From the IMG/VR virus record IMGVR_UViG_3300031920_000020, positions 1 through 36,625 of that record: a DNA stretch of 36,625 bases. One strand, written 5' to 3'. The stretch is from a virus. Under the pieces are notes generated by a model that saw nothing but the letters and a program-made list of their open reading frames with translations, made no database searches and was not told the origin of the DNA. Positions 1 to 36,625 of this stretch are shown here, one piece after another (the stretch's first letter is position 1; each line of letters opens with the position of its first letter). A program made the translations under genes and the position numbers.

Positions 1-28
1 TACAGCACTATATGTTAATGCATACAGG
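1..28. repeat. 28-nt terminal overlap, identical to 36598..36625; indicates circular closure or assembly overlap of a complete genome
   Basis: tacagcactatatgttaatgcatacagg is present at both ends. Reading across the junction reconstitutes a full copy of the two-block repeat also found at 27830..27926. Confidence 0.85.
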
Positions 29-42
29 CTATAATTGCTGTT

Positions 43-83
43 ACGTTCTTAATTTCTTTCTTCTATGATGCAACCTTATTATA
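43..83 (-). repeat. Block 1 of two-block repeat, copy I (contains the promoter-like 23-mer)
   Basis: acgttcttaatttctttcttctatgatgcaaccttattata is near-identical to 27882..27926. Confidence 0.8.
58..80 (-). promoter_or_regulatory. Phage-RNAP-type (SP6/K11-like) promoter-like 23-mer upstream of the early genes, across the circular junction
   Basis: Minus strand reads AATAAGGTTGCATCATAGAAGAA. It is one of 5 conserved co-oriented copies, 12 nt downstream of the terminase stop and about 100 nt upstream of the ATG at 36557. Confidence 0.55.
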
Positions 84-92
84 CAGATCTAC

Positions 93-1979
93 TTAGCCGA
101 ACCTATTCCTGCTCTTACAGACTTTCCCAGAGGTAGGCTTCCTAGGTGTAAACTTACCAGAGCCACTTGCCTTAGAGATGGCAGAGAAACCATTTCTTCC
201 ACCTTTAGGTTTAGTTCCGGTTAGCCATACTCTTCGAGAGGTAGGATCAGACCATTCACTGATGATCTTCATAGCTTCATGCCTACGTTTAGCCTCAATT
301 ACAATCTGAGTATCAAAGTCAAGTCTCTCTACTACGAATCTGATAGCACTAGCTAGTGCATCTATCCTATCATCATGCCTCAAGCATCCTCTCTCTCTCG
401 TAAGCATTGCTAGTTGATGAACAAATCTGTACGTTGTCTGCAACTCAGCAGGGTACAGCGCTACAGATCTCTGATCTTCATCTAATGCTGAAGGACATAT
501 AAGAAGTCTATGGCTAGATAGGAGGGGTTCTATTACATCTATGATCCTAAGCTCCTTCTGACCTGACTCATTGACTTCCTCTAGTGTCACAGGCCACTTC
601 CCCTTAGCAAACAGGGGCTTCAGCATACTAGCATGTGCTCCATTGCCATAGTTCTTTTCTATAACAACTGTCTTCGCCTGGAACTTCTTTGCTACCTCTA
701 CGAGCTGTTTTAGCTTTGCCTCCTCATATCCACCTGGAACCCCACCAATAGCAACGATGTATATATAAGCTCCTATCAGTTTGATTACAGCGTATCCTGT
801 CTCATCCCCTTGCTTTCCCCCTCCTGCCGGGTCTATGTACATAACAGTTTTCTCGAAATCTCGAATTTCATATCCAAACGGGGATACACGGTACAATTTG
901 TACTTGCCACCATATCCAGCGCTTCGGTACAAATGAAGGGGATTGTTCGACCATATGGGTAGTACCGGACCCCTCACCACTGAAAAGTCAGCCACCATCA
1001 AGTTAGCGAGTTTTAAGGGGTATCGCTCTGTATCACTCAAGGTAGTGTTCAGCATGTACTGAAGCTGGAACTTTGCTTTACCCTGTGAGATCTCCTTCTC
1101 TAGCAGTAGTAGCTCATTGAACATCTCTGGACAGGTCGGTTGGCCCGAAGCACCATCCATTCCCCCACCCTCCATAATAGAAGGGTCGAGCTTCATGTCC
1201 TGCTTAAGCATAGGTGCTAGGTTGTCCCCATAATTATCAAGCTCATCCATGTTTGGATATCTACCTGTCCATACCCGTATAGTGTAACCCCTGGCTTCCA
1301 GGTTATTGTATATCGACTCAACACTCTGAGGTGTACCAAGGTAGAGTATATCACCATCTGCACATACTGACTCAAACTCTTTAGTCAGATCCTCTAGCTG
1401 ATCTCTAGTCATGACTGTTCTTGAGTTCTTCATGGATTCACAGTCATCTGCTATCAGAATGTCAGCACGTGATCCCTGTAGGGAAGCATCAACTCCCATA
1501 CACTTCACTGAGGGTGACTTCTCTGTTCCTTTGAATAGCCAGTGAACATCATACCATTCCACAGACTCATGATCTCCTGCATTCTTGTCGGGTCTTAGCA
1601 TCCATAGGATGTCTAGCCCATTCACTATTTGTATTACAAAGTTGGCTATCTCTTTCGACATTTTACTACCAGCAGACACAATTAATATTCTGCTATTAGG
1701 CTCATGAATCAACCTAAACACTGAGTAGATTGCAGTAAGAGTAGTCTTAGCCTGTCCACGCTGGGCCTGTACCATCCTAAACTTCGGCCCACCATAAATC
1801 CATTTACATATATCTTGTTGTATCCTGTTAATATCAGGATTACCCCTAATCAACTCTGAGATGCAGACCTGAGCAAAGTTCAGAAAGCCCATCAATGTAT
1901 TGGGAAAGGCTTCCTGAACTTCGGCTAAGGCTAGACGCATCTCCAGTTCATCTTCACTGGACATTTCTCTACGGCTCAT
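93..1979 (-). CDS. terL: Terminase large subunit (T7 gp19-like)
   Basis: 628 aa and the last gene of the late operon. It has an ATPase-like region (RGQAKTT, ILIADDCES) and a C-terminal nuclease-like region (MYIDPAGGGKQGDETG). AGGAGG lies 5 nt upstream of the ATG. Confidence 0.9.
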   Translation of the reverse strand: MSRREMSSEDELEMRLALAEVQEAFPNTLMGFLNFAQVCISELIRGNPDINRIQQDICKWIYGGPKFRMVQAQRGQAKTTLTAIYSVFRLIHEPNSRILIVSAGSKMSKEIANFVIQIVNGLDILWMLRPDKNAGDHESVEWYDVHWLFKGTEKSPSVKCMGVDASLQGSRADILIADDCESMKNSRTVMTRDQLEDLTKEFESVCADGDILYLGTPQSVESIYNNLEARGYTIRVWTGRYPNMDELDNYGDNLAPMLKQDMKLDPSIMEGGGMDGASGQPTCPEMFNELLLLEKEISQGKAKFQLQYMLNTTLSDTERYPLKLANLMVADFSVVRGPVLPIWSNNPLHLYRSAGYGGKYKLYRVSPFGYEIRDFEKTVMYIDPAGGGKQGDETGYAVIKLIGAYIYIVAIGGVPGGYEEAKLKQLVEVAKKFQAKTVVIEKNYGNGAHASMLKPLFAKGKWPVTLEEVNESGQKELRIIDVIEPLLSSHRLLICPSALDEDQRSVALYPAELQTTYRFVHQLAMLTRERGCLRHDDRIDALASAIRFVVERLDFDTQIVIEAKRRHEAMKIISEWSDPTSRRVWLTGTKPKGGRNGFSAISKASGSGKFTPRKPTSGKVCKSRNRFG

Positions 1980-1987
1980 CTATCCTC

Positions 1988-2308
1988 CTATATAGCTTCC
2001 TTTGCATCAGCAAACGGTATGATCTTACCTTTATTCCTCTCCTTAAGGGCAGCAAGCTTCTTGGCAAGAGGAGACTCCTCATCCATCTCCGCTGTTGTGC
2101 AAGAGACTCCATTGTACTCTACCCACTTCTGCATGGTAGCAAGGTCTCTTGAGTTGATAGCAAGTGCTATCTCCTCGGCATCATGCCCCTCATTCACCAG
2201 ATCTTCTACATGCTCAAGCATACTCTTAGCCTTTTGATTATGACACATAGTAATCAGCTTGTGCAGTATGCCTATCTGATCTTCTGTAGCTGCATTCTTA
2301 TTGCTCAT
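1988..2308 (-). CDS. Putative small terminase subunit (gp18 position)
   Basis: 106 aa, helical and charged. It ends 8 nt upstream of terL, whose SD overlaps its stop. The call rests on position only. Confidence 0.5.
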   Translation of the reverse strand: MSNKNAATEDQIGILHKLITMCHNQKAKSMLEHVEDLVNEGHDAEEIALAINSRDLATMQKWVEYNGVSCTTAEMDEESPLAKKLAALKERNKGKIIPFADAKEAI

Positions 2309-2471
2309 TCCTCCTCCTATTCTTTCCTCTAGCCTTATCTATCAACTTCCAAATAAGCAACGTTGCCTGAAGCACCATCAACACACCAGCTCCCGTCTCT
2401 GTCCAATTACTGGTGAGATAGGCACCCCATGTGAATCCTACGTGTCCTGTTACAACAATCACATCATCCAT
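2298..2471 (-). CDS. Putative holin (T7 gp17.5 position); 57 aa, below the ORF-track cutoff
   Basis: Hand translation gives MDDVIVVTGHVGFTWGAYLTSNWTETGAGVLMVLQATLLIWKLIDKARGKNRRRNEQ. It has a hydrophobic segment and a basic tail. It sits between the fibre and terS and overlaps the terS start. GGGGG lies 7 nt upstream of the ATG. Confidence 0.4.
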   Translation of the reverse strand: MDDVIVVTGHVGFTWGAYLTSNWTETGAGVLMVLQATLLIWKLIDKARGKNRRRNEQ

Positions 2472-2528
2472 GTATTGCCCCCGTACTCATGCCCTACTGT
2501 GGTAGCTAGGGCTTATTGATTATTACTT

Positions 2529-5057
2529 TCAATCACAATACTCTAATTGCAAAATGCCCTCAGTAAATGAAGATGTTATACTTGATAGTTGTACCGTAAT
2601 GACTTCATTTGAGTGTATAAGAGCTTCTGCTGCTGTTATAGCCCCAAGGTCTTTGAAGCTATAAGCAGTTCCATTCGCAAAACCTGCCGCAGTTACTAAT
2701 GTCCCACTAAAAGAACCTGTGGACAGATTTCTCTTACTCACCAGTACTTGCATTGACGTTATAGTATTGTTTACAAGTACACCTGCTCTGGCTATAAATG
2801 CGGGGAAGTCAACCACCATTATTAGGTGTAGCGTGGTATCGTTAACAATGCCAAATGATAACTTCTTTCCTAGCGTTAATGTATCGCCTTTTATCTGTGA
2901 AGTTGCATGGCCCGATGAGTCGTTGTCTTTTAAATATACCGCACCTGTCACAACAATCCCTTCGGTTTGGTGAGCACCATTGGGTCGAACTATATTACCA
3001 GTTATAATTCCGCCTGACCCGTTAACCACCAGGATTCCGATTCTCTGACCTGACCCCTCTAGCGTCCCATTGTTGTTTACAGTATTTCTGTTTATATCTA
3101 AATCGGTACAATCTTCTAACCTAACACCAGCCTTTCCATTTCCGTAAACAAAGTTACCGCTTACTTTTGGGCTATTACCATTTATCATATGCACACCATA
3201 TCCTGCATTGTTGTATATGTGGTTTGCCCCTTCTACAGCCACGGTATCAATACCAAGTTGAGCTGCCGTGTTATCTTCTACGGATATCCCATCATCATCA
3301 TTATCATATATGAAATTGCCTGATATTATATACTCCTTATCGCCCTCGACTATGGCTTCCGAATCATTCTGTTTAATATCTATTCCAGACGTAACATTAC
3401 CATAAATGTGATTATCAGTTATAATACATCTAGTTCCTTCTATAAATAGATCAATACCATCTTGTGATACAGCAGGATCGCCGTTGCCATTGTTCCTAAT
3501 TATATTATCGGTAATTATAATGTTCTGAACATTTCTGTAAGTCCTGAGTCCATCTCTTGAGGAAGCCTCCGAGATGTTCCCAACAAAAATTAATCCGTCA
3601 ATGTCAGAAAGGTACGTATTGTGAGAACAGTCATGGATATGACAGTTAGTTATTGAAACCCCTTCTGATTGTAAAACTCCGTTCTGTGTTTCGTGGCCAG
3701 AAATACCGCCCCACGATTGAGTAATTTCAGCGTGATCTATGCTGAAATCACTTCCTCCATTTAGTATTATTGATGCAGACCAAATATCTGTAATGGAGGC
3801 AGTCCACTTTCCACCATATATCTGAATATCATCATTTGTTATGATAAGGGAACCACTTGAAGTTGTGGTTCCGAACAAGGTGTGAGTCTCATATAATAAA
3901 GTAGCTCCCTTTGCGATGATTACAGTGCCCGCTAGAGGCTCCCAGTTAAGCAAGCTATAAGTTTTCCCCTGTTCAAACACTACTTTTTTGCTATGCACAT
4001 TAAAGGCAGCAACAACCGCAGTGTCATCCCCGCCCCCAGTAACACTTCCAAAATGAGATATTTTCAACTCTCCTTGTCTGACTAAGCAACTACTTGCACC
4101 TGTTGGATCAGAATCCAACGGTACATAAACCCCACCTAAAGGATCTGCTGCAACCTCTGCTGTATAATTTCCGGCAAGCAATAAGAACTCTCCGTCACCA
4201 CCATCACCTATAGCACTCCTTCCAAGTGTCTCATACTTCTGACCTGCTACCAGTGTGGTAGATGCACTCATCTGTGCTTTAGTATCAAAAGGTAAAGTCC
4301 AATCAGCAATGATCTGCTGTGCCTCTTCTAGTTGATCTAAGATGTCAGGCAATCCATTATGAGTGAAAGAGAATATTTTCACTGCTACACCTACTGGCAA
4401 CTCACTCCCTGCATTGACGTACTTTGTAGTGCCAGTAGTCACTAAGACACCAGAGATATCACAAGGGAAAGCATCATACTGTAGCACACCGTCAGCATAC
4501 AACGTGCTAGTTATAGGAAAGGCTGGTATAGAGAAGGACAACTCGAACACAGTCTTGGCTACTGCAACTACCTCTGTATGAGTCTGAGCTGCATTAATCT
4601 CGGCCGCTGCTAATGCTTCGTCCAGTTGTCCTAGAGTCACTGCGTCCTGTGCATTAACCCCATTTGCTAAGTTGAATATACTAAACCCACCCACGTTAAG
4701 AGCTTGCTTCTCATAATATGATTCACTCTTGAACCCATCTATAATATTATGAATGTTATAGAGCTGACTCTGGAACGACCTGTTCATATTAGTCTGGGTG
4801 AAGTCGCTTCCCCTTGAGAAGTCAGCATAAGGTGATGCGAAGTCAGGATCTCTTTTGATTCTAACTTTTGCCCCTATCACAGGGGTAACCGCCAGTGTAA
4901 CTTGAGTAGGCCCGGTCAGTGTAAATGCTACAACTACTTCATCTACAGTCACTATCAATTGATCTAAAGTCCAATACCCATTGTCTGGGCCTGTAAAGGC
5001 GAAGGGAAAGGCTACTTTGACCCCATCCCCTACCTCATCTGAAAAACTATATCCCAT
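2529..5057 (-). CDS. Tail fibre/tailspike: T7 gp17-like N-terminal adaptor plus right-handed beta-helix (pectate-lyase-like) domain
   Basis: 842 aa. The N-terminus (FPFAF..LIVTVDEV..DFSRGS..FQSQLYN..LNVGG..AQDAVTLGQL) looks like the gp17 N-domain. Residues about 470-700 carry repeated NxxxxG/NNxG beta-helix turns (ITDNIIRNNGNG, ISGNFIYDNDDDG, HIYNNAGYG, VSGNFVYGNGKAG, INRNTVNNNG). Confidence 0.85.
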   Translation of the reverse strand: MGYSFSDEVGDGVKVAFPFAFTGPDNGYWTLDQLIVTVDEVVVAFTLTGPTQVTLAVTPVIGAKVRIKRDPDFASPYADFSRGSDFTQTNMNRSFQSQLYNIHNIIDGFKSESYYEKQALNVGGFSIFNLANGVNAQDAVTLGQLDEALAAAEINAAQTHTEVVAVAKTVFELSFSIPAFPITSTLYADGVLQYDAFPCDISGVLVTTGTTKYVNAGSELPVGVAVKIFSFTHNGLPDILDQLEEAQQIIADWTLPFDTKAQMSASTTLVAGQKYETLGRSAIGDGGDGEFLLLAGNYTAEVAADPLGGVYVPLDSDPTGASSCLVRQGELKISHFGSVTGGGDDTAVVAAFNVHSKKVVFEQGKTYSLLNWEPLAGTVIIAKGATLLYETHTLFGTTTSSGSLIITNDDIQIYGGKWTASITDIWSASIILNGGSDFSIDHAEITQSWGGISGHETQNGVLQSEGVSITNCHIHDCSHNTYLSDIDGLIFVGNISEASSRDGLRTYRNVQNIIITDNIIRNNGNGDPAVSQDGIDLFIEGTRCIITDNHIYGNVTSGIDIKQNDSEAIVEGDKEYIISGNFIYDNDDDGISVEDNTAAQLGIDTVAVEGANHIYNNAGYGVHMINGNSPKVSGNFVYGNGKAGVRLEDCTDLDINRNTVNNNGTLEGSGQRIGILVVNGSGGIITGNIVRPNGAHQTEGIVVTGAVYLKDNDSSGHATSQIKGDTLTLGKKLSFGIVNDTTLHLIMVVDFPAFIARAGVLVNNTITSMQVLVSKRNLSTGSFSGTLVTAAGFANGTAYSFKDLGAITAAEALIHSNEVITVQLSSITSSFTEGILQLEYCD

Positions 5058-5065
5058 ATTTCCTC

Positions 5066-8000
5066 CTAGTCTACTATTCCTCTTAGAGCGTTTATGCCCT
5101 GATTGATCCCTATTGTCTTAGCAAAGGGTGCAATATCCTGAACTTCCTTAATCGCCCTACTCATTGTTTCATCCCCTGTGAGGGCTTGCATGATTACCTT
5201 CTGTGCTTCAAAGACATCCTTTGCTACTCCAATCACAGGTACTGAGTCATTAGTCATAGCTCTGGCACCTACCTGATCCCTACCTGATAGGAGTGCATCT
5301 GGGAGAACACCAAGAGTTGCCAGCCCATCCATCCCTATACCTACTGCTGCTAGTTGCCCCATCCTATTCAGGATACCTAGGGTCAGGTTGGAACCTGTCA
5401 TGTCACTGAGTATTTTCTCCTCAGCATTATCCTTTCCTAGGTTCCTCTGAAGTGAAGCTATACCTACCGCCATAAATCCGTACATAGCAGACTGCATACC
5501 TATCAGTGCACCCATAACCTTATCGTGCCTGATGTCATGCACTAGCTGTTTCTCCATAGATAATATAGAGAAGCTCCTGAACTGAGTCATGGTCTGGCCT
5601 AGCCACCTATTCATAAACTGTGGCATCTCACCTATCATGGGCCTCTGCATCTGTCTCATTGTTATTCGATGCATACCTATCTGCAACCTTTCCTGCATGT
5701 CAGGTGTCATCTTACCAAAGTTAAACATGTCAATTTCTCTTCCATTGATCTTAGCTGTCTTCGGGTTGTCCTTCATGAACTGTTTAACCTCATCTAAGAA
5801 CCCATCATGCCATCCAGCACTATTTATCTCAGCCTCACTGAGGAGACTCTTACCACCTTTCATCATCTTCTTTATATCTATGGCGAGTGCCCGTACAGCT
5901 AACCTCTCCCCTGTTCCCTGAATCAGTCGGAATCCGCTGGCTACTTCACCAATTCTCCTCCCCTGTGCTAACGCGTTATCAAAGTACTGTGCTATCCTAC
6001 TAGCTCCCTCAGCCTCCTCAATGTCATCAGCTCTGAGTCCATTTGGGTATAAGATATGGTCCTCACCATTGTACATGATTACATCCTCTAGTTCATCCAG
6101 ATCTTCTCTCTTCAGATGACCACTCCACTCTCCACCCTCTCTCAGGTGTTTAGTCCCCCTGATAGCTCCCAGATCCTTGACAGCTTCTAGGACTGAGGAT
6201 AACTGCCTTTGAGATGTGATACGTGCTAACTCCGGTATAGATGCAGCACCAACAAACTGTAGTCTAAGGAGAGATGTTGCACTCCTGACCCTGCTAAGAG
6301 CCTTAATCATCCCACTCTCATCTACAGGATTAAGAGTCCTTCCATAAGCCATATCAACTCCGTCCCTCAAGATCTTGATCTCCCTCTTAAGATCAGAAGC
6401 ATTCTGCCCTATATCCTCTCCTCTCTTTTCCAGTATAGCTATCTCATCAAGTACTTGAGATCTAGTTGTCAACCCTATCTTAGCAAAGGCTGCTCCTCCA
6501 GCAGCATCTCTGGTATAGGACTCAAGTATTCTAGGCAGATCATTAACTATAAGATCTATATACTTCAGACCATTTGATTCAACTGTGATGTTTGGACGTA
6601 ACGACTTCTTAGCCCTATTGCTCATATGCTGTCTTACTTCGGTATCCATGGAACTCTTTAAGAAGTCATCGACAACATCATCCTCAACTCCAGCCTTCTT
6701 GAGCTGATCAACTAGATCCTGTATGTCCTTATTGGTTGACTTCCTACCCTGCTCAGCCATTACTAGAGTATCATCCTTTGCTCTCTGTATATGAGCATCA
6801 GCCACCCTATCAGCTAGATCCTTTTCTAGTTGGAACCCACCCCTCTGGTACCCTAATGATAGTACCTCCCTTACGGTTGACTCCTCATTATTACGCAATG
6901 CATTCTTTATCTTTACACTATCCTGGATCACTGGGACATATGGTTTATTTAGATCTACATTCTCCATCCCAGCACCATTTGCATCTTGCCAGATCTTACC
7001 ACCTTTGTAGAACTGGTCCTTCCCCCCTTCAGCAGCAGCTTTAATAGCTGGAGAACTGGAGGTTCCAGGCGCATATAGTTCAAGCATTACTTCTTTATGA
7101 TACTTGTTAATATTGGATGGAACCATCAGGGACTTATAAGAACTGAGGCCATTCTCTGCACCCCATACTCTCATGTTCTCATTGAGTCTATTACGCATAG
7201 CCCCTCTAATCATAGTCTGACCATTCTTGACCCTGGATGCTATAGTTGCAGCAGCAGCTTTCCCACCCTGGGGTGCCTCGAAGAGTAAGTATCCGAACCC
7301 TCTTATAGCAAAGTTATGAGAGTTGGATATTCTAGCCTGTACAGACATGATAGCATCAGTAACTTTGGACTTCCAAGGAAGCATAGCCCCTCTTACATCC
7401 TCTGCTTGATCTATACCAAGCCGTTCGTAACCCTCTATCCTAGCTTTCTGTGAGGTGTCTAGCTTATGTATCTCAGGGACAGGGTTCTCAGTAAATCCAG
7501 ACTCGGCTGCACCTACAGACCCTGCCTTGCCACGCTCGGCCTTCTCAGCAGCATCCCTCTCCAAGGTTCCTTGCAGAGACTCTCTCTGCCTTTCAGCCTC
7601 AACCTTCAAAGAAGGTGGACCCTCATCCCCATATAGGATGTCTACCTTTTCCTGCTCTGTCATCTTATTCCACTTCCTCAGACTATTAGCAGATGTCTTT
7701 GCATCCCTCCCTACTTCCAGCCTGGCCTGGGCATCTGACAACTGCTCTGTCAGTAATCTCTTGGTCTCCTTAGCAGCTCTGGAAGCCTTCTTAAGAGAGT
7801 CAGTGAACTTCTTCTCAACCTTCTTTATGCTTCTTTTAAGAGATGTTTCAAGCTTAGCTGTCTCAACATCTCTGGCCTTCTTGGCCTTAGTTAGCTCTTC
7901 CTTCGCCTCAAATAACTGACCAGCTCTCTTATCTGTCTCTTTCCTTCTGATGAGGTCTTCCAGTCTACTGACCTTCTCCTCAGCCTTAGAGATGGTAGCT

Positions 8001-9031
8001 CCATGTTTAGCCTTGAGAGCTTCCCTTTTAGGTGACGCATTTTCTGCAAACTCTGATCTCTTGCTTGATGCTGCTTCCCTTTGCAGGGAGACCTCTCCTT
8101 GTGCTGATCGGAGTCTTTCATTCTCTACCTCTATCTTGAGTTTAATCTCCTCTACTTGCTTAGAGATCTGCTTAGCTTGACCCCTGTTAAGACCCCCTGC
8201 AACTCCAGCCCTTAGAGCTGATTCATGTTCATCCATGTCACGTATAATGATTACAGCATCTGCCTCTGGATGAGCCTTCTTAATAGGTAGCATTTCAGCA
8301 GGTAGGTTAGTAACCATCTGATCATGTATGATCTTGTTCTCAGCATCTATCCGTAGGGCGTGGTCAGCCTGATCAGCCTCCCTAGCTGCTCTTGGATTAA
8401 CACTTCTGGAGAGTGCACCTATGGTTCCACCTATTACAGCACCAGCACCAAATGACATTATTAGATCAGAAGACTCCCATTGAGTGCTGCCACCTAGTAG
8501 CATGGAATCGAGAAGAACTGCTTCAGTCCCAGTGGTGAGAGCATACTTGCTCATTCTAGCCAGTGCAGATCCTTTCTGAAGGAATCCTAGGCCACCAGAA
8601 GCCAAACTTGCAGCTATTGAGACAGGGTCTAACATGTAGAAAGCTAGAAGTGATGCACCTCCAACCCACCCCCCTTTCGCCATGTCTGACAGTCTCTTCT
8701 TATCTTCTGCAATAAACCTATGTCTAGCAGCAAGCTCATCCTTGGAGTTAGAATCCTCAAGGTACTTAGTGTCACTCTTATTGTATATGGACCTGAAGTC
8801 TTCAGACATCTTCTCAGTTATAGCAAAGTTATCACTCTTCTCAAACTGTGCAGATCTTCTCTCCCAGATTCTCTTGAGAGCAAATGGTATCATTGCCTCC
8901 CTAGCAGCAGCCCCTAGTACATCACCAGTGTCGAAATCATCTACTCTGGGCTTAGCAGACCTTGCCTTGTCCATGCTAGGTATCGGAGAAGCCTGTCGCA
9001 CGTTAGCATAGTAATCATTTGTTAATGGCAT
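5066..9031 (-). CDS. Large internal virion/ejection protein (gp16-like)
   Basis: 1321 aa. It is the last of the internal-protein block before the fibre. It has glycine-rich hydrophobic segments and a long charged coiled-coil region. Size and position match T7 gp16. Confidence 0.7.
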   Translation of the reverse strand: MPLTNDYYANVRQASPIPSMDKARSAKPRVDDFDTGDVLGAAAREAMIPFALKRIWERRSAQFEKSDNFAITEKMSEDFRSIYNKSDTKYLEDSNSKDELAARHRFIAEDKKRLSDMAKGGWVGGASLLAFYMLDPVSIAASLASGGLGFLQKGSALARMSKYALTTGTEAVLLDSMLLGGSTQWESSDLIMSFGAGAVIGGTIGALSRSVNPRAAREADQADHALRIDAENKIIHDQMVTNLPAEMLPIKKAHPEADAVIIIRDMDEHESALRAGVAGGLNRGQAKQISKQVEEIKLKIEVENERLRSAQGEVSLQREAASSKRSEFAENASPKREALKAKHGATISKAEEKVSRLEDLIRRKETDKRAGQLFEAKEELTKAKKARDVETAKLETSLKRSIKKVEKKFTDSLKKASRAAKETKRLLTEQLSDAQARLEVGRDAKTSANSLRKWNKMTEQEKVDILYGDEGPPSLKVEAERQRESLQGTLERDAAEKAERGKAGSVGAAESGFTENPVPEIHKLDTSQKARIEGYERLGIDQAEDVRGAMLPWKSKVTDAIMSVQARISNSHNFAIRGFGYLLFEAPQGGKAAAATIASRVKNGQTMIRGAMRNRLNENMRVWGAENGLSSYKSLMVPSNINKYHKEVMLELYAPGTSSSPAIKAAAEGGKDQFYKGGKIWQDANGAGMENVDLNKPYVPVIQDSVKIKNALRNNEESTVREVLSLGYQRGGFQLEKDLADRVADAHIQRAKDDTLVMAEQGRKSTNKDIQDLVDQLKKAGVEDDVVDDFLKSSMDTEVRQHMSNRAKKSLRPNITVESNGLKYIDLIVNDLPRILESYTRDAAGGAAFAKIGLTTRSQVLDEIAILEKRGEDIGQNASDLKREIKILRDGVDMAYGRTLNPVDESGMIKALSRVRSATSLLRLQFVGAASIPELARITSQRQLSSVLEAVKDLGAIRGTKHLREGGEWSGHLKREDLDELEDVIMYNGEDHILYPNGLRADDIEEAEGASRIAQYFDNALAQGRRIGEVASGFRLIQGTGERLAVRALAIDIKKMMKGGKSLLSEAEINSAGWHDGFLDEVKQFMKDNPKTAKINGREIDMFNFGKMTPDMQERLQIGMHRITMRQMQRPMIGEMPQFMNRWLGQTMTQFRSFSILSMEKQLVHDIRHDKVMGALIGMQSAMYGFMAVGIASLQRNLGKDNAEEKILSDMTGSNLTLGILNRMGQLAAVGIGMDGLATLGVLPDALLSGRDQVGARAMTNDSVPVIGVAKDVFEAQKVIMQALTGDETMSRAIKEVQDIAPFAKTIGINQGINALRGIVD

Positions 9032-9039
9032 TCATCCTC

Positions 9040-10350
9040 CTATCCTGTAAAATTATGGTTTCTATCCATCTTCTTAGTCACTGCTTTGGGCTCACCTGCA
9101 TCCTTCGTTATTATGTTTAGCCAGCCTCCTTTTCCATTCTTCACCTCAAACGCAGGACTGACTGTATTAGTCATAAACTTGTGAGCAAACTTAACATCTA
9201 CAGAACCCTGAGAGAACTTATACTCTTCTATGATAGGCGCTCCATTTACCTCTACAGCGGCTTGATTATATAGGGACACTCTTCTATTAAGGAGTCCTCT
9301 ACTGAGTTCTCCAGCAGATCTTATAAAATCTAGGGCTGCTATCATAGCCTCTGTAGTGAAGCCTTTGTTGGCAAGTGCCTTAGCTTTTGGGTTCTTATCA
9401 ATGGCTCCAGCTCCTCCGTTATACGTGAGGTCGGTCCAGAATACTCTCTCTCCCTCAGTCATATCATCCCACTTAGTAAGTCTCTTCTTGGCACTCTTCC
9501 TAGAGTTCTCTTGAGCGGAACGTAACATAGAGTCTGCTTGCTCCCTAGTAGCTCCTTTGCTTATATCAAGTGGAACTCCATCCACTACAGGCCAGTTCTT
9601 CTTATCCTTAGAGAACCATTTCTCTGGTACCTTTATACCATACCCAATCTCAAATTTACTCATACTCTTATCTGGACCTCTACCTTCTGCTGACTCAAAT
9701 GGCATGAACCGATCCCCTGTCTTGCCCTTCACTAACCCTCTCTCTTCGGGGTTCTCCATAGACTTAAGTTGATTGTAATGTGAGGTTACGGCTTGCTGCT
9801 CTGACTGACTAGATACAAGAGTACCCCCTTCAAACTTCTTTAGGTCTATATCAAAGGCTGCATCTACAGCAGCCTCATCAGCTCCTTCATCACTCTCTAA
9901 GAAGCTTGTAAGCTCAGGTGGATAAACATCAAAGTCATCCTCCAGAATACCTTTCTTGGGTAGTTGTATCTGCTCAAGATCTCCCCTGAACATGAGAGGA
10001 ACATTATCCTCCCTAGCAACTGCACCCTCAAAAGAGAGATCAATTGGTAATGTGTTAAACGCTGCATCAACCTGCCTCTCAGTGAGATCCTTCTTAGCAA
10101 AGGCTTCGTCAACCTGGGCTTCTGTCAAAGGCTTCTGTGCAAATGCTGCATCTACTTCCCCCTCTGTTAGCACAGTAGCTTCAACCTTTGCTGGAGGATC
10201 GGTAGGGGCAGTAGTAGGTGGATTAGTGCTTACACTCTCTCTGTTACTAGGTGCAACATTACTAGGCTCTCTAGGTATGAGCCACTTCTCACGGATTGAG
10301 TCCATTGATTTCCCGTCTAATCCTACTGTAACACTAACTCCACCTGGCAT
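9040..10350 (-). CDS. Internal virion protein with C-terminal phage-lysozyme-like (GH24-like) domain
   Basis: 436 aa. Lysozyme-like motifs are FESAEGRG..EIGYGIKV...TDLTYNGG...GLLNRRVSLYN. The N-terminal half carries four VD(A/E)AF repeats. Confidence 0.65.
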   Translation of the reverse strand: MPGGVSVTVGLDGKSMDSIREKWLIPREPSNVAPSNRESVSTNPPTTAPTDPPAKVEATVLTEGEVDAAFAQKPLTEAQVDEAFAKKDLTERQVDAAFNTLPIDLSFEGAVAREDNVPLMFRGDLEQIQLPKKGILEDDFDVYPPELTSFLESDEGADEAAVDAAFDIDLKKFEGGTLVSSQSEQQAVTSHYNQLKSMENPEERGLVKGKTGDRFMPFESAEGRGPDKSMSKFEIGYGIKVPEKWFSKDKKNWPVVDGVPLDISKGATREQADSMLRSAQENSRKSAKKRLTKWDDMTEGERVFWTDLTYNGGAGAIDKNPKAKALANKGFTTEAMIAALDFIRSAGELSRGLLNRRVSLYNQAAVEVNGAPIIEEYKFSQGSVDVKFAHKFMTNTVSPAFEVKNGKGGWLNIITKDAGEPKAVTKKMDRNHNFTG

Positions 10351-12641
10351 TATCTACCTCCCTTTAATTTTATTGACTCTGTTATAGCAGCCTCCCTGTC
10401 AGCTAACCGCTTCTTACGAGCTTCGTTAACCTGCTTTAGTCTGAAAGCATCCTTAACTTTCTGCTTCTCACGGAGAGGAGCTTCTTTATCAAACCTAGTC
10501 TGTGCAGGAGAAGGAGCATGACTGAGACTTTGGGCCACTGCTGCTGCTCTAGCTGACCGTATACGTTCTGCTTCATCCTCTCCTTCCTGCTGCTTATCAG
10601 CTACTACCTTAGTAGCAGAAGCATTGTAACGATTAACAAAGTTCTTCATCTCACTCATAGGCTGGGTAGTTGATATAATTGAACCATGGCTAGTAGCCAG
10701 CCACATATTCCCACTATCAACATCAGTCTTAAGAAAGACATCATCAGCACTCATACCAAGAGCACTCAACTGTTCATCAAACAGGTCTATCGACTCAAAC
10801 TTATATCTTCCTATCCCATCATCTAGATGGTCATTGTCAACTCTAGTTAGCTCATGAATCTGATCCTCTGATCCATTCAACCTAGCACCAGATTCAGTAG
10901 TCATCCACTTCTTTCCGATCCATGACTTCAAGATAGCCTTAGAGCTGTCAGACCCTGGGTGAGGCTGGAGTCTTACCATCTCCCGTATCTGAGAAAATAC
11001 ATCCTCTCTCTGATTCTCAGGGATATCCTTCACCCACCAGTAGTACTCTGAAGAAGACATTATATCTTCTGTTACCTCATTTATTTCCTTCGCCGAAGTA
11101 ACGATGTTACGATCTTCATCTCTCTGAGCGTTAGCAACTGCCTCAATATCGTTGAAGAGTAGTTCCTTCTGGTACTGTATCCTTCTTAATATACTAGACT
11201 CTCTACTCCCTGCCTTCCTAGCGTAGGTGTCGAAAGCTGTAGGAGACATGTTCTTAATCATTGCCATTGTTGCAGTTGCCTTGTCAGACATCTTCCGTTC
11301 TCCAGAACTCTCATCAATCTCAGCAGGAACGTTAGTCCTCGCCAATGATGTAAAGTCTGAGACCCACTGCTTGTACAAAGCATTGGATTGAACAGTCTGG
11401 TCAGCAATCATCATAGTCCTAGTAACAGTAGCATTAGACAAGAATTTCTGTTTATCCGGTCCTGACATACCAGTAGTCTGCGACTCAGCATAATCCTCAG
11501 AGTTCTTTATCATAAACCCTATAGTACCTTGAACCTCGGAGTCCTTATAACTAGCCAGGCTAGTCGTATTAGGATCAGTGAGACCATCTACTATCTTACC
11601 CTGTCTCCAAGCAGTAGCGTCAGAAGTATCCATGTCCCTCATCAACTTACCGAACTGGGCAGCAGACATGAACTTATTCCCAGTCTCTGCATTCTTTGCA
11701 TCTACAAAGAGCTTGACTTCATCCCTTGTCATACTCGACGGGTTCCCATTTAGTCCTAACGCCCTTCCTTCAAGATCCTGTCTCTGCACTTCATACTCAA
11801 TAGCATTGTTAGCTTGGAGCTGATTGAAGTTATCCTTCTCTACCTTCTGGATCTTACCACTACGTGTATACAAGGAGGTCTTCCTATCTCCCGTGTAAGC
11901 CTTAGCAAGTTCAACAAGTGATGGATCTTTCGACAAGATGATAGCATTCTCTAGAGCTTCATCCTTCTGGGAAGACGTGAGCTTGAGGGACTCCAACATT
12001 CCGTTAGTAACATTTAGCATGTCCTTTGGATCAGCACTCTGTAAGCCACCATCTCTTGCAGCATTAACAAACACGTCCGTAGCAGAGTTAATCCTACCCT
12101 CAATCTCAAATCCAACCTTAGCTGCTGCTCTCTTCAGTCCTACCTGTGGCATTGCCTCCCTCATAGAGACTGCTGCAAGCTTCTGTAGTTCTATACCTTT
12201 TACATAAGTTGGATAGTTCAGCATGAGGAAATCATCCTGCTGTCTGTACTCTTCCCTTATAGCTTCCCTAAACTCCTCATCATTTATATTCTGTGAAGCC
12301 AGCTCATTTAGCCTAGAGGTAGCTCCCATCGTCTGTCCTTTAATAGCAACAGCTACATGAGCCTTATATCCCGCGTTAGTAGCATCATCAGTGGGATTGT
12401 ATCCCTCCATAGCTAGTGCAGTCTGTACAGCAACATCGGCCTCTACCTTCTTGGCAGTCTTCTTTATAAACTCATCACCAGCTATCCCAGCAAATCCTAT
12501 CAGAGCATTTGCTATCTCTGTCCCACTCGGTCCCTCCTGAACGGGTGGTCTAAATTGACCCACCCTAGATGCTAAGTCAGGTGAAGAGTTTGCTCTTCCT
12601 ACTTTTGGCCCCAAGGTAAAGGGGTTTCTCTCATCTGCCAT
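10350..12641 (-). CDS. Internal core protein (gp15-like)
   Basis: 763 aa. Position and size match T7 gp15. AAGGAGG SD is present and the TAATG stop-start overlaps the next gene. Confidence 0.6.
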   Translation of the reverse strand: MADERNPFTLGPKVGRANSSPDLASRVGQFRPPVQEGPSGTEIANALIGFAGIAGDEFIKKTAKKVEADVAVQTALAMEGYNPTDDATNAGYKAHVAVAIKGQTMGATSRLNELASQNINDEEFREAIREEYRQQDDFLMLNYPTYVKGIELQKLAAVSMREAMPQVGLKRAAAKVGFEIEGRINSATDVFVNAARDGGLQSADPKDMLNVTNGMLESLKLTSSQKDEALENAIILSKDPSLVELAKAYTGDRKTSLYTRSGKIQKVEKDNFNQLQANNAIEYEVQRQDLEGRALGLNGNPSSMTRDEVKLFVDAKNAETGNKFMSAAQFGKLMRDMDTSDATAWRQGKIVDGLTDPNTTSLASYKDSEVQGTIGFMIKNSEDYAESQTTGMSGPDKQKFLSNATVTRTMMIADQTVQSNALYKQWVSDFTSLARTNVPAEIDESSGERKMSDKATATMAMIKNMSPTAFDTYARKAGSRESSILRRIQYQKELLFNDIEAVANAQRDEDRNIVTSAKEINEVTEDIMSSSEYYWWVKDIPENQREDVFSQIREMVRLQPHPGSDSSKAILKSWIGKKWMTTESGARLNGSEDQIHELTRVDNDHLDDGIGRYKFESIDLFDEQLSALGMSADDVFLKTDVDSGNMWLATSHGSIISTTQPMSEMKNFVNRYNASATKVVADKQQEGEDEAERIRSARAAAVAQSLSHAPSPAQTRFDKEAPLREKQKVKDAFRLKQVNEARKKRLADREAAITESIKLKGGR

Positions 12642-12656
12642 ACACTCCTCCTTTTG

Positions 12657-13328
12657 TTATACTCCTCCCTGACCTCCAGGGCTGCTAGTCCTTGATCCGA
12701 AGCCTACGTTGCCTGTGAAGTTAATCTTCCCTGTTGTCTTACCTGTGGTAGATCCAGGGATAGCTTGCTGTGCAGACTTATATGCTCCTGCGACTCTTCC
12801 AGCGAGGGGAGAGACAGTATTGAAAGTGCTTAATCCAGTCTGAATAGCTGAGAAGAAAGCTGGCTTCTTGATTGCTACCTTCTTCCTGCTCTGAGTATTA
12901 GCTTGAATCCTCTCAGCAGTGTTAACTACATCATCCAGTTGAGAGTCCCTGGTCTGTGTTATGTCAGCCATCCTACCACCGAACCCTGTCTTGATATCCT
13001 GTAATGCTATATTCACTGAGTTACCATAAGTGCCTGTCACTGCTGCTTGAAGTCCAACCTGACTACGTGCCTCCAGCAACTGCCTCTGTGCTTCAAGGGA
13101 GCTAGCATGTGACTCATATATAATATCCTTCTCAGCAGAATCTAGCTCCTTATATTGCCTCATAGCATCAGCATGTAATCTCTCATTATACTCATTAGCA
13201 GCTTTCTTCTCTGCCCTATTCTGCTGAGTAGTCTGAACGAATGCCACTGCTGCTGACATAGCAGCAATAGCAGTAGATGCAGCAGTAGCCATCTGTACCG
13301 CAGTCATGGCTGCAAGTGTTACTCCCAT
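12657..13328 (-). CDS. Internal virion protein (gp14-like position)
   Basis: The start is trimmed to MGVTLAAM (ATG 13328), preceded by AAGGAG. The longer track ORF would overlap the upstream gene. The N-terminus is Ala-rich and hydrophobic. Confidence 0.5.
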   Translation of the reverse strand: MGVTLAAMTAVQMATAASTAIAAMSAAVAFVQTTQQNRAEKKAANEYNERLHADAMRQYKELDSAEKDIIYESHASSLEAQRQLLEARSQVGLQAAVTGTYGNSVNIALQDIKTGFGGRMADITQTRDSQLDDVVNTAERIQANTQSRKKVAIKKPAFFSAIQTGLSTFNTVSPLAGRVAGAYKSAQQAIPGSTTGKTTGKINFTGNVGFGSRTSSPGGQGGV

Positions 13329-13329
13329 A

Positions 13330-15765
13330 TTATAGTCTCCTTCCTCTACGCGAGAGTGTTCCATCAAACGAGAAGTCCCTTACACGTAATGGTAAGTAAC
13401 TGTCTGTAGTAAATGTTAAATCGTATCTATCTGACTTCTGCTTTATAGGTATCTTATAGACACCCTCTGATAAAGGAGCAAACCCTACTATATTATTAGC
13501 TGCGCCGAATCTCCTATGGTTATAATCTACACTTCTCACACTACCACTAGCATTAGTAACTATTGCTGTAAGCTCACCAGCAGTTTCGTAGTTCATATAG
13601 AAAGCCTTGATGGTAAGCCTATCAAGATTCATAGCTTGCCCATTTTGGTCTAGTGGCACTGGGTTGGTAGGTGTGTAGGTCTGTTGGAATGTAACACCCA
13701 CCTCCGTGACTGCTGTAGGTTGATCACTCATGTCATCTTCAGTTACTAAAAGAGCACCGTCTCGCTCCAGCAGAAGAGCAAGACCTACATCACTCGCATA
13801 TCCAGTTGTTAAGATAGCCCTAAGATCAGCTATATCAACACTTGGCAACGGATCAGTAGCTTCCCACCTCTCATTTATTGTAGAGTAGGTGAACGTGAGT
13901 CCTCTCTTCCTGTCCAGCCCTATATGAAAGCCTGTATCATCATTAGGTGAGTCACCCATATCCAGAACCTCTATTGAGACCTCACTACCATGTAACATCA
14001 CTAAGTATAGCTTCTCTTCATTAAACTCGAAGTGCAGGATGTTTGATCCAGCAGGGAATATAAACCTGCCCCAAGCGCTCTGTACCTTCTCAGCCCCCTG
14101 CCACAGCCAATCATATAGATAGAGTACGTTATCATCATTGGTGGTCTTGACAGCTAATATGTTGAGGCTTGTTGATGCTTTCATCATGGAGGGCTGTCCA
14201 ATCAAGTACTTCTTTACATGATCAGTTATTGGCCTGGCCTTCTTAGTATCAGTAACAGAGTCAGTGAAGAACTCACGTATCCCTGTAAAGTTTCCGTACT
14301 TGAATGCGAACATGATAGCATCACCTGTAGCAACAGGATCAACTAGCATCTCAGTCTCAAAGGATGTAACCTGTCTGAGTGTAGCTGTTGTCTTAGTCAA
14401 TGGTTTGCTTCCATCCATTAGGAACTGTCCGCTCTTGCTGAAGAATACTAAGTCTCCATCAAAGGCAATATGCGACTCTAAGAAGTTGACCTGAGGTACA
14501 TCAGCAAACACATCAATAGGGTCTGTGTCCAAGCTGGCCTGTGCTGTTGATCTGTAGAAGTCAAAGAATTTATCAGACCTGCTCATAATAACTGACTCTC
14601 CAGATGTAAAGAGGATACGGTTCTGCATCATTCCTATTGAGGTAATGGTAGAATCAATAAATGTAGGCTGTGGATTAGTATCATTACTACCTACCTTTCT
14701 ATCCTCCCACTCTCCCTCCCTGAGTGTGAATGTAGCCACCCCTAGTCCATCAATACTTTCCCTTACTAGAACGTGTGGCATAGTTGACTTATCCGGGCCG
14801 ACAGAGATCCCAGGAGCTATAGCCTCTCTCCAAGTGATATGGTCAGCATCAGTGTTCACTGCTTTAAGCCAGAAGTTATTTGAGTTCTCATCATTCGCCC
14901 CTGGAGGATCAATCTCTATAAGGAAGCCCTCTGGTGCTACCCCAGGAAGTAATGCTGTATCCTCTAGCTTCCCTTGGATACCAACAGCATTCTCCCCATC
15001 CACATAATCGCTGACTGATATAGTGAAAGCAGCAGAGTCAACTCTACTTATAACTATGGTGTTCTCTACTTGCTCAAAGTTGTAAGTCCCTGATACATCT
15101 CCTGTGGGGGATTCCCATGCGCCTCCATCATCACTTGCTGTATTCCCTCCTAATGCTAGGACTAAAACCTCACAAACCCTATTAGGTATAGTCCCCTTGA
15201 TATCTGTAGGATTATCACCATTACGTGTTTTGAATTTAGCCACCTCTACCCCATCAAGAGTAATACTCTGGGTCTGAGCGTAGTCTATGAACTGACAGTA
15301 GAAGAGAGCCTCTTCAGAAATGGCTGTAGTATTAGTGGTAGAAGCTTCAACAACAATCTCTCTGTTAACAAAGAATGTAAAATCTCCTATAGTTATTGCT
15401 CGAAGATCTGAGAGAGGTTGAGCACTTGCAAGGTAAGCAGCTTCAGAGTTATCCTGCACGTTGACGATGTGCTCTTGCCCATCTGGACTCCACACTCTAG
15501 TCTTTCCTGTTGTTGCTTCTATGGAGATGAAGTACTCCTCACTTACCCCTCTCTCATAATGATACCACATGCTGGTCGTGGAGGCCAGTGCAGTGGTAAG
15601 ATCTGCTGTCAGATCAGTCCCTGGCCTAGTGATCAGCCCTTGAACAACGTCTGGTCTTAAGTTGTCTGATGTGGTGCACTGACCTGGTAACCTAGTCTTC
15701 TCTGGTTGCTGAGATACACCCTGTATGGGTCTACCTTGATTTGATGTTACGTATGAAGTGCCCAT
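13330..15765 (-). CDS. Tail tubular protein B (gp12-like)
   Basis: 811 aa. The N-terminus GVSQQPEKTRLPGQ...NLRPDVVQGLITRPG is typical of gp12 homologues. Position and SD (AAGGAG) support the call. Confidence 0.85.
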   Translation of the reverse strand: MGTSYVTSNQGRPIQGVSQQPEKTRLPGQCTTSDNLRPDVVQGLITRPGTDLTADLTTALASTTSMWYHYERGVSEEYFISIEATTGKTRVWSPDGQEHIVNVQDNSEAAYLASAQPLSDLRAITIGDFTFFVNREIVVEASTTNTTAISEEALFYCQFIDYAQTQSITLDGVEVAKFKTRNGDNPTDIKGTIPNRVCEVLVLALGGNTASDDGGAWESPTGDVSGTYNFEQVENTIVISRVDSAAFTISVSDYVDGENAVGIQGKLEDTALLPGVAPEGFLIEIDPPGANDENSNNFWLKAVNTDADHITWREAIAPGISVGPDKSTMPHVLVRESIDGLGVATFTLREGEWEDRKVGSNDTNPQPTFIDSTITSIGMMQNRILFTSGESVIMSRSDKFFDFYRSTAQASLDTDPIDVFADVPQVNFLESHIAFDGDLVFFSKSGQFLMDGSKPLTKTTATLRQVTSFETEMLVDPVATGDAIMFAFKYGNFTGIREFFTDSVTDTKKARPITDHVKKYLIGQPSMMKASTSLNILAVKTTNDDNVLYLYDWLWQGAEKVQSAWGRFIFPAGSNILHFEFNEEKLYLVMLHGSEVSIEVLDMGDSPNDDTGFHIGLDRKRGLTFTYSTINERWEATDPLPSVDIADLRAILTTGYASDVGLALLLERDGALLVTEDDMSDQPTAVTEVGVTFQQTYTPTNPVPLDQNGQAMNLDRLTIKAFYMNYETAGELTAIVTNASGSVRSVDYNHRRFGAANNIVGFAPLSEGVYKIPIKQKSDRYDLTFTTDSYLPLRVRDFSFDGTLSRRGRRL

Positions 15766-15774
15766 ATATCTCCT

Positions 15775-16437
15775 TTATATAATCCAAGAGTCTCGCTTAG
15801 GGTATCCATATACAGCAGAGTTAGCATTGGCCCCTGAGACTCTTGATAGAAACCCTGATATAGATGCGTTATCTCTAAAGCTGTTCCTTCGCTTATTTCT
15901 TGAGTCTTCTCTAAGAAGGGCTATGTTTGCAGACTTTTCATCTCTGGATTGGAATGTCCATCTGTCTTTATCAACTTCACTATCCTGAGCGAACAATCTT
16001 CTAGATGTGAATGTAACTGCTGATCTGAATACAGGTGGAAGATCATTCCATTGCAGTTCAGTTATGAATGTGAACTCTACATAGATAATATCATTAGCAC
16101 CTGAAATAGCTCTCTCTCTCAAGTCATTAGTGTGGTTGACTGTATCATAAATGTACTGGCCTCTGATTACAAGACCTTGGCCCCAAGAATCTCCAGTCGG
16201 AACTATAGAGATTGCTGATGGAGGCACAGATATAAACCCAGTTATAGAGTCAGGAGTTAACTTCCAGTTACCCTCTTTGTTAAACCACCATCCTCTTGAT
16301 TGCAGACTATGTGCTACCTCATCAATAGTATTAGATGCTGTTGAGGCATCTAGGTCATCATCATCCTCTGTTACTACAGGTGCTATGCCTATCCCTCTTA
16401 AGCAAGAGTTGATAGCGTCTATTTTAGTACGGCCCAT
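15775..16437 (-). CDS. Tail tubular protein A (gp11-like)
   Basis: The start is trimmed to MGRTKIDAINSCLRGIGIAPV...LQSRGWWFN (ATG 16437) with AAGGAGGT upstream. The 13 extra codons in the track ORF are the terminator hairpin read as protein. Confidence 0.8.
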   Translation of the reverse strand: MGRTKIDAINSCLRGIGIAPVVTEDDDDLDASTASNTIDEVAHSLQSRGWWFNKEGNWKLTPDSITGFISVPPSAISIVPTGDSWGQGLVIRGQYIYDTVNHTNDLRERAISGANDIIYVEFTFITELQWNDLPPVFRSAVTFTSRRLFAQDSEVDKDRWTFQSRDEKSANIALLREDSRNKRRNSFRDNASISGFLSRVSGANANSAVYGYPKRDSWII

Positions 16438-16452
16438 TCTTACCTCCTTATC

Positions 16453-16492
16453 AAAAAGAACCCCCCCACCATTCAATAGGTAGGAGGGTTCT
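16453..16492 (-). terminator. Hairpin plus U-run terminator downstream of the capsid gene (T-phi-like position)
   Basis: Minus strand reads AGAACCC-U-CCUACC-UAUUGAAU-GGUGGG-G-GGGUUCU followed by UUUUG. It is followed directly by the SD of the next gene. Confidence 0.75.
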
Positions 16493-16503
16493 GATAGTTC
16501 AAT

Positions 16504-16519
16504 GTCTCACGTGTGAGAC
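16504..16519. promoter_or_regulatory. Dyad GTCTCAC-GT-GTGAGAC (copy 1 of 3)
   Basis: 7-bp inverted repeat with a 2-nt spacer, 14 nt downstream of the capsid stop. The flanks GTTGAAT/ATTGAAC extend the pairing. Confidence 0.6.
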
Positions 16520-16532
16520 TAATTCAACCTCA

Positions 16533-17633
16533 TCAGGCGTATACTTTAGTAGCGGTAGACTTGCCCTTAGCCTTAGCGAGGACAGCAGCATTATCAGCAA
16601 CAGCCGTTGAACCAACAACAGCAAGGTTGTCAAAGCGATCTGGAATAGCACCTTCAGATAGCCAAGAGTCAATGAAGAATGTCTTGGACTTCTTATCAAA
16701 GAAGATATCACCCTGCAACGTGATGGTACGACCAGTAAGCAGACCATCACTAGCATAAATGAGAGCATTAGCTGCTTGCATATCAGCGGTGACATCATAA
16801 CGATTACCGTTGTTAGCATTAGATAGTAAATGATGAGTCGCTCCAAAGTGTGGATTGAGCTTCATCTGAGTGAACTCAGCAGAACCCATGATAGGAATAT
16901 TCCATCCTTTCAATCGACCACGAAGTACAGCCATGCTAGTATCAACCATAGAGTCTCCACCCTGAACATCACCAATGAACTTGTAGTCATTGAGGATACC
17001 GAACTCAGAGATAGGAACAATGATCTTCATCTGGCCAACAGGTACACGTTGGATGATCAGGCCCATCAGAGCAATCTCAATTGCAGACATAAGCTGGTAA
17101 GGATCAGCAGCTTGAGTGTCATCATTCTTCAGCTCTACATTGATTGCAACACCCTGTCCAGAGACACGTGACACACCACCTGTAATAGTATTGGCATAAG
17201 GATCATATGCTCCACCAGTGAGCGCACCAGCAGCAACCTGCTGAATCACCATCTGATCTTCCATGATATTGAGCTTACCTACCTGATTCTTTGCAAGCTT
17301 GGTCATTACTTCAAAGTCATTCTGGATATCGTGGAGAGTATGGACAGAGTTACGTCCAAGCACGATGGTATCAATAAGTAGTGCGTTCTTGTTCATCTCA
17401 GTTGCAGTAGCATCTGGATCTTGCCCTGGAGTGAGAGTTTGCAGGGTAGTATCACCAATGGACTTATTAGATACCATGTTGGTTCCTACTACGTTCTGAA
17501 CCATGAAATCAGAGAGAAGACTCTCACCCTTCAGGTATTCTTGATGGACTACTCCAATGAACTTCTCAATGAGGAGTGTATCTACCTCGGTGTTATTGGC
17601 GACTGCCGGATTAGTTAGAATATTATCAGCCAT
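16533..17633 (-). CDS. Major capsid protein (gp10-like, HK97 fold)
   Basis: 366 aa. It lies between scaffold and tail tube. The N-terminal region resembles T7 gp10 (IEKFIGVVHQEY..., ...LIDTIVLGRNSVHTLHDIQNDFEV). It has a strong SD (AAGGAGG), its own promoter-like element and a terminator. Confidence 0.85.
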   Translation of the reverse strand: MADNILTNPAVANNTEVDTLLIEKFIGVVHQEYLKGESLLSDFMVQNVVGTNMVSNKSIGDTTLQTLTPGQDPDATATEMNKNALLIDTIVLGRNSVHTLHDIQNDFEVMTKLAKNQVGKLNIMEDQMVIQQVAAGALTGGAYDPYANTITGGVSRVSGQGVAINVELKNDDTQAADPYQLMSAIEIALMGLIIQRVPVGQMKIIVPISEFGILNDYKFIGDVQGGDSMVDTSMAVLRGRLKGWNIPIMGSAEFTQMKLNPHFGATHHLLSNANNGNRYDVTADMQAANALIYASDGLLTGRTITLQGDIFFDKKSKTFFIDSWLSEGAIPDRFDNLAVVGSTAVADNAAVLAKAKGKSTATKVYA

Positions 17634-17674
17634 GTATCCTCCTTGTCTTAATTATTAAGTATAAATCGTCTTCA

Positions 17675-17697
17675 CTCTTCTATGATGCAACCTAATT
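17675..17697 (-). promoter_or_regulatory. Phage-RNAP-type promoter-like 23-mer upstream of the capsid gene
   Basis: Minus strand reads AATTAGGTTGCATCATAGAAGAG. It matches the SP6 consensus ATTTAGGTGACACTATAGAAGAG (recalled) at 18/23 ungapped positions. It lies 47 nt upstream of the capsid ATG. Confidence 0.6.
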
Positions 17698-17714
17698 ATT
17701 TTATTAGGCTAGGG

Positions 17715-18479
17715 CTAGATTCCCTTGTTGATTCCAGCCTGTCTGAGCTTATCATACTTCGCAGGATCTTTATGGTACTCCCCAGTTGGGAACAAGGCAA
17801 GATACTCAGCTTTGGTAAGGGCAGTTATCACGTCACCCTTTCCATTATCTCCCTCTTCTAAGTCTAGTACTACTGAATCAGCAGAGAGGACAGGCTTACC
17901 AGCTACCTCAAACTTAGCATACATATCTTTAATCATCAACTGTTGCATCCGCATAGAGCCATGCTCCATAACGTTATTAAATTCCTCTACCTCATCAGGT
18001 GGTAGATTGCGCTGAGCATAATCCGCCATATCGTCCCAACGATCCTCACCACCCATCACCTCTAGGGTAGCATCCCATGCTTTCTGAGAAGCTGCTGTGA
18101 ACTCCTCTACCTGAGATTTATGAGCAGACAATGTATTATCATTCTGTGCTTTAATTCCAGCAAGATATGAATCTACTTGCCACTTCCCAAACTTATCATA
18201 AAGGCTATCTTTTGTCTCATCAGATAGTGAGAAGTCCTCTGAGGCATATAGCTCGGAAGCAACAGCGGATATATCAATTCCTGCTTCTCCTGCCAAATTA
18301 GCTAGGTCTGCTGGTATTGTGACAGTACCCTCAAAGTCACCAAGCTTTACTGAATCTTGAATAACATCTTCAGTTACAGCAACCCACTCACCTTCTGCTG
18401 GCTCTACTGGAATAACTGGCTCTGTAGGTTCTACTGGAATAACTGGCTCTATTGGATCTATTACAATCTCTTCACTCAT
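17715..18479 (-). CDS. Scaffolding protein (gp9-like)
   Basis: 254 aa and acidic, between portal and capsid, with an ATGA overlap to the portal stop. The N-terminus has a tandem 27-nt/9-aa repeat (EPVIPVEPT x2; 18412..18459). Confidence 0.7.
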   Translation of the reverse strand: MSEEIVIDPIEPVIPVEPTEPVIPVEPAEGEWVAVTEDVIQDSVKLGDFEGTVTIPADLANLAGEAGIDISAVASELYASEDFSLSDETKDSLYDKFGKWQVDSYLAGIKAQNDNTLSAHKSQVEEFTAASQKAWDATLEVMGGEDRWDDMADYAQRNLPPDEVEEFNNVMEHGSMRMQQLMIKDMYAKFEVAGKPVLSADSVVLDLEEGDNGKGDVITALTKAEYLALFPTGEYHKDPAKYDKLRQAGINKGI

Positions 18480-18935
18480 TGTGCTCCTCCTTGTCCCATA
18501 CCTTGTTTAAGTAGCTCAGGTGCAGCCTTGACAGTAGCTTCCTGCATTGCAGCATCTTGAGATGCTTTGGCTTCTCCAGCTAATACTTCTTTATACTCAT
18601 CTTCAGTCATGACCCATGGTGACTCCATAGACAAGGCAGCAGCAATCTCCCTTGAGTAGATGTCGAACTTAGTCCTCTTCTGTACAGGCTCAGGCCAAGT
18701 GAGAGGAAGTTGCATCATCTCTGTATAAGTTCTGATCTTATCCAGATCTCCTGATCTTCCGAACGCTGCTAGCCCTGTTATAATATCAGGATTGACAGAA
18801 CCAACTAAAGGGAATTTTATCTTCCTCAAGTACATATTAGCTAGTGGCTTCTGCATGGTCTCTGCAAGTAGCCCATAGACTCCACCTAATGAGACCTCTA
18901 GCTCCTGTGCATCTATCCTGAGTTCGACTGTAGTT
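18476..18935 (-). CDS. Portal protein, exon 2 (C-terminal 153 codons)
   Basis: The frame is open upstream of the track ATG back to 18934 (TTVELRIDAQELEVSLGGVYGLLAET-MQKPL...). It continues the conserved portal motif that is interrupted at 19678. Confidence 0.8.
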
Positions 18936-19677
18936 CATTAATATTATCGTAGGTTCGTTATTCCTACACTGCATGTTACCATGCAGATTAGACTATATCT
19001 TGCCCGCAATAGGCCTACTTGTTTCGAGCCACTTAGCTCTACTTCCTTTCGGAATAGTCGTTACACACCAACATTAAACTAACTTTGAAGTGATGTGACT
19101 CCAGTTCTTCCCTTGCCTAACTGACTTTATAGCGCCCACAGACACAGGGAGTTTTAGTTTATCCCTTATCTGTCTAGCTGTTAAAGTAGAATGTCTAAGA
19201 CTCCATATGGAGATGACATCAGTCTCTGTCAAGAGACTTATAGGGTTCTTTTCCCCCTTGTTAGTCTTTAATCCAGTATCATAAGCATGTTGTACATTTT
19301 GCTTACTGGTACACCACTCCAGATTTGAAGCTGTGTTTATGTACCTCTCTCCTTTAATATGATTTACCTGTGGGAGATTAAGTGGATTAGGGATGAAGTG
19401 TTCAGCAACTAGAAGATGAAGCGGATAGAATTTATCAAGATGTACTTTGACATATCTATTCTTTTTCGTAATTGTTGTACCCTTCAAGGTAACACCTGTT
19501 GTCTCATTAACTACGACACCAAGTGTATCTATACTGTATTCACATTTTAAATCTTTGTTTAGTCTTATCTTTCTGTAGAGCATTTAAGTCTCCTTAGTTA
19601 AAGATTAGTTGTTGCTAGGTATTGTCCCATAGGGAGTTTCACCTAATTAAAGTAGTTTATAGAGGGCAACTTTGTCT
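18936..19677 (-). mobile_element. Group I intron (742 nt) interrupting the portal gene; carries an HNH homing endonuclease ORF
   Basis: The 5' exon ends in U (GAGAGGGU|AGACAAAGUUGCCCUC). Intron nt 11-16 (GCCCUC) pair with exon GAGGGU to form P1 with a U.G pair. AGUU pairs with exon-2 AACU to form P10. The intron ends in G (UAUUAAUG|AACUAC). The 3' part has GNRA-capped stems (UUCC-GAAA-GGAA, CUGCAUG-GUAA-CAUGCAG). The spliced ORF is in frame. Confidence 0.8.
19074..19583 (-). CDS. Intron-encoded HNH homing endonuclease
   Basis: 169 aa. HNH_3-type motif: HLLVAEHFIPNP..QVNHIKGERYINTASNLEWCTSKQNVQHA. The C-terminus looks like a helix-turn-helix DNA-binding tail. It has its own SD (AAGGAG). Confidence 0.85.
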   Translation of the reverse strand: MLYRKIRLNKDLKCEYSIDTLGVVVNETTGVTLKGTTITKKNRYVKVHLDKFYPLHLLVAEHFIPNPLNLPQVNHIKGERYINTASNLEWCTSKQNVQHAYDTGLKTNKGEKNPISLLTETDVISIWSLRHSTLTARQIRDKLKLPVSVGAIKSVRQGKNWSHITSKLV

Positions 19678-20795
19678 ACCCTCTCGGCATCACGTCTAGC
19701 AGCGGAGTTCAGCAAGAATGCTTGACCAATCCTCTTCTCATACTCCTTGAGTACTTCTACTATAGGTGTAAAGTCCCCCAATCTCTCAAGCTGTAAGATC
19801 CCTACATCATCCATATTACCAAATATCCACTCCCCTGATGGTGCCGTGGAAATCTCATCTATGTCTGTCTCAGACCCTGGCTTGATTAGGTACTTGATGT
19901 CAGCCATCATTGCCATGCCTTTGACTAGGGCTTCAGATAGGAACTCAACTACATAAAAGTCACCTGCATAATCCTCTACGTGACCTCTACCATAATCCTC
20001 TCCACTAGCACTATTCCACCTGAGAGGTATCCAAGGCAGTTCCCCTTCAGGCACATCGAGAGGCTCTTTTATCACGATACCCTCTACAGCTTGAGTGACA
20101 GTGAAGGTCTCATGATCCTGCCTAACTACCCAAGTGTATATTGTTATGATAGCATTCTCGTCAGGTGCCTTGTCTCCTTTAATTATTTTGATACCTTCGA
20201 TGATATCGGGAGAGAGAGCAGAGAATGCTTTCTTCTGAGTTATGATAAGTTCAAGTAGGTTACCACTGAGGTCTCTCTGAAGTACATATCTGTCCAGCTT
20301 GATAGCCTGTAGCTTACCACCTTCTGGCAGTGCCATTAGAATATTACCTGAGATGATAAGGCTCTTCATTGCTTCTGTATATGCTACACGTGCAGCTATA
20401 GTCTCTGTATACGTCATTGCTTGCTTCTCTGCCTTAACTAAAAGCTCAGACAGCTTTGTTGCATCATGCCCTTCCTTCTTTAGAGAAGCTTTTGCTAATT
20501 CATTAAACTCTAATTTGAAGAAGGATCTTCCTACTGGAAACATATTAATGACAAGCTTGTTACTTAAGTGATTTACTGCCTGTGCTCCGATTGACTGGAA
20601 CCCATGCTGGTTAGCTCCAGCTCCTCTAGTAGTCCCATCATTATCAGGATACATAGAGGGAAGAGTGAACCTAGAGTACTCCCTTGCTTGATCTAAGAAT
20701 ACATTTCTATCTGATACCAAGGTCGAGTTCCTTGACTCCACATCAGATGGCGATCCTTTGGGCCTCCTTACTGCAACAGTGCGGTGCTCAGCCAT
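19678..20795 (-). CDS. Portal protein, exon 1 (N-terminal 372 codons plus 2 nt)
   Basis: gp8-like (..GANQHGFQSIGAQAVNHLSNKL..., ...SGEDYGRGHVEDYAGDF...). In the unspliced ORF, ...LNSAARRDAERV is followed by 9 intron-encoded codons and a stop. Confidence 0.85.
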
Positions 20796-20796
20796 G

Positions 20797-20985
20797 TTAT
20801 ACTTTTACTCCACTGGATACCTTGCTACCAGTAGGCTTGATCAAAGCTCTCTTCCCCTGAGTTCTGATATTAGTGCCATCATCTATGTCATCTGTACCCA
20901 ACTCAATGTCCTCTGGTTCCACATCTACTTTACGCTCTGGCTTATCTGCTGGCGCAGTTGGTGTCTTAGGTGTTGAAAATCCCAT
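20797..20985 (-). CDS. Hypothetical small protein upstream of portal
   Basis: 62 aa. SD is AAGGAGGT. It is coupled to the portal start (TAAcATG). Confidence 0.5.
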   Translation of the reverse strand: MGFSTPKTPTAPADKPERKVDVEPEDIELGTDDIDDGTNIRTQGKRALIKPTGSKVSSGVKV

Positions 20986-20986
20986 A

Positions 20987-21448
20987 TTACCTCCTTACTT
21001 TATAAAAGTTTTGTCCACCATCAGAATATCCAAGGTGTCCGTATAATGCCTTAGCTGCTTTATTCTTATGTATCCCAGAGCTGGCACCTGTAAGGATTAC
21101 ACTAGCTCCGTTAGCCTCTGCCCAATCCTCGAAAGCTTCTACTAATCCTTTAGCAGTCACTAAGTCTCTGTGATCTTTATGAACATACAGCACTACGTCA
21201 TGCGCTATCTTGTCAGATGACCAAGTAGGAGCAGACACGATACCCCACATAAACCCTACTATCTCTGTCCCTTCATATGCCATAAAGATCTGCTGGTCAG
21301 GGTCAGCTATTGCTATAGCCATGTTGCTGCATAACGTGACTGGATCAAAGGATAATGGACTCCACTGAGTTGCCTCCTCTGCGTACTCTTTTGCTAGGGT
21401 AAGGCACCTTATAATATCCAGCTCTACTATCCCTCTGATCTTAACCAT
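20987..21448 (-). CDS. GNAT-family acetyltransferase-like protein
   Basis: The start is trimmed to MVKIRGIV (ATG 21448; the track ORF starts at TTG) with a GAGGTGG SD. The core (..EIVGFMWGIV...VLYVHKDHRD..GLVEAFEDWAEANGASVILTGAS..) looks like a GNAT fold. Confidence 0.5.
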   Translation of the reverse strand: MVKIRGIVELDIIRCLTLAKEYAEEATQWSPLSFDPVTLCSNMAIAIADPDQQIFMAYEGTEIVGFMWGIVSAPTWSSDKIAHDVVLYVHKDHRDLVTAKGLVEAFEDWAEANGASVILTGASSGIHKNKAAKALYGHLGYSDGGQNFYKVRR

Positions 21449-21639
21449 CAGTATCCACCTCTTGAGATGCAAGCCTTGATCTGCTTACGTATCCGCTTGA
21501 CTGTGTTCTCACTAACATACTCTGCATGAGAAGCTGAGATAGGTAGATCCTTCTCCTTAAGGATCACTTCCAAGCACTCTATTACATCAGGTGCAAAGTA
21601 CACTGGCTTTGTCTTTTTGTTATTCTCTTGTGGTCTCAT
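21448..21639 (-). CDS. Hypothetical protein
   Basis: The start is trimmed to MRPQENNKK (ATG 21639), 6 nt after GGAGG. The TGATG overlaps the next gene. Confidence 0.45.
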   Translation of the reverse strand: MRPQENNKKTKPVYFAPDVIECLEVILKEKDLPISASHAEYVSENTVKRIRKQIKACISRGGY

Positions 21640-21805
21640 CAACATCCTCCATAACTGCCTTAAGGCTATCAACATCTATCCCTAGCTCATATGCTCTAAG
21701 CTTGACTGCATCATTAGGAACGATTCCATTACGGTAGTTAGTCATTAGTATATCAACTATGTTTACTGCTTCTAAATCATCATCATGCAAGTTACTCGTT
21801 TTCAT
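21620..21805 (-). CDS. Hypothetical acidic protein
   Basis: 61 aa. SD is AGGAGG. It is the first gene after a 110-nt AT-rich gap. Confidence 0.5.
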   Translation of the reverse strand: MKTSNLHDDDLEAVNIVDILMTNYRNGIVPNDAVKLRAYELGIDVDSLKAVMEDVDETTRE

Positions 21806-21916
21806 AGGAACCTCCTACAGTTAGCCTACACTGCAAGAGCCTCCATAATCCAACAGGTGACTTGTAGTATCAGTATAGACGCTAGTATTATTTTTATATG
21901 TTTATCATCAAAAGGA

Positions 21917-22906
21917 TCAGGCAACATCAGAAGCCCCCTTGTCAAATCTAAGTTCACCTACTTTGGGCAGCCTGAGCTTGCCCTTGCTGCTCTCTTGCAG
22001 TGCGTACACTTGGAAGATCTTTCCTACTGGCCCAAGGGTCTTGTAGTACCCATCTTCTAGTAGGAAGTCTTCATGAGACATGACAAAGTTATCCCACATC
22101 TCCTCTGCATCAGCATGAGTCCAGCCCTTACCTAGCATACACTTGATCTCCTTCCCATCCTTCCACTCAAAGAAGAGGTTAGCTACTAGACCCTTGTACT
22201 TTCCGGTACCCTCTTCAGCACCTACGCACAGGAGATCGTAGTCTACACCCTTAACCTTCTTCCACATCCTCCAGCCCTTGTGTCCAGCTACCCATGCCTC
22301 ATCAGGCTTTAAGACAGTCCCCTCCTGGTTAGCATTTACACACACCTTGAAGTAATGATCTATCTCATCCTCATCATAGAGTAGTGTCCCTACCAGTACT
22401 TCATACTGCTTGGGTAGAACATCAATAAGCTCAAGGAGTCGCTCCTCATAGTCAGACTCAGATTCACCCTTGATGAAGTCATCAATCCCAAGGTAGTCAT
22501 GAAAGGACAAGTACGTGTGCTGCATAAGTAAAGTCTGCTCTTCACTGAGGGGCTTCACCCTATTAGGGTTTACCATACCAGAAAGAGTTTCCAGAGAGCA
22601 GTGATCGTTACAAAGCTCAGCTAGGTATATGCCAGATGCTGCTGAAGATGTCCAGAATAATCTAACTATCTCTCCAAGATTAGTAAACTTCATACCAGTT
22701 CTTGAGAATAGGTTGCAGTATTCGTTAGTACTGCCTAGATTATCCTTAAGCACGACATGGCAGTACACTCCATCTTTCTTAATCTGCCCACGTACAGGCC
22801 AGCTCTTCCTTGATTCAGGAACTTCATCCATGTTCCTAACCTTCATGGTAGTCTTCTCTTTTATTCTGTGGTTGGCTGGGAGGCCAAGGAACTCGAATAT
22901 ATTCAT
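21917..22906 (-). CDS. ATP-dependent DNA ligase
   Basis: 329 aa. It has motif I KxDG (QIKKDGVYC), motif IV (EGTVLK) and motif V (MWKKVK). Confidence 0.85.
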   Translation of the reverse strand: MNIFEFLGLPANHRIKEKTTMKVRNMDEVPESRKSWPVRGQIKKDGVYCHVVLKDNLGSTNEYCNLFSRTGMKFTNLGEIVRLFWTSSAASGIYLAELCNDHCSLETLSGMVNPNRVKPLSEEQTLLMQHTYLSFHDYLGIDDFIKGESESDYEERLLELIDVLPKQYEVLVGTLLYDEDEIDHYFKVCVNANQEGTVLKPDEAWVAGHKGWRMWKKVKGVDYDLLCVGAEEGTGKYKGLVANLFFEWKDGKEIKCMLGKGWTHADAEEMWDNFVMSHEDFLLEDGYYKTLGPVGKIFQVYALQESSKGKLRLPKVGELRFDKGASDVA

Positions 22907-22923
22907 ATCAGTTATCTCCCTAT

Positions 22924-23307
22924 CTATCTATTATTATATCCTAGATCAATCTGCCTGATACGCTCTTGACAGATGTGAATCATCTTCTCATAATCTAATC
23001 GTCTGCTATCCCCTTCCTTAGTACGCAGCACTCTCTTGACAATATCAGCATCCCAAGGATTCAGCTCGTACTCCAGCCAGATCTGCCAAGGCTGTATGTC
23101 ATGCTTAGCGTAATTAGATGTGCCCACATTATGTGATCTTACATCATCTTTGAGTGCAGGGATGACAGCTTCTGATCCTGTCTCTAATCTACGTAGACAA
23201 CCATCACACGCAGAATCATTATTATCATCAATGAGTAGGTAGCATCTATCTCTATCTATATTATAAATTGAGTGGCAGAGATTGTATCTCTTAGGTTGCT
23301 TATTCAT
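22924..23307 (-). CDS. DUF3310-like protein
   Basis: 127 aa. The block YAKHDIQPWQIWLEYELNPWDADIVKRVLR resembles DUF3310 phage proteins, as recalled from memory. Confidence 0.5.
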   Translation of the reverse strand: MNKQPKRYNLCHSIYNIDRDRCYLLIDDNNDSACDGCLRRLETGSEAVIPALKDDVRSHNVGTSNYAKHDIQPWQIWLEYELNPWDADIVKRVLRTKEGDSRRLDYEKMIHICQERIRQIDLGYNNR

Positions 23308-23311
23308 GTCA

Positions 23312-23983
23312 TCACCGTTTCGGAATGAACTTCATCTCATCATGAGCATACACAATCCCACATCCCAAGGACACAGGAACTTTAAAGAACAACTTAGCAT
23401 ATCTAGCATTGTACTTCTCTGAGTCCATAAGGCAACCGACATTCATTGCTGCCATCTTATACCTAGCTTTAGGTATGTCGAATACAGCAGCATGTGCGTG
23501 AGTGTGGCCTTGCACATAAGAAGACCCTAGCTTGATAGCAGTGTTCTTAGCACCGTACATCCCATTAGACCCCAGACCATGCTCATATATCACCTCATCA
23601 ATATCCCATCTCTCTGACCACTCCCAAGCATCCGGCAGATCGTACACTGCATTGAGTGACTTGAGAAAGAAATCAGGTGGGAGTCCCATAGCCCTAGCAA
23701 CTCGCATAGGTAGATCATCATGATTACCTCTACAGATTTTAGCTTTTGGGAAAGCCTTCACCCACCTAGCTAGCTCCTCCTTTGCTAGAATACCCTCCTC
23801 TATGGGATTGAGAGCATCGACTTCATTCTGATGAAACCCTATGTAGTGATGATCAACTATGTCACCAATGAAGATTACATCCGTCACCTTCTGTTCTGAG
23901 AAAGTATCCCTAATAAATGGTAACGCATCCTCTAAGTGTCCAGGTATTTGTAAGTCTGGGATAACTCCCACAATCTTTTGCAT
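23312..23983 (-). CDS. Calcineurin-like metallophosphoesterase
   Basis: Motifs DLQIPGH, GDIVDHH, GNHDD and GHTHAH are present. Confidence 0.8.
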   Translation of the reverse strand: MQKIVGVIPDLQIPGHLEDALPFIRDTFSEQKVTDVIFIGDIVDHHYIGFHQNEVDALNPIEEGILAKEELARWVKAFPKAKICRGNHDDLPMRVARAMGLPPDFFLKSLNAVYDLPDAWEWSERWDIDEVIYEHGLGSNGMYGAKNTAIKLGSSYVQGHTHAHAAVFDIPKARYKMAAMNVGCLMDSEKYNARYAKLFFKVPVSLGCGIVYAHDEMKFIPKR

Positions 23984-24387
23984 TAACTCTCCTTTCTCTT
24001 AGCAGCAGCTTTCCTCCTCCGCTTCTTATTTAAAGCTAGTGTCTTTTCATTAGCTGTCTTATGATCCCAGTATATCCACTCCGTCTGGGGTGTGCTGTGC
24101 AGTTCCCAGAATGCTACTAAGTTCTTTGCATACTTAATGAGAGCAGCCTTGGTGCCTACACTACCCCACGTACTGAATACTCGTAGTACCTTTCCCTCTA
24201 GGCCATTACACCTACGGTGAACAGCAGCTCTTACTATCCCTGTCTTATGATCGTGGTCAACCACAATGTTAATAGGTGCAGTACCTAAGAGAGTCCTCCC
24301 GCAGATAGGGCATATAGCCCTCTGCCTGTGTATAAGCTCATCCCTTACAGTGGATAGCTCTGTTCGTTTGAACTTGGTACGCTCCAT
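23983..24387 (-). CDS. Recombination endonuclease VII
   Basis: Motif CPICGR...VDHDHKTGIVRAAVHRRCNGLEGK, with a basic C-terminal tail. Confidence 0.85.
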   Translation of the reverse strand: MERTKFKRTELSTVRDELIHRQRAICPICGRTLLGTAPINIVVDHDHKTGIVRAAVHRRCNGLEGKVLRVFSTWGSVGTKAALIKYAKNLVAFWELHSTPQTEWIYWDHKTANEKTLALNKKRRRKAAAKRKES

Positions 24388-25583
24388 AAGTCATCCTCAC
24401 TTGTCTGCATCCAGGCTAGTCGTCCCTGCTCAGTCAGTCTCTCCAACCAGGAATCCCCATACACGTTCTCATATGCTTGTCTCACACGAGAGACTAGTTC
24501 CTGCTCTGAGTCTGCACCATCTAGCATGGCGAATGCTTTAGTCATACCAACGTCTGGCAGACCTGAATAGTTATCTACTGTATCTCCTGTTATGATCTGA
24601 CTATAGAAGAACATCAGTCCAGTACCAGAGAGCTTATGCATGTAACTGCTTGGCTTCATTCCTACCTTAACACGCTTGAACTTACCTTTGTCTTTCTGTG
24701 CTCCACGTGTATAAGTATCTTGTGGACCGGACATATCATGCCACACATAATCCATCTCCCACCTATGCTTTGGGGATCTTATTTCATCCTTAGTCTTTAA
24801 GGTGAGCTTACCACCATACATCATGGGAACTTTGCAGTGCTTTAGGTTTACAGGCTTGCCACCGAAGCAAGGCCAGTACTCATAGTCTGTAACTTGCTTC
24901 TCTCTATATTCTGGGTCAAGAGATCCTAAAGGTGTAGCCCAGAAGAGATCCTTATCAGGTGGACAATGCCAAGTAGGTATCATCCTAAGATCTTTATCCT
25001 TAGATACTATAACAAAATTTGACATCTTCTTATGCCAAGCTGACCAGAGTTCCCCACCTTCATCTAGGAAGATCTTAATCCTCCTCCATGCTTCGATAGA
25101 AATATCATCATCAGCCTCTCTTCCTGTAGACAGGTGTGCTGAGTGGTGGGAGAGTAGCCAGTTCCTGATCTCCTGAAAGTAAGGAGGCTTCTCCTCTATT
25201 CGCTGCCCCTTGTAAGTCTTAGTCTCAGCTATAGCTTCTCTGAAGTTAGCCTCAAATGGTTGATCTTCACGTATCCCACCTCTCTCATAGTCTAGCTTAC
25301 TACTAGTCATGAACAGCATTGCACTATCACATCCAGCATTGTTGACCCACTTGTTCAGCAGGAAGCTAGCATGTTCTTTCTTTGACTGCCAGGATCTGTG
25401 CTCATTGAAGCTACCAGAACGCTTAGCAGCTAGGTACTCTGTCATATCTGAGGTGTAACCAACAACATAAGCTATTGCATCAGCATCAACTAGAGCTGTC
25501 CTTCTTCCTTCAGTGGGCCAGAGAAAGATGTTACTCTCTCCAGCCACATCCTTGCTGTCACATCCGAAATCAAAGTCACTCAT
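24345..25583 (-). CDS. 5'-3' exonuclease (T7 gp6-like, FEN/PIN fold) with extra internal segment
   Basis: The start is trimmed to MSDFDF (ATG 25583; ATGAGTGA overlaps the upstream stop). Motifs are ALVDADAIAY, YKGQR, READDD, SKDKD and GLMFFYSQIITGDTVDNYSGLPDVG. Confidence 0.75.
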   Translation of the reverse strand: MSDFDFGCDSKDVAGESNIFLWPTEGRRTALVDADAIAYVVGYTSDMTEYLAAKRSGSFNEHRSWQSKKEHASFLLNKWVNNAGCDSAMLFMTSSKLDYERGGIREDQPFEANFREAIAETKTYKGQRIEEKPPYFQEIRNWLLSHHSAHLSTGREADDDISIEAWRRIKIFLDEGGELWSAWHKKMSNFVIVSKDKDLRMIPTWHCPPDKDLFWATPLGSLDPEYREKQVTDYEYWPCFGGKPVNLKHCKVPMMYGGKLTLKTKDEIRSPKHRWEMDYVWHDMSGPQDTYTRGAQKDKGKFKRVKVGMKPSSYMHKLSGTGLMFFYSQIITGDTVDNYSGLPDVGMTKAFAMLDGADSEQELVSRVRQAYENVYGDSWLERLTEQGRLAWMQTSEDDLWSVPSSNEQSYPL

Positions 25584-25782
25584 TTTTACCCCACGATACC
25601 TTTGGCCCAAGTGATATAGTGTACCCGTACAGTACCAATAGGGTGAACGTGTCCTCCTCTTCAAATGGAGGTAATGTAATATAAGTCTCCCTCCTATCAC
25701 ATGCCTCTCTTATCAACCTATCTATCATTATTTGCTCTGACTCTCGGTAGGAGATAGTCCTAGCCTCCTCTGCACTAATCAC
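25576..25782 (-). CDS. Small protein, MISAEEAR paralogue 2 (GTG start)
   Basis: 68 aa. It shares the N-terminal MISAEEAR and the C-terminal YGY...SWG(K/R) with the upstream gene. A GTGA stop-start overlap links them. Confidence 0.55.
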   Translation of the reverse strand: MISAEEARTISYRESEQIMIDRLIREACDRRETYITLPPFEEEDTFTLLVLYGYTISLGPKVSWGKNE

Positions 25783-25994
25783 TTTCTACCCCATGAGATC
25801 TTGTACAGCTCTGTTGTCTCATTGTACTGGACGTTATATCCATACGTCATCAGGACATTAAGGACAGACTTAGGAACATTAGCCTTCGTCTGTATGATGC
25901 AGTCACTACTAGGTGCCATAACCCTTATCTCTTCCTCTACAAGCTCTAGTGGAGTTGGCTCTCTCATCCCCCTAGCTTCCTCTGCACTAATCAT
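25779..25994 (-). CDS. Small protein, MISAEEAR paralogue 1
   Basis: The start is trimmed to MISAEEARGM (ATG 25994), 6 nt after GAGGAGG. 71 aa. Confidence 0.55.
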   Translation of the reverse strand: MISAEEARGMREPTPLELVEEEIRVMAPSSDCIIQTKANVPKSVLNVLMTYGYNVQYNETTELYKISWGRK

Positions 25995-26136
25995 CTTCAT
26001 CCTCCTCATACCCACAGTAGACTGGTTCATCATCAGGTGTATGATACCTGTAGTCTTCCCACTCTGCATACTCACAGCGTAGGACCTCTCTATATCCATC
26101 ACCTTCCATCATACCACCACATTTCTTGCATGACAT
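25987..26136 (-). CDS. Small Cys-containing acidic protein
   Basis: The start is trimmed to MSCKKCGG (ATG 26136) after AAGGAG. The upstream codons in the track ORF are the terminator stem. Confidence 0.5.
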   Translation of the reverse strand: MSCKKCGGMMEGDGYREVLRCEYAEWEDYRYHTPDDEPVYCGYEEDEDD

Positions 26137-26151
26137 CGCTATCTCCTTGTC

Positions 26152-26200
26152 AAAAAGAACCCACCCCAAAGTGCCGATCACTAGGCTATGGGTGGGTTCT
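26152..26200 (-). terminator. Hairpin plus U-run terminator
   Basis: Minus strand reads AGAACCCACCC...(23-nt loop with inner AGUG/CACU stem)...GGGUGGGUUCU followed by UUUUG. The stem is 11 bp. Confidence 0.7.
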
Positions 26201-26289
26201 CAAGTAAGCTACTAAGCAAGGCATACCAACCTTAATATCTGGGATTGTTTGTCGTCAGACGGTCGCCACCAGTTTCACTTAATAGTTTA

Positions 26290-26592
26290 CTAATTACGTT
26301 GGTTGATAGGTACGAACTCCTCATCTGTATCTTCATCAGACTCTTCAACCATGGCAAGCTTAGCTTCAAAGGTAATGAACTCACGGATGATACGAGTCTT
26401 GGCAGAAGCATTCTTGCCTTCGAGTCCAGCGTCCTTACAGAAAGCATCACAACGATCAGCAATCTCTTCTTCATGCTCAGCCATGACAGCAGCAGTTTCA
26501 GCAGATGCTTTGTCATCATACAGAACTACCTTTCCGTCAACGAGTACACCAAACTTATCAAATACAGCAATCACTTTAGAGTTATCAGCCAT
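26290..26592 (-). CDS. Acidic 100-aa protein in its own promoter-to-terminator unit
   Basis: Strong SD (TAAGGAG). The C-terminus is very acidic (VEESDEDTDEEF). It is flanked by the promoter-like 23-mer and the terminator. Confidence 0.7.
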   Translation of the reverse strand: MADNSKVIAVFDKFGVLVDGKVVLYDDKASAETAAVMAEHEEEIADRCDAFCKDAGLEGKNASAKTRIIREFITFEAKLAMVEESDEDTDEEFVPINQRN

Positions 26593-26665
26593 TTTAAATC
26601 TCCTTAAATATTAATTGAATTGTTCTCTAACTCCACACCGGAGTAGTTAAATTACTACAAGTCTT

Positions 26666-26688
26666 TCTTTCTATGATGCAACCTAATT
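26666..26688 (-). promoter_or_regulatory. Phage-RNAP-type promoter-like 23-mer
   Basis: Minus strand reads AATTAGGTTGCATCATAGAAAGA. It overlaps the TAA stop of the upstream ORF and lies 79 nt upstream of the ATG at 26592. Confidence 0.55.
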
Positions 26689-27043
26689 ATAAACTAGAGC
26701 ACTTAAATTCAGACAGAGCCTGTTCAGCTTCAAACTTATCTACACCAGCAGCATTGAGTCTCGCCAATGAGTCCTGTAGTATCACTTCCTGAACTTCAAT
26801 TTGATACGCCTTCTGAGATATCAAAACCTCTAGATTAGTGGATACCTTATCATTGGCCACATCTACCTTCTTATTGAATCGCTCTTGCAGCACCTCTTGC
26901 TCTTTATCAAGCTTATCCCTACTCTTACACATAGCTGCATTAATAGCCTCCAGATCCTTCTTTGGTTGAAAGAAGAGGCAGGTGAGGGCGAGCAACGAAA
27001 CGCGTTTGATCTTTAAGTCTTTAACATTCATCATTTTCTCCAT
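26687..27043 (-). CDS. Hypothetical coiled-coil protein with N-terminal hydrophobic segment
   Basis: 118 aa. The start is ambiguous (ATG at 27043, 27034 or 27031; GGAG favours 27031, giving MNVKDLKIKRVSLLALTCLFF). Confidence 0.5.
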   Translation of the reverse strand: MEKMMNVKDLKIKRVSLLALTCLFFQPKKDLEAINAAMCKSRDKLDKEQEVLQERFNKKVDVANDKVSTNLEVLISQKAYQIEVQEVILQDSLARLNAAGVDKFEAEQALSEFKCSSL

Positions 27044-27064
27044 AAGTGTGGAAGTTTATATTAC

Positions 27065-27808
27065 TTAGTAGTTTTGATTCTCATCCATATCAGTCTTAAC
27101 TTCTTCTTGAGCCTGAGAGTCTGCTTCCTCATCCTGCTTTTTCTGGTCCTCTGTCTTTTCAGACATCTTAGCAAACTCAGGGTTCTCCTTGCGGATAGCT
27201 GCTACAATACCCTCAGCTTTAGATCCGGCGTAATTCTCTCCCTTCAGTAAGATGTTGGCCACCTCAAGGATGGGGTTAAGCTCCATGATTGCATCCTCAG
27301 TCAGATCATCAAAGCGTACATGACCAGCACCACCCTCAGTGAGTGGCTCTACCATAGCAGCAAACTTTTTAGTCATGCCAGTTACACCACCAAAGTTAAC
27401 GTACTTAGGTGTACCATCATCATTGACCTTCTTGCTTGGCACTACTTCCACCATGCAAGGTGTATCAATAAGCTCATCGAAACCATTAGCAGCTCCCTTT
27501 GGATCAAGAGCTTTCAGGAACTTGGTCATGAAAGTACGGTCTCCCTTCTTAACAGGGAATGCTTTGGTAATAAAGAGAGGTGTAGTACCGTCGTCTTCAA
27601 AGTCTTCCTCACCTTTCAGCTCAAACACCGCTACCACTTCAGGTGCTGGAGACTTCTGCTTACCCTGAAAGAGTTCTCTGAACATACCAAGGTGGATGAG
27701 TGATCTCAGTCTAGCCTCGTGTGGGCCTACTTCAGCTTGCTTGAATGTACCACCAGCCTCTACTGGCTCTGCACCATAATCGAATGAGCTACTATTGTCA
27801 TCAGACAT
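27065..27808 (-). CDS. Putative ssDNA-binding protein (gp2.5-like features)
   Basis: 247 aa. It sits in the replication module and has its own promoter-like region. The acidic C-terminal tail ends in an aromatic residue (...DEEADSQAQEEVKTDMDENQNY), as in T7 gp2.5. No alignment was done. Confidence 0.45.
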   Translation of the reverse strand: MSDDNSSSFDYGAEPVEAGGTFKQAEVGPHEARLRSLIHLGMFRELFQGKQKSPAPEVVAVFELKGEEDFEDDGTTPLFITKAFPVKKGDRTFMTKFLKALDPKGAANGFDELIDTPCMVEVVPSKKVNDDGTPKYVNFGGVTGMTKKFAAMVEPLTEGGAGHVRFDDLTEDAIMELNPILEVANILLKGENYAGSKAEGIVAAIRKENPEFAKMSEKTEDQKKQDEEADSQAQEEVKTDMDENQNY

Positions 27809-27829
27809 TATTCTTCTCCTAGTTGTTAT

Positions 27830-27926
27830 CCTTACAGCACTATAGGCTAATGCGGATAAGGGATAAGGGATATTATTGTTGACGTTCTTAATTTTCTTTT
27901 CTTTCTATGATGCAACCTTATTATAA
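27830..27926 (-). repeat. Two-block repeat, copy II (block 2 at 27830..27853; block 1 at 27882..27926)
   Basis: Minus-strand block 1 reads TTATAATAAGGTTGCATCATAGAAAGAAAAGAAAATTAAGAACGT. Block 2 reads GCATTAGCCTATAGTGCTGTAAGG. Both match copy I (1..83 plus 36595..36625). GGATAAG is tandemly repeated between the blocks. Confidence 0.8.
27900..27922 (-). promoter_or_regulatory. Phage-RNAP-type promoter-like 23-mer upstream of the SSB-like gene
   Basis: Minus strand reads AATAAGGTTGCATCATAGAAAGA. It forms the last codons and TAG stop of the DUF1353 gene. Confidence 0.55.
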
Positions 27927-28363
27927 GGCCGAAGACCAGACCATATAGCATCCCATGCTAAGTCAGTTACACTATCCTTCTTAAACTTCTCGGAGTAATA
28001 GCATGACTGATAAGATGAACTACCTCCAGCTCTCACACCTGAGTAGACAGCATAGGCTCTCCCCTTATTAGTCCCAGCATCCAGCATGGTCTCAAGAAAA
28101 ATCTCATCGCACTCTTGTCTACTGAATCCCCATATACAATCCTTGCTATACAGGAAATCATGTAGCACCGCTGCCTCTGCTGTCTTTCCTGACATAGGTG
28201 GACAGAGAGACCAGAGTAGTCTGATGTTGCTGGCTCCATCTGTGATAAACCCTTTGGGTACCGTGTATATAACCCCAAGTTTATCCAGGTAGGACATATC
28301 AGCATCTAATATCCAGAGCTTCGGCCCTATCTTTGTTGTCTTTAATAGTGTTATTGCTTTCAT
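27905..28363 (-). CDS. DUF1353-family protein
   Basis: Motifs PKGFITDGASNIRLLW...AAVLHDFLY are present. SD is GAGGAGG. Confidence 0.7.
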   Translation of the reverse strand: MKAITLLKTTKIGPKLWILDADMSYLDKLGVIYTVPKGFITDGASNIRLLWSLCPPMSGKTAEAAVLHDFLYSKDCIWGFSRQECDEIFLETMLDAGTNKGRAYAVYSGVRAGGSSSYQSCYYSEKFKKDSVTDLAWDAIWSGLRPYNKVAS

Positions 28364-28406
28364 TATTCCTCCTCTAAATCCTCAGAGTCCCTAACATCAT
28401 TGTACC

Positions 28407-28613
28407 TCACCTTATTGAAATGTTATGTAGTTCTTCGACAATTGCTAACACATCCTCAGCCTTAACCTGAAAGTCTTCATCAGAGTATGCTGTCGATTTA
28501 GATGGGAGATCTCTGTCCGAGTTAGCAGCCTTCATCCCCTCTACCTCTATTTGGATAGCAACCACTCTGGCAGTAAGTGATGCTATCTGACCTGCTTCAA
28601 ATACACTCATCAT
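28407..28613 (-). CDS. Hypothetical small protein
   Basis: 68 aa. The AGGAGG SD overlaps the DNAP stop. Confidence 0.5.
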   Translation of the reverse strand: MMSVFEAGQIASLTARVVAIQIEVEGMKAANSDRDLPSKSTAYSDEDFQVKAEDVLAIVEELHNISIR

Positions 28614-28624
28614 TAGTTCTCCTC

Positions 28625-31132
28625 CTAGTGGGTCTCAGTCCAACTAAGCCCAATTTTATACTCTCCTGCTGTTGGACATAGCAATCTTAGCTCCTCGCCA
28701 GCCCATGTTATAGAGTCACAGTATAGCTGTCCTAGTGGATGATACCTACGCTGGATGATCCAAGCATCTTCTCTCTTCTCAATCACAGTTGGTGCAGACC
28801 ACATCCTTCCTTCACTATCCCTGTGTTCTCTCTTCTCATCTAACTTCCATGCTTCCTTTGTAGGTTTGATATGATACTCATATGACAGCACCTCACTCTC
28901 TGGGACTTCCATCTGTGCCTCATCATGCTGATGAGCTACCATCCTAAAATCTGCTGCACGTTCTATTAGCCCTTGCTCCACTGCCATATCTTCTGCTCTA
29001 ACGTGTGCATGTTTCATGACAAGAGATCCTGTCATCTGTAGCAGTACATTAAGAGCTGTATGAATGGATAAGGTCTTGCCCTTGCTACGGATACGTCCAC
29101 GCCTACCATCTACAGCAAGCATGTACCCGAACTTCTTACCAGCAGCTTGCACTCCTTCAATCAGAGTAGCCAGCTTAGGTAGCTGCTCCTTGAATAACTC
29201 TACAGCATCAGCCATGTCCTGCATCTTCAGTCCTAGCTGCCTTGCAAGGTTCTTAATACCAGAGCCATACAGGAATGAATACACAAATACCTTGGCAATG
29301 TCACGGCTAGTAAGTCCAGCCTTCTCTTGATTGTAGGTGTGAATATCACCATTAAGTATGATGTCTGTATACTCTGGATCATTCATGAAGTGAGCAAGCA
29401 TCCTCAGTTCCAGACCTGCTCCATCACACCCAAGCAACATCATCCCTGGACCAGCTATGAAACATCTCCTCATCTGAGTCCCATACAGTCCACGAGCTGG
29501 GATGTTGACTACTATCTTATGTCTCATGCGATGGGTGTTGGTTGCACAAGCAAAGGCGTGTGCTGGTACTCTCCAGTGACCTGATGTAGGCCACACTCCA
29601 TTTAGTTCGTAGTATTCTTGAGCAGTGATGCTGCCGTGAGTAGCTCCAGCTCCCCAAAGTCTAGATTTAGGCAGGAGTCCACGGCATTCGTTATTCTTGC
29701 TAGCTTGTCTAGGCCATCTCTTGTTGAGACTGAAGTAATCAACATCTTTTCGGTTGAGTAACTGTGTACGCCGCGCGGACAGTATGTACCAACGTGCAAT
29801 ACCCTTGCACCAGTCGGGCACTGTGGATTCTGATTCTTCCCATCTTTCGAGGGACTTATCATCAATCTTCCCGGCCCATGGCTTGGGCAAGTCACCGTCG
29901 TTCTCTTCGATATAATCCGTTTCTGCATCATTGAAGTTGACTCCTATCCATCCATATTTGTATAGTATCTGCTTGACCTCATCTCTGTTACCAAGTGGTA
30001 TGTCTTCCCAGACTAGAGGTGTAAACGGGCCAGCAACTGGAGGCTTAGGGTAAGCTACGATATGCTTAACTCCTAAATGATCTGCTACCTCCAAGTCTAC
30101 AGTATGATCCTGCATGAACCCTCTTGCTGCTGGCACATGCTTGGTAACATTCTTTCCATACTCTCCATTCTTCTTAGTGATAGCCCAGATAGTTGAAGCG
30201 TACCCAGCCCTCATATCACCATTTAGCATATGATTCTCGTACTCCCCGGCTGGCATTGACAATAGCTCAGCTATAGCTGCCGCATTCTTCTCTATAGCAG
30301 CCTCACTATACTTCTTCATCTTAATACGTTGAGGCATGTGAGGCATGAATGCATCTCTGGTTGCTTTGATCTCTATGTCAAGCTCCTCTATGAGAGAACC
30401 CATAAACTCTACATCTATCGCAAACCCACGCTCAGCTTGATAGGCTACTGACTGTGCTACTCTGAACTCGTTCTCATAGGCTGAACGAATATCCTTTCCT
30501 GTTATATTATGAGGTCTATCAAGATGATCATCCCACTCTTTCATAAGGAAATTAAAGAAGTCCTCACCAATCTCAACATCCTCTGCTACCCTGTGTATCA
30601 TATCAATAGATAGGTGAGACCAATCTTCATGGTGTGGCTTGTGCCTGTCTATCCTTATACCATGTGCTGCAATAGAGTGAGGAGGTACATTACCTAAGCC
30701 TAGGTGCAGTGCTGCCCAAGGTGCCCTCCTCTCTGGGTTAAGAACCTGACTCATCACCATGGTATCAGCAGTCTTAAACGGGAACAGCTCATGGTTGATT
30801 CGTTGCATGTGATTACGCTTGATCTTAACACCCATAGCCTTCTCTATAGCTAGTTGGTCATACCCAACTACATTCTGCCAGATGAGGACATCACAGGTCT
30901 CGATACATCTGATACCTTCAGCCATATCTCCAGCCTTCTCATCTTCTTCATACTCATCCAGCCATACTGGATCTACTCTATCATTGAAGTCGTCAAAGAA
31001 AGAGAATGTCTCCCCTGAGTAGTAGTCTTTTAACCTGAGTATATGTAGATCCTCTCTGTGTCCTGGGCGAATATCAGGGAGGAGACCTACTGCTTCTAAA
31101 TCAGCGGTTAATACTCTTCCTTTTCCGTTCAT
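28625..31132 (-). CDS. Family A DNA polymerase with 3'-5' exonuclease domain
   Basis: Exo I is LTADLEAVGL. Motif A is CDGAGLELRMLAHF, motif B is RDIAKVFVYSFLYGSG and motif C is VAHQHDEAQMEV. Confidence 0.9.
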   Translation of the reverse strand: MNGKGRVLTADLEAVGLLPDIRPGHREDLHILRLKDYYSGETFSFFDDFNDRVDPVWLDEYEEDEKAGDMAEGIRCIETCDVLIWQNVVGYDQLAIEKAMGVKIKRNHMQRINHELFPFKTADTMVMSQVLNPERRAPWAALHLGLGNVPPHSIAAHGIRIDRHKPHHEDWSHLSIDMIHRVAEDVEIGEDFFNFLMKEWDDHLDRPHNITGKDIRSAYENEFRVAQSVAYQAERGFAIDVEFMGSLIEELDIEIKATRDAFMPHMPQRIKMKKYSEAAIEKNAAAIAELLSMPAGEYENHMLNGDMRAGYASTIWAITKKNGEYGKNVTKHVPAARGFMQDHTVDLEVADHLGVKHIVAYPKPPVAGPFTPLVWEDIPLGNRDEVKQILYKYGWIGVNFNDAETDYIEENDGDLPKPWAGKIDDKSLERWEESESTVPDWCKGIARWYILSARRTQLLNRKDVDYFSLNKRWPRQASKNNECRGLLPKSRLWGAGATHGSITAQEYYELNGVWPTSGHWRVPAHAFACATNTHRMRHKIVVNIPARGLYGTQMRRCFIAGPGMMLLGCDGAGLELRMLAHFMNDPEYTDIILNGDIHTYNQEKAGLTSRDIAKVFVYSFLYGSGIKNLARQLGLKMQDMADAVELFKEQLPKLATLIEGVQAAGKKFGYMLAVDGRRGRIRSKGKTLSIHTALNVLLQMTGSLVMKHAHVRAEDMAVEQGLIERAADFRMVAHQHDEAQMEVPESEVLSYEYHIKPTKEAWKLDEKREHRDSEGRMWSAPTVIEKREDAWIIQRRYHPLGQLYCDSITWAGEELRLLCPTAGEYKIGLSWTETH

Positions 31133-31147
31133 GATAATTCCTCTAGT

Positions 31148-31492
31148 TTATTTGTTCTTGTTTAGGATATCCATTATCTTTACTGACATCACGTACTCAT
31201 CATGTGACCGTATGTTAAACCTATCTAAGAGTACTGGATTTAGTTTATGTGGGCAAGACTCTACTCCCACCACTCTATGCTTGAATTTGAAACCTCCATT
31301 AAACCACCTCCTGATCACGTAAGACCTAACCAGAGAGACTAGAGTAAAGATCATGAGGATGAGTAGATTACTCTGAGTACTTATCTCTATCCCAAAGAGA
31401 GGGAATACTAAAATTTGTGTGATAAAGGATAGTACCATACCTATCCCGATGTTAGCCAGTGCTTCCATTAATGATGCTATCCTCGTTTGCAT
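31148..31492 (-). CDS. Small membrane protein (two predicted TM helices)
   Basis: 114 aa (NIGIGMVLSFITQILVFPLFG; LLILMIFTLVSLV). The ATG is the last unit of the (TA)9 tract, and the SD is 16 nt away, so the start is uncertain. Confidence 0.5.
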   Translation of the reverse strand: MQTRIASLMEALANIGIGMVLSFITQILVFPLFGIEISTQSNLLILMIFTLVSLVRSYVIRRWFNGGFKFKHRVVGVESCPHKLNPVLLDRFNIRSHDEYVMSVKIMDILNKNK

Positions 31493-31508
31493 ATATATAT
31501 ATATATAT
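31491..31508. repeat. (AT)9 dinucleotide microsatellite
   Basis: atatatatatatatatat lies between GTGAGG (SD-like) and the ATG of 31148..31492. Confidence 0.95.
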
Positions 31509-31521
31509 CCTCACAAAATAT

Positions 31522-31537
31522 GTCTCACGTGTGAGAC
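31522..31537. promoter_or_regulatory. Dyad GTCTCAC-GT-GTGAGAC (copy 2 of 3)
   Basis: It abuts the TAG stop of 31537..32202. An extra GTGAGG half-site lies 7 nt further on the minus strand. Confidence 0.6.
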
Positions 31538-32202
31538 TATTTAAGTATATTCTTACGTAATTGTACTGGCCTAGCTTTTGAGTACAAATAGTAGTTAGCA
31601 GTAGGGTAATACTTGTAGTACTTTCTTAACATTCTATTATCCCCATAGTAGGAGACAATATCAGTCACGTTGACCTCACCCATCATTGATGAGTCAGAGA
31701 GATCTTTTGCTACGCACTGACAAGAGAGTGGAAAGAACTCCAGCATCCAGTGGTATATAGAGTCATGATTTATAATAGCATACAGCAAGTCAAACTTAAC
31801 ACCCTGACTCTCGAGCTTCACTATTACTTTACAACTGCCATCATCATTAATCTCTTCATCTGCCGCATCCTCTTCATCTGCCGCATGATACTGTACGTAG
31901 ACTTCACAACTAGAGAATCCTAGCACTAAATAGTTCTTTTCCCAGAAGGTCTTGATCTTCTCTGTGTCCCAAGTTCCAGTTCTATCCCAGATAACCAGAT
32001 CATAGTCATTAGCCTTGTGGGGTAAGAGTGAACCACCTACCTGATAGACCTTGATCTTATCATTAGACATCTTGTGCAGTTCCATCAGTGCTGTCATGTA
32101 GGCATTAGCATGTATCTCTTTAGCCACGTTATACCACGCGTGTGATACAGATTTTCCTGATCCTCTTACACTCCCTACCATTGCTACATTAGTATGAGTC
32201 AT
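31537..32202 (-). CDS. Hypothetical protein with a possible pol-beta-type nucleotidyltransferase motif
   Basis: The start is trimmed to MTHTNV (ATG 32202 after GGAGAGG; it overlaps the primase-helicase end by 14 nt). VGGSLLPHKANDYDLVIW fits hG[GS]-x7-DxD, and a later VKFDLLY could supply the third acidic residue. AADEE(D) is duplicated from an 18-nt tandem repeat at about 31853..31886. Confidence 0.3.
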   Translation of the reverse strand: MTHTNVAMVGSVRGSGKSVSHAWYNVAKEIHANAYMTALMELHKMSNDKIKVYQVGGSLLPHKANDYDLVIWDRTGTWDTEKIKTFWEKNYLVLGFSSCEVYVQYHAADEEDAADEEINDDGSCKVIVKLESQGVKFDLLYAIINHDSIYHWMLEFFPLSCQCVAKDLSDSSMMGEVNVTDIVSYYGDNRMLRKYYKYYPTANYYLYSKARPVQLRKNILK

Positions 32203-34168
32203 TGTCCTCTCCATATTGTTTAGGTTGCTTACGTTTCTTATTAACTCCATCATCAAACCCATCCTGTACAGGAGGTCTGTCCTCAGTCTGTTCCAGCTTA
32301 CCTGTGCTCATGTTCTTCTTAGTGTATACCTTAGTCCCTGTCATGTGACCAACCTCTCTGGTCTTAAGGTTCTTCAGTATGAGTAGACATCTCTCACTTA
32401 AGGTAGGTGCTGTCGTGTTACGTATCCCAGCCCAAACATCATCAGCCCAAAATACAATACTCCCAGCACCCCTAAAATCATTGAGTGTGACATCTCCTCC
32501 CTCCTCGAATGGTGTTCGATCGCCATAGACTTTCTTAAGGTGAGATAATAGGAAGATTGATATAGGATTCTCATCCTTGAATGTACCTAGCCTCTTCATC
32601 GTCTCATCAATAGCCTCTACTTTTGAAACAGCTTTACCATTTTCTCCTTTATGCTCAAAAGCAGTGAGGTTATCAACCACGAACTTTGTAAACCCAAGAG
32701 CAGAAGCCTCTTCCAGCACTTGCATAACGCTCGATACATCCTTACGACCTTCGAGGTCTCCAATATAGATTCTATTGTCATTACATAACCTGTCAATTGC
32801 TTCATTAGCTTCCTCCTCTGTATAGTCTCTAAGTTCCTCGTAGTCAGGGTCATCTTTGTCATTGCAAGGAGGAGCATTGAGGTTCTTATTGATGAGGTAT
32901 CCAGCGAAGGAACGTACTGTCTTGTCTGCTCTCTCCTCTAGGTAGATTACAACGAGCTGGATGTTGAAGGTGTAGGCTAGAAAGAATACGACCTCCTTAG
33001 TTAAGGTAGTCTTTCCAACACCCGTACCCATACCCCAGACAGACATCGTGTAGTCTCGGATACCATAGGTTACTTTATTCATCAGCTCCCAAGGCCAGGA
33101 CAGCCCCATAGTAGGAACCTTCTTTGCCTTCTCTCTATACTTATCCATGGAGTTAAGATATCCACCTTCAAATAGGTCAGCAGGGTTCCACCATGCATCC
33201 ATGAACTCCTTCCCTCTACCTTGCTTGAGTGCATCATTAGGATCTTTGCATCCAGCGGGTAGCTTGAGCTGCTTAACCTTGGTGCGGAAGATACGACCAA
33301 CATCTCTATTGAGTTTCTTACCTACCTCATCATCATCGAAGCAGACTAAGACCTTCTTAAACTTGTTGATCTCATCCTTGTTCAGAATGATCTCTTCAAT
33401 AGCCATCTCTCCCTTAGTTGGTGACCATACGTGTTCATAGACCCCCTCCCACTTGCTGCCTACCTTGGCCTCCAGCATCATAGTCTGTGCAGCTAGCACA
33501 TCACACTCACCACCTACTAACAAGAGCGTATCCATCCTAGCCCCTGACTCCATAGCTGCTGCTGTCTGCTTCTGTCCAAACATGAGATTGTCACCCCAAG
33601 TCCAACCGAGTGACCCATACTTGAAATCTTTAGGTAGGGTACGACACTTAGCTCCCTTCCACTCGCCATCATGATAGTCATAGGTTGGGTAATAATGTCT
33701 AGCTACCTTGCCATCTAATCCTAACCCAACTCGCACGTTATAGAACTTAGCTACGTTCCCTGGGATGTGTCTCGATACAAGGTTCTTAACCTTAAGTTGA
33801 TTGAAGTAAGACTCGTCACCATTCCTCTCTTCTATCAGTCTATCTCTCTCATCTTGGTTGGCAACCGCCCAGCGGTCCACGCCTTTCATTCCAGATAGAG
33901 CTATCTCTCTGATCGTAGGGTTATCGAGCTTGCCTTCTCTAACCAGTTCCTCAAACTGACTCTGTGTGTACTTGATTGTTCCAGTTACTTCCATGTTCAA
34001 TATAGGACTCTCACCATCAGCAGGGATTAGCAGCACTTGTCCATCCTTATGCCAATGTGCTCTATTGCAAAACTTGACACCATCAGAGAATACAATCATG
34101 TTAGTCCCCTTAGCATCATGCCCCATGTGCTGGCATTCAGGGCAAGGTACATTCATCACGATACTCAT
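32189..34168 (-). CDS. Bifunctional primase-helicase (T7 gp4-like)
   Basis: 659 aa. It has an N-terminal zinc motif (CPECQH...C..AHWH), a TOPRIM region (LLVGGECD...VCFDDDEVGKK) and a DnaB-like Walker A (GMGTGVGKTT). Confidence 0.9.
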   Translation of the reverse strand: MSIVMNVPCPECQHMGHDAKGTNMIVFSDGVKFCNRAHWHKDGQVLLIPADGESPILNMEVTGTIKYTQSQFEELVREGKLDNPTIREIALSGMKGVDRWAVANQDERDRLIEERNGDESYFNQLKVKNLVSRHIPGNVAKFYNVRVGLGLDGKVARHYYPTYDYHDGEWKGAKCRTLPKDFKYGSLGWTWGDNLMFGQKQTAAAMESGARMDTLLLVGGECDVLAAQTMMLEAKVGSKWEGVYEHVWSPTKGEMAIEEIILNKDEINKFKKVLVCFDDDEVGKKLNRDVGRIFRTKVKQLKLPAGCKDPNDALKQGRGKEFMDAWWNPADLFEGGYLNSMDKYREKAKKVPTMGLSWPWELMNKVTYGIRDYTMSVWGMGTGVGKTTLTKEVVFFLAYTFNIQLVVIYLEERADKTVRSFAGYLINKNLNAPPCNDKDDPDYEELRDYTEEEANEAIDRLCNDNRIYIGDLEGRKDVSSVMQVLEEASALGFTKFVVDNLTAFEHKGENGKAVSKVEAIDETMKRLGTFKDENPISIFLLSHLKKVYGDRTPFEEGGDVTLNDFRGAGSIVFWADDVWAGIRNTTAPTLSERCLLILKNLKTREVGHMTGTKVYTKKNMSTGKLEQTEDRPPVQDGFDDGVNKKRKQPKQYGEDNDSY

Positions 34169-34226
34169 GTAGTCCTCCTTATTAATTAACGAAGCAAGCG
34201 CAAGGATCTCTCCTCACGCTATGACT

Positions 34227-35162
34227 TCACAATAGAAATGTTTCTTTGAATGTTTGTAAGCCTTTCCTCCCTGTCCACCCAGCAGTATGACCACCTTCAA
34301 GAATGTACTTAAAGGATGGCCCACTAACCTTATCAGCGAGAGCTAGTACTTGCCTTGAGTCAGTGATATTATCAGTTCTACCAGCGTAGCAATGAGTTGG
34401 ACAGGTGATGCTTTCTAGCTTAACTAGTTTACCATTCACTCTCCATGTCCCATCATACAGTCTGTTATCACGGAACAGATTTTCTAACGCATCCATAAAC
34501 CACACACCAGCTAGATCAAGTTTGTTATCGTACCATGCATTATTCTTATCCCACTTGGCAAGACCAACCTCATCACTGTTACGTACCATCTCGGCTCTAT
34601 CAAGGTGTCGTTGTACATAGATCTGATGAGGGTCAACCATACTAAATGCAAGCCATTGCAAGGCACCTAGTTGAAGCCCTAAGTTCATCATTACTACCAT
34701 GCGTTGCATCTCTACCACAAAGGGCTTGCGCATGTGCTTCTCAATCAGATTATCAGGAGCACAGTTAGTATTAATAGGGGCCACAAATACAGCCAGCTTC
34801 TTAACGTTATCAGGGTTCTGTGCAGTGTAGATGCTAGATACCCACCCACCCTGACACAACCCGACTATCTCAATGTCAACACCAAGGAACTCATGTATTG
34901 CACCTATAGCATTGACAAGATCACTAACACTTGTATTATTTGTCATCCATGTAGCTGACTTAAGCTCGAATGCTACTACAGGTCTTCCAGTCTGGACAGC
35001 AACTTTTATGAGGTTAAGGCTAATAGTCCAGTCCCGACCAGCATGTGGAGGAACTACTACTATTGGTGTTCCTGTTCCTGTTGAAAACATGTGCCATACA
35101 TAAACAGGTGTCTCGATAACTTTGGTACTACCATATTTAGTTTCCATTGTAACCTCAATCAA
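34227..35162 (-). CDS. PHA-synthase-like (class III PhaC-like) alpha/beta-hydrolase with Cys nucleophile
   Basis: 311 aa. Motifs are PIVVVPPHAGRDW, GxCxGG box GLCQGGW, NLFRDNRLYDGTWRVNGKLVKLESITCPTHCYAGRTDNITD and EGGHTAG. This gives a Cys-Asp-His order as in PhaC. Confidence 0.65.
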   Translation of the reverse strand: MIEVTMETKYGSTKVIETPVYVWHMFSTGTGTPIVVVPPHAGRDWTISLNLIKVAVQTGRPVVAFELKSATWMTNNTSVSDLVNAIGAIHEFLGVDIEIVGLCQGGWVSSIYTAQNPDNVKKLAVFVAPINTNCAPDNLIEKHMRKPFVVEMQRMVVMMNLGLQLGALQWLAFSMVDPHQIYVQRHLDRAEMVRNSDEVGLAKWDKNNAWYDNKLDLAGVWFMDALENLFRDNRLYDGTWRVNGKLVKLESITCPTHCYAGRTDNITDSRQVLALADKVSGPSFKYILEGGHTAGWTGRKGLQTFKETFLL

Positions 35163-35173
35163 CTAAGGGTGAA

Positions 35174-35192
35174 GTGCTGGGTTGTCCAGCAC
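35174..35192 (-). other. Leader stem-loop between the promoter-like element and the PhaC-like gene
   Basis: GTGCTGG-ACAAC-CCAGCAC: a 7-bp stem with a 5-nt loop and no U-run. Confidence 0.5.
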
Positions 35193-35194
35193 TC

Positions 35195-35217
35195 TTATTC
35201 TATGATACAACCTAATT
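35195..35217 (-). promoter_or_regulatory. Phage-RNAP-type promoter-like 23-mer (variant)
   Basis: Minus strand reads AATTAGGTTGTATCATAGAATAA. It overlaps the TAG stop of the 210-aa ORF and lies 38 nt upstream of the ATG at 35162. Confidence 0.5.
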
Positions 35218-35844
35218 CAGCAAGAAGCCCTCTATCTTTCCTTGGCACATGCATCTTTGCTCCGTAAGGTATCGGAGGTCATCATTAACATCCATCCAGA
35301 ATGTGTCACCTCTGTCCCCTCTCAACCTTAGTTGAGTACCTGCTTTCGATATTGTTAACCTCATAACAAGGAAGTTATCTCCTCCACCCCAATCATGGTA
35401 TGCAAGGTCATATGCAACACCAGCAAGGTCAGCGTGAGTAGTCCATGGGATAGGTGTGAAGTTAATATCAAGACCATCGATAGTTACACCTACTGTCATA
35501 CCGTTAGGGAGAGGCGCTGCTGGCACTTGATTACCCCAGCCTCCACTATCAAACGAACCTCCATCCCTAATGAGGAATACGAACCTAGTCATAATATAGA
35601 TCTGTCCTATTGGCACATCCAAATTGAACCTAACAGGTGTTATAGATCCGTCTACTGCCATGTTCCTATTTACTGTAGTAGGTGGTGGGCCTTGAAACAG
35701 GGACTTATAGAATGGTGCCTCTTGTGGCCCACTCATAGCATCTTTTATGATCTGATCGTACCTAGTGGCTGGGGCTTCAGGTGGATCGCCCTGCATTTCA
35801 TAGTAGTCTCTCTTTACTTCCCCTTCTAGCACTCTCAAGGTCAT
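35212..35844 (-). CDS. Hypothetical 210-aa protein (predicted beta-rich)
   Basis: SD is GGGAGGT. I could not recognise any motif. Confidence 0.6.
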   Translation of the reverse strand: MTLRVLEGEVKRDYYEMQGDPPEAPATRYDQIIKDAMSGPQEAPFYKSLFQGPPPTTVNRNMAVDGSITPVRFNLDVPIGQIYIMTRFVFLIRDGGSFDSGGWGNQVPAAPLPNGMTVGVTIDGLDINFTPIPWTTHADLAGVAYDLAYHDWGGGDNFLVMRLTISKAGTQLRLRGDRGDTFWMDVNDDLRYLTEQRCMCQGKIEGFLLN

Positions 35845-35861
35845 ACCTACCTCCCATTATC

Positions 35862-35889
35862 AAAAGAAACCCCGCCCATAAAGGCGAGG
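35862..35889 (-). terminator. Hairpin plus U-run terminator after the early ORFs
   Basis: Minus strand reads CCUCGCC-UUUAUG-GGCGGGG (7 bp including one G.U pair) followed by UUUCUUUUG. The SD of the next gene follows directly. Confidence 0.65.
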
Positions 35890-35908
35890 CTAGTTGTCTA
35901 CCTATCGT

Positions 35909-35924
35909 GTCTCACATGTGAGAC
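35909..35924. promoter_or_regulatory. Dyad GTCTCAC-AT-GTGAGAC (copy 3 of 3; perfect 16-bp palindrome)
   Basis: It abuts the TAG stop of 35924..36208. Confidence 0.6.
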
Positions 35925-36208
35925 TACTCTAATTCAAATGAATCAAACACATCATACACTATCCAAGATCCATCATCATAGCCACGTTCAAGATGTAGAT
36001 AAGCTAGATTTAGTACAGCTATTGTCTCTATGAGAACTGACCTTAGTGCTATCTGTCCATTGTCTTCGAAGTATACTGCTTCCCCTGGACTCTTCATTGC
36101 CTTAGCTATCAGTCGCAGAGCCTCAGCCTTTGATTGACCACTACATCTGCTGATACATTTCTTATTTAGTGAGTATTTACCAGACAGTTTGTTATGAAAG
36201 ACTTTCAT
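35924..36208 (-). CDS. Hypothetical early protein
   Basis: 94 aa. SD is GAGGG. Confidence 0.55.
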   Translation of the reverse strand: MKVFHNKLSGKYSLNKKCISRCSGQSKAEALRLIAKAMKSPGEAVYFEDNGQIALRSVLIETIAVLNLAYLHLERGYDDGSWIVYDVFDSFELE

Positions 36209-36329
36209 GGTCTACCCTCTTGTTAGTGCGCTCTACTTTGCGCTTTCTATCTGTTGACTTATCCTTGCTGGGAAGTGCTTCTTTGTCCAGCTTCCTTGGC
36301 TTCCTCATCTTCTCAACATTTGTCTGCAT
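36192..36329 (-). CDS. Possible small basic early ORF (45 aa; below the track cutoff)
   Basis: Hand translation gives MQTNVEKMRKPRKLDKEALPSKDKSTDRKRKVERTNKRVDHESLS. AAGGGA lies upstream. It fills an otherwise 130-nt gap and overlaps the next start. Confidence 0.3.
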   Translation of the reverse strand: MQTNVEKMRKPRKLDKEALPSKDKSTDRKRKVERTNKRVDHESLS

Positions 36330-36338
36330 TGCATCCCT

Positions 36339-36557
36339 TTAGAATAATTTGTTAGCCCGTCTAAGCACTACTCTTATGTCTTGTTTTAAGGCGGTCAATA
36401 TAGCTAGGGGATTACTTGGTGCTGCTCCTCTCATTCTAGATATCTTGAAATCAAACTCACCAACTCCATTATGCGCATAGGGATCTATCTCAGTGATATC
36501 TACTGTATATTTAGTTCCTTCTGCCTCTAGCTCCATTGTACATTCTGTCTCAGACAT
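36339..36557 (-). CDS. Hypothetical first early protein
   Basis: 72 aa with a weak SD. It is the first ORF downstream of repeat copy I. Confidence 0.5.
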   Translation of the reverse strand: MSETECTMELEAEGTKYTVDITEIDPYAHNGVGEFDFKISRMRGAAPSNPLAILTALKQDIRVVLRRANKLF

Positions 36558-36594
36558 AGTGTTCTCTCAGTTATAGTTAATTTAGACTACTAGC

Positions 36595-36618
36595 CCTTAC
36601 AGCACTATATGTTAATGC
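36595..36618 (-). repeat. Block 2 of two-block repeat, copy I
   Basis: Minus strand reads GCATTAACATATAGTGCTGTAAGG, versus GCATTAGCCTATAGTGCTGTAAGG at 27830..27853. Confidence 0.8.
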
Positions 36619-36625
36619 ATACAGG
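36598..36625. repeat. Second copy of the 28-nt terminal overlap
   Basis: Exact identity to 1..28. Confidence 0.85.

Follow-up and report, generated by a model that had tools for sequence, protein, structure and literature searches.

The 36,625-nt stretch analysed here (hereafter the window) runs on the minus strand from a cluster of small genes at the contig start, through a primase/helicase and a DNA polymerase, to the large terminase subunit at the contig end (Table 1), and from primase/helicase to terminase its gene order is collinear with that of SP6. Identity to SP6-group phages is 47% for the DNA polymerase and about 50% for the terminase, and the proteins range over just 25–51% identity to the SP6/K1E group. 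In contrast to that group, the contig lacks an RNA polymerase (RNAP) gene as well as an early region and a tailspike module behind the terminase. Five near-identical repeats are spread along this map.

Table 1. Features of the window and their counterparts in related phages (L028, closest full relative; L101, a further RNAP-encoding relative).
Feature	Position	Strand	Context	Counterpart
First 55 nt of putative 82-nt promoter leader R	1..55	minus	At contig end; deduced from contig ends	
Promoter copy 1, AATAAGGTTGCATCATAGAAGAA	58..80	minus	12 nt past terminase stop	T7 phiOR; L028 83
Terminase large subunit	93..1979	minus	Final gene ahead of promoter copy 1 and contig end	
Strong intrinsic terminator	16457..16492	minus	Just after capsid gene	T7 Tphi position
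Promoter copy 2	17675..17697	minus	Separates scaffold gene from capsid gene; capsid ATG about 47 nt beyond +1	SP6 22413-22435, before capsid gene
Promoter copy 3	26666..26688	minus	Overlaps 118-aa ORF stop; upstream of 100-aa gene (26290-26592); next ATG about 79 nt downstream	
Diverged second leader copy	27830..27894	minus	Downstream of promoter copy 4; shared ATTAAGAACGT ... CTATAGTGCTGTAAGG	
Promoter copy 4	27900..27922	minus	Overlaps 152-aa ORF stop; upstream of 247-aa gene (SP6 gp18 homologue); next ATG about 97 nt downstream	SP6 13005-13027, before gp18 homologue
Family A DNA polymerase	28625-31132	minus	Sole polymerase in window	SP6/K1E group
Primase/helicase	32189..34168	minus	Synteny anchor	Closest RNAP-encoding relative, 70%
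Promoter copy 5, TTGTATC variant	35195..35217	minus	Overlaps 210-aa ORF stop; next ATG about 53 nt downstream	L028 8944 and L101 4588, upstream of primase
210-aa gene	35212..35844	minus		207-209-aa gene of relatives, 46-52%
Intrinsic terminator	35868..35891	minus	Between 94-aa and 210-aa genes	L101 3915-3938
94-aa ORF	35924..36208	minus	Final gene of small-gene cluster	Weak homologue upstream of primase in L034
45-aa basic ORF, MQTNVEKMRKPRKL...	36192..36329	minus		42-50-aa "MQ" basic ORFs of relatives
72-aa ORF	36339..36557	minus	First gene after contig start; member of post-RNAP small-gene cluster	
Last 55 nt of putative R	36571..36625	minus	At contig start	
AATWAGGTTGCATCATAGAA matches, 0 mismatches each	61-80, 17678-17697, 26669-26688, 27903-27922	minus		
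AATWAGGTTGCATCATAGAA match, 1 mismatch	35198-35217	minus		

A motif search of the whole window with AATWAGGTTGCATCATAGAA returned exactly five matches, all on the minus strand, against 0.01 expected by chance, and five were reached in 0 of 100 shuffles. The five copies form one 29-nt family in a repeat search of the window, and a PWM scan of both strands gave no sixth copy of at least 12 bits. The conserved block extends from -17 to about +6, as does the 23-nt block in the promoters of SP6 (Zindervirus) and K1E/K1-5 (Vectrevirus; Autographiviridae: Molineuxvirinae), and, like SP6-group promoters, the copies have AATTAGGT as their 5' end and ATAGAAG surrounding +1. Alignment with SP6 places the probable transcription start at the G of CATAG. 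The capsid copy is identical at 19 of 23 positions to a real SP6 promoter (SP6 8411-8433, AATTAGGTGACACTATAGAAGAG). The core at about -9/-8 and -5/-4 reads TTGCATC where the SP6 group has TGACACT, and thus a polymerase specificity different from that of the SP6 group would be expected. Taking into account the SP6 synteny, this 19/23 match, and the same motif at matching positions in RNAP-encoding relatives (discussed below), the interpretation of the five repeats as promoters for a phage-encoded single-subunit RNAP of the SP6/T7 type is well supported. The initial annotation had described these co-oriented repeats, lying between genes or over upstream stop codons, and had assigned them to the T7 group of promoters; coordinates, placement and assignment all stand, the last of these on the extent of the block, the covariation of the motif with lineage among RNAP-encoding relatives, and the SP6-matching positions. 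The resemblance to SP6, which had been drawn from a consensus sequence, likewise holds against the SP6 genome.

Neither an RNAP gene nor a remnant of one was found in the window by tblastn with four SP6-clade RNAPs (best E = 0.8), and Pfam and PHROG searches assigned every ORF of at least 300 aa to a non-RNAP function. These searches agree with the earlier statements that no ORF in the window is an RNAP and that the family A DNA polymerase is the only polymerase present. It was also proposed that a very divergent RNAP is concealed among the unassigned or virion proteins, and four ORFs (210 aa, 241 aa, 5066-9031 and 10350-12641) are indeed without a Pfam match. However, residues 22-1316 of the 5066-9031 product belong to the gp16-type internal virion protein family (phrog_342, E = 1e-130), with a further match to SP6 gp37, and 10350-12641 together with 9040-10350 matches SP6 gp36; the other ORFs of unassigned function are of 247 aa or less and have homologues in SP6 or in closer relatives with a normal RNAP. 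When the tblastn result is also considered, a hidden polymerase has a probability close to zero.

In 49 of 55 IMG/VR relatives, an RNAP gene lies just upstream of the primase; the six exceptions comprise four with <1.5 kb of upstream DNA, one scrambled database record, and one counted neither way. The closest full relative (IMGVR_UViG_3300005264_000045, 44 kb; L028, L029, L030 and L033), whose primase, DNA polymerase and 207-aa protein are 70%, 61% and 52% identical to those of the window, carries a gene for an 874-aa RNAP comprising RPOL_N and RNA_pol domains. Its promoters belong to the same family (AATTAGGTTGCNTCATAGA), with eight copies of the motif in its first 21 kb, among them one after the terminase (an arrangement kept in both genomes), two immediately behind the RNAP gene and one ahead of the primase, and it shares GTCTCAC..GTGAGAC hairpins with the window; it carries a ribonucleotide reductase, and lacks the alpha/beta-hydrolase gene found in the window. 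Further loci (L100, L101, L034, L096 and L037) show lineage-specific variants of the motif.

The local order is RNAP, terminator, promoters, genes of 76, 69, 59 and 42 aa, the 207-aa gene and primase in L028, and RNAP, promoters, genes of 84, 43 and 71 aa, terminator, a 209-aa gene and primase in L101. The window reads contig start, genes of 72, 45 and 94 aa, terminator, the 210-aa gene, (a 311-aa gene) and primase. It starts at exactly the small-gene cluster, at the point where every close relative has the RNAP and the post-RNAP promoters. In L028 and L101 the 207-209-aa gene follows the post-RNAP small genes and precedes the primase, whereas in L037 it sits just after the primase, and the "MQ" basic ORFs of the relatives lie between RNAP and primase, which is the position of T7 gene 1.1. 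The T7 layout comprises gene 1, the phi1.1A/B promoters, gene 1.1, the early terminator TE, and phiOR near the right end. This layout is shared in that promoters directly follow the RNAP gene in relatives, the next product is small and basic (about 42-45 aa), an intrinsic terminator ends the small-gene cluster, and a phage promoter comes after the terminase. Pfam found no sequence homology between T7 gene 1.1 and the basic ORF, and the window contig, unlike the T7 early region, has no RNAP gene.

More than the RNAP is absent from the window. In the closest full relative, the interval from the terminase side to the 207-aa gene contains repeat arrays, sigma70 consensus promoters (both at 1185-2460 in L028), 127-aa and 386-aa early genes, and its RNAP; the window has neither the arrays nor such consensus promoters, shows no enrichment of sigma70-like sites, and lacks the gp7-like gene, which nearly every SP6-like locus retains. 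What is missing is the entire conserved left-end module. This module, of 7-10 kb, most likely lies on another contig, just past the contig boundary, and would comprise the genome ends and their repeat arrays together with early promoters of the host sigma70 type, the gp7-like gene and the RNAP, for which the five 23-mers would serve as class II/III promoters.

The contig ends bear directly on this question. The window contains a single exact repeat of at least 28 nt, formed by its two ends, where positions 1-28 match 36598-36625 without a difference. A window-identical k=31 Logan contig from the same sample (L027, with identical ends in two samples) starts at 36600, and the JGI contig at 36625; the independent k=31 assembly thus breaks 25 nt further in. 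We suggest that the contig spans from the promoter leader following the RNAP to a near-identical promoter leader following the terminase, that both leaders hold the same 82-nt sequence R, and that a k=55 graph would cut the contig at R, leaving a spurious terminal overlap of 28 nt (2 x 55 - 82 = 28), where k=55 for the JGI contig is itself deduced, picked post hoc from the standard k values. The start of L027 falls 29 nt before the end of R (36600 - 29 = 36625 - 54 = 36571), the pattern expected of an out-branch after a repeat at k=31 as at k=55; had the branch been a converging one, both assemblies would start at the same position. The diverged leader copy downstream of promoter copy 4 shows that promoter-plus-leader units have been duplicated within this genome, and such duplicates flank the RNAP region of L028 (2031-2099 vs 7345-7449). 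We infer that R occurs twice in one genome, although a different co-occurring phage with R would account for the graph topology just as well. Against our explanation, an exact intragenomic repeat of 82 nt goes beyond the leader duplications observed, which are 70-90% identical, and repeats do not account for the remaining Logan break points (window 30449, 6961 and 1095), which implies that something else, such as microdiversity, also fragments the Logan assembly. Nevertheless, a contig with an 82-nt repeat at its boundaries fits the 28-nt overlap and the k=31 break better than a circle does, and the earlier view that the genome appears closed at 36.6 kb is not upheld: the end identity is no proof of closure, the k=31 break fits a repeat boundary, and the contig starts at the site of the relatives' RNAP with the entire left-end module missing.

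The remaining alternatives take the absence of the RNAP at face value. We know of no description of T7-type promoter families in the SIO1/Cobavirus lineages. The nearest relatives of the window, unlike that group, are RNAP-encoding SP6-like phages whose promoters are kept in the window. Roseophage SIO1 and the Cobavirus group are T7-supergroup podoviruses (Autographivirinae-related) without RNAP which, as in the window sequence, combine a T7-like replication and structural module with no RNAP gene (PMC6918029). Host RNAP, alone or with a phage specificity factor, might likewise initiate at the five sites, and TATAAT precedes copies 1, 3 and 4. However, the conserved block has no -35/-10 architecture, copies 2 and 5 lack TATAAT, no -35 element lies 16-18 nt upstream, and sigma70-like sites are, as noted, not enriched; the motif, with its match to the SP6 RNAP promoter, recurs in RNAP-encoding relatives directly after their RNAP gene, and the 210-aa protein, being common to such relatives, is not a replacement factor. 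Like the hidden polymerase, this explanation is disfavoured, and we consider it very improbable.

Somewhat better placed, but still unlikely, is a real closed 36.6-kb genome, either a deletion derivative formed by leader recombination or a lineage dependent on a co-infecting relative, whose RNAP would come in trans from a related SP6-like phage of the same promoter specificity; that phage could also provide the second context in which R occurs in the sample. The lack of any remnant, the intact and nearly identical promoters, the almost identical promoter in RNAP-bearing relatives (which makes cross-recognition plausible), the graph branch showing another R-containing sequence in the sample, and the direct repeats around the L028 RNAP region, which offer a deletion route, are all in line with this minority possibility. 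Yet the loss of the end repeat arrays, host early promoters and gp7-like gene would leave a molecule without obvious packaging ends or early transcription, the graph is accounted for by a parental genome with no need for a deletion product, a clean circle gives no 28-nt overlap at any usual k, and every adequately sampled relative has an RNAP. The sole RNAP-less database example in the group is a scrambled assembly: Escherichia phage vB_EcoP_K (NC_047809, 37.8 kb), an SP6/K1E-like record about 6-7 kb below its siblings that, as in the window, lacks the early region and RNAP, but comes from a cultured, autonomously growing phage. Its terminal pieces are rearranged and its capsid region is incomplete relative to its sibling vB_EcoP_B, and its RNAP loss is thus an assembly artefact; its value is as a precedent only.

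Of the four explanations offered in the initial annotation, repeat-mediated assembly loss of the RNAP gene is the best supported. A candidate for the missing enzyme is P0139 (883 aa), from a 9,790-nt contig with the same pair of sources (JGI+Logan). It is the sole JGI+Logan singleton RNAP whose identity lies in the expected range, and a contig of its length is listed for no primase. Its identity profile correlates best with that of the window primase (r = 0.86), a measure that does not separate about ten candidate RNAPs, and its contig was not found on record, in IMG/VR, or in the metagenome collection scanned. The window is thus best explained as the larger part of an uncultured SP6-like (Molineuxvirinae-like) podovirus genome, recovered from the Haakon Mosby Mud Volcano cold-seep metagenome. 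This is a new SP6-like phage, which most likely encodes its own RNAP off-contig, past the repeated 82-nt leader, with the five promoters as its targets.

A search of the window with the motif AATWAGGTTGCATCATAGAA gave exactly five matches, all on the minus strand, against a chance expectation of 0.01, and a repeat search likewise placed the five copies in one 29-nt repeat family, so that the five nearly identical, co-oriented elements described in the initial annotation are borne out. No sixth site was found on either strand of the window with a position weight matrix built from the copies in the window and in relatives. All long ORFs of the window lie on the minus strand and all five elements are co-oriented with these genes, each copy being intergenic or overlapping the preceding stop codon, with the next ATG approximately 47–100 nt downstream. 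The core is identical at 19–20 of 20 positions among the five copies, with conservation lost within about 3 nt on either side, and the near-invariant block of about 23 nt (-17 to +6) is without separate -35 and -10 hexamers, as in T7-group promoters. Furthermore, the AT-rich stretch at -17 to -13 and the ATAG at -3 to +1 (G at +1) are in register with known promoters. The likeness to SP6 had been noted by comparison with the SP6 consensus, and searching for this consensus in the SP6 genome itself located seven sites, to which AATTA...CATAG-AAG aligns ungapped with an identity of 19/23. The capsid copy is 19/23 identical to one of these SP6 sites, and its four mismatches are grouped at about -9/-8 and -5/-4, the promoter region read by the specificity loop of T7 RNA polymerase (RNAP). 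The copies preceding the capsid gene, the gp18 homologue and the primase, and that following the terminase, match promoter positions in SP6 or in the related loci L028 or L101, those before the capsid gene and the gp18 homologue being positional homologues of SP6 promoters. Architecture, register, position and co-variation with the RNAP in relatives all agree with the T7-group reading, and on sequence grounds the five elements are a real family of predicted phage-RNAP promoters of SP6 type. We also considered a sigma54 or sigma70 architecture for the motif, and rejected it for misfitting spacing and because TATAAT is missing from some copies.

Scans with shorter promoter sequences yielded little beyond the clade. 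A 16-mer scan of IMG/VR returned 25 single matches, attributable to chance, none of them related to the window bar one metallophosphatase match. The 20-mer gave one match in a metagenome collection that does not hold the window's source contig, on a 172-kb contig of low coding density without phage features (L032; single copy, exact over 22 nt of the core), and the 19-mer gave one match only in bacterial genomes, in a Syntrophaceae MAG (L104; single copy, exact over 19 nt); both are probably chance.

Coordinates of the features discussed in the text
Feature	Location	Position	Strand
AATWAGGTTGCATCATAGAA matches	window	61-80, 17678-17697, 26669-26688, 27903-27922, 35198-35217	minus
Exact terminal repeat	window	1-28 = 36598-36625
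Repeat R (82 nt)	window	55..1 + 36597..36571	minus
Further k=31 breaks	window	30449, 6961, 1095
Portal gene	window	18476-20795	minus
Portal N-part; C-part	window	19647-20795; 18476-18856	minus
HNH endonuclease ORF	window	19074-19583
Sub-threshold group I intron match	window	18971-19001
TTAATTAGGTGAAACTCCCTATGGGAC	window	19623-19649	minus
GTCTCAC-N4-GTGAGAC hairpin	window	16502-16524, 24477-24499, 31520-31542, 35907-35929
Alpha/beta-hydrolase gene	window	34227-35162	minus
SP6 gp36 homologue (two ORFs)	window	9040-12641	minus
Exonuclease gene	window	24345-25700	minus
RNAP gene	L028	4601-7225
Repeat arrays	L028	1185-2030
Promoters followed by R-like leaders	L028	2031, 7347
Promoter 19/23 identical to the capsid copy	SP6	8411-8433
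Single core matches	L032; L104	9699-9720; 216-234

The source of the window is SRR1971621, a metagenome of the Haakon Mosby Mud Volcano, in its JGI and Logan assemblies. Pfam and PHROG searches recover a full T7-type gene set, with genes for packaging and the tail (terminase, small terminase, and a tail fibre with a T7 N-terminal adaptor), for the virion (gp16-, gp15- and gp14-like internal proteins, nozzle, tube, capsid, scaffold and portal) and for nucleic acid metabolism (ligase, phosphoesterase, exonuclease, endonuclease VII homologue, family A DNA polymerase (DNAP) and primase/helicase), and tblastn against the SP6 annotation shows the window to be collinear with SP6 from primase/helicase through terminase. 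The nearest cultured phages are those of the SP6/K1E group (47% identity for the DNAP, about 50% for the terminase); no nucleotide-level match was found among GenBank phages when 25 kb of the window were searched by megablast, and an IMG/VR single-protein search with the terminase returned no relatives. This T7-type structural and replication module in SP6 order points to a Molineuxvirinae-like member of the Autographiviridae. The phage with this promoter family is new and uncultured, and of a known kind. The absence of a recognisable RNAP gene is also confirmed for the 36,625-nt contig, in which tblastn with four RNAPs of the clade and the gp7-like protein (from a conserved left-end gene of SP6-like phages) gave nothing better than E=0.8. 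Every ORF of at least 300 aa is assigned to another function by Pfam or PHROG, and the unassigned ORFs, of at most 247 aa, have homologues in SP6 or in clade relatives with a normal RNAP.

Several further features of the gene set are recorded here in their own right. The portal gene is split, with an HNH endonuclease ORF between its two pieces and a sub-threshold Rfam match to the 3' end of the group I intron model (E=2.7e-4); the interruption is likely due either to a group I intron with an HNH gene or to a free-standing homing endonuclease, and the portal of L042 is without such an insertion. Directly after the stop of the portal N-part lies TTAATTAGGTGAAACTCCCTATGGGAC, which has AATTAGGTGA in common with SP6 promoters and not with the window's own core, and which could be chance or a foreign promoter brought in by the inserted element. 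A perfect hairpin, GTCTCAC-N4-GTGAGAC, occurs four times in the window, seven times in L028 and also in L101, and is shared by the clade; it is mostly found right after stop codons and might serve in RNA processing or as a pause site. One of these hairpins falls inside the 3' part of the exonuclease ORF, which, compared with SP6, carries an insertion of about 75 aa (alignment break from residue 274 to 349). The homologue of SP6 gp36 (a 978-aa internal protein with a lysozyme domain) consists of two abutting ORFs of 763 aa and 436 aa, the latter with the lysozyme domain. Finally, promoter 5 and the primase are separated by an early gene for an alpha/beta-hydrolase, weakly similar to PHB depolymerase/DUF3141, for which none of the fetched relatives holds a homologue.

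The initial annotation had asked whether the closest relatives carry an RNAP gene, and they do: it lies 0.4–3.2 kb upstream of the primase, just beyond the start of the window, in 49 of 55 IMG/VR relatives. The six without it there comprise four with less than 1.5 kb of upstream DNA, one scrambled record and L034; the stretches upstream of the primase in L034 (3.8 kb) and L105/L106 (2.7 kb) hold no RNAP, and the contigs end there. L105 and L106 (JGI 3300028549 and 3300033562), with a primase 68% identical to that of the window, have a 549-aa ORF upstream of the primase, in which a CBM_4_9 signal is faint, and the promoter motif is not matched in them within 3 mismatches. The closest full-length relative, with a 44-kb genome represented by three independent assemblies (L028, L029 and L030) and a primase 70% identical to that of the window, has an RNAP gene whose 874-aa product contains RPOL_N and RNA_pol domains. 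Its first 21 kb (L028) contain eight copies of the window's promoter family: a single copy each after the terminase, in the non-coding left end and before the primase, two directly after the RNAP, and three further downstream. Lineage-specific promoter variants occur in L101 and L034 (TTGCAACATAG) and in L037 (GGGACCAGTATAG), which is the pattern expected if polymerase and promoter evolve together. Such variants accompany an RNAP in L028 and L101 (on the fetched locus in both) and in L037, where an RNAP was found too, and are also carried by L034, L096 and L100, on fetched contigs without RNAP.

Gene order locates the start of the window within this arrangement. L101 reads RNAP, two promoters, genes of 84, 43 and 71 aa, terminator, 209 aa, promoter, primase; L028 reads RNAP, terminator, two promoters, genes of 76, 69, 59 and 42 aa, then 207 aa, promoter, primase; and the window reads contig start, genes of 72, 45 and 94 aa, terminator, 210 aa, promoter 5, the 311-aa hydrolase, primase. 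The 210-aa protein is 46–52% identical to the 207- and 209-aa proteins, and the 45-aa basic ORF (MQTNVEKMRKPRKL...) resembles basic “MQ” ORFs of 42–50 aa at the same place in L039, L077, L101 and L028; this is the position of T7 gene 1.1, although homology of the 45-aa ORF to that gene finds no confirmation in Pfam. As the order is that of the relatives, the contig starts precisely in the promoter region that follows the RNAP. In L028, the stretch between the post-terminase genes and the RNAP holds about 0.85 kb of repeat arrays, which are typical of T7-type genome ends, together with one phage promoter, two sigma70 promoters close to consensus (TTGCAA-16-TATAAT, with TG upstream of it, and TTGACA-16-TATTAT), and genes of 127 and 386 aa, the latter encoding a homologue of SP6 gp7 that is present in almost all SP6-like loci and missing from the window. 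The window contains neither L028-like repeat arrays nor near-consensus sigma70 promoters, and a molecule devoid of this left-end module would be left without early transcription and without packaging ends that could be recognised.

Taking the contig ends into account, the earlier impression of a genome closed at 36.6 kb is not supported. Completeness would call for an overlap equal to the assembler's k, or for a genuine terminal repeat of about 150–250 bp with flanking repeat arrays, whereas the only exact repeat of at least 28 nt in the window is a 28-nt overlap of its two ends, without arrays, and the k=31 assembly breaks reproducibly within the junction. The Logan k=31 contig from the same run (L027) is identical to the window and starts at 36600, with the same ends in two samples. 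After a branching repeat, a contig starts k-1 nt before the repeat end in a node-centric assembly at k=31 and k nt before it in a SPAdes-type assembly at k=55 (this k being an assumption), and both starts then point to one repeat end, 36600-29 = 36625-54 = 36571. Had the contig begun at a converging branch or at a physical DNA end, both assemblies would start alike, and thus 36600 as opposed to 36625 speaks for a branching repeat. The same rule places the repeat start at window position 55 at the other contig end, and its application to both ends yields an 82-nt repeat, R, for which the overlap of 28 nt equals 2 x 55 - 82. R starts 3 nt past promoter copy 1 and stops 14 nt short of the ATG of the 72-aa gene, and is by its placement a putative promoter leader, predicted to be able to form a hairpin; a diverged R-like copy also follows promoter 4, and in L028 similar leaders follow two promoters that flank the RNAP region. 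Two other placements of the loss were rejected. The k=31 contig is continuous from the 72-aa gene into the DNAP gene, so that nothing is missing between the 94-aa and 210-aa genes and the gap is the contig junction, while a linear genome with a 28-bp terminal repeat would have its k=31 start at 36625 and not, in two samples, at 36600, and would also leave the first gene promoterless. The k=31 assembly is also broken at three further places, where the Logan contigs L027 and L031 end, in two samples alike. These places are neither repeats of the window nor especially conserved motifs, which hints at microdiversity among strains or at the presence of a related phage in the sample.

Most simply, the genome would run terminase, promoter copy 1, R, missing segment, R, 72-aa gene and onward; the missing segment would hold the genome ends, host promoters, early genes, the gp7-like gene, the RNAP and a promoter, and these 7–10 kb would sit on another contig. 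The contig is then probably incomplete at exactly the position where an RNAP is expected, and the apparent lack of a polymerase for these promoters is most probably an artefact of the contig boundary. An identical assembly graph would result if another phage in the sample shared R. A candidate for the missing enzyme is P0139 (883 aa, 61% identical to the L028 RNAP), which is the only JGI and Logan singleton within the expected identity range and lies on a 9,790-nt contig with no listed primase; it was not found in IMG/VR. Its identity profile has the highest correlation with that of the window primase (r=0.86), although this test fails to single it out.

Among the explanations offered initially, loss in assembly at a repeat is the one that stands as most probable, whereas two others are contradicted: a divergent polymerase hidden among the ORFs of the window conflicts with their assignments, and use of the sites by the host RNAP with the architecture of the motif and with its use by relatives that encode an RNAP. 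RNAP-less phages of the T7 supergroup do exist, as exemplified by the SIO1/Cobavirus type (PMC6918029). Those phages are themselves without RNAP, whereas the nearest relatives of the window are RNAP-encoding SP6-like phages, and sigma70-like sites are neither enriched nor well placed in the window.

It is also conceivable, if improbable, that the 36.6-kb molecule is real and closed, namely an SP6-like phage or deletion derivative without RNAP, early genes and host promoters, in which the five promoters have stayed intact. Such a reading calls for further assumptions, about packaging and about early expression, which the data do not demand. Such a closed molecule would then be a transcriptional parasite of a co-infecting relative with an RNAP of the same specificity, and the second R-containing sequence in the sample would be the helper.

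Viral contigs are widely called “complete” from short terminal overlaps, and the window is a cautionary case, in that its overlap probably stems from a repeated promoter leader and masks the loss of 7–10 kb that include a hallmark gene. A similar loss is found in a RefSeq record of the same phage group. Escherichia phage vB_EcoP_K (NC_047809.1; L094/L054), labelled “complete genome” at 37,775 bp, lacks the early region and RNAP, has no capsid gene annotated where its sibling vB_EcoP_B (44,018 bp) has one, and has terminal pieces inverted relative to that sibling. This reference record appears to be mis-assembled, the early region and RNAP being missing because the assembly is scrambled, and such an artefact thus does occur. 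Were the minority reading of a closed, helper-dependent molecule true, the window would represent the first T7-group phage dependent on the RNA polymerase of another phage, and a new kind of phage–phage parasitism. If instead the main reading is right, that the contig stops short of its own polymerase gene, the consensus AATWAGGTTGCATCATAGAAR defines the promoter of an uncultured cold-seep clade of SP6-like phages, with clade-wide co-variation, and together with the RNAPs of the clade (for instance that of L028, or P0139) could yield new orthogonal polymerase/promoter pairs.

Follow-up and report, generated by a model that had tools for sequence, protein, structure and literature searches.

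The portal gene of a T7-like podovirus appears to contain a mobile IA2-type group I intron, which encodes a putative HNH endonuclease related to I-HmuI; we assign a probability of approximately 93% to this interpretation. The gene is located on the minus strand of IMG/VR record IMGVR_UViG_3300031920_000020, and the whole stretch of 36,625 nucleotides that was analysed is referred to as the window. An element of this kind is not new and its mechanism is textbook knowledge; in the databases, the locus is just labelled as a "split gene".

Two Portal Exons Flank the Insertion

A preliminary description of this DNA, made from the sequence alone, had proposed an intron-split portal gene on the minus strand. 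All of its coordinates hold (Table 1), as do the exact abutment of the two portal pieces, the T7 gp8 motif that it cited and the in-frame product of 525 amino acids. Exon 1 ends with GAG AGG GU at 19678, i.e., after the second base of a valine codon. Its frame continues into the insert as DKVALYKLL, and the resulting open reading frame (19647..20795) ends in ERVDKVALYKLL directly before a UAA codon, the bases of which are invariant in intron alignment A1. The frame of exon 2 is open from 18935, and a frame scan from this position detected no ATG, GTG or TTG codon upstream of 18856. The 26 start-less codons at the beginning of exon 2 contain an invariant LGG.Y motif.

Joined, the exons comprise 1118 + 460 = 1578 nt, and the encoded protein reads RRDAERV/TTVELRIDAQELEVSLGGVYG across the junction (slash). 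The two pieces abut exactly, because they match adjoining segments of Pfam profile PF12236, and together they cover positions 4-486 of its 489 positions. Uninterrupted homologues with 64-67% identity contain the sequence RRDAERVTTVELR[IL]DAQELE.SLGGVYS, and there is no indel at the junction. The predicted spliced product can be aligned gap-free at this point both to these homologues and to solved portals, with PDB matches to 7Y22 (E = 4e-102) and to T7 gp8 (6R21; E = 1e-70). At the corresponding motif, solved T7-family portals read RTGERVTAEEIRYVASELEDTLGGVYS. Exon joining would restore an uninterrupted portal frame that is colinear with the homologues, with PF12236 and with the solved portals.

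Table 1. Coordinates of the portal exons, the intron and its elements in the window (descending numbers, minus strand)
Feature	Position	Strand	Remarks
Portal (head-to-tail connector) exon 1	20795..19678	-	1118 nt; PF12236 positions 4-371, E = 2.9e-44
Group I intron, predicted subgroup IA2	19677..18936	-	742 nt; P1 U.G and terminal G kept in 10 homologues; local RF00028 match
Portal exon 2	18935..18476	-	460 nt including stop codon; PF12236 positions 372-486
P1 hairpin	19683..19662	-	Exon GAGGGU (19683..19678) x internal guide GCCCUC (19667..19662); 10-nt loop
P3, 5' strand CUACUU	19655..19650	-	Compensatory changes in 5/6 pairs; 100% of cells paired
UAA ending the exon-1 frame inside the intron (J3/4)	19649..19647	-	9 codons past the splice site
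P4-P5 domain	19645..19616	-	MFE fold reproduces P4 and P5; J4/5 and J5/4 A-rich
P4	UAGGU 19645..19641 x ACCUA 19620..19616	-	2 compensatory pairs
P5	UCCC 19635..19632 x GGGA 19628..19625	-	3 compensatory pairs
P6 (GCA) and P6a (CAAC), 5' strands	19615..19608	-	ORF-bearing loop opens here
Shine-Dalgarno sequence AAGGAG	19595..19590	-	6 nt upstream of HNH start codon
Putative intron-encoded HNH homing endonuclease	19583..19074	-	169 aa; I-HmuI-like; in P6a loop; PHROG 59, PDB 1U3E
P6a (GUUG) and P6 (UGU), 3' strands	19072..19065	-	Begin 1 nt past ORF stop codon
P7, 5' strand GACUAU	19059..19054	-	Pseudoknot with 18996..18991; all pairs invariant, 98% of cells paired
P7.1 UCC-GAAA-GGA	19053..19044	-	1 compensatory pair; 100% of cells paired
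AGUAG linker between P7.1 and P7.2	within 19053..19026	-	Contains G-U-A
P7.2 GAGCU-AAGU-GGCUC	19039..19026	-	2 compensatory pairs; 100% of cells paired
P3, 3' strand AAGUAG	19020..19015	-	Pairs with 19655..19650
P8 hairpin GCCU-AUUGC-GGGC	19014..19002	-	Compensatory changes in 4/4 pairs
J8/7 and P7 3' strand AAGAUAUAGUC	19001..18991	-	Catalytic-core consensus; within RF00028 match
P9 UGCAUG-GUAA-CAUGCA	18985..18970	-	4 compensatory pairs
P9.1, further 3' hairpin GUAGG...CCUAC	18967..18949	-	5 compensatory pairs
Terminal G (omega-G)	18936	-	G in 10/10 homologues

The Insertion Site Is Highly Conserved

In an alignment of 61 portals, residues R368, E371, R372, T374 and E377 are invariant, and A370, V373, R379, D381 and A382 are conserved in at least 90% of the sequences. 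Further downstream of the split, G390, G391 and Y393 are invariant as well. The region from R368 to A382 constitutes the densest conserved cluster of the alignment, and the gene is split within it, inside codon V373 and before T374. At the DNA level, a 60-nt segment with the site in its middle shares 82% identity with the closest of the intron-less alleles examined (contig L122), compared with 65% overall, and so ranks among the top 2% of segments; the intron-less site of this allele reads GCAGAGAGGGTAACTACTGTAGAG. Insertion at the most conserved motif, as originally proposed, is supported at the protein and the DNA level.

The Insert Folds Like a Group I Intron of Subgroup IA2

Pairing in the window is complete for P1, P3-P9, P7.1 and P7.2, and the fold has no P2. 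All six P1 pairs are present in ten of ten sequences, including an invariant U.G pair at the splice site, and the outermost pair covaries (G-C in six, A-U in four). The omega-G was assessed in ten homologues with boundaries that had been fixed independently by the reading frame, and it is conserved in each of them. The 4-bp P10 is formed by AGUU in the P1 loop (19671..19668) and AACU, the first four bases of exon 2 (18935..18932), and it is missing or reduced to just 2 bp in half of the same-site homologues. GNRA loops cap P7.1 (GAAA) and P9 (GUAA). The splice-site U with its U.G pair in P1 (GAGGGU x GCCCUC), the P10 pairing, the terminal G and the GNRA-capped 3' helices had already been recognised in the preliminary description, and each of them was verified. 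In T7-like phage introns, subgroup IA2 is defined by two additional helices, P7.1 and P7.2, which are joined by G-U-A and lie between P7 and the 3' strand of P3 (PMC3428280). The intron contains both helices and this linker, and both helices covary, which points to subgroup IA2.

The fold was evaluated in a MAFFT alignment of ten introns that occupy this site in the portal genes of divergent podoviruses and from which the ORFs had been deleted, and the helices P1, P3, P4, P5, P6, P6a, the P7 pseudoknot, P7.1, P7.2, P8, P9 and P9.1 were tested. Paired bases were found in 97.7% of 569 cells, a value that is somewhat inflated by the relatedness of the ten sequences and by the use of the window as the template for the structure. 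More robust measures are the number of compensatory pairs and the slid controls: changes on both sides were observed in 33 of 57 pairs, whereas slid structures gave 36-46% paired cells and 7-13 compensatory pairs. In 500 shuffles, the observed value was not attained on any measure. Compensatory changes affect 6/7 pairs of P6/P6a, while P7 is itself invariant and for this reason says nothing on covariation. The presence of a P3-P8 core, for which the preliminary description had asked, is borne out by comparative analysis.

The covariance-model search that it had also suggested gave a divided answer. A local match to Rfam model RF00028, which covers the J8/7-P7-P9 consensus, was detected at 19001..18971 (model positions 221-251; 26.5 bits, E = 2e-4), and nothing reached the gathering score of 50 bits anywhere in the whole window. 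A full-length match is not expected, because an ORF of 510 nt sits inside P6a; this insertion would equally defeat a custom covariance model. The homologue in phage Gaspode can be aligned to RF00028 over its full length (32.9 bits, E = 2.9e-5), and ORF-less introns with exactly the same 25-nt P7/P7.1 core score 55-86 bits, i.e., above the gathering score. No other group I core was found in the window, and its DNA polymerase gene is uninterrupted.

Alternatively, the locus might represent a split gene without splicing, in which an endonuclease gene was inserted and the portal is made as two separate polypeptides that together form a functional structure. GenBank annotators treat homologous loci as separate genes, labelled "collar protein", "HNH homing endonuclease" and "head to tail connecting protein". 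Functional split genes do exist in phages (PMC8351571), and the same source refers to Friedrich et al. (2007) for a gene that stays active although split by a homing endonuclease. We nevertheless consider this explanation very improbable. Translation of exon 2 from its first start codon would lose 26 codons, including those for the invariant E377, G390, G391 and Y393. Moreover, approximately 230 nt of non-coding sequence flanking the HNH ORF form a covarying group I fold across hosts with portals that are about 30% identical, for which the simple insertion of an endonuclease gene gives no reason, and the U.G and terminal-G rules are obeyed in all ten cases.

The Same Intron Occurs in Cultured Phages and Metagenomes

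The preliminary description knew of no such intron in a podovirus portal gene, but the element has precedents in sequence databases. The same intron is present in the same codon in approximately 35 GenBank records of Pectobacterium Phimunavirus phages (PP90, Gaspode, Nobby, Clickz and others), in Pseudomonas phage Ep4 as well as numerous IMG/VR metagenomic contigs. The split in PP90 was remarked upon by Buttimer et al. (2018), who did not call it an intron (PMC6115819). Full-text literature searches, with coverage that mostly excluded subscription journals, retrieved no description of a group I intron in a portal or head-tail-connector gene of Autographiviridae.

A pattern search with the 25-nt P7/P7.1 DNA sequence revealed that it is common to more than 119 IMG/VR introns; one contig (L003) carries, in addition to the portal intron, a sibling intron with an identical P7/P7.1 core that splits the DNA polymerase gene. 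Among the 120 closest portal protein clusters, about 8% end exactly at RRDAERV. A search for a naturally ORF-less portal intron, which could be scored by Rfam over its full length, was unsuccessful: the candidates P0098 and P0081 stop precisely at ERV, contig L125 encodes a 171-aa HNH_3 ORF after exon 1 and contig L127 a 91-aa ORF in the interval, and both contigs score about 27 bits. When GenBank phages were searched by megablast with the locus, no near relative was detected, the lone match being a 33-nt core in Vibrio phage 11895-B1, and blastn with the junction of exon 1 and the intron's 5' end gave a single, irrelevant match. The IMG/VR related-locus search with the spliced portal protein returned no match, and relatives were reached via the 25-nt pattern.

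These occurrences bear on the explanation that the intron is decayed or splicing-defective, or that the genome is defective, which would effectively turn the portal gene into a pseudogene. In its favour, the window is a metagenomic sequence without an isolate behind it and its Rfam score remains under the gathering threshold. Against this, all core helices are intact in the window and the HNH ORF has its full length. In addition, an independent Logan assembly (SRR1971621, contig L123) encodes the very same exon-1 product of 382 aa, and genes for 169 and 126 amino acids come next, in the order of the window. The plaque-forming, cultured phages PP90, Gaspode and Ep4 carry the homologous intron in their sole portal gene, and because it interrupts this gene, it must be removed for these phages to be viable. 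We consider an inactive intron just as improbable as separately translated fragments, and the functional intron remains the preferred interpretation.

The Intron Encodes a Putative I-HmuI-Like HNH Protein

The HNH ORF of 510 nt is located between the two covarying strands of P6a, and intact orthologues are present in ten of ten portal introns. It matches PHROG 59, "HNH endonuclease" (E = 1.5e-32), and I-HmuI (PDB 1U3E; E = 2.4e-4), with which the His, Asn and Asn-Leu-Glu-Trp residues are aligned; the match to Pfam HNH_3 (15.1 bits) is under the cut-off of 24.8 bits. Its activity is an assumption, because an Asn precedes the catalytic His, in a position that is occupied by Asp in I-HmuI. The ORF had previously been called free-standing, with its own Shine-Dalgarno sequence. 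The latter is present, yet "free-standing" does not apply to an ORF that is intron-encoded in P6a, because the term denotes a homing endonuclease gene outside any intron.

HNH genes are common beside terminase and portal genes in some phages, and the ORF, located within the portal gene, belongs to the morphogenesis module. That the protein is mainly an accessory nuclease for DNA packaging, as in cos-type phages, and owes its position in the portal gene to this role is almost certainly wrong, however: among solved structures, its nearest relative is I-HmuI, an intron-encoded nickase of equal length with its domains in the same order; its position in the P6a loop is that of the endonucleases in T7-like DNA polymerase introns; its nearest relatives in phage genomes are encoded by same-site portal introns or are annotated Bacillus phage homing endonucleases; the closest portal relatives are entirely devoid of an HNH gene; and, to our knowledge, T7-type terminases package DNA without such a factor.

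The intron resides at the same site in several very divergent portal lineages, and its distribution is patchy, because the overall closest portals (64-67% identity) are intron-less. Between distant hosts, the HNH proteins are 58-64% identical and the portals 29-35%, whereas in the close pair Gaspode and PP90, HNH identity (92%) is below portal identity (99%). The far better conservation of HNH between distant hosts suggests that the portal intron and its HNH gene have been transferred horizontally between podovirus lineages.

Proposed Mechanism of Splicing and Homing

The following steps are drawn from established group I chemistry. The pre-mRNA would fold into P1 and the P3-P9 core, and an external guanosine, bound in P7, would attack the phosphate after the uridine of the P1 U.G pair (19678). 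The terminal G (18936) would next take over the G site, and the freed 3'-OH of exon 1 would attack the 3' splice site, held in register by P10. The ligated mRNA is predicted to encode the 525-aa portal, while the P6a-loop ORF would be translated from its own ribosome-binding site into the 169-aa HNH endonuclease. If it acts like its analogues I-HmuI, I-BasI, I-TslI and I-PfoP3I, the endonuclease may introduce nicks close to the insertion site into portal alleles that lack the intron when infections are mixed, and recombinational repair would then copy the intron into the nicked allele.

A more far-reaching interpretation is tentative and, in our view, rather unlikely: the elements might belong to an unrecognised, widespread and portal-specific IA2 lineage, which jumps between portals of approximately 30% identity at the invariant ERV/T sequence and the nickase of which serves as a weapon in interference competition. 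If true, the nickase would harm relatives without the intron that infect the same cell, by damaging their essential portal gene, and the intron would not be just a selfish passenger. Interference competition has been demonstrated for the endonuclease of the PhiPA3 RNA-polymerase intron (PMC11620839).

Significance

In dozens of deposited Autographiviridae genomes, the ribozyme is unannotated and the portal is recorded as two proteins. These genomes include Phimunavirus phages studied for the biocontrol of potato soft rot, as well as Pseudomonas phage Ep4. Trees and pangenomes are distorted by truncated portal calls, because the portal serves as a standard marker in phylogeny and taxonomy. With this insertion, an essential gene of the virion also joins the targets of the T7-like IA2/HNH intron family. 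The intron-minus relative phiM1 has a portal annotation that consists of a single ORF, and intron-plus (PP90, Gaspode) and intron-minus phages on the same host provide a system for studying homing, marker exclusion and intron-mediated phage competition at a structural gene.

Comparison with Known Introns and Endonucleases

The closest counterparts are the insertions in Phimunavirus and Ep4, which likewise follow the second base of the Val codon (ERV/T). Their ribozyme core is homologous (82% identity over 100 nt), their HNH proteins are orthologous (57-63% identity), and their P1 and P3 covary with the versions in the window. In contrast, their portals are just about 30% identical to the window portal, and their introns have an additional hairpin following P9, with P10 minimal or absent.

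I-HmuI, an HNH nicking enzyme from the DNA polymerase intron of Bacillus phage SPO1, is the best and sole PDB match of the HNH protein. Residues 13-105 of 169 align with residues 10-105 of 174, the two proteins have the same length, and in both, N-terminal DNA-binding strands are followed by the HNH motif (H...N...N-L-E/R-W). Different from these shared features, sequence similarity is low and the Asp before the catalytic His is replaced by Asn.

Introns in T7-like DNA polymerase genes, for which Bonocora and Shub (2004; cited in PMC8351571) are reportedly the source, resemble the portal intron in the podovirus type of the host phage, in a P1-P10 fold without P2 in which P7.1 and P7.2 are joined by G-U-A and P10 is short, and in an HNH endonuclease ORF of approximately 160-170 amino acids in P6a. 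The architecture of these IA2 introns has been described by Kong et al. (2012; PMC3428280). They interrupt a polymerase motif, whereas the portal intron interrupts the RRDAERV/T motif, and their splicing and nicking have been proven by experiment, while the portal intron is known from its sequence. In Pf-WMP3, the ORF runs into P7-P7.2, in contrast to the portal intron ORF, which stops 1 nt before the 3' strand of P6a.

Introns within a structural gene are also found in Staphylococcus phage Twort, where they reside in orf142 (tail tube) and share the J8/7-P7-P9 consensus; BLAST detected 71% identity over 135 nt to one of them. The three orf142 introns that were detected are each just about 225-290 nt long and reach the RF00028 gathering score. 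In the T4 td intron, the I-TevI ORF occupies the P6a loop, as does the ORF of the portal intron, and the td enzyme is of the GIY-YIG type. Both the Twort orf142 introns and the T4 td intron differ from the portal intron in host lineage, target gene and endonuclease family.

Portal gene and intron core

The portal gene is carried in two pieces that match consecutive parts of the same Pfam profile (Table). When exon 1 (1118 nt, to 19678) is joined to exon 2 (460 nt, from 18935), the predicted product is a 525-aa protein that reads ...RRDAERV/TTVELRIDAQELEVSLGGVYG... across the junction (slash). At this point, the nearest homologues without an interruption (64-67% identity, 524-528 aa) have the sequence RRDAERVTTVELR[IL]DAQELE.SLGGVYS and no indel. 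Thus, the two pieces abut exactly, with profile position 371 followed by 372, as the preliminary description had proposed. The in-frame product is colinear with these homologues and with solved portals in end-to-end alignments (7Y22, E = 4e-102; T7 gp8, 6R21, E = 1e-70), and the T7 gp8 sequence given for the junction in the preliminary description is correct, as T7-family structures do read RTGERVTAEEIRYVASELEDTLGGVYS.

Features of the portal locus, the intron and the surrounding genes
Feature	Coordinates	Strand	Details
311-aa ORF, early region	34227..35162	minus	weak Pfam matches to alpha/beta-hydrolase, PHB-depolymerase-C and DUF3141; E = 5e-6 to 7e-4, all under cut-offs
835-aa ORF	28625..31132	minus	family-A DNA polymerase, not RNA polymerase
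GNAT acetyltransferase (PF00583), then ~60-aa gene	20987..21472	minus	directly upstream of portal gene
Portal ORF	20795..19647	minus	PF12236 (Head-tail_con) profile positions 4-371
HNH ORF	19583..19074	minus	510 nt; AAGGAG upstream
Open frame, exon 2	18935..18476	minus	PF12236 profile positions 372-486
P1			GAGGGU/GCCCUC; U.G at splice site
P3			CUACUU/AAGUAG; compensatory pairs 5/6
P4, P5, P6, P6a			ORF in P6a loop; compensatory pairs in P6/P6a 6/7
P7			GACUAU/AUAGUC; pseudoknot with P3
P7.1			GAAA loop
Linker after P7.1			AGUAG; then P7.2, P8
P8			compensatory pairs 4/4
P9			GUAA loop, then one further hairpin; compensatory pairs 4/6
Intron 3' end			terminal G

The 742-nt insert consists of 94 nt of 5' non-coding RNA, the HNH ORF and 138 nt of 3' non-coding RNA. 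Its helices were assigned by inspection of the ORF flanks; P2 is absent, and the exon-1 reading frame ends at UAA (19649..19647) in J3/4, immediately beyond P3. All nested helices were recovered in the MFE fold of the ORF-deleted RNA. Rfam supports the group I assignment locally, with 19001..18971 matching the J8/7-P7-P9 end of the model (E = 2e-4), but the 26.5 bits stay below the group I gathering score of 50, which is expected because the ORF sits within a helix. No match in the whole window reached an Rfam gathering score.

The P3-P8 core is further substantiated by covariation. Ten non-identical same-site introns, the window's included, were aligned with MAFFT after removal of their ORFs, and the named structure was counted on this alignment. 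Standard pairs fill 97.7% of 569 cells, a figure that is favoured by the structure having been drawn from the window sequence, while the robust measure is the number of compensatory changes, with both sides changed in 33 of 57 pairs. The covariation score was 0.548, as compared to 0.175 ± 0.017 after shuffling (0 of 500 shuffles as high), and when the 3' partners were shifted by 1-3 columns, only 36-46% of cells paired and 7-13 compensatory pairs remained. Compensatory pairs occur in all helices but P7, which is invariant. The U.G pair claimed for the splice site is kept in the P1 of all ten sequences, and the outer pair swaps from G-C to A-U. P10 comprises 3-4 bp in five sequences (the window and loci L016, L030, L068 and L037), in which it covaries (AAC(U)/(A)GUU vs CAC(A)/(U)GUG), and only 0-2 bp in the remaining five.

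A decayed intron or a defective genome is an unlikely explanation of the interrupted gene, because every helix is intact in the window, as is the ORF. In addition, an independent Logan assembly has an identical exon-1 product followed by 169- and 126-aa genes in the same order, and viable cultured phages carry a homologous intron in their sole portal gene. The intron ORF matches PHROG 59 'HNH endonuclease' (E = 1.5e-32), with a Pfam HNH_3 score below threshold, and intact orthologues of 161-241 aa are present in all ten portal introns; neither these relatives nor its position support a packaging-accessory function. Separate translation of two portal fragments fails, since the exon-2 frame contains no ATG, GTG or TTG before 18856 and would therefore lose 26 codons, invariant residues among them, and since the covarying ribozyme fold would be left unexplained.

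Distribution, mobility and target site

The 3' core as query retrieved about 35 Pectobacterium Phimunavirus records with 82% identity. In the phages Gaspode and PP90, the match lies among ORFs annotated as 'collar' or 'head to tail connecting' and as 'HNH homing endonuclease', together with a second short connector ORF, and the insertion point read from the DNA (GAA AGG GU / ... G / N ACN) is the same as in the window. The Gaspode portal intron aligns with Rfam RF00028 over its full length (32.9 bits); ORF-less introns in other genes with the exact core pattern reach 55-86 bits. A search of IMG/VR with a 25-nt P7/P7.1 pattern found more than 119 loci, in 17 of which the portal is split at the same residue (tblastn; eight distinct sequence types). 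The gene arrangement of PP90 (collar protein, HNH gene, head-to-tail connector fragment) is also present in Pseudomonas phage Ep4 (L128, LC776701.1 22498..24773), which belongs to a different subfamily (Slopekvirinae) and encodes an HNH protein 63% identical to the window's.

Between the window and Gaspode, L006 and L016, HNH identity is 58-64% and portal identity 30-36%; for the close pair Gaspode and PP90, these values are 92% and 99%. Thus, the HNH gene changes more rapidly than the gene that houses it and is nevertheless twice as similar between distant hosts, a pattern for which transfer between lineages is the best explanation. The intron is patchily distributed among portals. The window's closest portals (clusters P0002-P0004, 64-67% identity) lack it; among the clusters with the intron, P0042 (66%, 382 aa), P0044 (63%) and the L030/L068 type (62%) come nearest. 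Of the best 120 portal clusters, nine are 371-388 aa long, and all nine terminate with ...RRDAERV and a brief read-through, for example DKVALYKLL, the translation of the P1 loop to P3 segment.

The target is the portal's most conserved stretch, as initially described. Ten columns within residues 368-382 are invariant or at least 90% conserved, and the DNA around the insertion site is 82% identical to L122, the closest intron-less allele examined, as compared to 65% overall (top 2% of windows). Homing endonucleases usually prefer conserved sites, and both observations fit this preference. Splicing would follow the standard two-step, guanosine-initiated transesterification. Translation of the HNH protein probably starts from the ORF's own Shine-Dalgarno sequence, and the enzyme presumably nicks portal alleles that lack the intron, close to the insertion site, so that recombination would copy the intron in.

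Genome setting

The minus strand carries all of the window's genes, and their order is T7-like: primase-helicase, family-A DNA polymerase, ligase, portal, scaffold, capsid, tail tube, internal proteins, fibre and terminase. Ten large ORFs other than those for the structural proteins and the tail fibre were scanned, and no RNA polymerase family was matched by any of them. The closest GenBank portals, from Marinomonas and Vibrio podoviruses, are only 40-45% identical, and the window therefore represents an uncultured lineage. Content of the kind that the weak matches of the 311-aa ORF point to is unusual for a T7-like early region. The placement of the GNAT and ~60-aa genes directly before the portal gene is shared by L122, L123 and L125-L127, and is kept in intron-plus and intron-minus relatives alike.

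Comparison with known introns

Mobile group I introns with HNH genes are a well-known kind of element. For the portal as host gene and the ERV/T site, no earlier description was found in literature of incomplete coverage, and a full-text search, likewise incomplete, found no report of a portal intron in Autographiviridae. Buttimer et al. 2018 (PMC6115819) describe a homing endonuclease that splits the PP90 connector and never mention an intron. The finding is of practical use for annotation and as a model for homing and competition, the latter after Birkholz et al. 2024 (PMC11620839).

In L003 (IMG/VR UViG_3300045988_012432), and also in L013, the family-A DNA polymerase gene is interrupted by an intron that has the same IA2 core as the window's (L003 6017..8582), and the L003 ORF upstream of this intron ends ...NAKTFIYGFL. 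The L003 portal also has the same-site intron (12324..13072); thus, one podovirus carries two sibling introns. In L011, L044, L056, L066, L076, L086, L100 and L111, the portal is uninterrupted and a same-core intron resides in a different gene ~3-4 kb upstream, probably the DNA polymerase gene, judging from L003. In L041 (2212..3508), three separate RF00028 matches within 1.3 kb (62-75 bits, over the gathering score) suggest a gene interrupted several times, reminiscent of Staphylococcus phage Twort orf142. A 33-nt segment of the 126-kb Vibrio phage 11895-B1 (HQ634157.1 66369..66401), where no feature is annotated, is 100% identical to J8/7-P7-P9 of the window (19001..18969) and probably marks an unannotated group I intron.

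The DNA polymerase introns of the T7-like phages PhiI, W31 and Pf-WMP3 comprise P1-P10 without P2, P7.1 and P7.2 joined through G-U-A (the defining feature of subgroup IA2), a P10 of 4 bp and an HNH endonuclease gene within P6a (Kong et al. 2012, PMC3428280); the window's intron shares every one of these features. Its core is 71% identical over 135 nt (BLAST) to a Twort orf142 intron, the three introns of that gene scoring 64-101 bits in Rfam. The sole PDB relative of the ORF is I-HmuI (1U3E, E = 2.4e-4), the nicking endonuclease of the SPO1 polymerase intron, which equals it in length and layout and with which the His...Asn...Asn-Leu-Glu-Trp residues line up.

Follow-up and report, generated by a model that had tools for sequence, protein, structure and literature searches.

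The locus examined here raises the question of whether a lytic phage carries its own polyhydroxyalkanoate (PHA) synthase and, if it does not, what a synthase-like enzyme would be doing beside phage replication genes. The window, by which is meant the whole stretch of DNA analysed (36,625 nucleotides, IMG/VR record IMGVR_UViG_3300031920_000020), comes from a T7/SP6-like podovirus and has a 28-nt terminal overlap, which may reflect either circular closure or a graph break. One of its minus-strand genes had been interpreted from its letters alone (hereafter, the sequence-only reading) as encoding a 311-aa class III PHA synthase (PhaC)-like protein. The open reading frame is present at 34227..35162 and yields 311 aa if read from TTG, but translation almost certainly begins at ATG 35147, since a GAGG stands 5 nt upstream of it and homologues start at the aligned Met; this gives a product of 306 aa, on which all residue numbers below are based. 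The frame is not a chance ORF, as it has homologues to E 1e-93 and gives an AlphaFold2 model with pLDDT 85.6 and pTM 0.88.

The coordinates of the gene and its surroundings are collected in Table 1. The gene lies just upstream of the replication genes, as originally described, with the primase/helicase next and the DNA polymerase gene at 28625-31132. In a scan of 33900-36625, no terminator-like site was found in the 58-nt gap between the hydrolase and primase/helicase genes. The flanking ORFs had no match in Pfam or PHROG, and PHROGs returned nothing meaningful for the hydrolase or its small neighbours. The promoter-like element of the sequence-only reading is of the SP6-type, phage RNA polymerase kind: the block AATTAGGTTGTATCATAGAA occurs exactly five times, always on the minus strand, where none is expected by chance (100 shuffles), and it is conserved across the copies while their upstream flanks are not. 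It agrees at about 15 of 21 positions with the SP6 consensus ATTTAGGTGACACTATAGAAG. The predicted +1 falls near 35200, and the promoter overlaps the stop of an upstream 210-aa ORF. The leader hairpin was likewise recovered, and the 76-nt leader (35140-35215) folds at -20.3 kcal/mol (z = -2.65). As the minus strand has no U-run after the hairpin, an intrinsic terminator acting on the strand of the gene was rejected. A sigma-70-like promoter at 35173-35146 was also rejected: its -10 element overlaps the ATG, and such sites are no more frequent than chance would give (five, with 7.0 +/- 2.7 expected). The hydrolase and primase/helicase genes are probably in one transcription unit under the phage promoter; with an SP6-type promoter of its own, the hydrolase gene would apparently stand first in a unit running into the primase/helicase, so that its expression would coincide with DNA replication.

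Table 1. Positions in the window of the hydrolase gene, its catalytic codons and adjoining elements
Feature	Position	Strand	Basis or remark
Coding sequence, 306 aa + stop; compact PhaC/PhaZ-superfamily alpha/beta-hydrolase	34227..35147	minus	ORF, profile matches, AlphaFold2 model
TTG, in-frame alternative start upstream of ATG 35147	35162	minus	
Ribosome-binding site GAGG, 5 nt 5' of ATG 35147	35153..35156	minus	Direct sequence reading
Codon of nucleophile Cys98, in GLCQGGW	34854..34856	minus	Invariant; aligned with Cys of PhaC, PhaZ and DUF3141
Codon of Asp259, in AGRTDNIT	34371..34373	minus	Invariant; aligned with PhaC Asp480 (REDHIVP) and PhaZ DDI
Codon of His287, in GGHTAG	34287..34289	minus	Invariant; aligned with catalytic His of PhaC and PhaZ
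SP6-type single-subunit RNA polymerase promoter AATTAGGTTGTATCATAGAA	35198..35217	minus	One of five exact matches in the window
Leader hairpin, 9-bp stem, 3-5 nt loop	35173..35193	minus	Between promoter and ribosome-binding site
Primase/helicase, next gene downstream of the hydrolase	32189..34168	minus	PHROG 239, E 3e-133

The likeness to class III PhaC was borne out by profile searches, in which TIGR01836 was the best curated match (E 8e-23); however, the score of 81.0 bits stands against a cut-off of 365.3 and the match spans only model positions 126-327 of 350, whereas genuine PhaC proteins from two of the loci (L006 and L024) scored 418.7 and 438.5 bits. TIGR01838 was matched at E 8e-11, and the PhaZ profile TIGR01849 at E 2e-8 (33.5 bits vs. 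a cut-off of 300.75). The top Pfam match was PF06850 (PHB_depo_C; E 5e-6), at 26.4 bits just below the gathering score of 27, and a precomputed PF06850 match is present on most homologues. PF11339 (DUF3141) was matched at E 5e-5 (22.6 bits vs. a gathering score of 29.7), the window protein having 306 aa compared to ~580 aa for DUF3141 (592 aa in the reference DUF3141 protein). All curated PHA family thresholds were missed. In HHalign comparisons (probabilities 99.8% and 97.5%), PhaC III scored 210 (E 2e-29) vs. 90 for PhaZ (E 5e-12), the PhaZ profile consisting of only two sequences. In overall similarity, these comparisons put class III PhaC nearer to the family than canonical PhaZ.

Structure searches agreed with the expectation of a PhaC-like fold. 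The AlphaFold2 model has the canonical alpha/beta-hydrolase order of secondary structures, and the best 14 PDB matches found by Foldseek were all PhaC catalytic domains (E 1e-12 to 8e-15, TMq 0.69-0.74), against TMq <=0.59 for other hydrolases such as esterases and lipases; the Foldseek probability reached 1.00 for PhaC as well as for many alpha/beta-hydrolases. A structural search of BFVD returned only generic alpha/beta-hydrolases (TMq <=0.58) and no PhaC-like viral structure. By model and matches, the protein is an alpha/beta-hydrolase of the PhaC/PhaZ/DUF3141 superfamily, with the nucleophile elbow after beta5, a cap insertion, and the acid and His on late loops.

The motifs on which the sequence-only reading rested (PIVVVPPHAGRDW, GLCQGGW, ITCPTHCYAGRTDNITD and GGHTAG) are all found in the protein, and the Cys-Asp-His order proposed from them holds. 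Cys98, Asp259 and His287 are invariant in a family alignment of 14 homologues with 35-51% identity, and align with GFCVGG, REDHIVP and SGHIAG of Cupriavidus necator PhaC (5hz2) as well as with the triads of the PhaC III and PhaZ profiles. Strict invariance of the triad and of the CQGxW elbow at 35-51% identity argues for catalysis. With class III PhaC (TIGR01836, e.g. that of Allochromatium vinosum, which works with PhaE), the protein shares the alpha/beta-hydrolase core and cap, the order and similar spacing of the triad, the GxCQGG elbow, a conserved Trp (Trp205) and an NxL(Y/F)xG block ahead of the Asp strand. This Trp aligns with that of WNGD in C. necator PhaC, presumably Trp425. The two differ in the loop after beta3, which is PPHAGR(H/D) in the family and (Y/P)xxINR...LDL, or its INK equivalent, in PhaC, and in the Asp motif, which is D-x-I-T in the family (D-N-I-T in the window protein) and the Asp-His dyad D-H-I/L-x-P in PhaC, so that Asn follows Asp259 where PhaC has His. 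The PhaC references, seven of PhaC III type and four of PhaC I type, all carry INR/INK, and all carry the D-H dyad except one haloarchaeal paralogue with D-Q. The N-terminal resemblance to PhaC that had been suggested therefore stands for the strand but not for the loop, where PPHAGR(H), of PhaZ/DUF3141 type, takes the place of INK/INR...LDL. The protein is, as had been noted, shorter than cellular PhaC: the first ~60-90 residues of PhaC III are missing from it.

PhaZ (TIGR01849/PF06850, e.g. PhaZa1 of Ralstonia eutropha) shares with the phage protein the Cys-Asp-His triad and the Gln after Cys, and resembles it in the loop that follows beta3, Pxx(S/A)G(H/R), and in a D-D/x-I-(S/T/C) Asp motif (DDI[SC] in PhaZ, DNIT in DUF3141). 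Compared to two annotated PhaZ sequences, the PHAGR loop and D-x-I-T were similar, and the elbow differed (GLCQGGW vs. A-V-C-Q-P); in PhaZ, moreover, the conserved Trp is absent and the N-terminus is longer by about 80-100 residues. The GxCQGG elbow and Trp205 are PhaC-like and not PhaZ-like.

In a bootstrapped neighbour-joining tree (simple distances, unrooted, verified references, PhaZ and DUF3141 on long branches), PhaC I and genuine PhaC III were split from PhaZ, DUF3141, a cellular "third clade" and the phage proteins in 198 of 200 replicates, and the phage proteins were monophyletic in 199 of 200, nested at the tip of the third clade. The window protein belongs to a phage-specific clade inside a branch of cellular proteins in the PhaC/PhaZ/DUF3141 superfamily. 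The third clade consists of alpha/beta-fold hydrolases of about 350-420 aa from Thermodesulfobacteriota, Actinomycetota, Solirubrobacterales, Chloroflexota and others. It is the direct sister group, with about 30% identity to the phage proteins over nearly the full length and with the shared motifs PPxAG(H/R)H, G(L/D)CQGGW, AGxxD(D/H)IT and GH(I/L)G. The phage proteins differ in their length (306-334 aa), in lacking the N-terminal extension, and in having Arg for His in the beta3 loop and GHT for GHI/L. Members of the third clade are named "alpha/beta fold hydrolase" or "DUF3141 domain-containing" by NCBI, and PHB depolymerase or PHA synthetase by JGI, with depolymerase and synthase names about equally frequent. 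FkbU of Streptomyces, which may or may not be related to this clade, is labelled "PHB decomposition gene".

The genomic setting of these cellular relatives bears directly on function. A phaC of class I or III type was found within +/-8 kb in 43 of 80 bacterial loci, in many cases adjacent, and ten of the linked phaC products checked with NCBIfam scored 271-708 bits on TIGR01838 or TIGR01836. PhaR was among the three flanking genes per side in 4 of 22 cellular loci. The only phage-clade member on a bacterial contig (P0008) lies 2.6 kb from phaR, followed in order by phaJ, a gene for a GAF protein, phaC (418.7 bits on TIGR01836) and phaE. Some proteobacterial members are in non-PHA contexts, such as a Burkholderia plasmid with YHS, DUF5676, FtsH and MFS neighbours. 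A separate gene beside the synthase gene is the classic position of a depolymerase, and phaZ is likewise separate from the synthase gene. Adjacency to a genuine-type phaC is to be expected for a partner enzyme, a depolymerase for example, and not for the synthase itself.

In phages, the clade comprises about 30 clusters or loci; protein clusters number about 13 and IMG/VR loci 14. The carriers are unrelated uncultivated phages of 32-53% GC, among them T7-like and ERF/YqaJ-type phages and contigs of up to 238 kb. A tblastn search with the protein against 50,697 GenBank phage records gave no match, and megablast of the right-hand 11.6 kb of the window gave only a trivial 48-bp match. Scans of IMG/VR with the exact promoter (0 matches) and for close primase/helicase relatives (only 27-29% identity) recovered neither a longer version of the phage nor the missing RNA polymerase gene that SP6-type promoters imply. 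Between the window phage and a relative (L005), identity was 43% for the hydrolase, 50% for the primase and 44% for the DNA polymerase, which suggests long vertical retention; in L005 the gene lies with takeover-type small genes, directly upstream of the RNA polymerase gene. Around it in phage loci lie genes for replication and nucleotides, occasionally joined by GDSL lipases and a CMAS-type lipid methyltransferase, in contrast to the phaC and phaR linkage of the third clade, and no PHA-related companion was found in any phage locus. The absence of a PhaE-like partner, claimed for this locus before, was confirmed for the flanking ORFs of the window, which have no PF09712 or other Pfam match, nor did any of 100 neighbours in 13 viral loci prove to be PhaE. 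The gene is encoded in phage genomes, is recurrent and is neither a replication nor a structural gene, and on that basis counts as an auxiliary metabolic gene.

The best reading, which we hold tentatively and at a little under even chances, is that this auxiliary gene mobilises host PHA, by a depolymerase or thiolytic reaction. It draws on the PhaZ/DUF3141-type beta3 loop and Asp motif, the split in the tree and the pha-linked cellular relatives; counted against it are the greater similarity to PhaC III, the PhaC-like elbow and Trp205, the non-PHA contexts and the lack of a PHA gene in phage loci. We infer PHA as the substrate, breakdown as the direction and a benefit to the phage. The protein would act as a cytoplasmic, stand-alone Cys-Asp-His hydrolase on host PHA granules. 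The reaction would begin with attack on the polyester by Cys98, with His287 and Asp259 as its activators, to give an acyl-S-enzyme. From this intermediate, water would release 3-hydroxybutyrate or oligomers, or CoA would release 3HB-CoA, and the products would supply acetyl-CoA and reducing power for phage replication. Thiolysis to 3HB-CoA is described for the Cys-type depolymerase PhaZa1 in the review PMC7147478 (citing Uchino 2007). That the phage enzyme thiolyses granules straight to 3-hydroxybutyryl-CoA, as a "reverse synthase" shared by unrelated lineages, is an unlikely form of the proposal. If true, it would provide energy-conserving fuel for phage replication in starved, polymer-loaded cells, and the phaC-linked clade of Actinomycetota, Thermodesulfobacteriota and Chloroflexota would amount to a widespread, hitherto missing class of intracellular PHA depolymerase. 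Literature searches found no experimental work on a member of the clade, on DUF3141 function or on a phage-encoded PHB depolymerase.

Somewhat unlikely, but to be weighed first among the alternatives, is an acyl-thioester or ester hydrolase or an acyltransferase on a non-PHA substrate, with the PhaC-like scaffold repurposed by phages; candidates would be an acyl-CoA or 3-hydroxyacyl-CoA thioesterase, or an enzyme of another lipid or small ester, serving host takeover or metabolite rerouting. The missed PHA thresholds are consistent with it, as are the non-PHA contexts of proteobacterial members and of DUF3141 (YHS, DUF5676 and VTT neighbours) and the phage neighbours, none of which is PHA-related even where lipases or a lipid methyltransferase are present, and the change from His in the cellular clade to Arg in the phage clade in the beta3 loop hints at an altered active-site environment. 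Against a non-PHA substrate stand the strong, recurrent phaC and phaR linkage of the cellular clade, the complete pha locus adjoining the bacterial phage-clade member, and a cap subdomain resembling that of PhaC (TMq 0.74 vs. <=0.59 for esterases and lipases). The sequence-only reading had itself allowed a repurposed acyltransferase or thioesterase on PHA or acyl-CoA pools, and this part of it, given relatives that adjoin phaC, fits better than a synthase.

Its headline, if taken to mean a true class III PHA synthase, was not supported. A working minimal class III-like synthase, acting alone or borrowing host PhaE, PhaR or phasins, would account for the leading place of class III PhaC among profile and profile-profile matches and of PhaC among structural matches, for the GxCxGG box and WNGD-aligned Trp, and for the name "poly(3-hydroxyalkanoate) synthetase" given by JGI to three phage-clade members, but is very unlikely. 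The protein falls far below the profile cut-off (81 vs. 365 bits) and outside PhaC I and III in the tree, and has no N-terminal segment, INK/INR loop, Asp-His dyad or PhaE. Class III PhaC shows almost no activity unless PhaE is present, and class I enzymes need their N-terminal domain. Polymer storage is also hard to square with a lytic, T7-like life style, and the cellular relatives already have a separate, genuine-type synthase alongside. A non-catalytic or regulatory PhaC mimic that binds PHA granules, PhaE or PhaR and so blocks synthesis or relocalises granules would suit a compact protein without N-terminal and partner regions, encoded in L005 among takeover-type genes, but is most improbable given the invariant triad and elbow.

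The PHA-mobilising reading does not describe a new kind of system, since the fold, the triad and PHA-related auxiliary genes of phages are already known. A phaC has been reported on phage contigs from PHA-producing mixed cultures (PMC12013262), one such gene being very similar to that of a host bin, and a phaZ on a Gloeobacter prophage (PMC13317609); both are cases of phages with PHA-cycle genes as auxiliary metabolic genes, and both are based on annotated contigs of putative phage or prophage origin. The clade described here differs from these genes in being distinct, diverged and phage-specific, kept in lytic T7-like phages and placed under a phage promoter.

The 306-aa protein is a minimal scaffold that could be of interest to PHA enzymology and bioplastic engineering. 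The large phaC-linked cellular clade is annotated inconsistently in databases as synthase, depolymerase or DUF3141, so one enzyme assay could resolve the annotation of hundreds of bacterial genes. In starved bacteria, PHA granules can account for much of the cell mass, and a PHA-superfamily enzyme that is conserved in phages and driven by a phage promoter provides a testable handle on how lytic phages may obtain carbon and energy in starved cells.

The open reading frame that the sequence-only reading had placed at 34227-35162 (minus strand) was present, and every motif quoted from its product was found. The start is most probably the ATG at 35147, since GAGG lies 5 nt upstream and the aligned Met opens every homologue; the product from this start is 306 aa. 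A search of 5.8 billion proteins returned 13 homologous protein clusters (306-331 aa, 35-51% identical, best E value 1e-93), and the gene is clearly real. Cys98, Gln99, Gly100, Trp102, Asp259 and His287 were invariant across the homologue alignment. A triad kept so strictly suggests that the acyl-cysteine enzyme is functional.

The window phage is a T7/SP6-like podovirus with all genes on the minus strand; its DNA polymerase shares ~47% identity with the counterparts in SP6-like phages. As proposed earlier, the gene lies just upstream of the replication genes, directly preceding primase/helicase, and no PhaE-like partner was found among its neighbours in the window. Family searches with the remaining neighbours (210, 94, 72 and 241 aa) gave no match. 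Two short in-frame tandem duplications were observed: a 17-nt unit (x2, starts 18 nt apart, 31852-31886) coding for the repeated AADEE(D/I) motif of the 241-aa ORF, and a 27-nt unit (x2, 18394-18447) in a 254-aa ORF (17715-18479).

Features of the window, with example cellular loci in which the hydrolase gene has a phaC neighbour
Feature	Position	Strand	Remark
Terminase	93-1979	-	
Tail fibre	2529-5057	-	
Internal virion protein	5066-9031	-	
Tail protein	13330-15765	-	
Major capsid	16533-17633	-	
Portal / head-tail adaptor	19647-20795	-	
Ligase	21917-22906	-	
Exonuclease	24345-25700	-	
DNA polymerase	28625-31132	-	
Primase/helicase	32189-34168	-	
SP6-type promoter copies (putative)	61-80, 17678-17697, 26669-26688, 27903-27922, 35198-35217	-	consensus TATAATTAGGTTGCATCATAGAAAGAAA
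Palindrome TAGTCTCACACGTGAGACA	16502-16524, 24477-24499, 31520-31542, 35907-35929		four copies
Block GGGGGGTTCTTTTTGATAAGGAGG	16441-16467, 26140-26166, 35850-35876		three copies; G-rich stem, U-run, RBS
Cellular locus L087	5629-7374 / 7638-8906		
Cellular loci L098, L076, L028, L024			

The 20-nt element AATWAGGTTGYATCATAGAA occurred in five exact copies, all on the minus strand (0 expected by chance), with upstream flanks not conserved between copies. By our own comparison it resembles the SP6 promoter at about 15/21 positions. Exact same-strand copies, SP6 likeness and variable upstream flanks together fit a promoter for a single-subunit RNA polymerase (RNAP). Of these, the copy at 35198-35217 directly precedes the gene, and between it and the ATG come a hairpin with a 9-bp stem (35173-35193) and the ribosome-binding site. 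The promoter and leader hairpin of the sequence-only reading were thus both borne out, the promoter being of phage rather than sigma-70 type. A sigma-70-like candidate promoter of the gene did not match above chance. Despite the five SP6-type promoters, no RNAP gene was found within the 36.6-kb window; the viral locus L005 carries one right after its PhaC/Z-like gene. An identical 28-nt sequence was present at both contig ends (1-28 and 36598-36625); the same 28 nt form the leader that follows the promoter at 61-80, and they resemble the leader (27833-27875) of that at 27903-27922. Circular closure may explain this terminal repeat, or else the assembly graph may have broken at a repeat; such a break would account for the missing early region and RNAP. 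The palindromes at 16502 and 35907 each have a GGGGGGTTCTTTTTGATAAGGAGG block within ~60 nt after them, and the block at 26140 has no palindrome in its vicinity. The 210-aa ORF preceding the gene has one palindrome/block set (terminator-like site 35891-35868) just upstream of it; another comes after the major capsid gene, the same place as T-phi of T7. Such elements probably serve as terminators of the phage or as processing sites of RNase III type.

The top NCBIfam match of the protein was class III PhaC (TIGR01836, E 8.2e-23, 81 bits), followed by class I PhaC (E 8e-11) and PhaZ (TIGR01849, E 1.9e-8), and it fell far under the curated cut-offs of all three (365, 623 and 301 bits, respectively). 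Pfam scores were 26.4 bits for PHB_depo_C (gathering score 27) and 22.6 bits for DUF3141 (29.7). In profile-profile comparison PhaC III was the stronger match (Prob 99.8, E 2e-29) and PhaZ, with a profile of only two sequences, the weaker (Prob 97.5, E 5e-12). Against PDB sequences the protein weakly matched PhaC of C. necator, aligning GLCQGG/GFCVGG, TDNIT/EDHIV and GGHTAG/SGHIAG. An AlphaFold2 model built from the family alignment was confident (pLDDT 85.6, pTM 0.88), and its 14 best PDB structure matches were all PhaC catalytic domains (9knk, 5t6o, 5hz2, 6k3c, 5xav; E 1e-12 to 8e-15, TMq 0.69-0.74), against TMq <=0.59 for other alpha/beta-hydrolases. No intracellular PhaZ structure was among the 50 PDB matches listed, so the fold search does not tell synthase from depolymerase.

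In a neighbour-joining tree (50 representatives, verified references, 200 bootstraps) the phage clade was monophyletic (199/200) and nested at the tip of a cellular alpha/beta-hydrolase clade, with the protein P0028 (172/200) or with P0028, L025c and L022c (132/200). PhaC I and genuine PhaC III were split from PhaZ, DUF3141 and the cellular and phage clades in 198/200 bootstraps. The PhaC likeness claimed earlier held for the best profile match (class III) and for the fold, but not for family membership. Motifs of the phage family are a mosaic of PhaC, PhaZ and DUF3141 types. Its beta3 loop, PPHAGR(H), is like cellular PPQAGHH, PhaZ APxSGH and DUF3141 DPRAGH and unlike PhaC INK/INR; its Asp motif, D-x-I-T, is like PhaZ DDI[SC] and DUF3141 DNIT and unlike PhaC D-H. 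By contrast, the nucleophile elbow GLCQGGW is like PhaC III GICQGG and DUF3141 NCQAGW and unlike PhaZ AVCQP, and the conserved Trp205 is present as in PhaC, unlike PhaZ. From tree placement, mosaic motifs and profile comparison, the phage family is assigned to a separate superfamily lineage outside every characterised family.

IMG/VR held 14 loci of the phage clade, and further contigs were fetched besides. They represent diverse phages (GC 32-53%, contigs 11 to 238 kb) carrying, among others, terminase, T7-type RNAP, ERF/YqaJ recombination genes, DnaB and UvrD. Replication and nucleotide genes neighbour the gene, and pha genes never did in the loci examined. Among them, the window phage has a single close relative, L005; its PhaC/Z-like protein is 43% identical, alongside 50% for primase and 44% for DNA polymerase, which suggests retention of the gene since their common ancestor. 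No counterpart was found in GenBank phages or BFVD. Among 100 phage proteins encoded within +/-5 kb of the gene in L008-L021 were two GDSL-type lipases/acylhydrolases, one CMAS-type (cyclopropane/mycolic acid synthase-like) methyltransferase and one nicotinate phosphoribosyltransferase, possibly further lipid/metabolic auxiliary genes.

P0008 (306 aa, 43% identical) is the sole phage-clade member located on a bacterial contig. It has phaR 2.6 kb away and is followed by phaJ, a gene for a GAF protein, phaC (genuine class III, 418.7 bits) and phaE; its flanks hold no phage genes, and in GC content it resembles the surrounding contig. Cellular-clade relatives (~30% identical, roughly 350-420 aa) are encoded by 428 GTDB species genomes and belong to neither family by score (TIGR01836 108-137 bits, TIGR01849 60-99 bits). 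Their NCBI names are "alpha/beta fold hydrolase" or "DUF3141 domain-containing", and at JGI they are split about evenly between PHB depolymerase and PHA synthetase; public annotation of the phaC-linked members is likewise inconsistent (synthase, depolymerase, DUF3141 or plain hydrolase). In 43 of the 80 loci fetched (L022-L101), a phaC of class I or class III type lay within +/-8 kb, often directly adjacent (ten confirmed by NCBIfam, 271-708 bits), across Actinomycetota, Thermodesulfobacteriota, Solirubrobacterales and Chloroflexota. PhaR was among the three flanking genes per side in 4/22 loci, and a TIGR01849-type PhaZ occurred in none of the 80. Three homologues of the cellular (third) clade (P0198, P0207, P0221) were assigned to 'Nanoarchaeota archaeon' or 'archaeon' MAGs (contigs 1-37 kb); they may be true archaeal members, or their contigs may come from phages or bacteria and have been misbinned.

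Our favoured reading, held tentatively, is a PHA-mobilising enzyme, hydrolytic or thiolytic, whose production would coincide with that of the replication proteins; its substrate, the direction of the reaction and the gain for the phage are all inferred. A place beside phaC and phaR is typical for a depolymerase. This linkage, the conserved triad, the improbability of a synthase and a precedent favour mobilisation: the Cys-type PhaZa1 is reported to cleave PHB via thiolysis to 3HB-CoA (PMC7147478). A less probable alternative is that the enzyme, as hydrolase or transferase, uses an acyl substrate other than PHA. Some proteobacterial plasmid members of the cellular clade have a non-PHA gene context. 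Two unusual neighbours, one with a YHS domain and one a membrane protein of DUF5676, accompany both the hydrolase of L102 (Burkholderia thailandensis plasmid) and a DUF3141 protein in L105 (Roseibium plasmid), and a VTT/DedA-domain protein lies near the L102 hydrolase and near phaZ in L107. For part of the superfamily this hints at a setting unrelated to PHA and linked to membranes or metals. A true PHA synthase is improbable and a stand-alone one unlikely: the protein lacks the N-terminal region, PhaE and the D-H dyad, its clade falls outside the synthases, a separate genuine-type synthase adjoins the cellular relatives, and storing polymer makes little sense for a lytic phage. A non-catalytic mimic is very improbable for a protein with an invariant triad.

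Metagenomic studies have reported, by annotation, phaC or phaZ from contigs of putative phage or prophage origin (PMC12013262, PMC13317609); no description of the present diverged, phage-specific, minimal clade or of its cellular sister clade was found in the literature. The PHA-mobilising reading of the gene is open to direct test.
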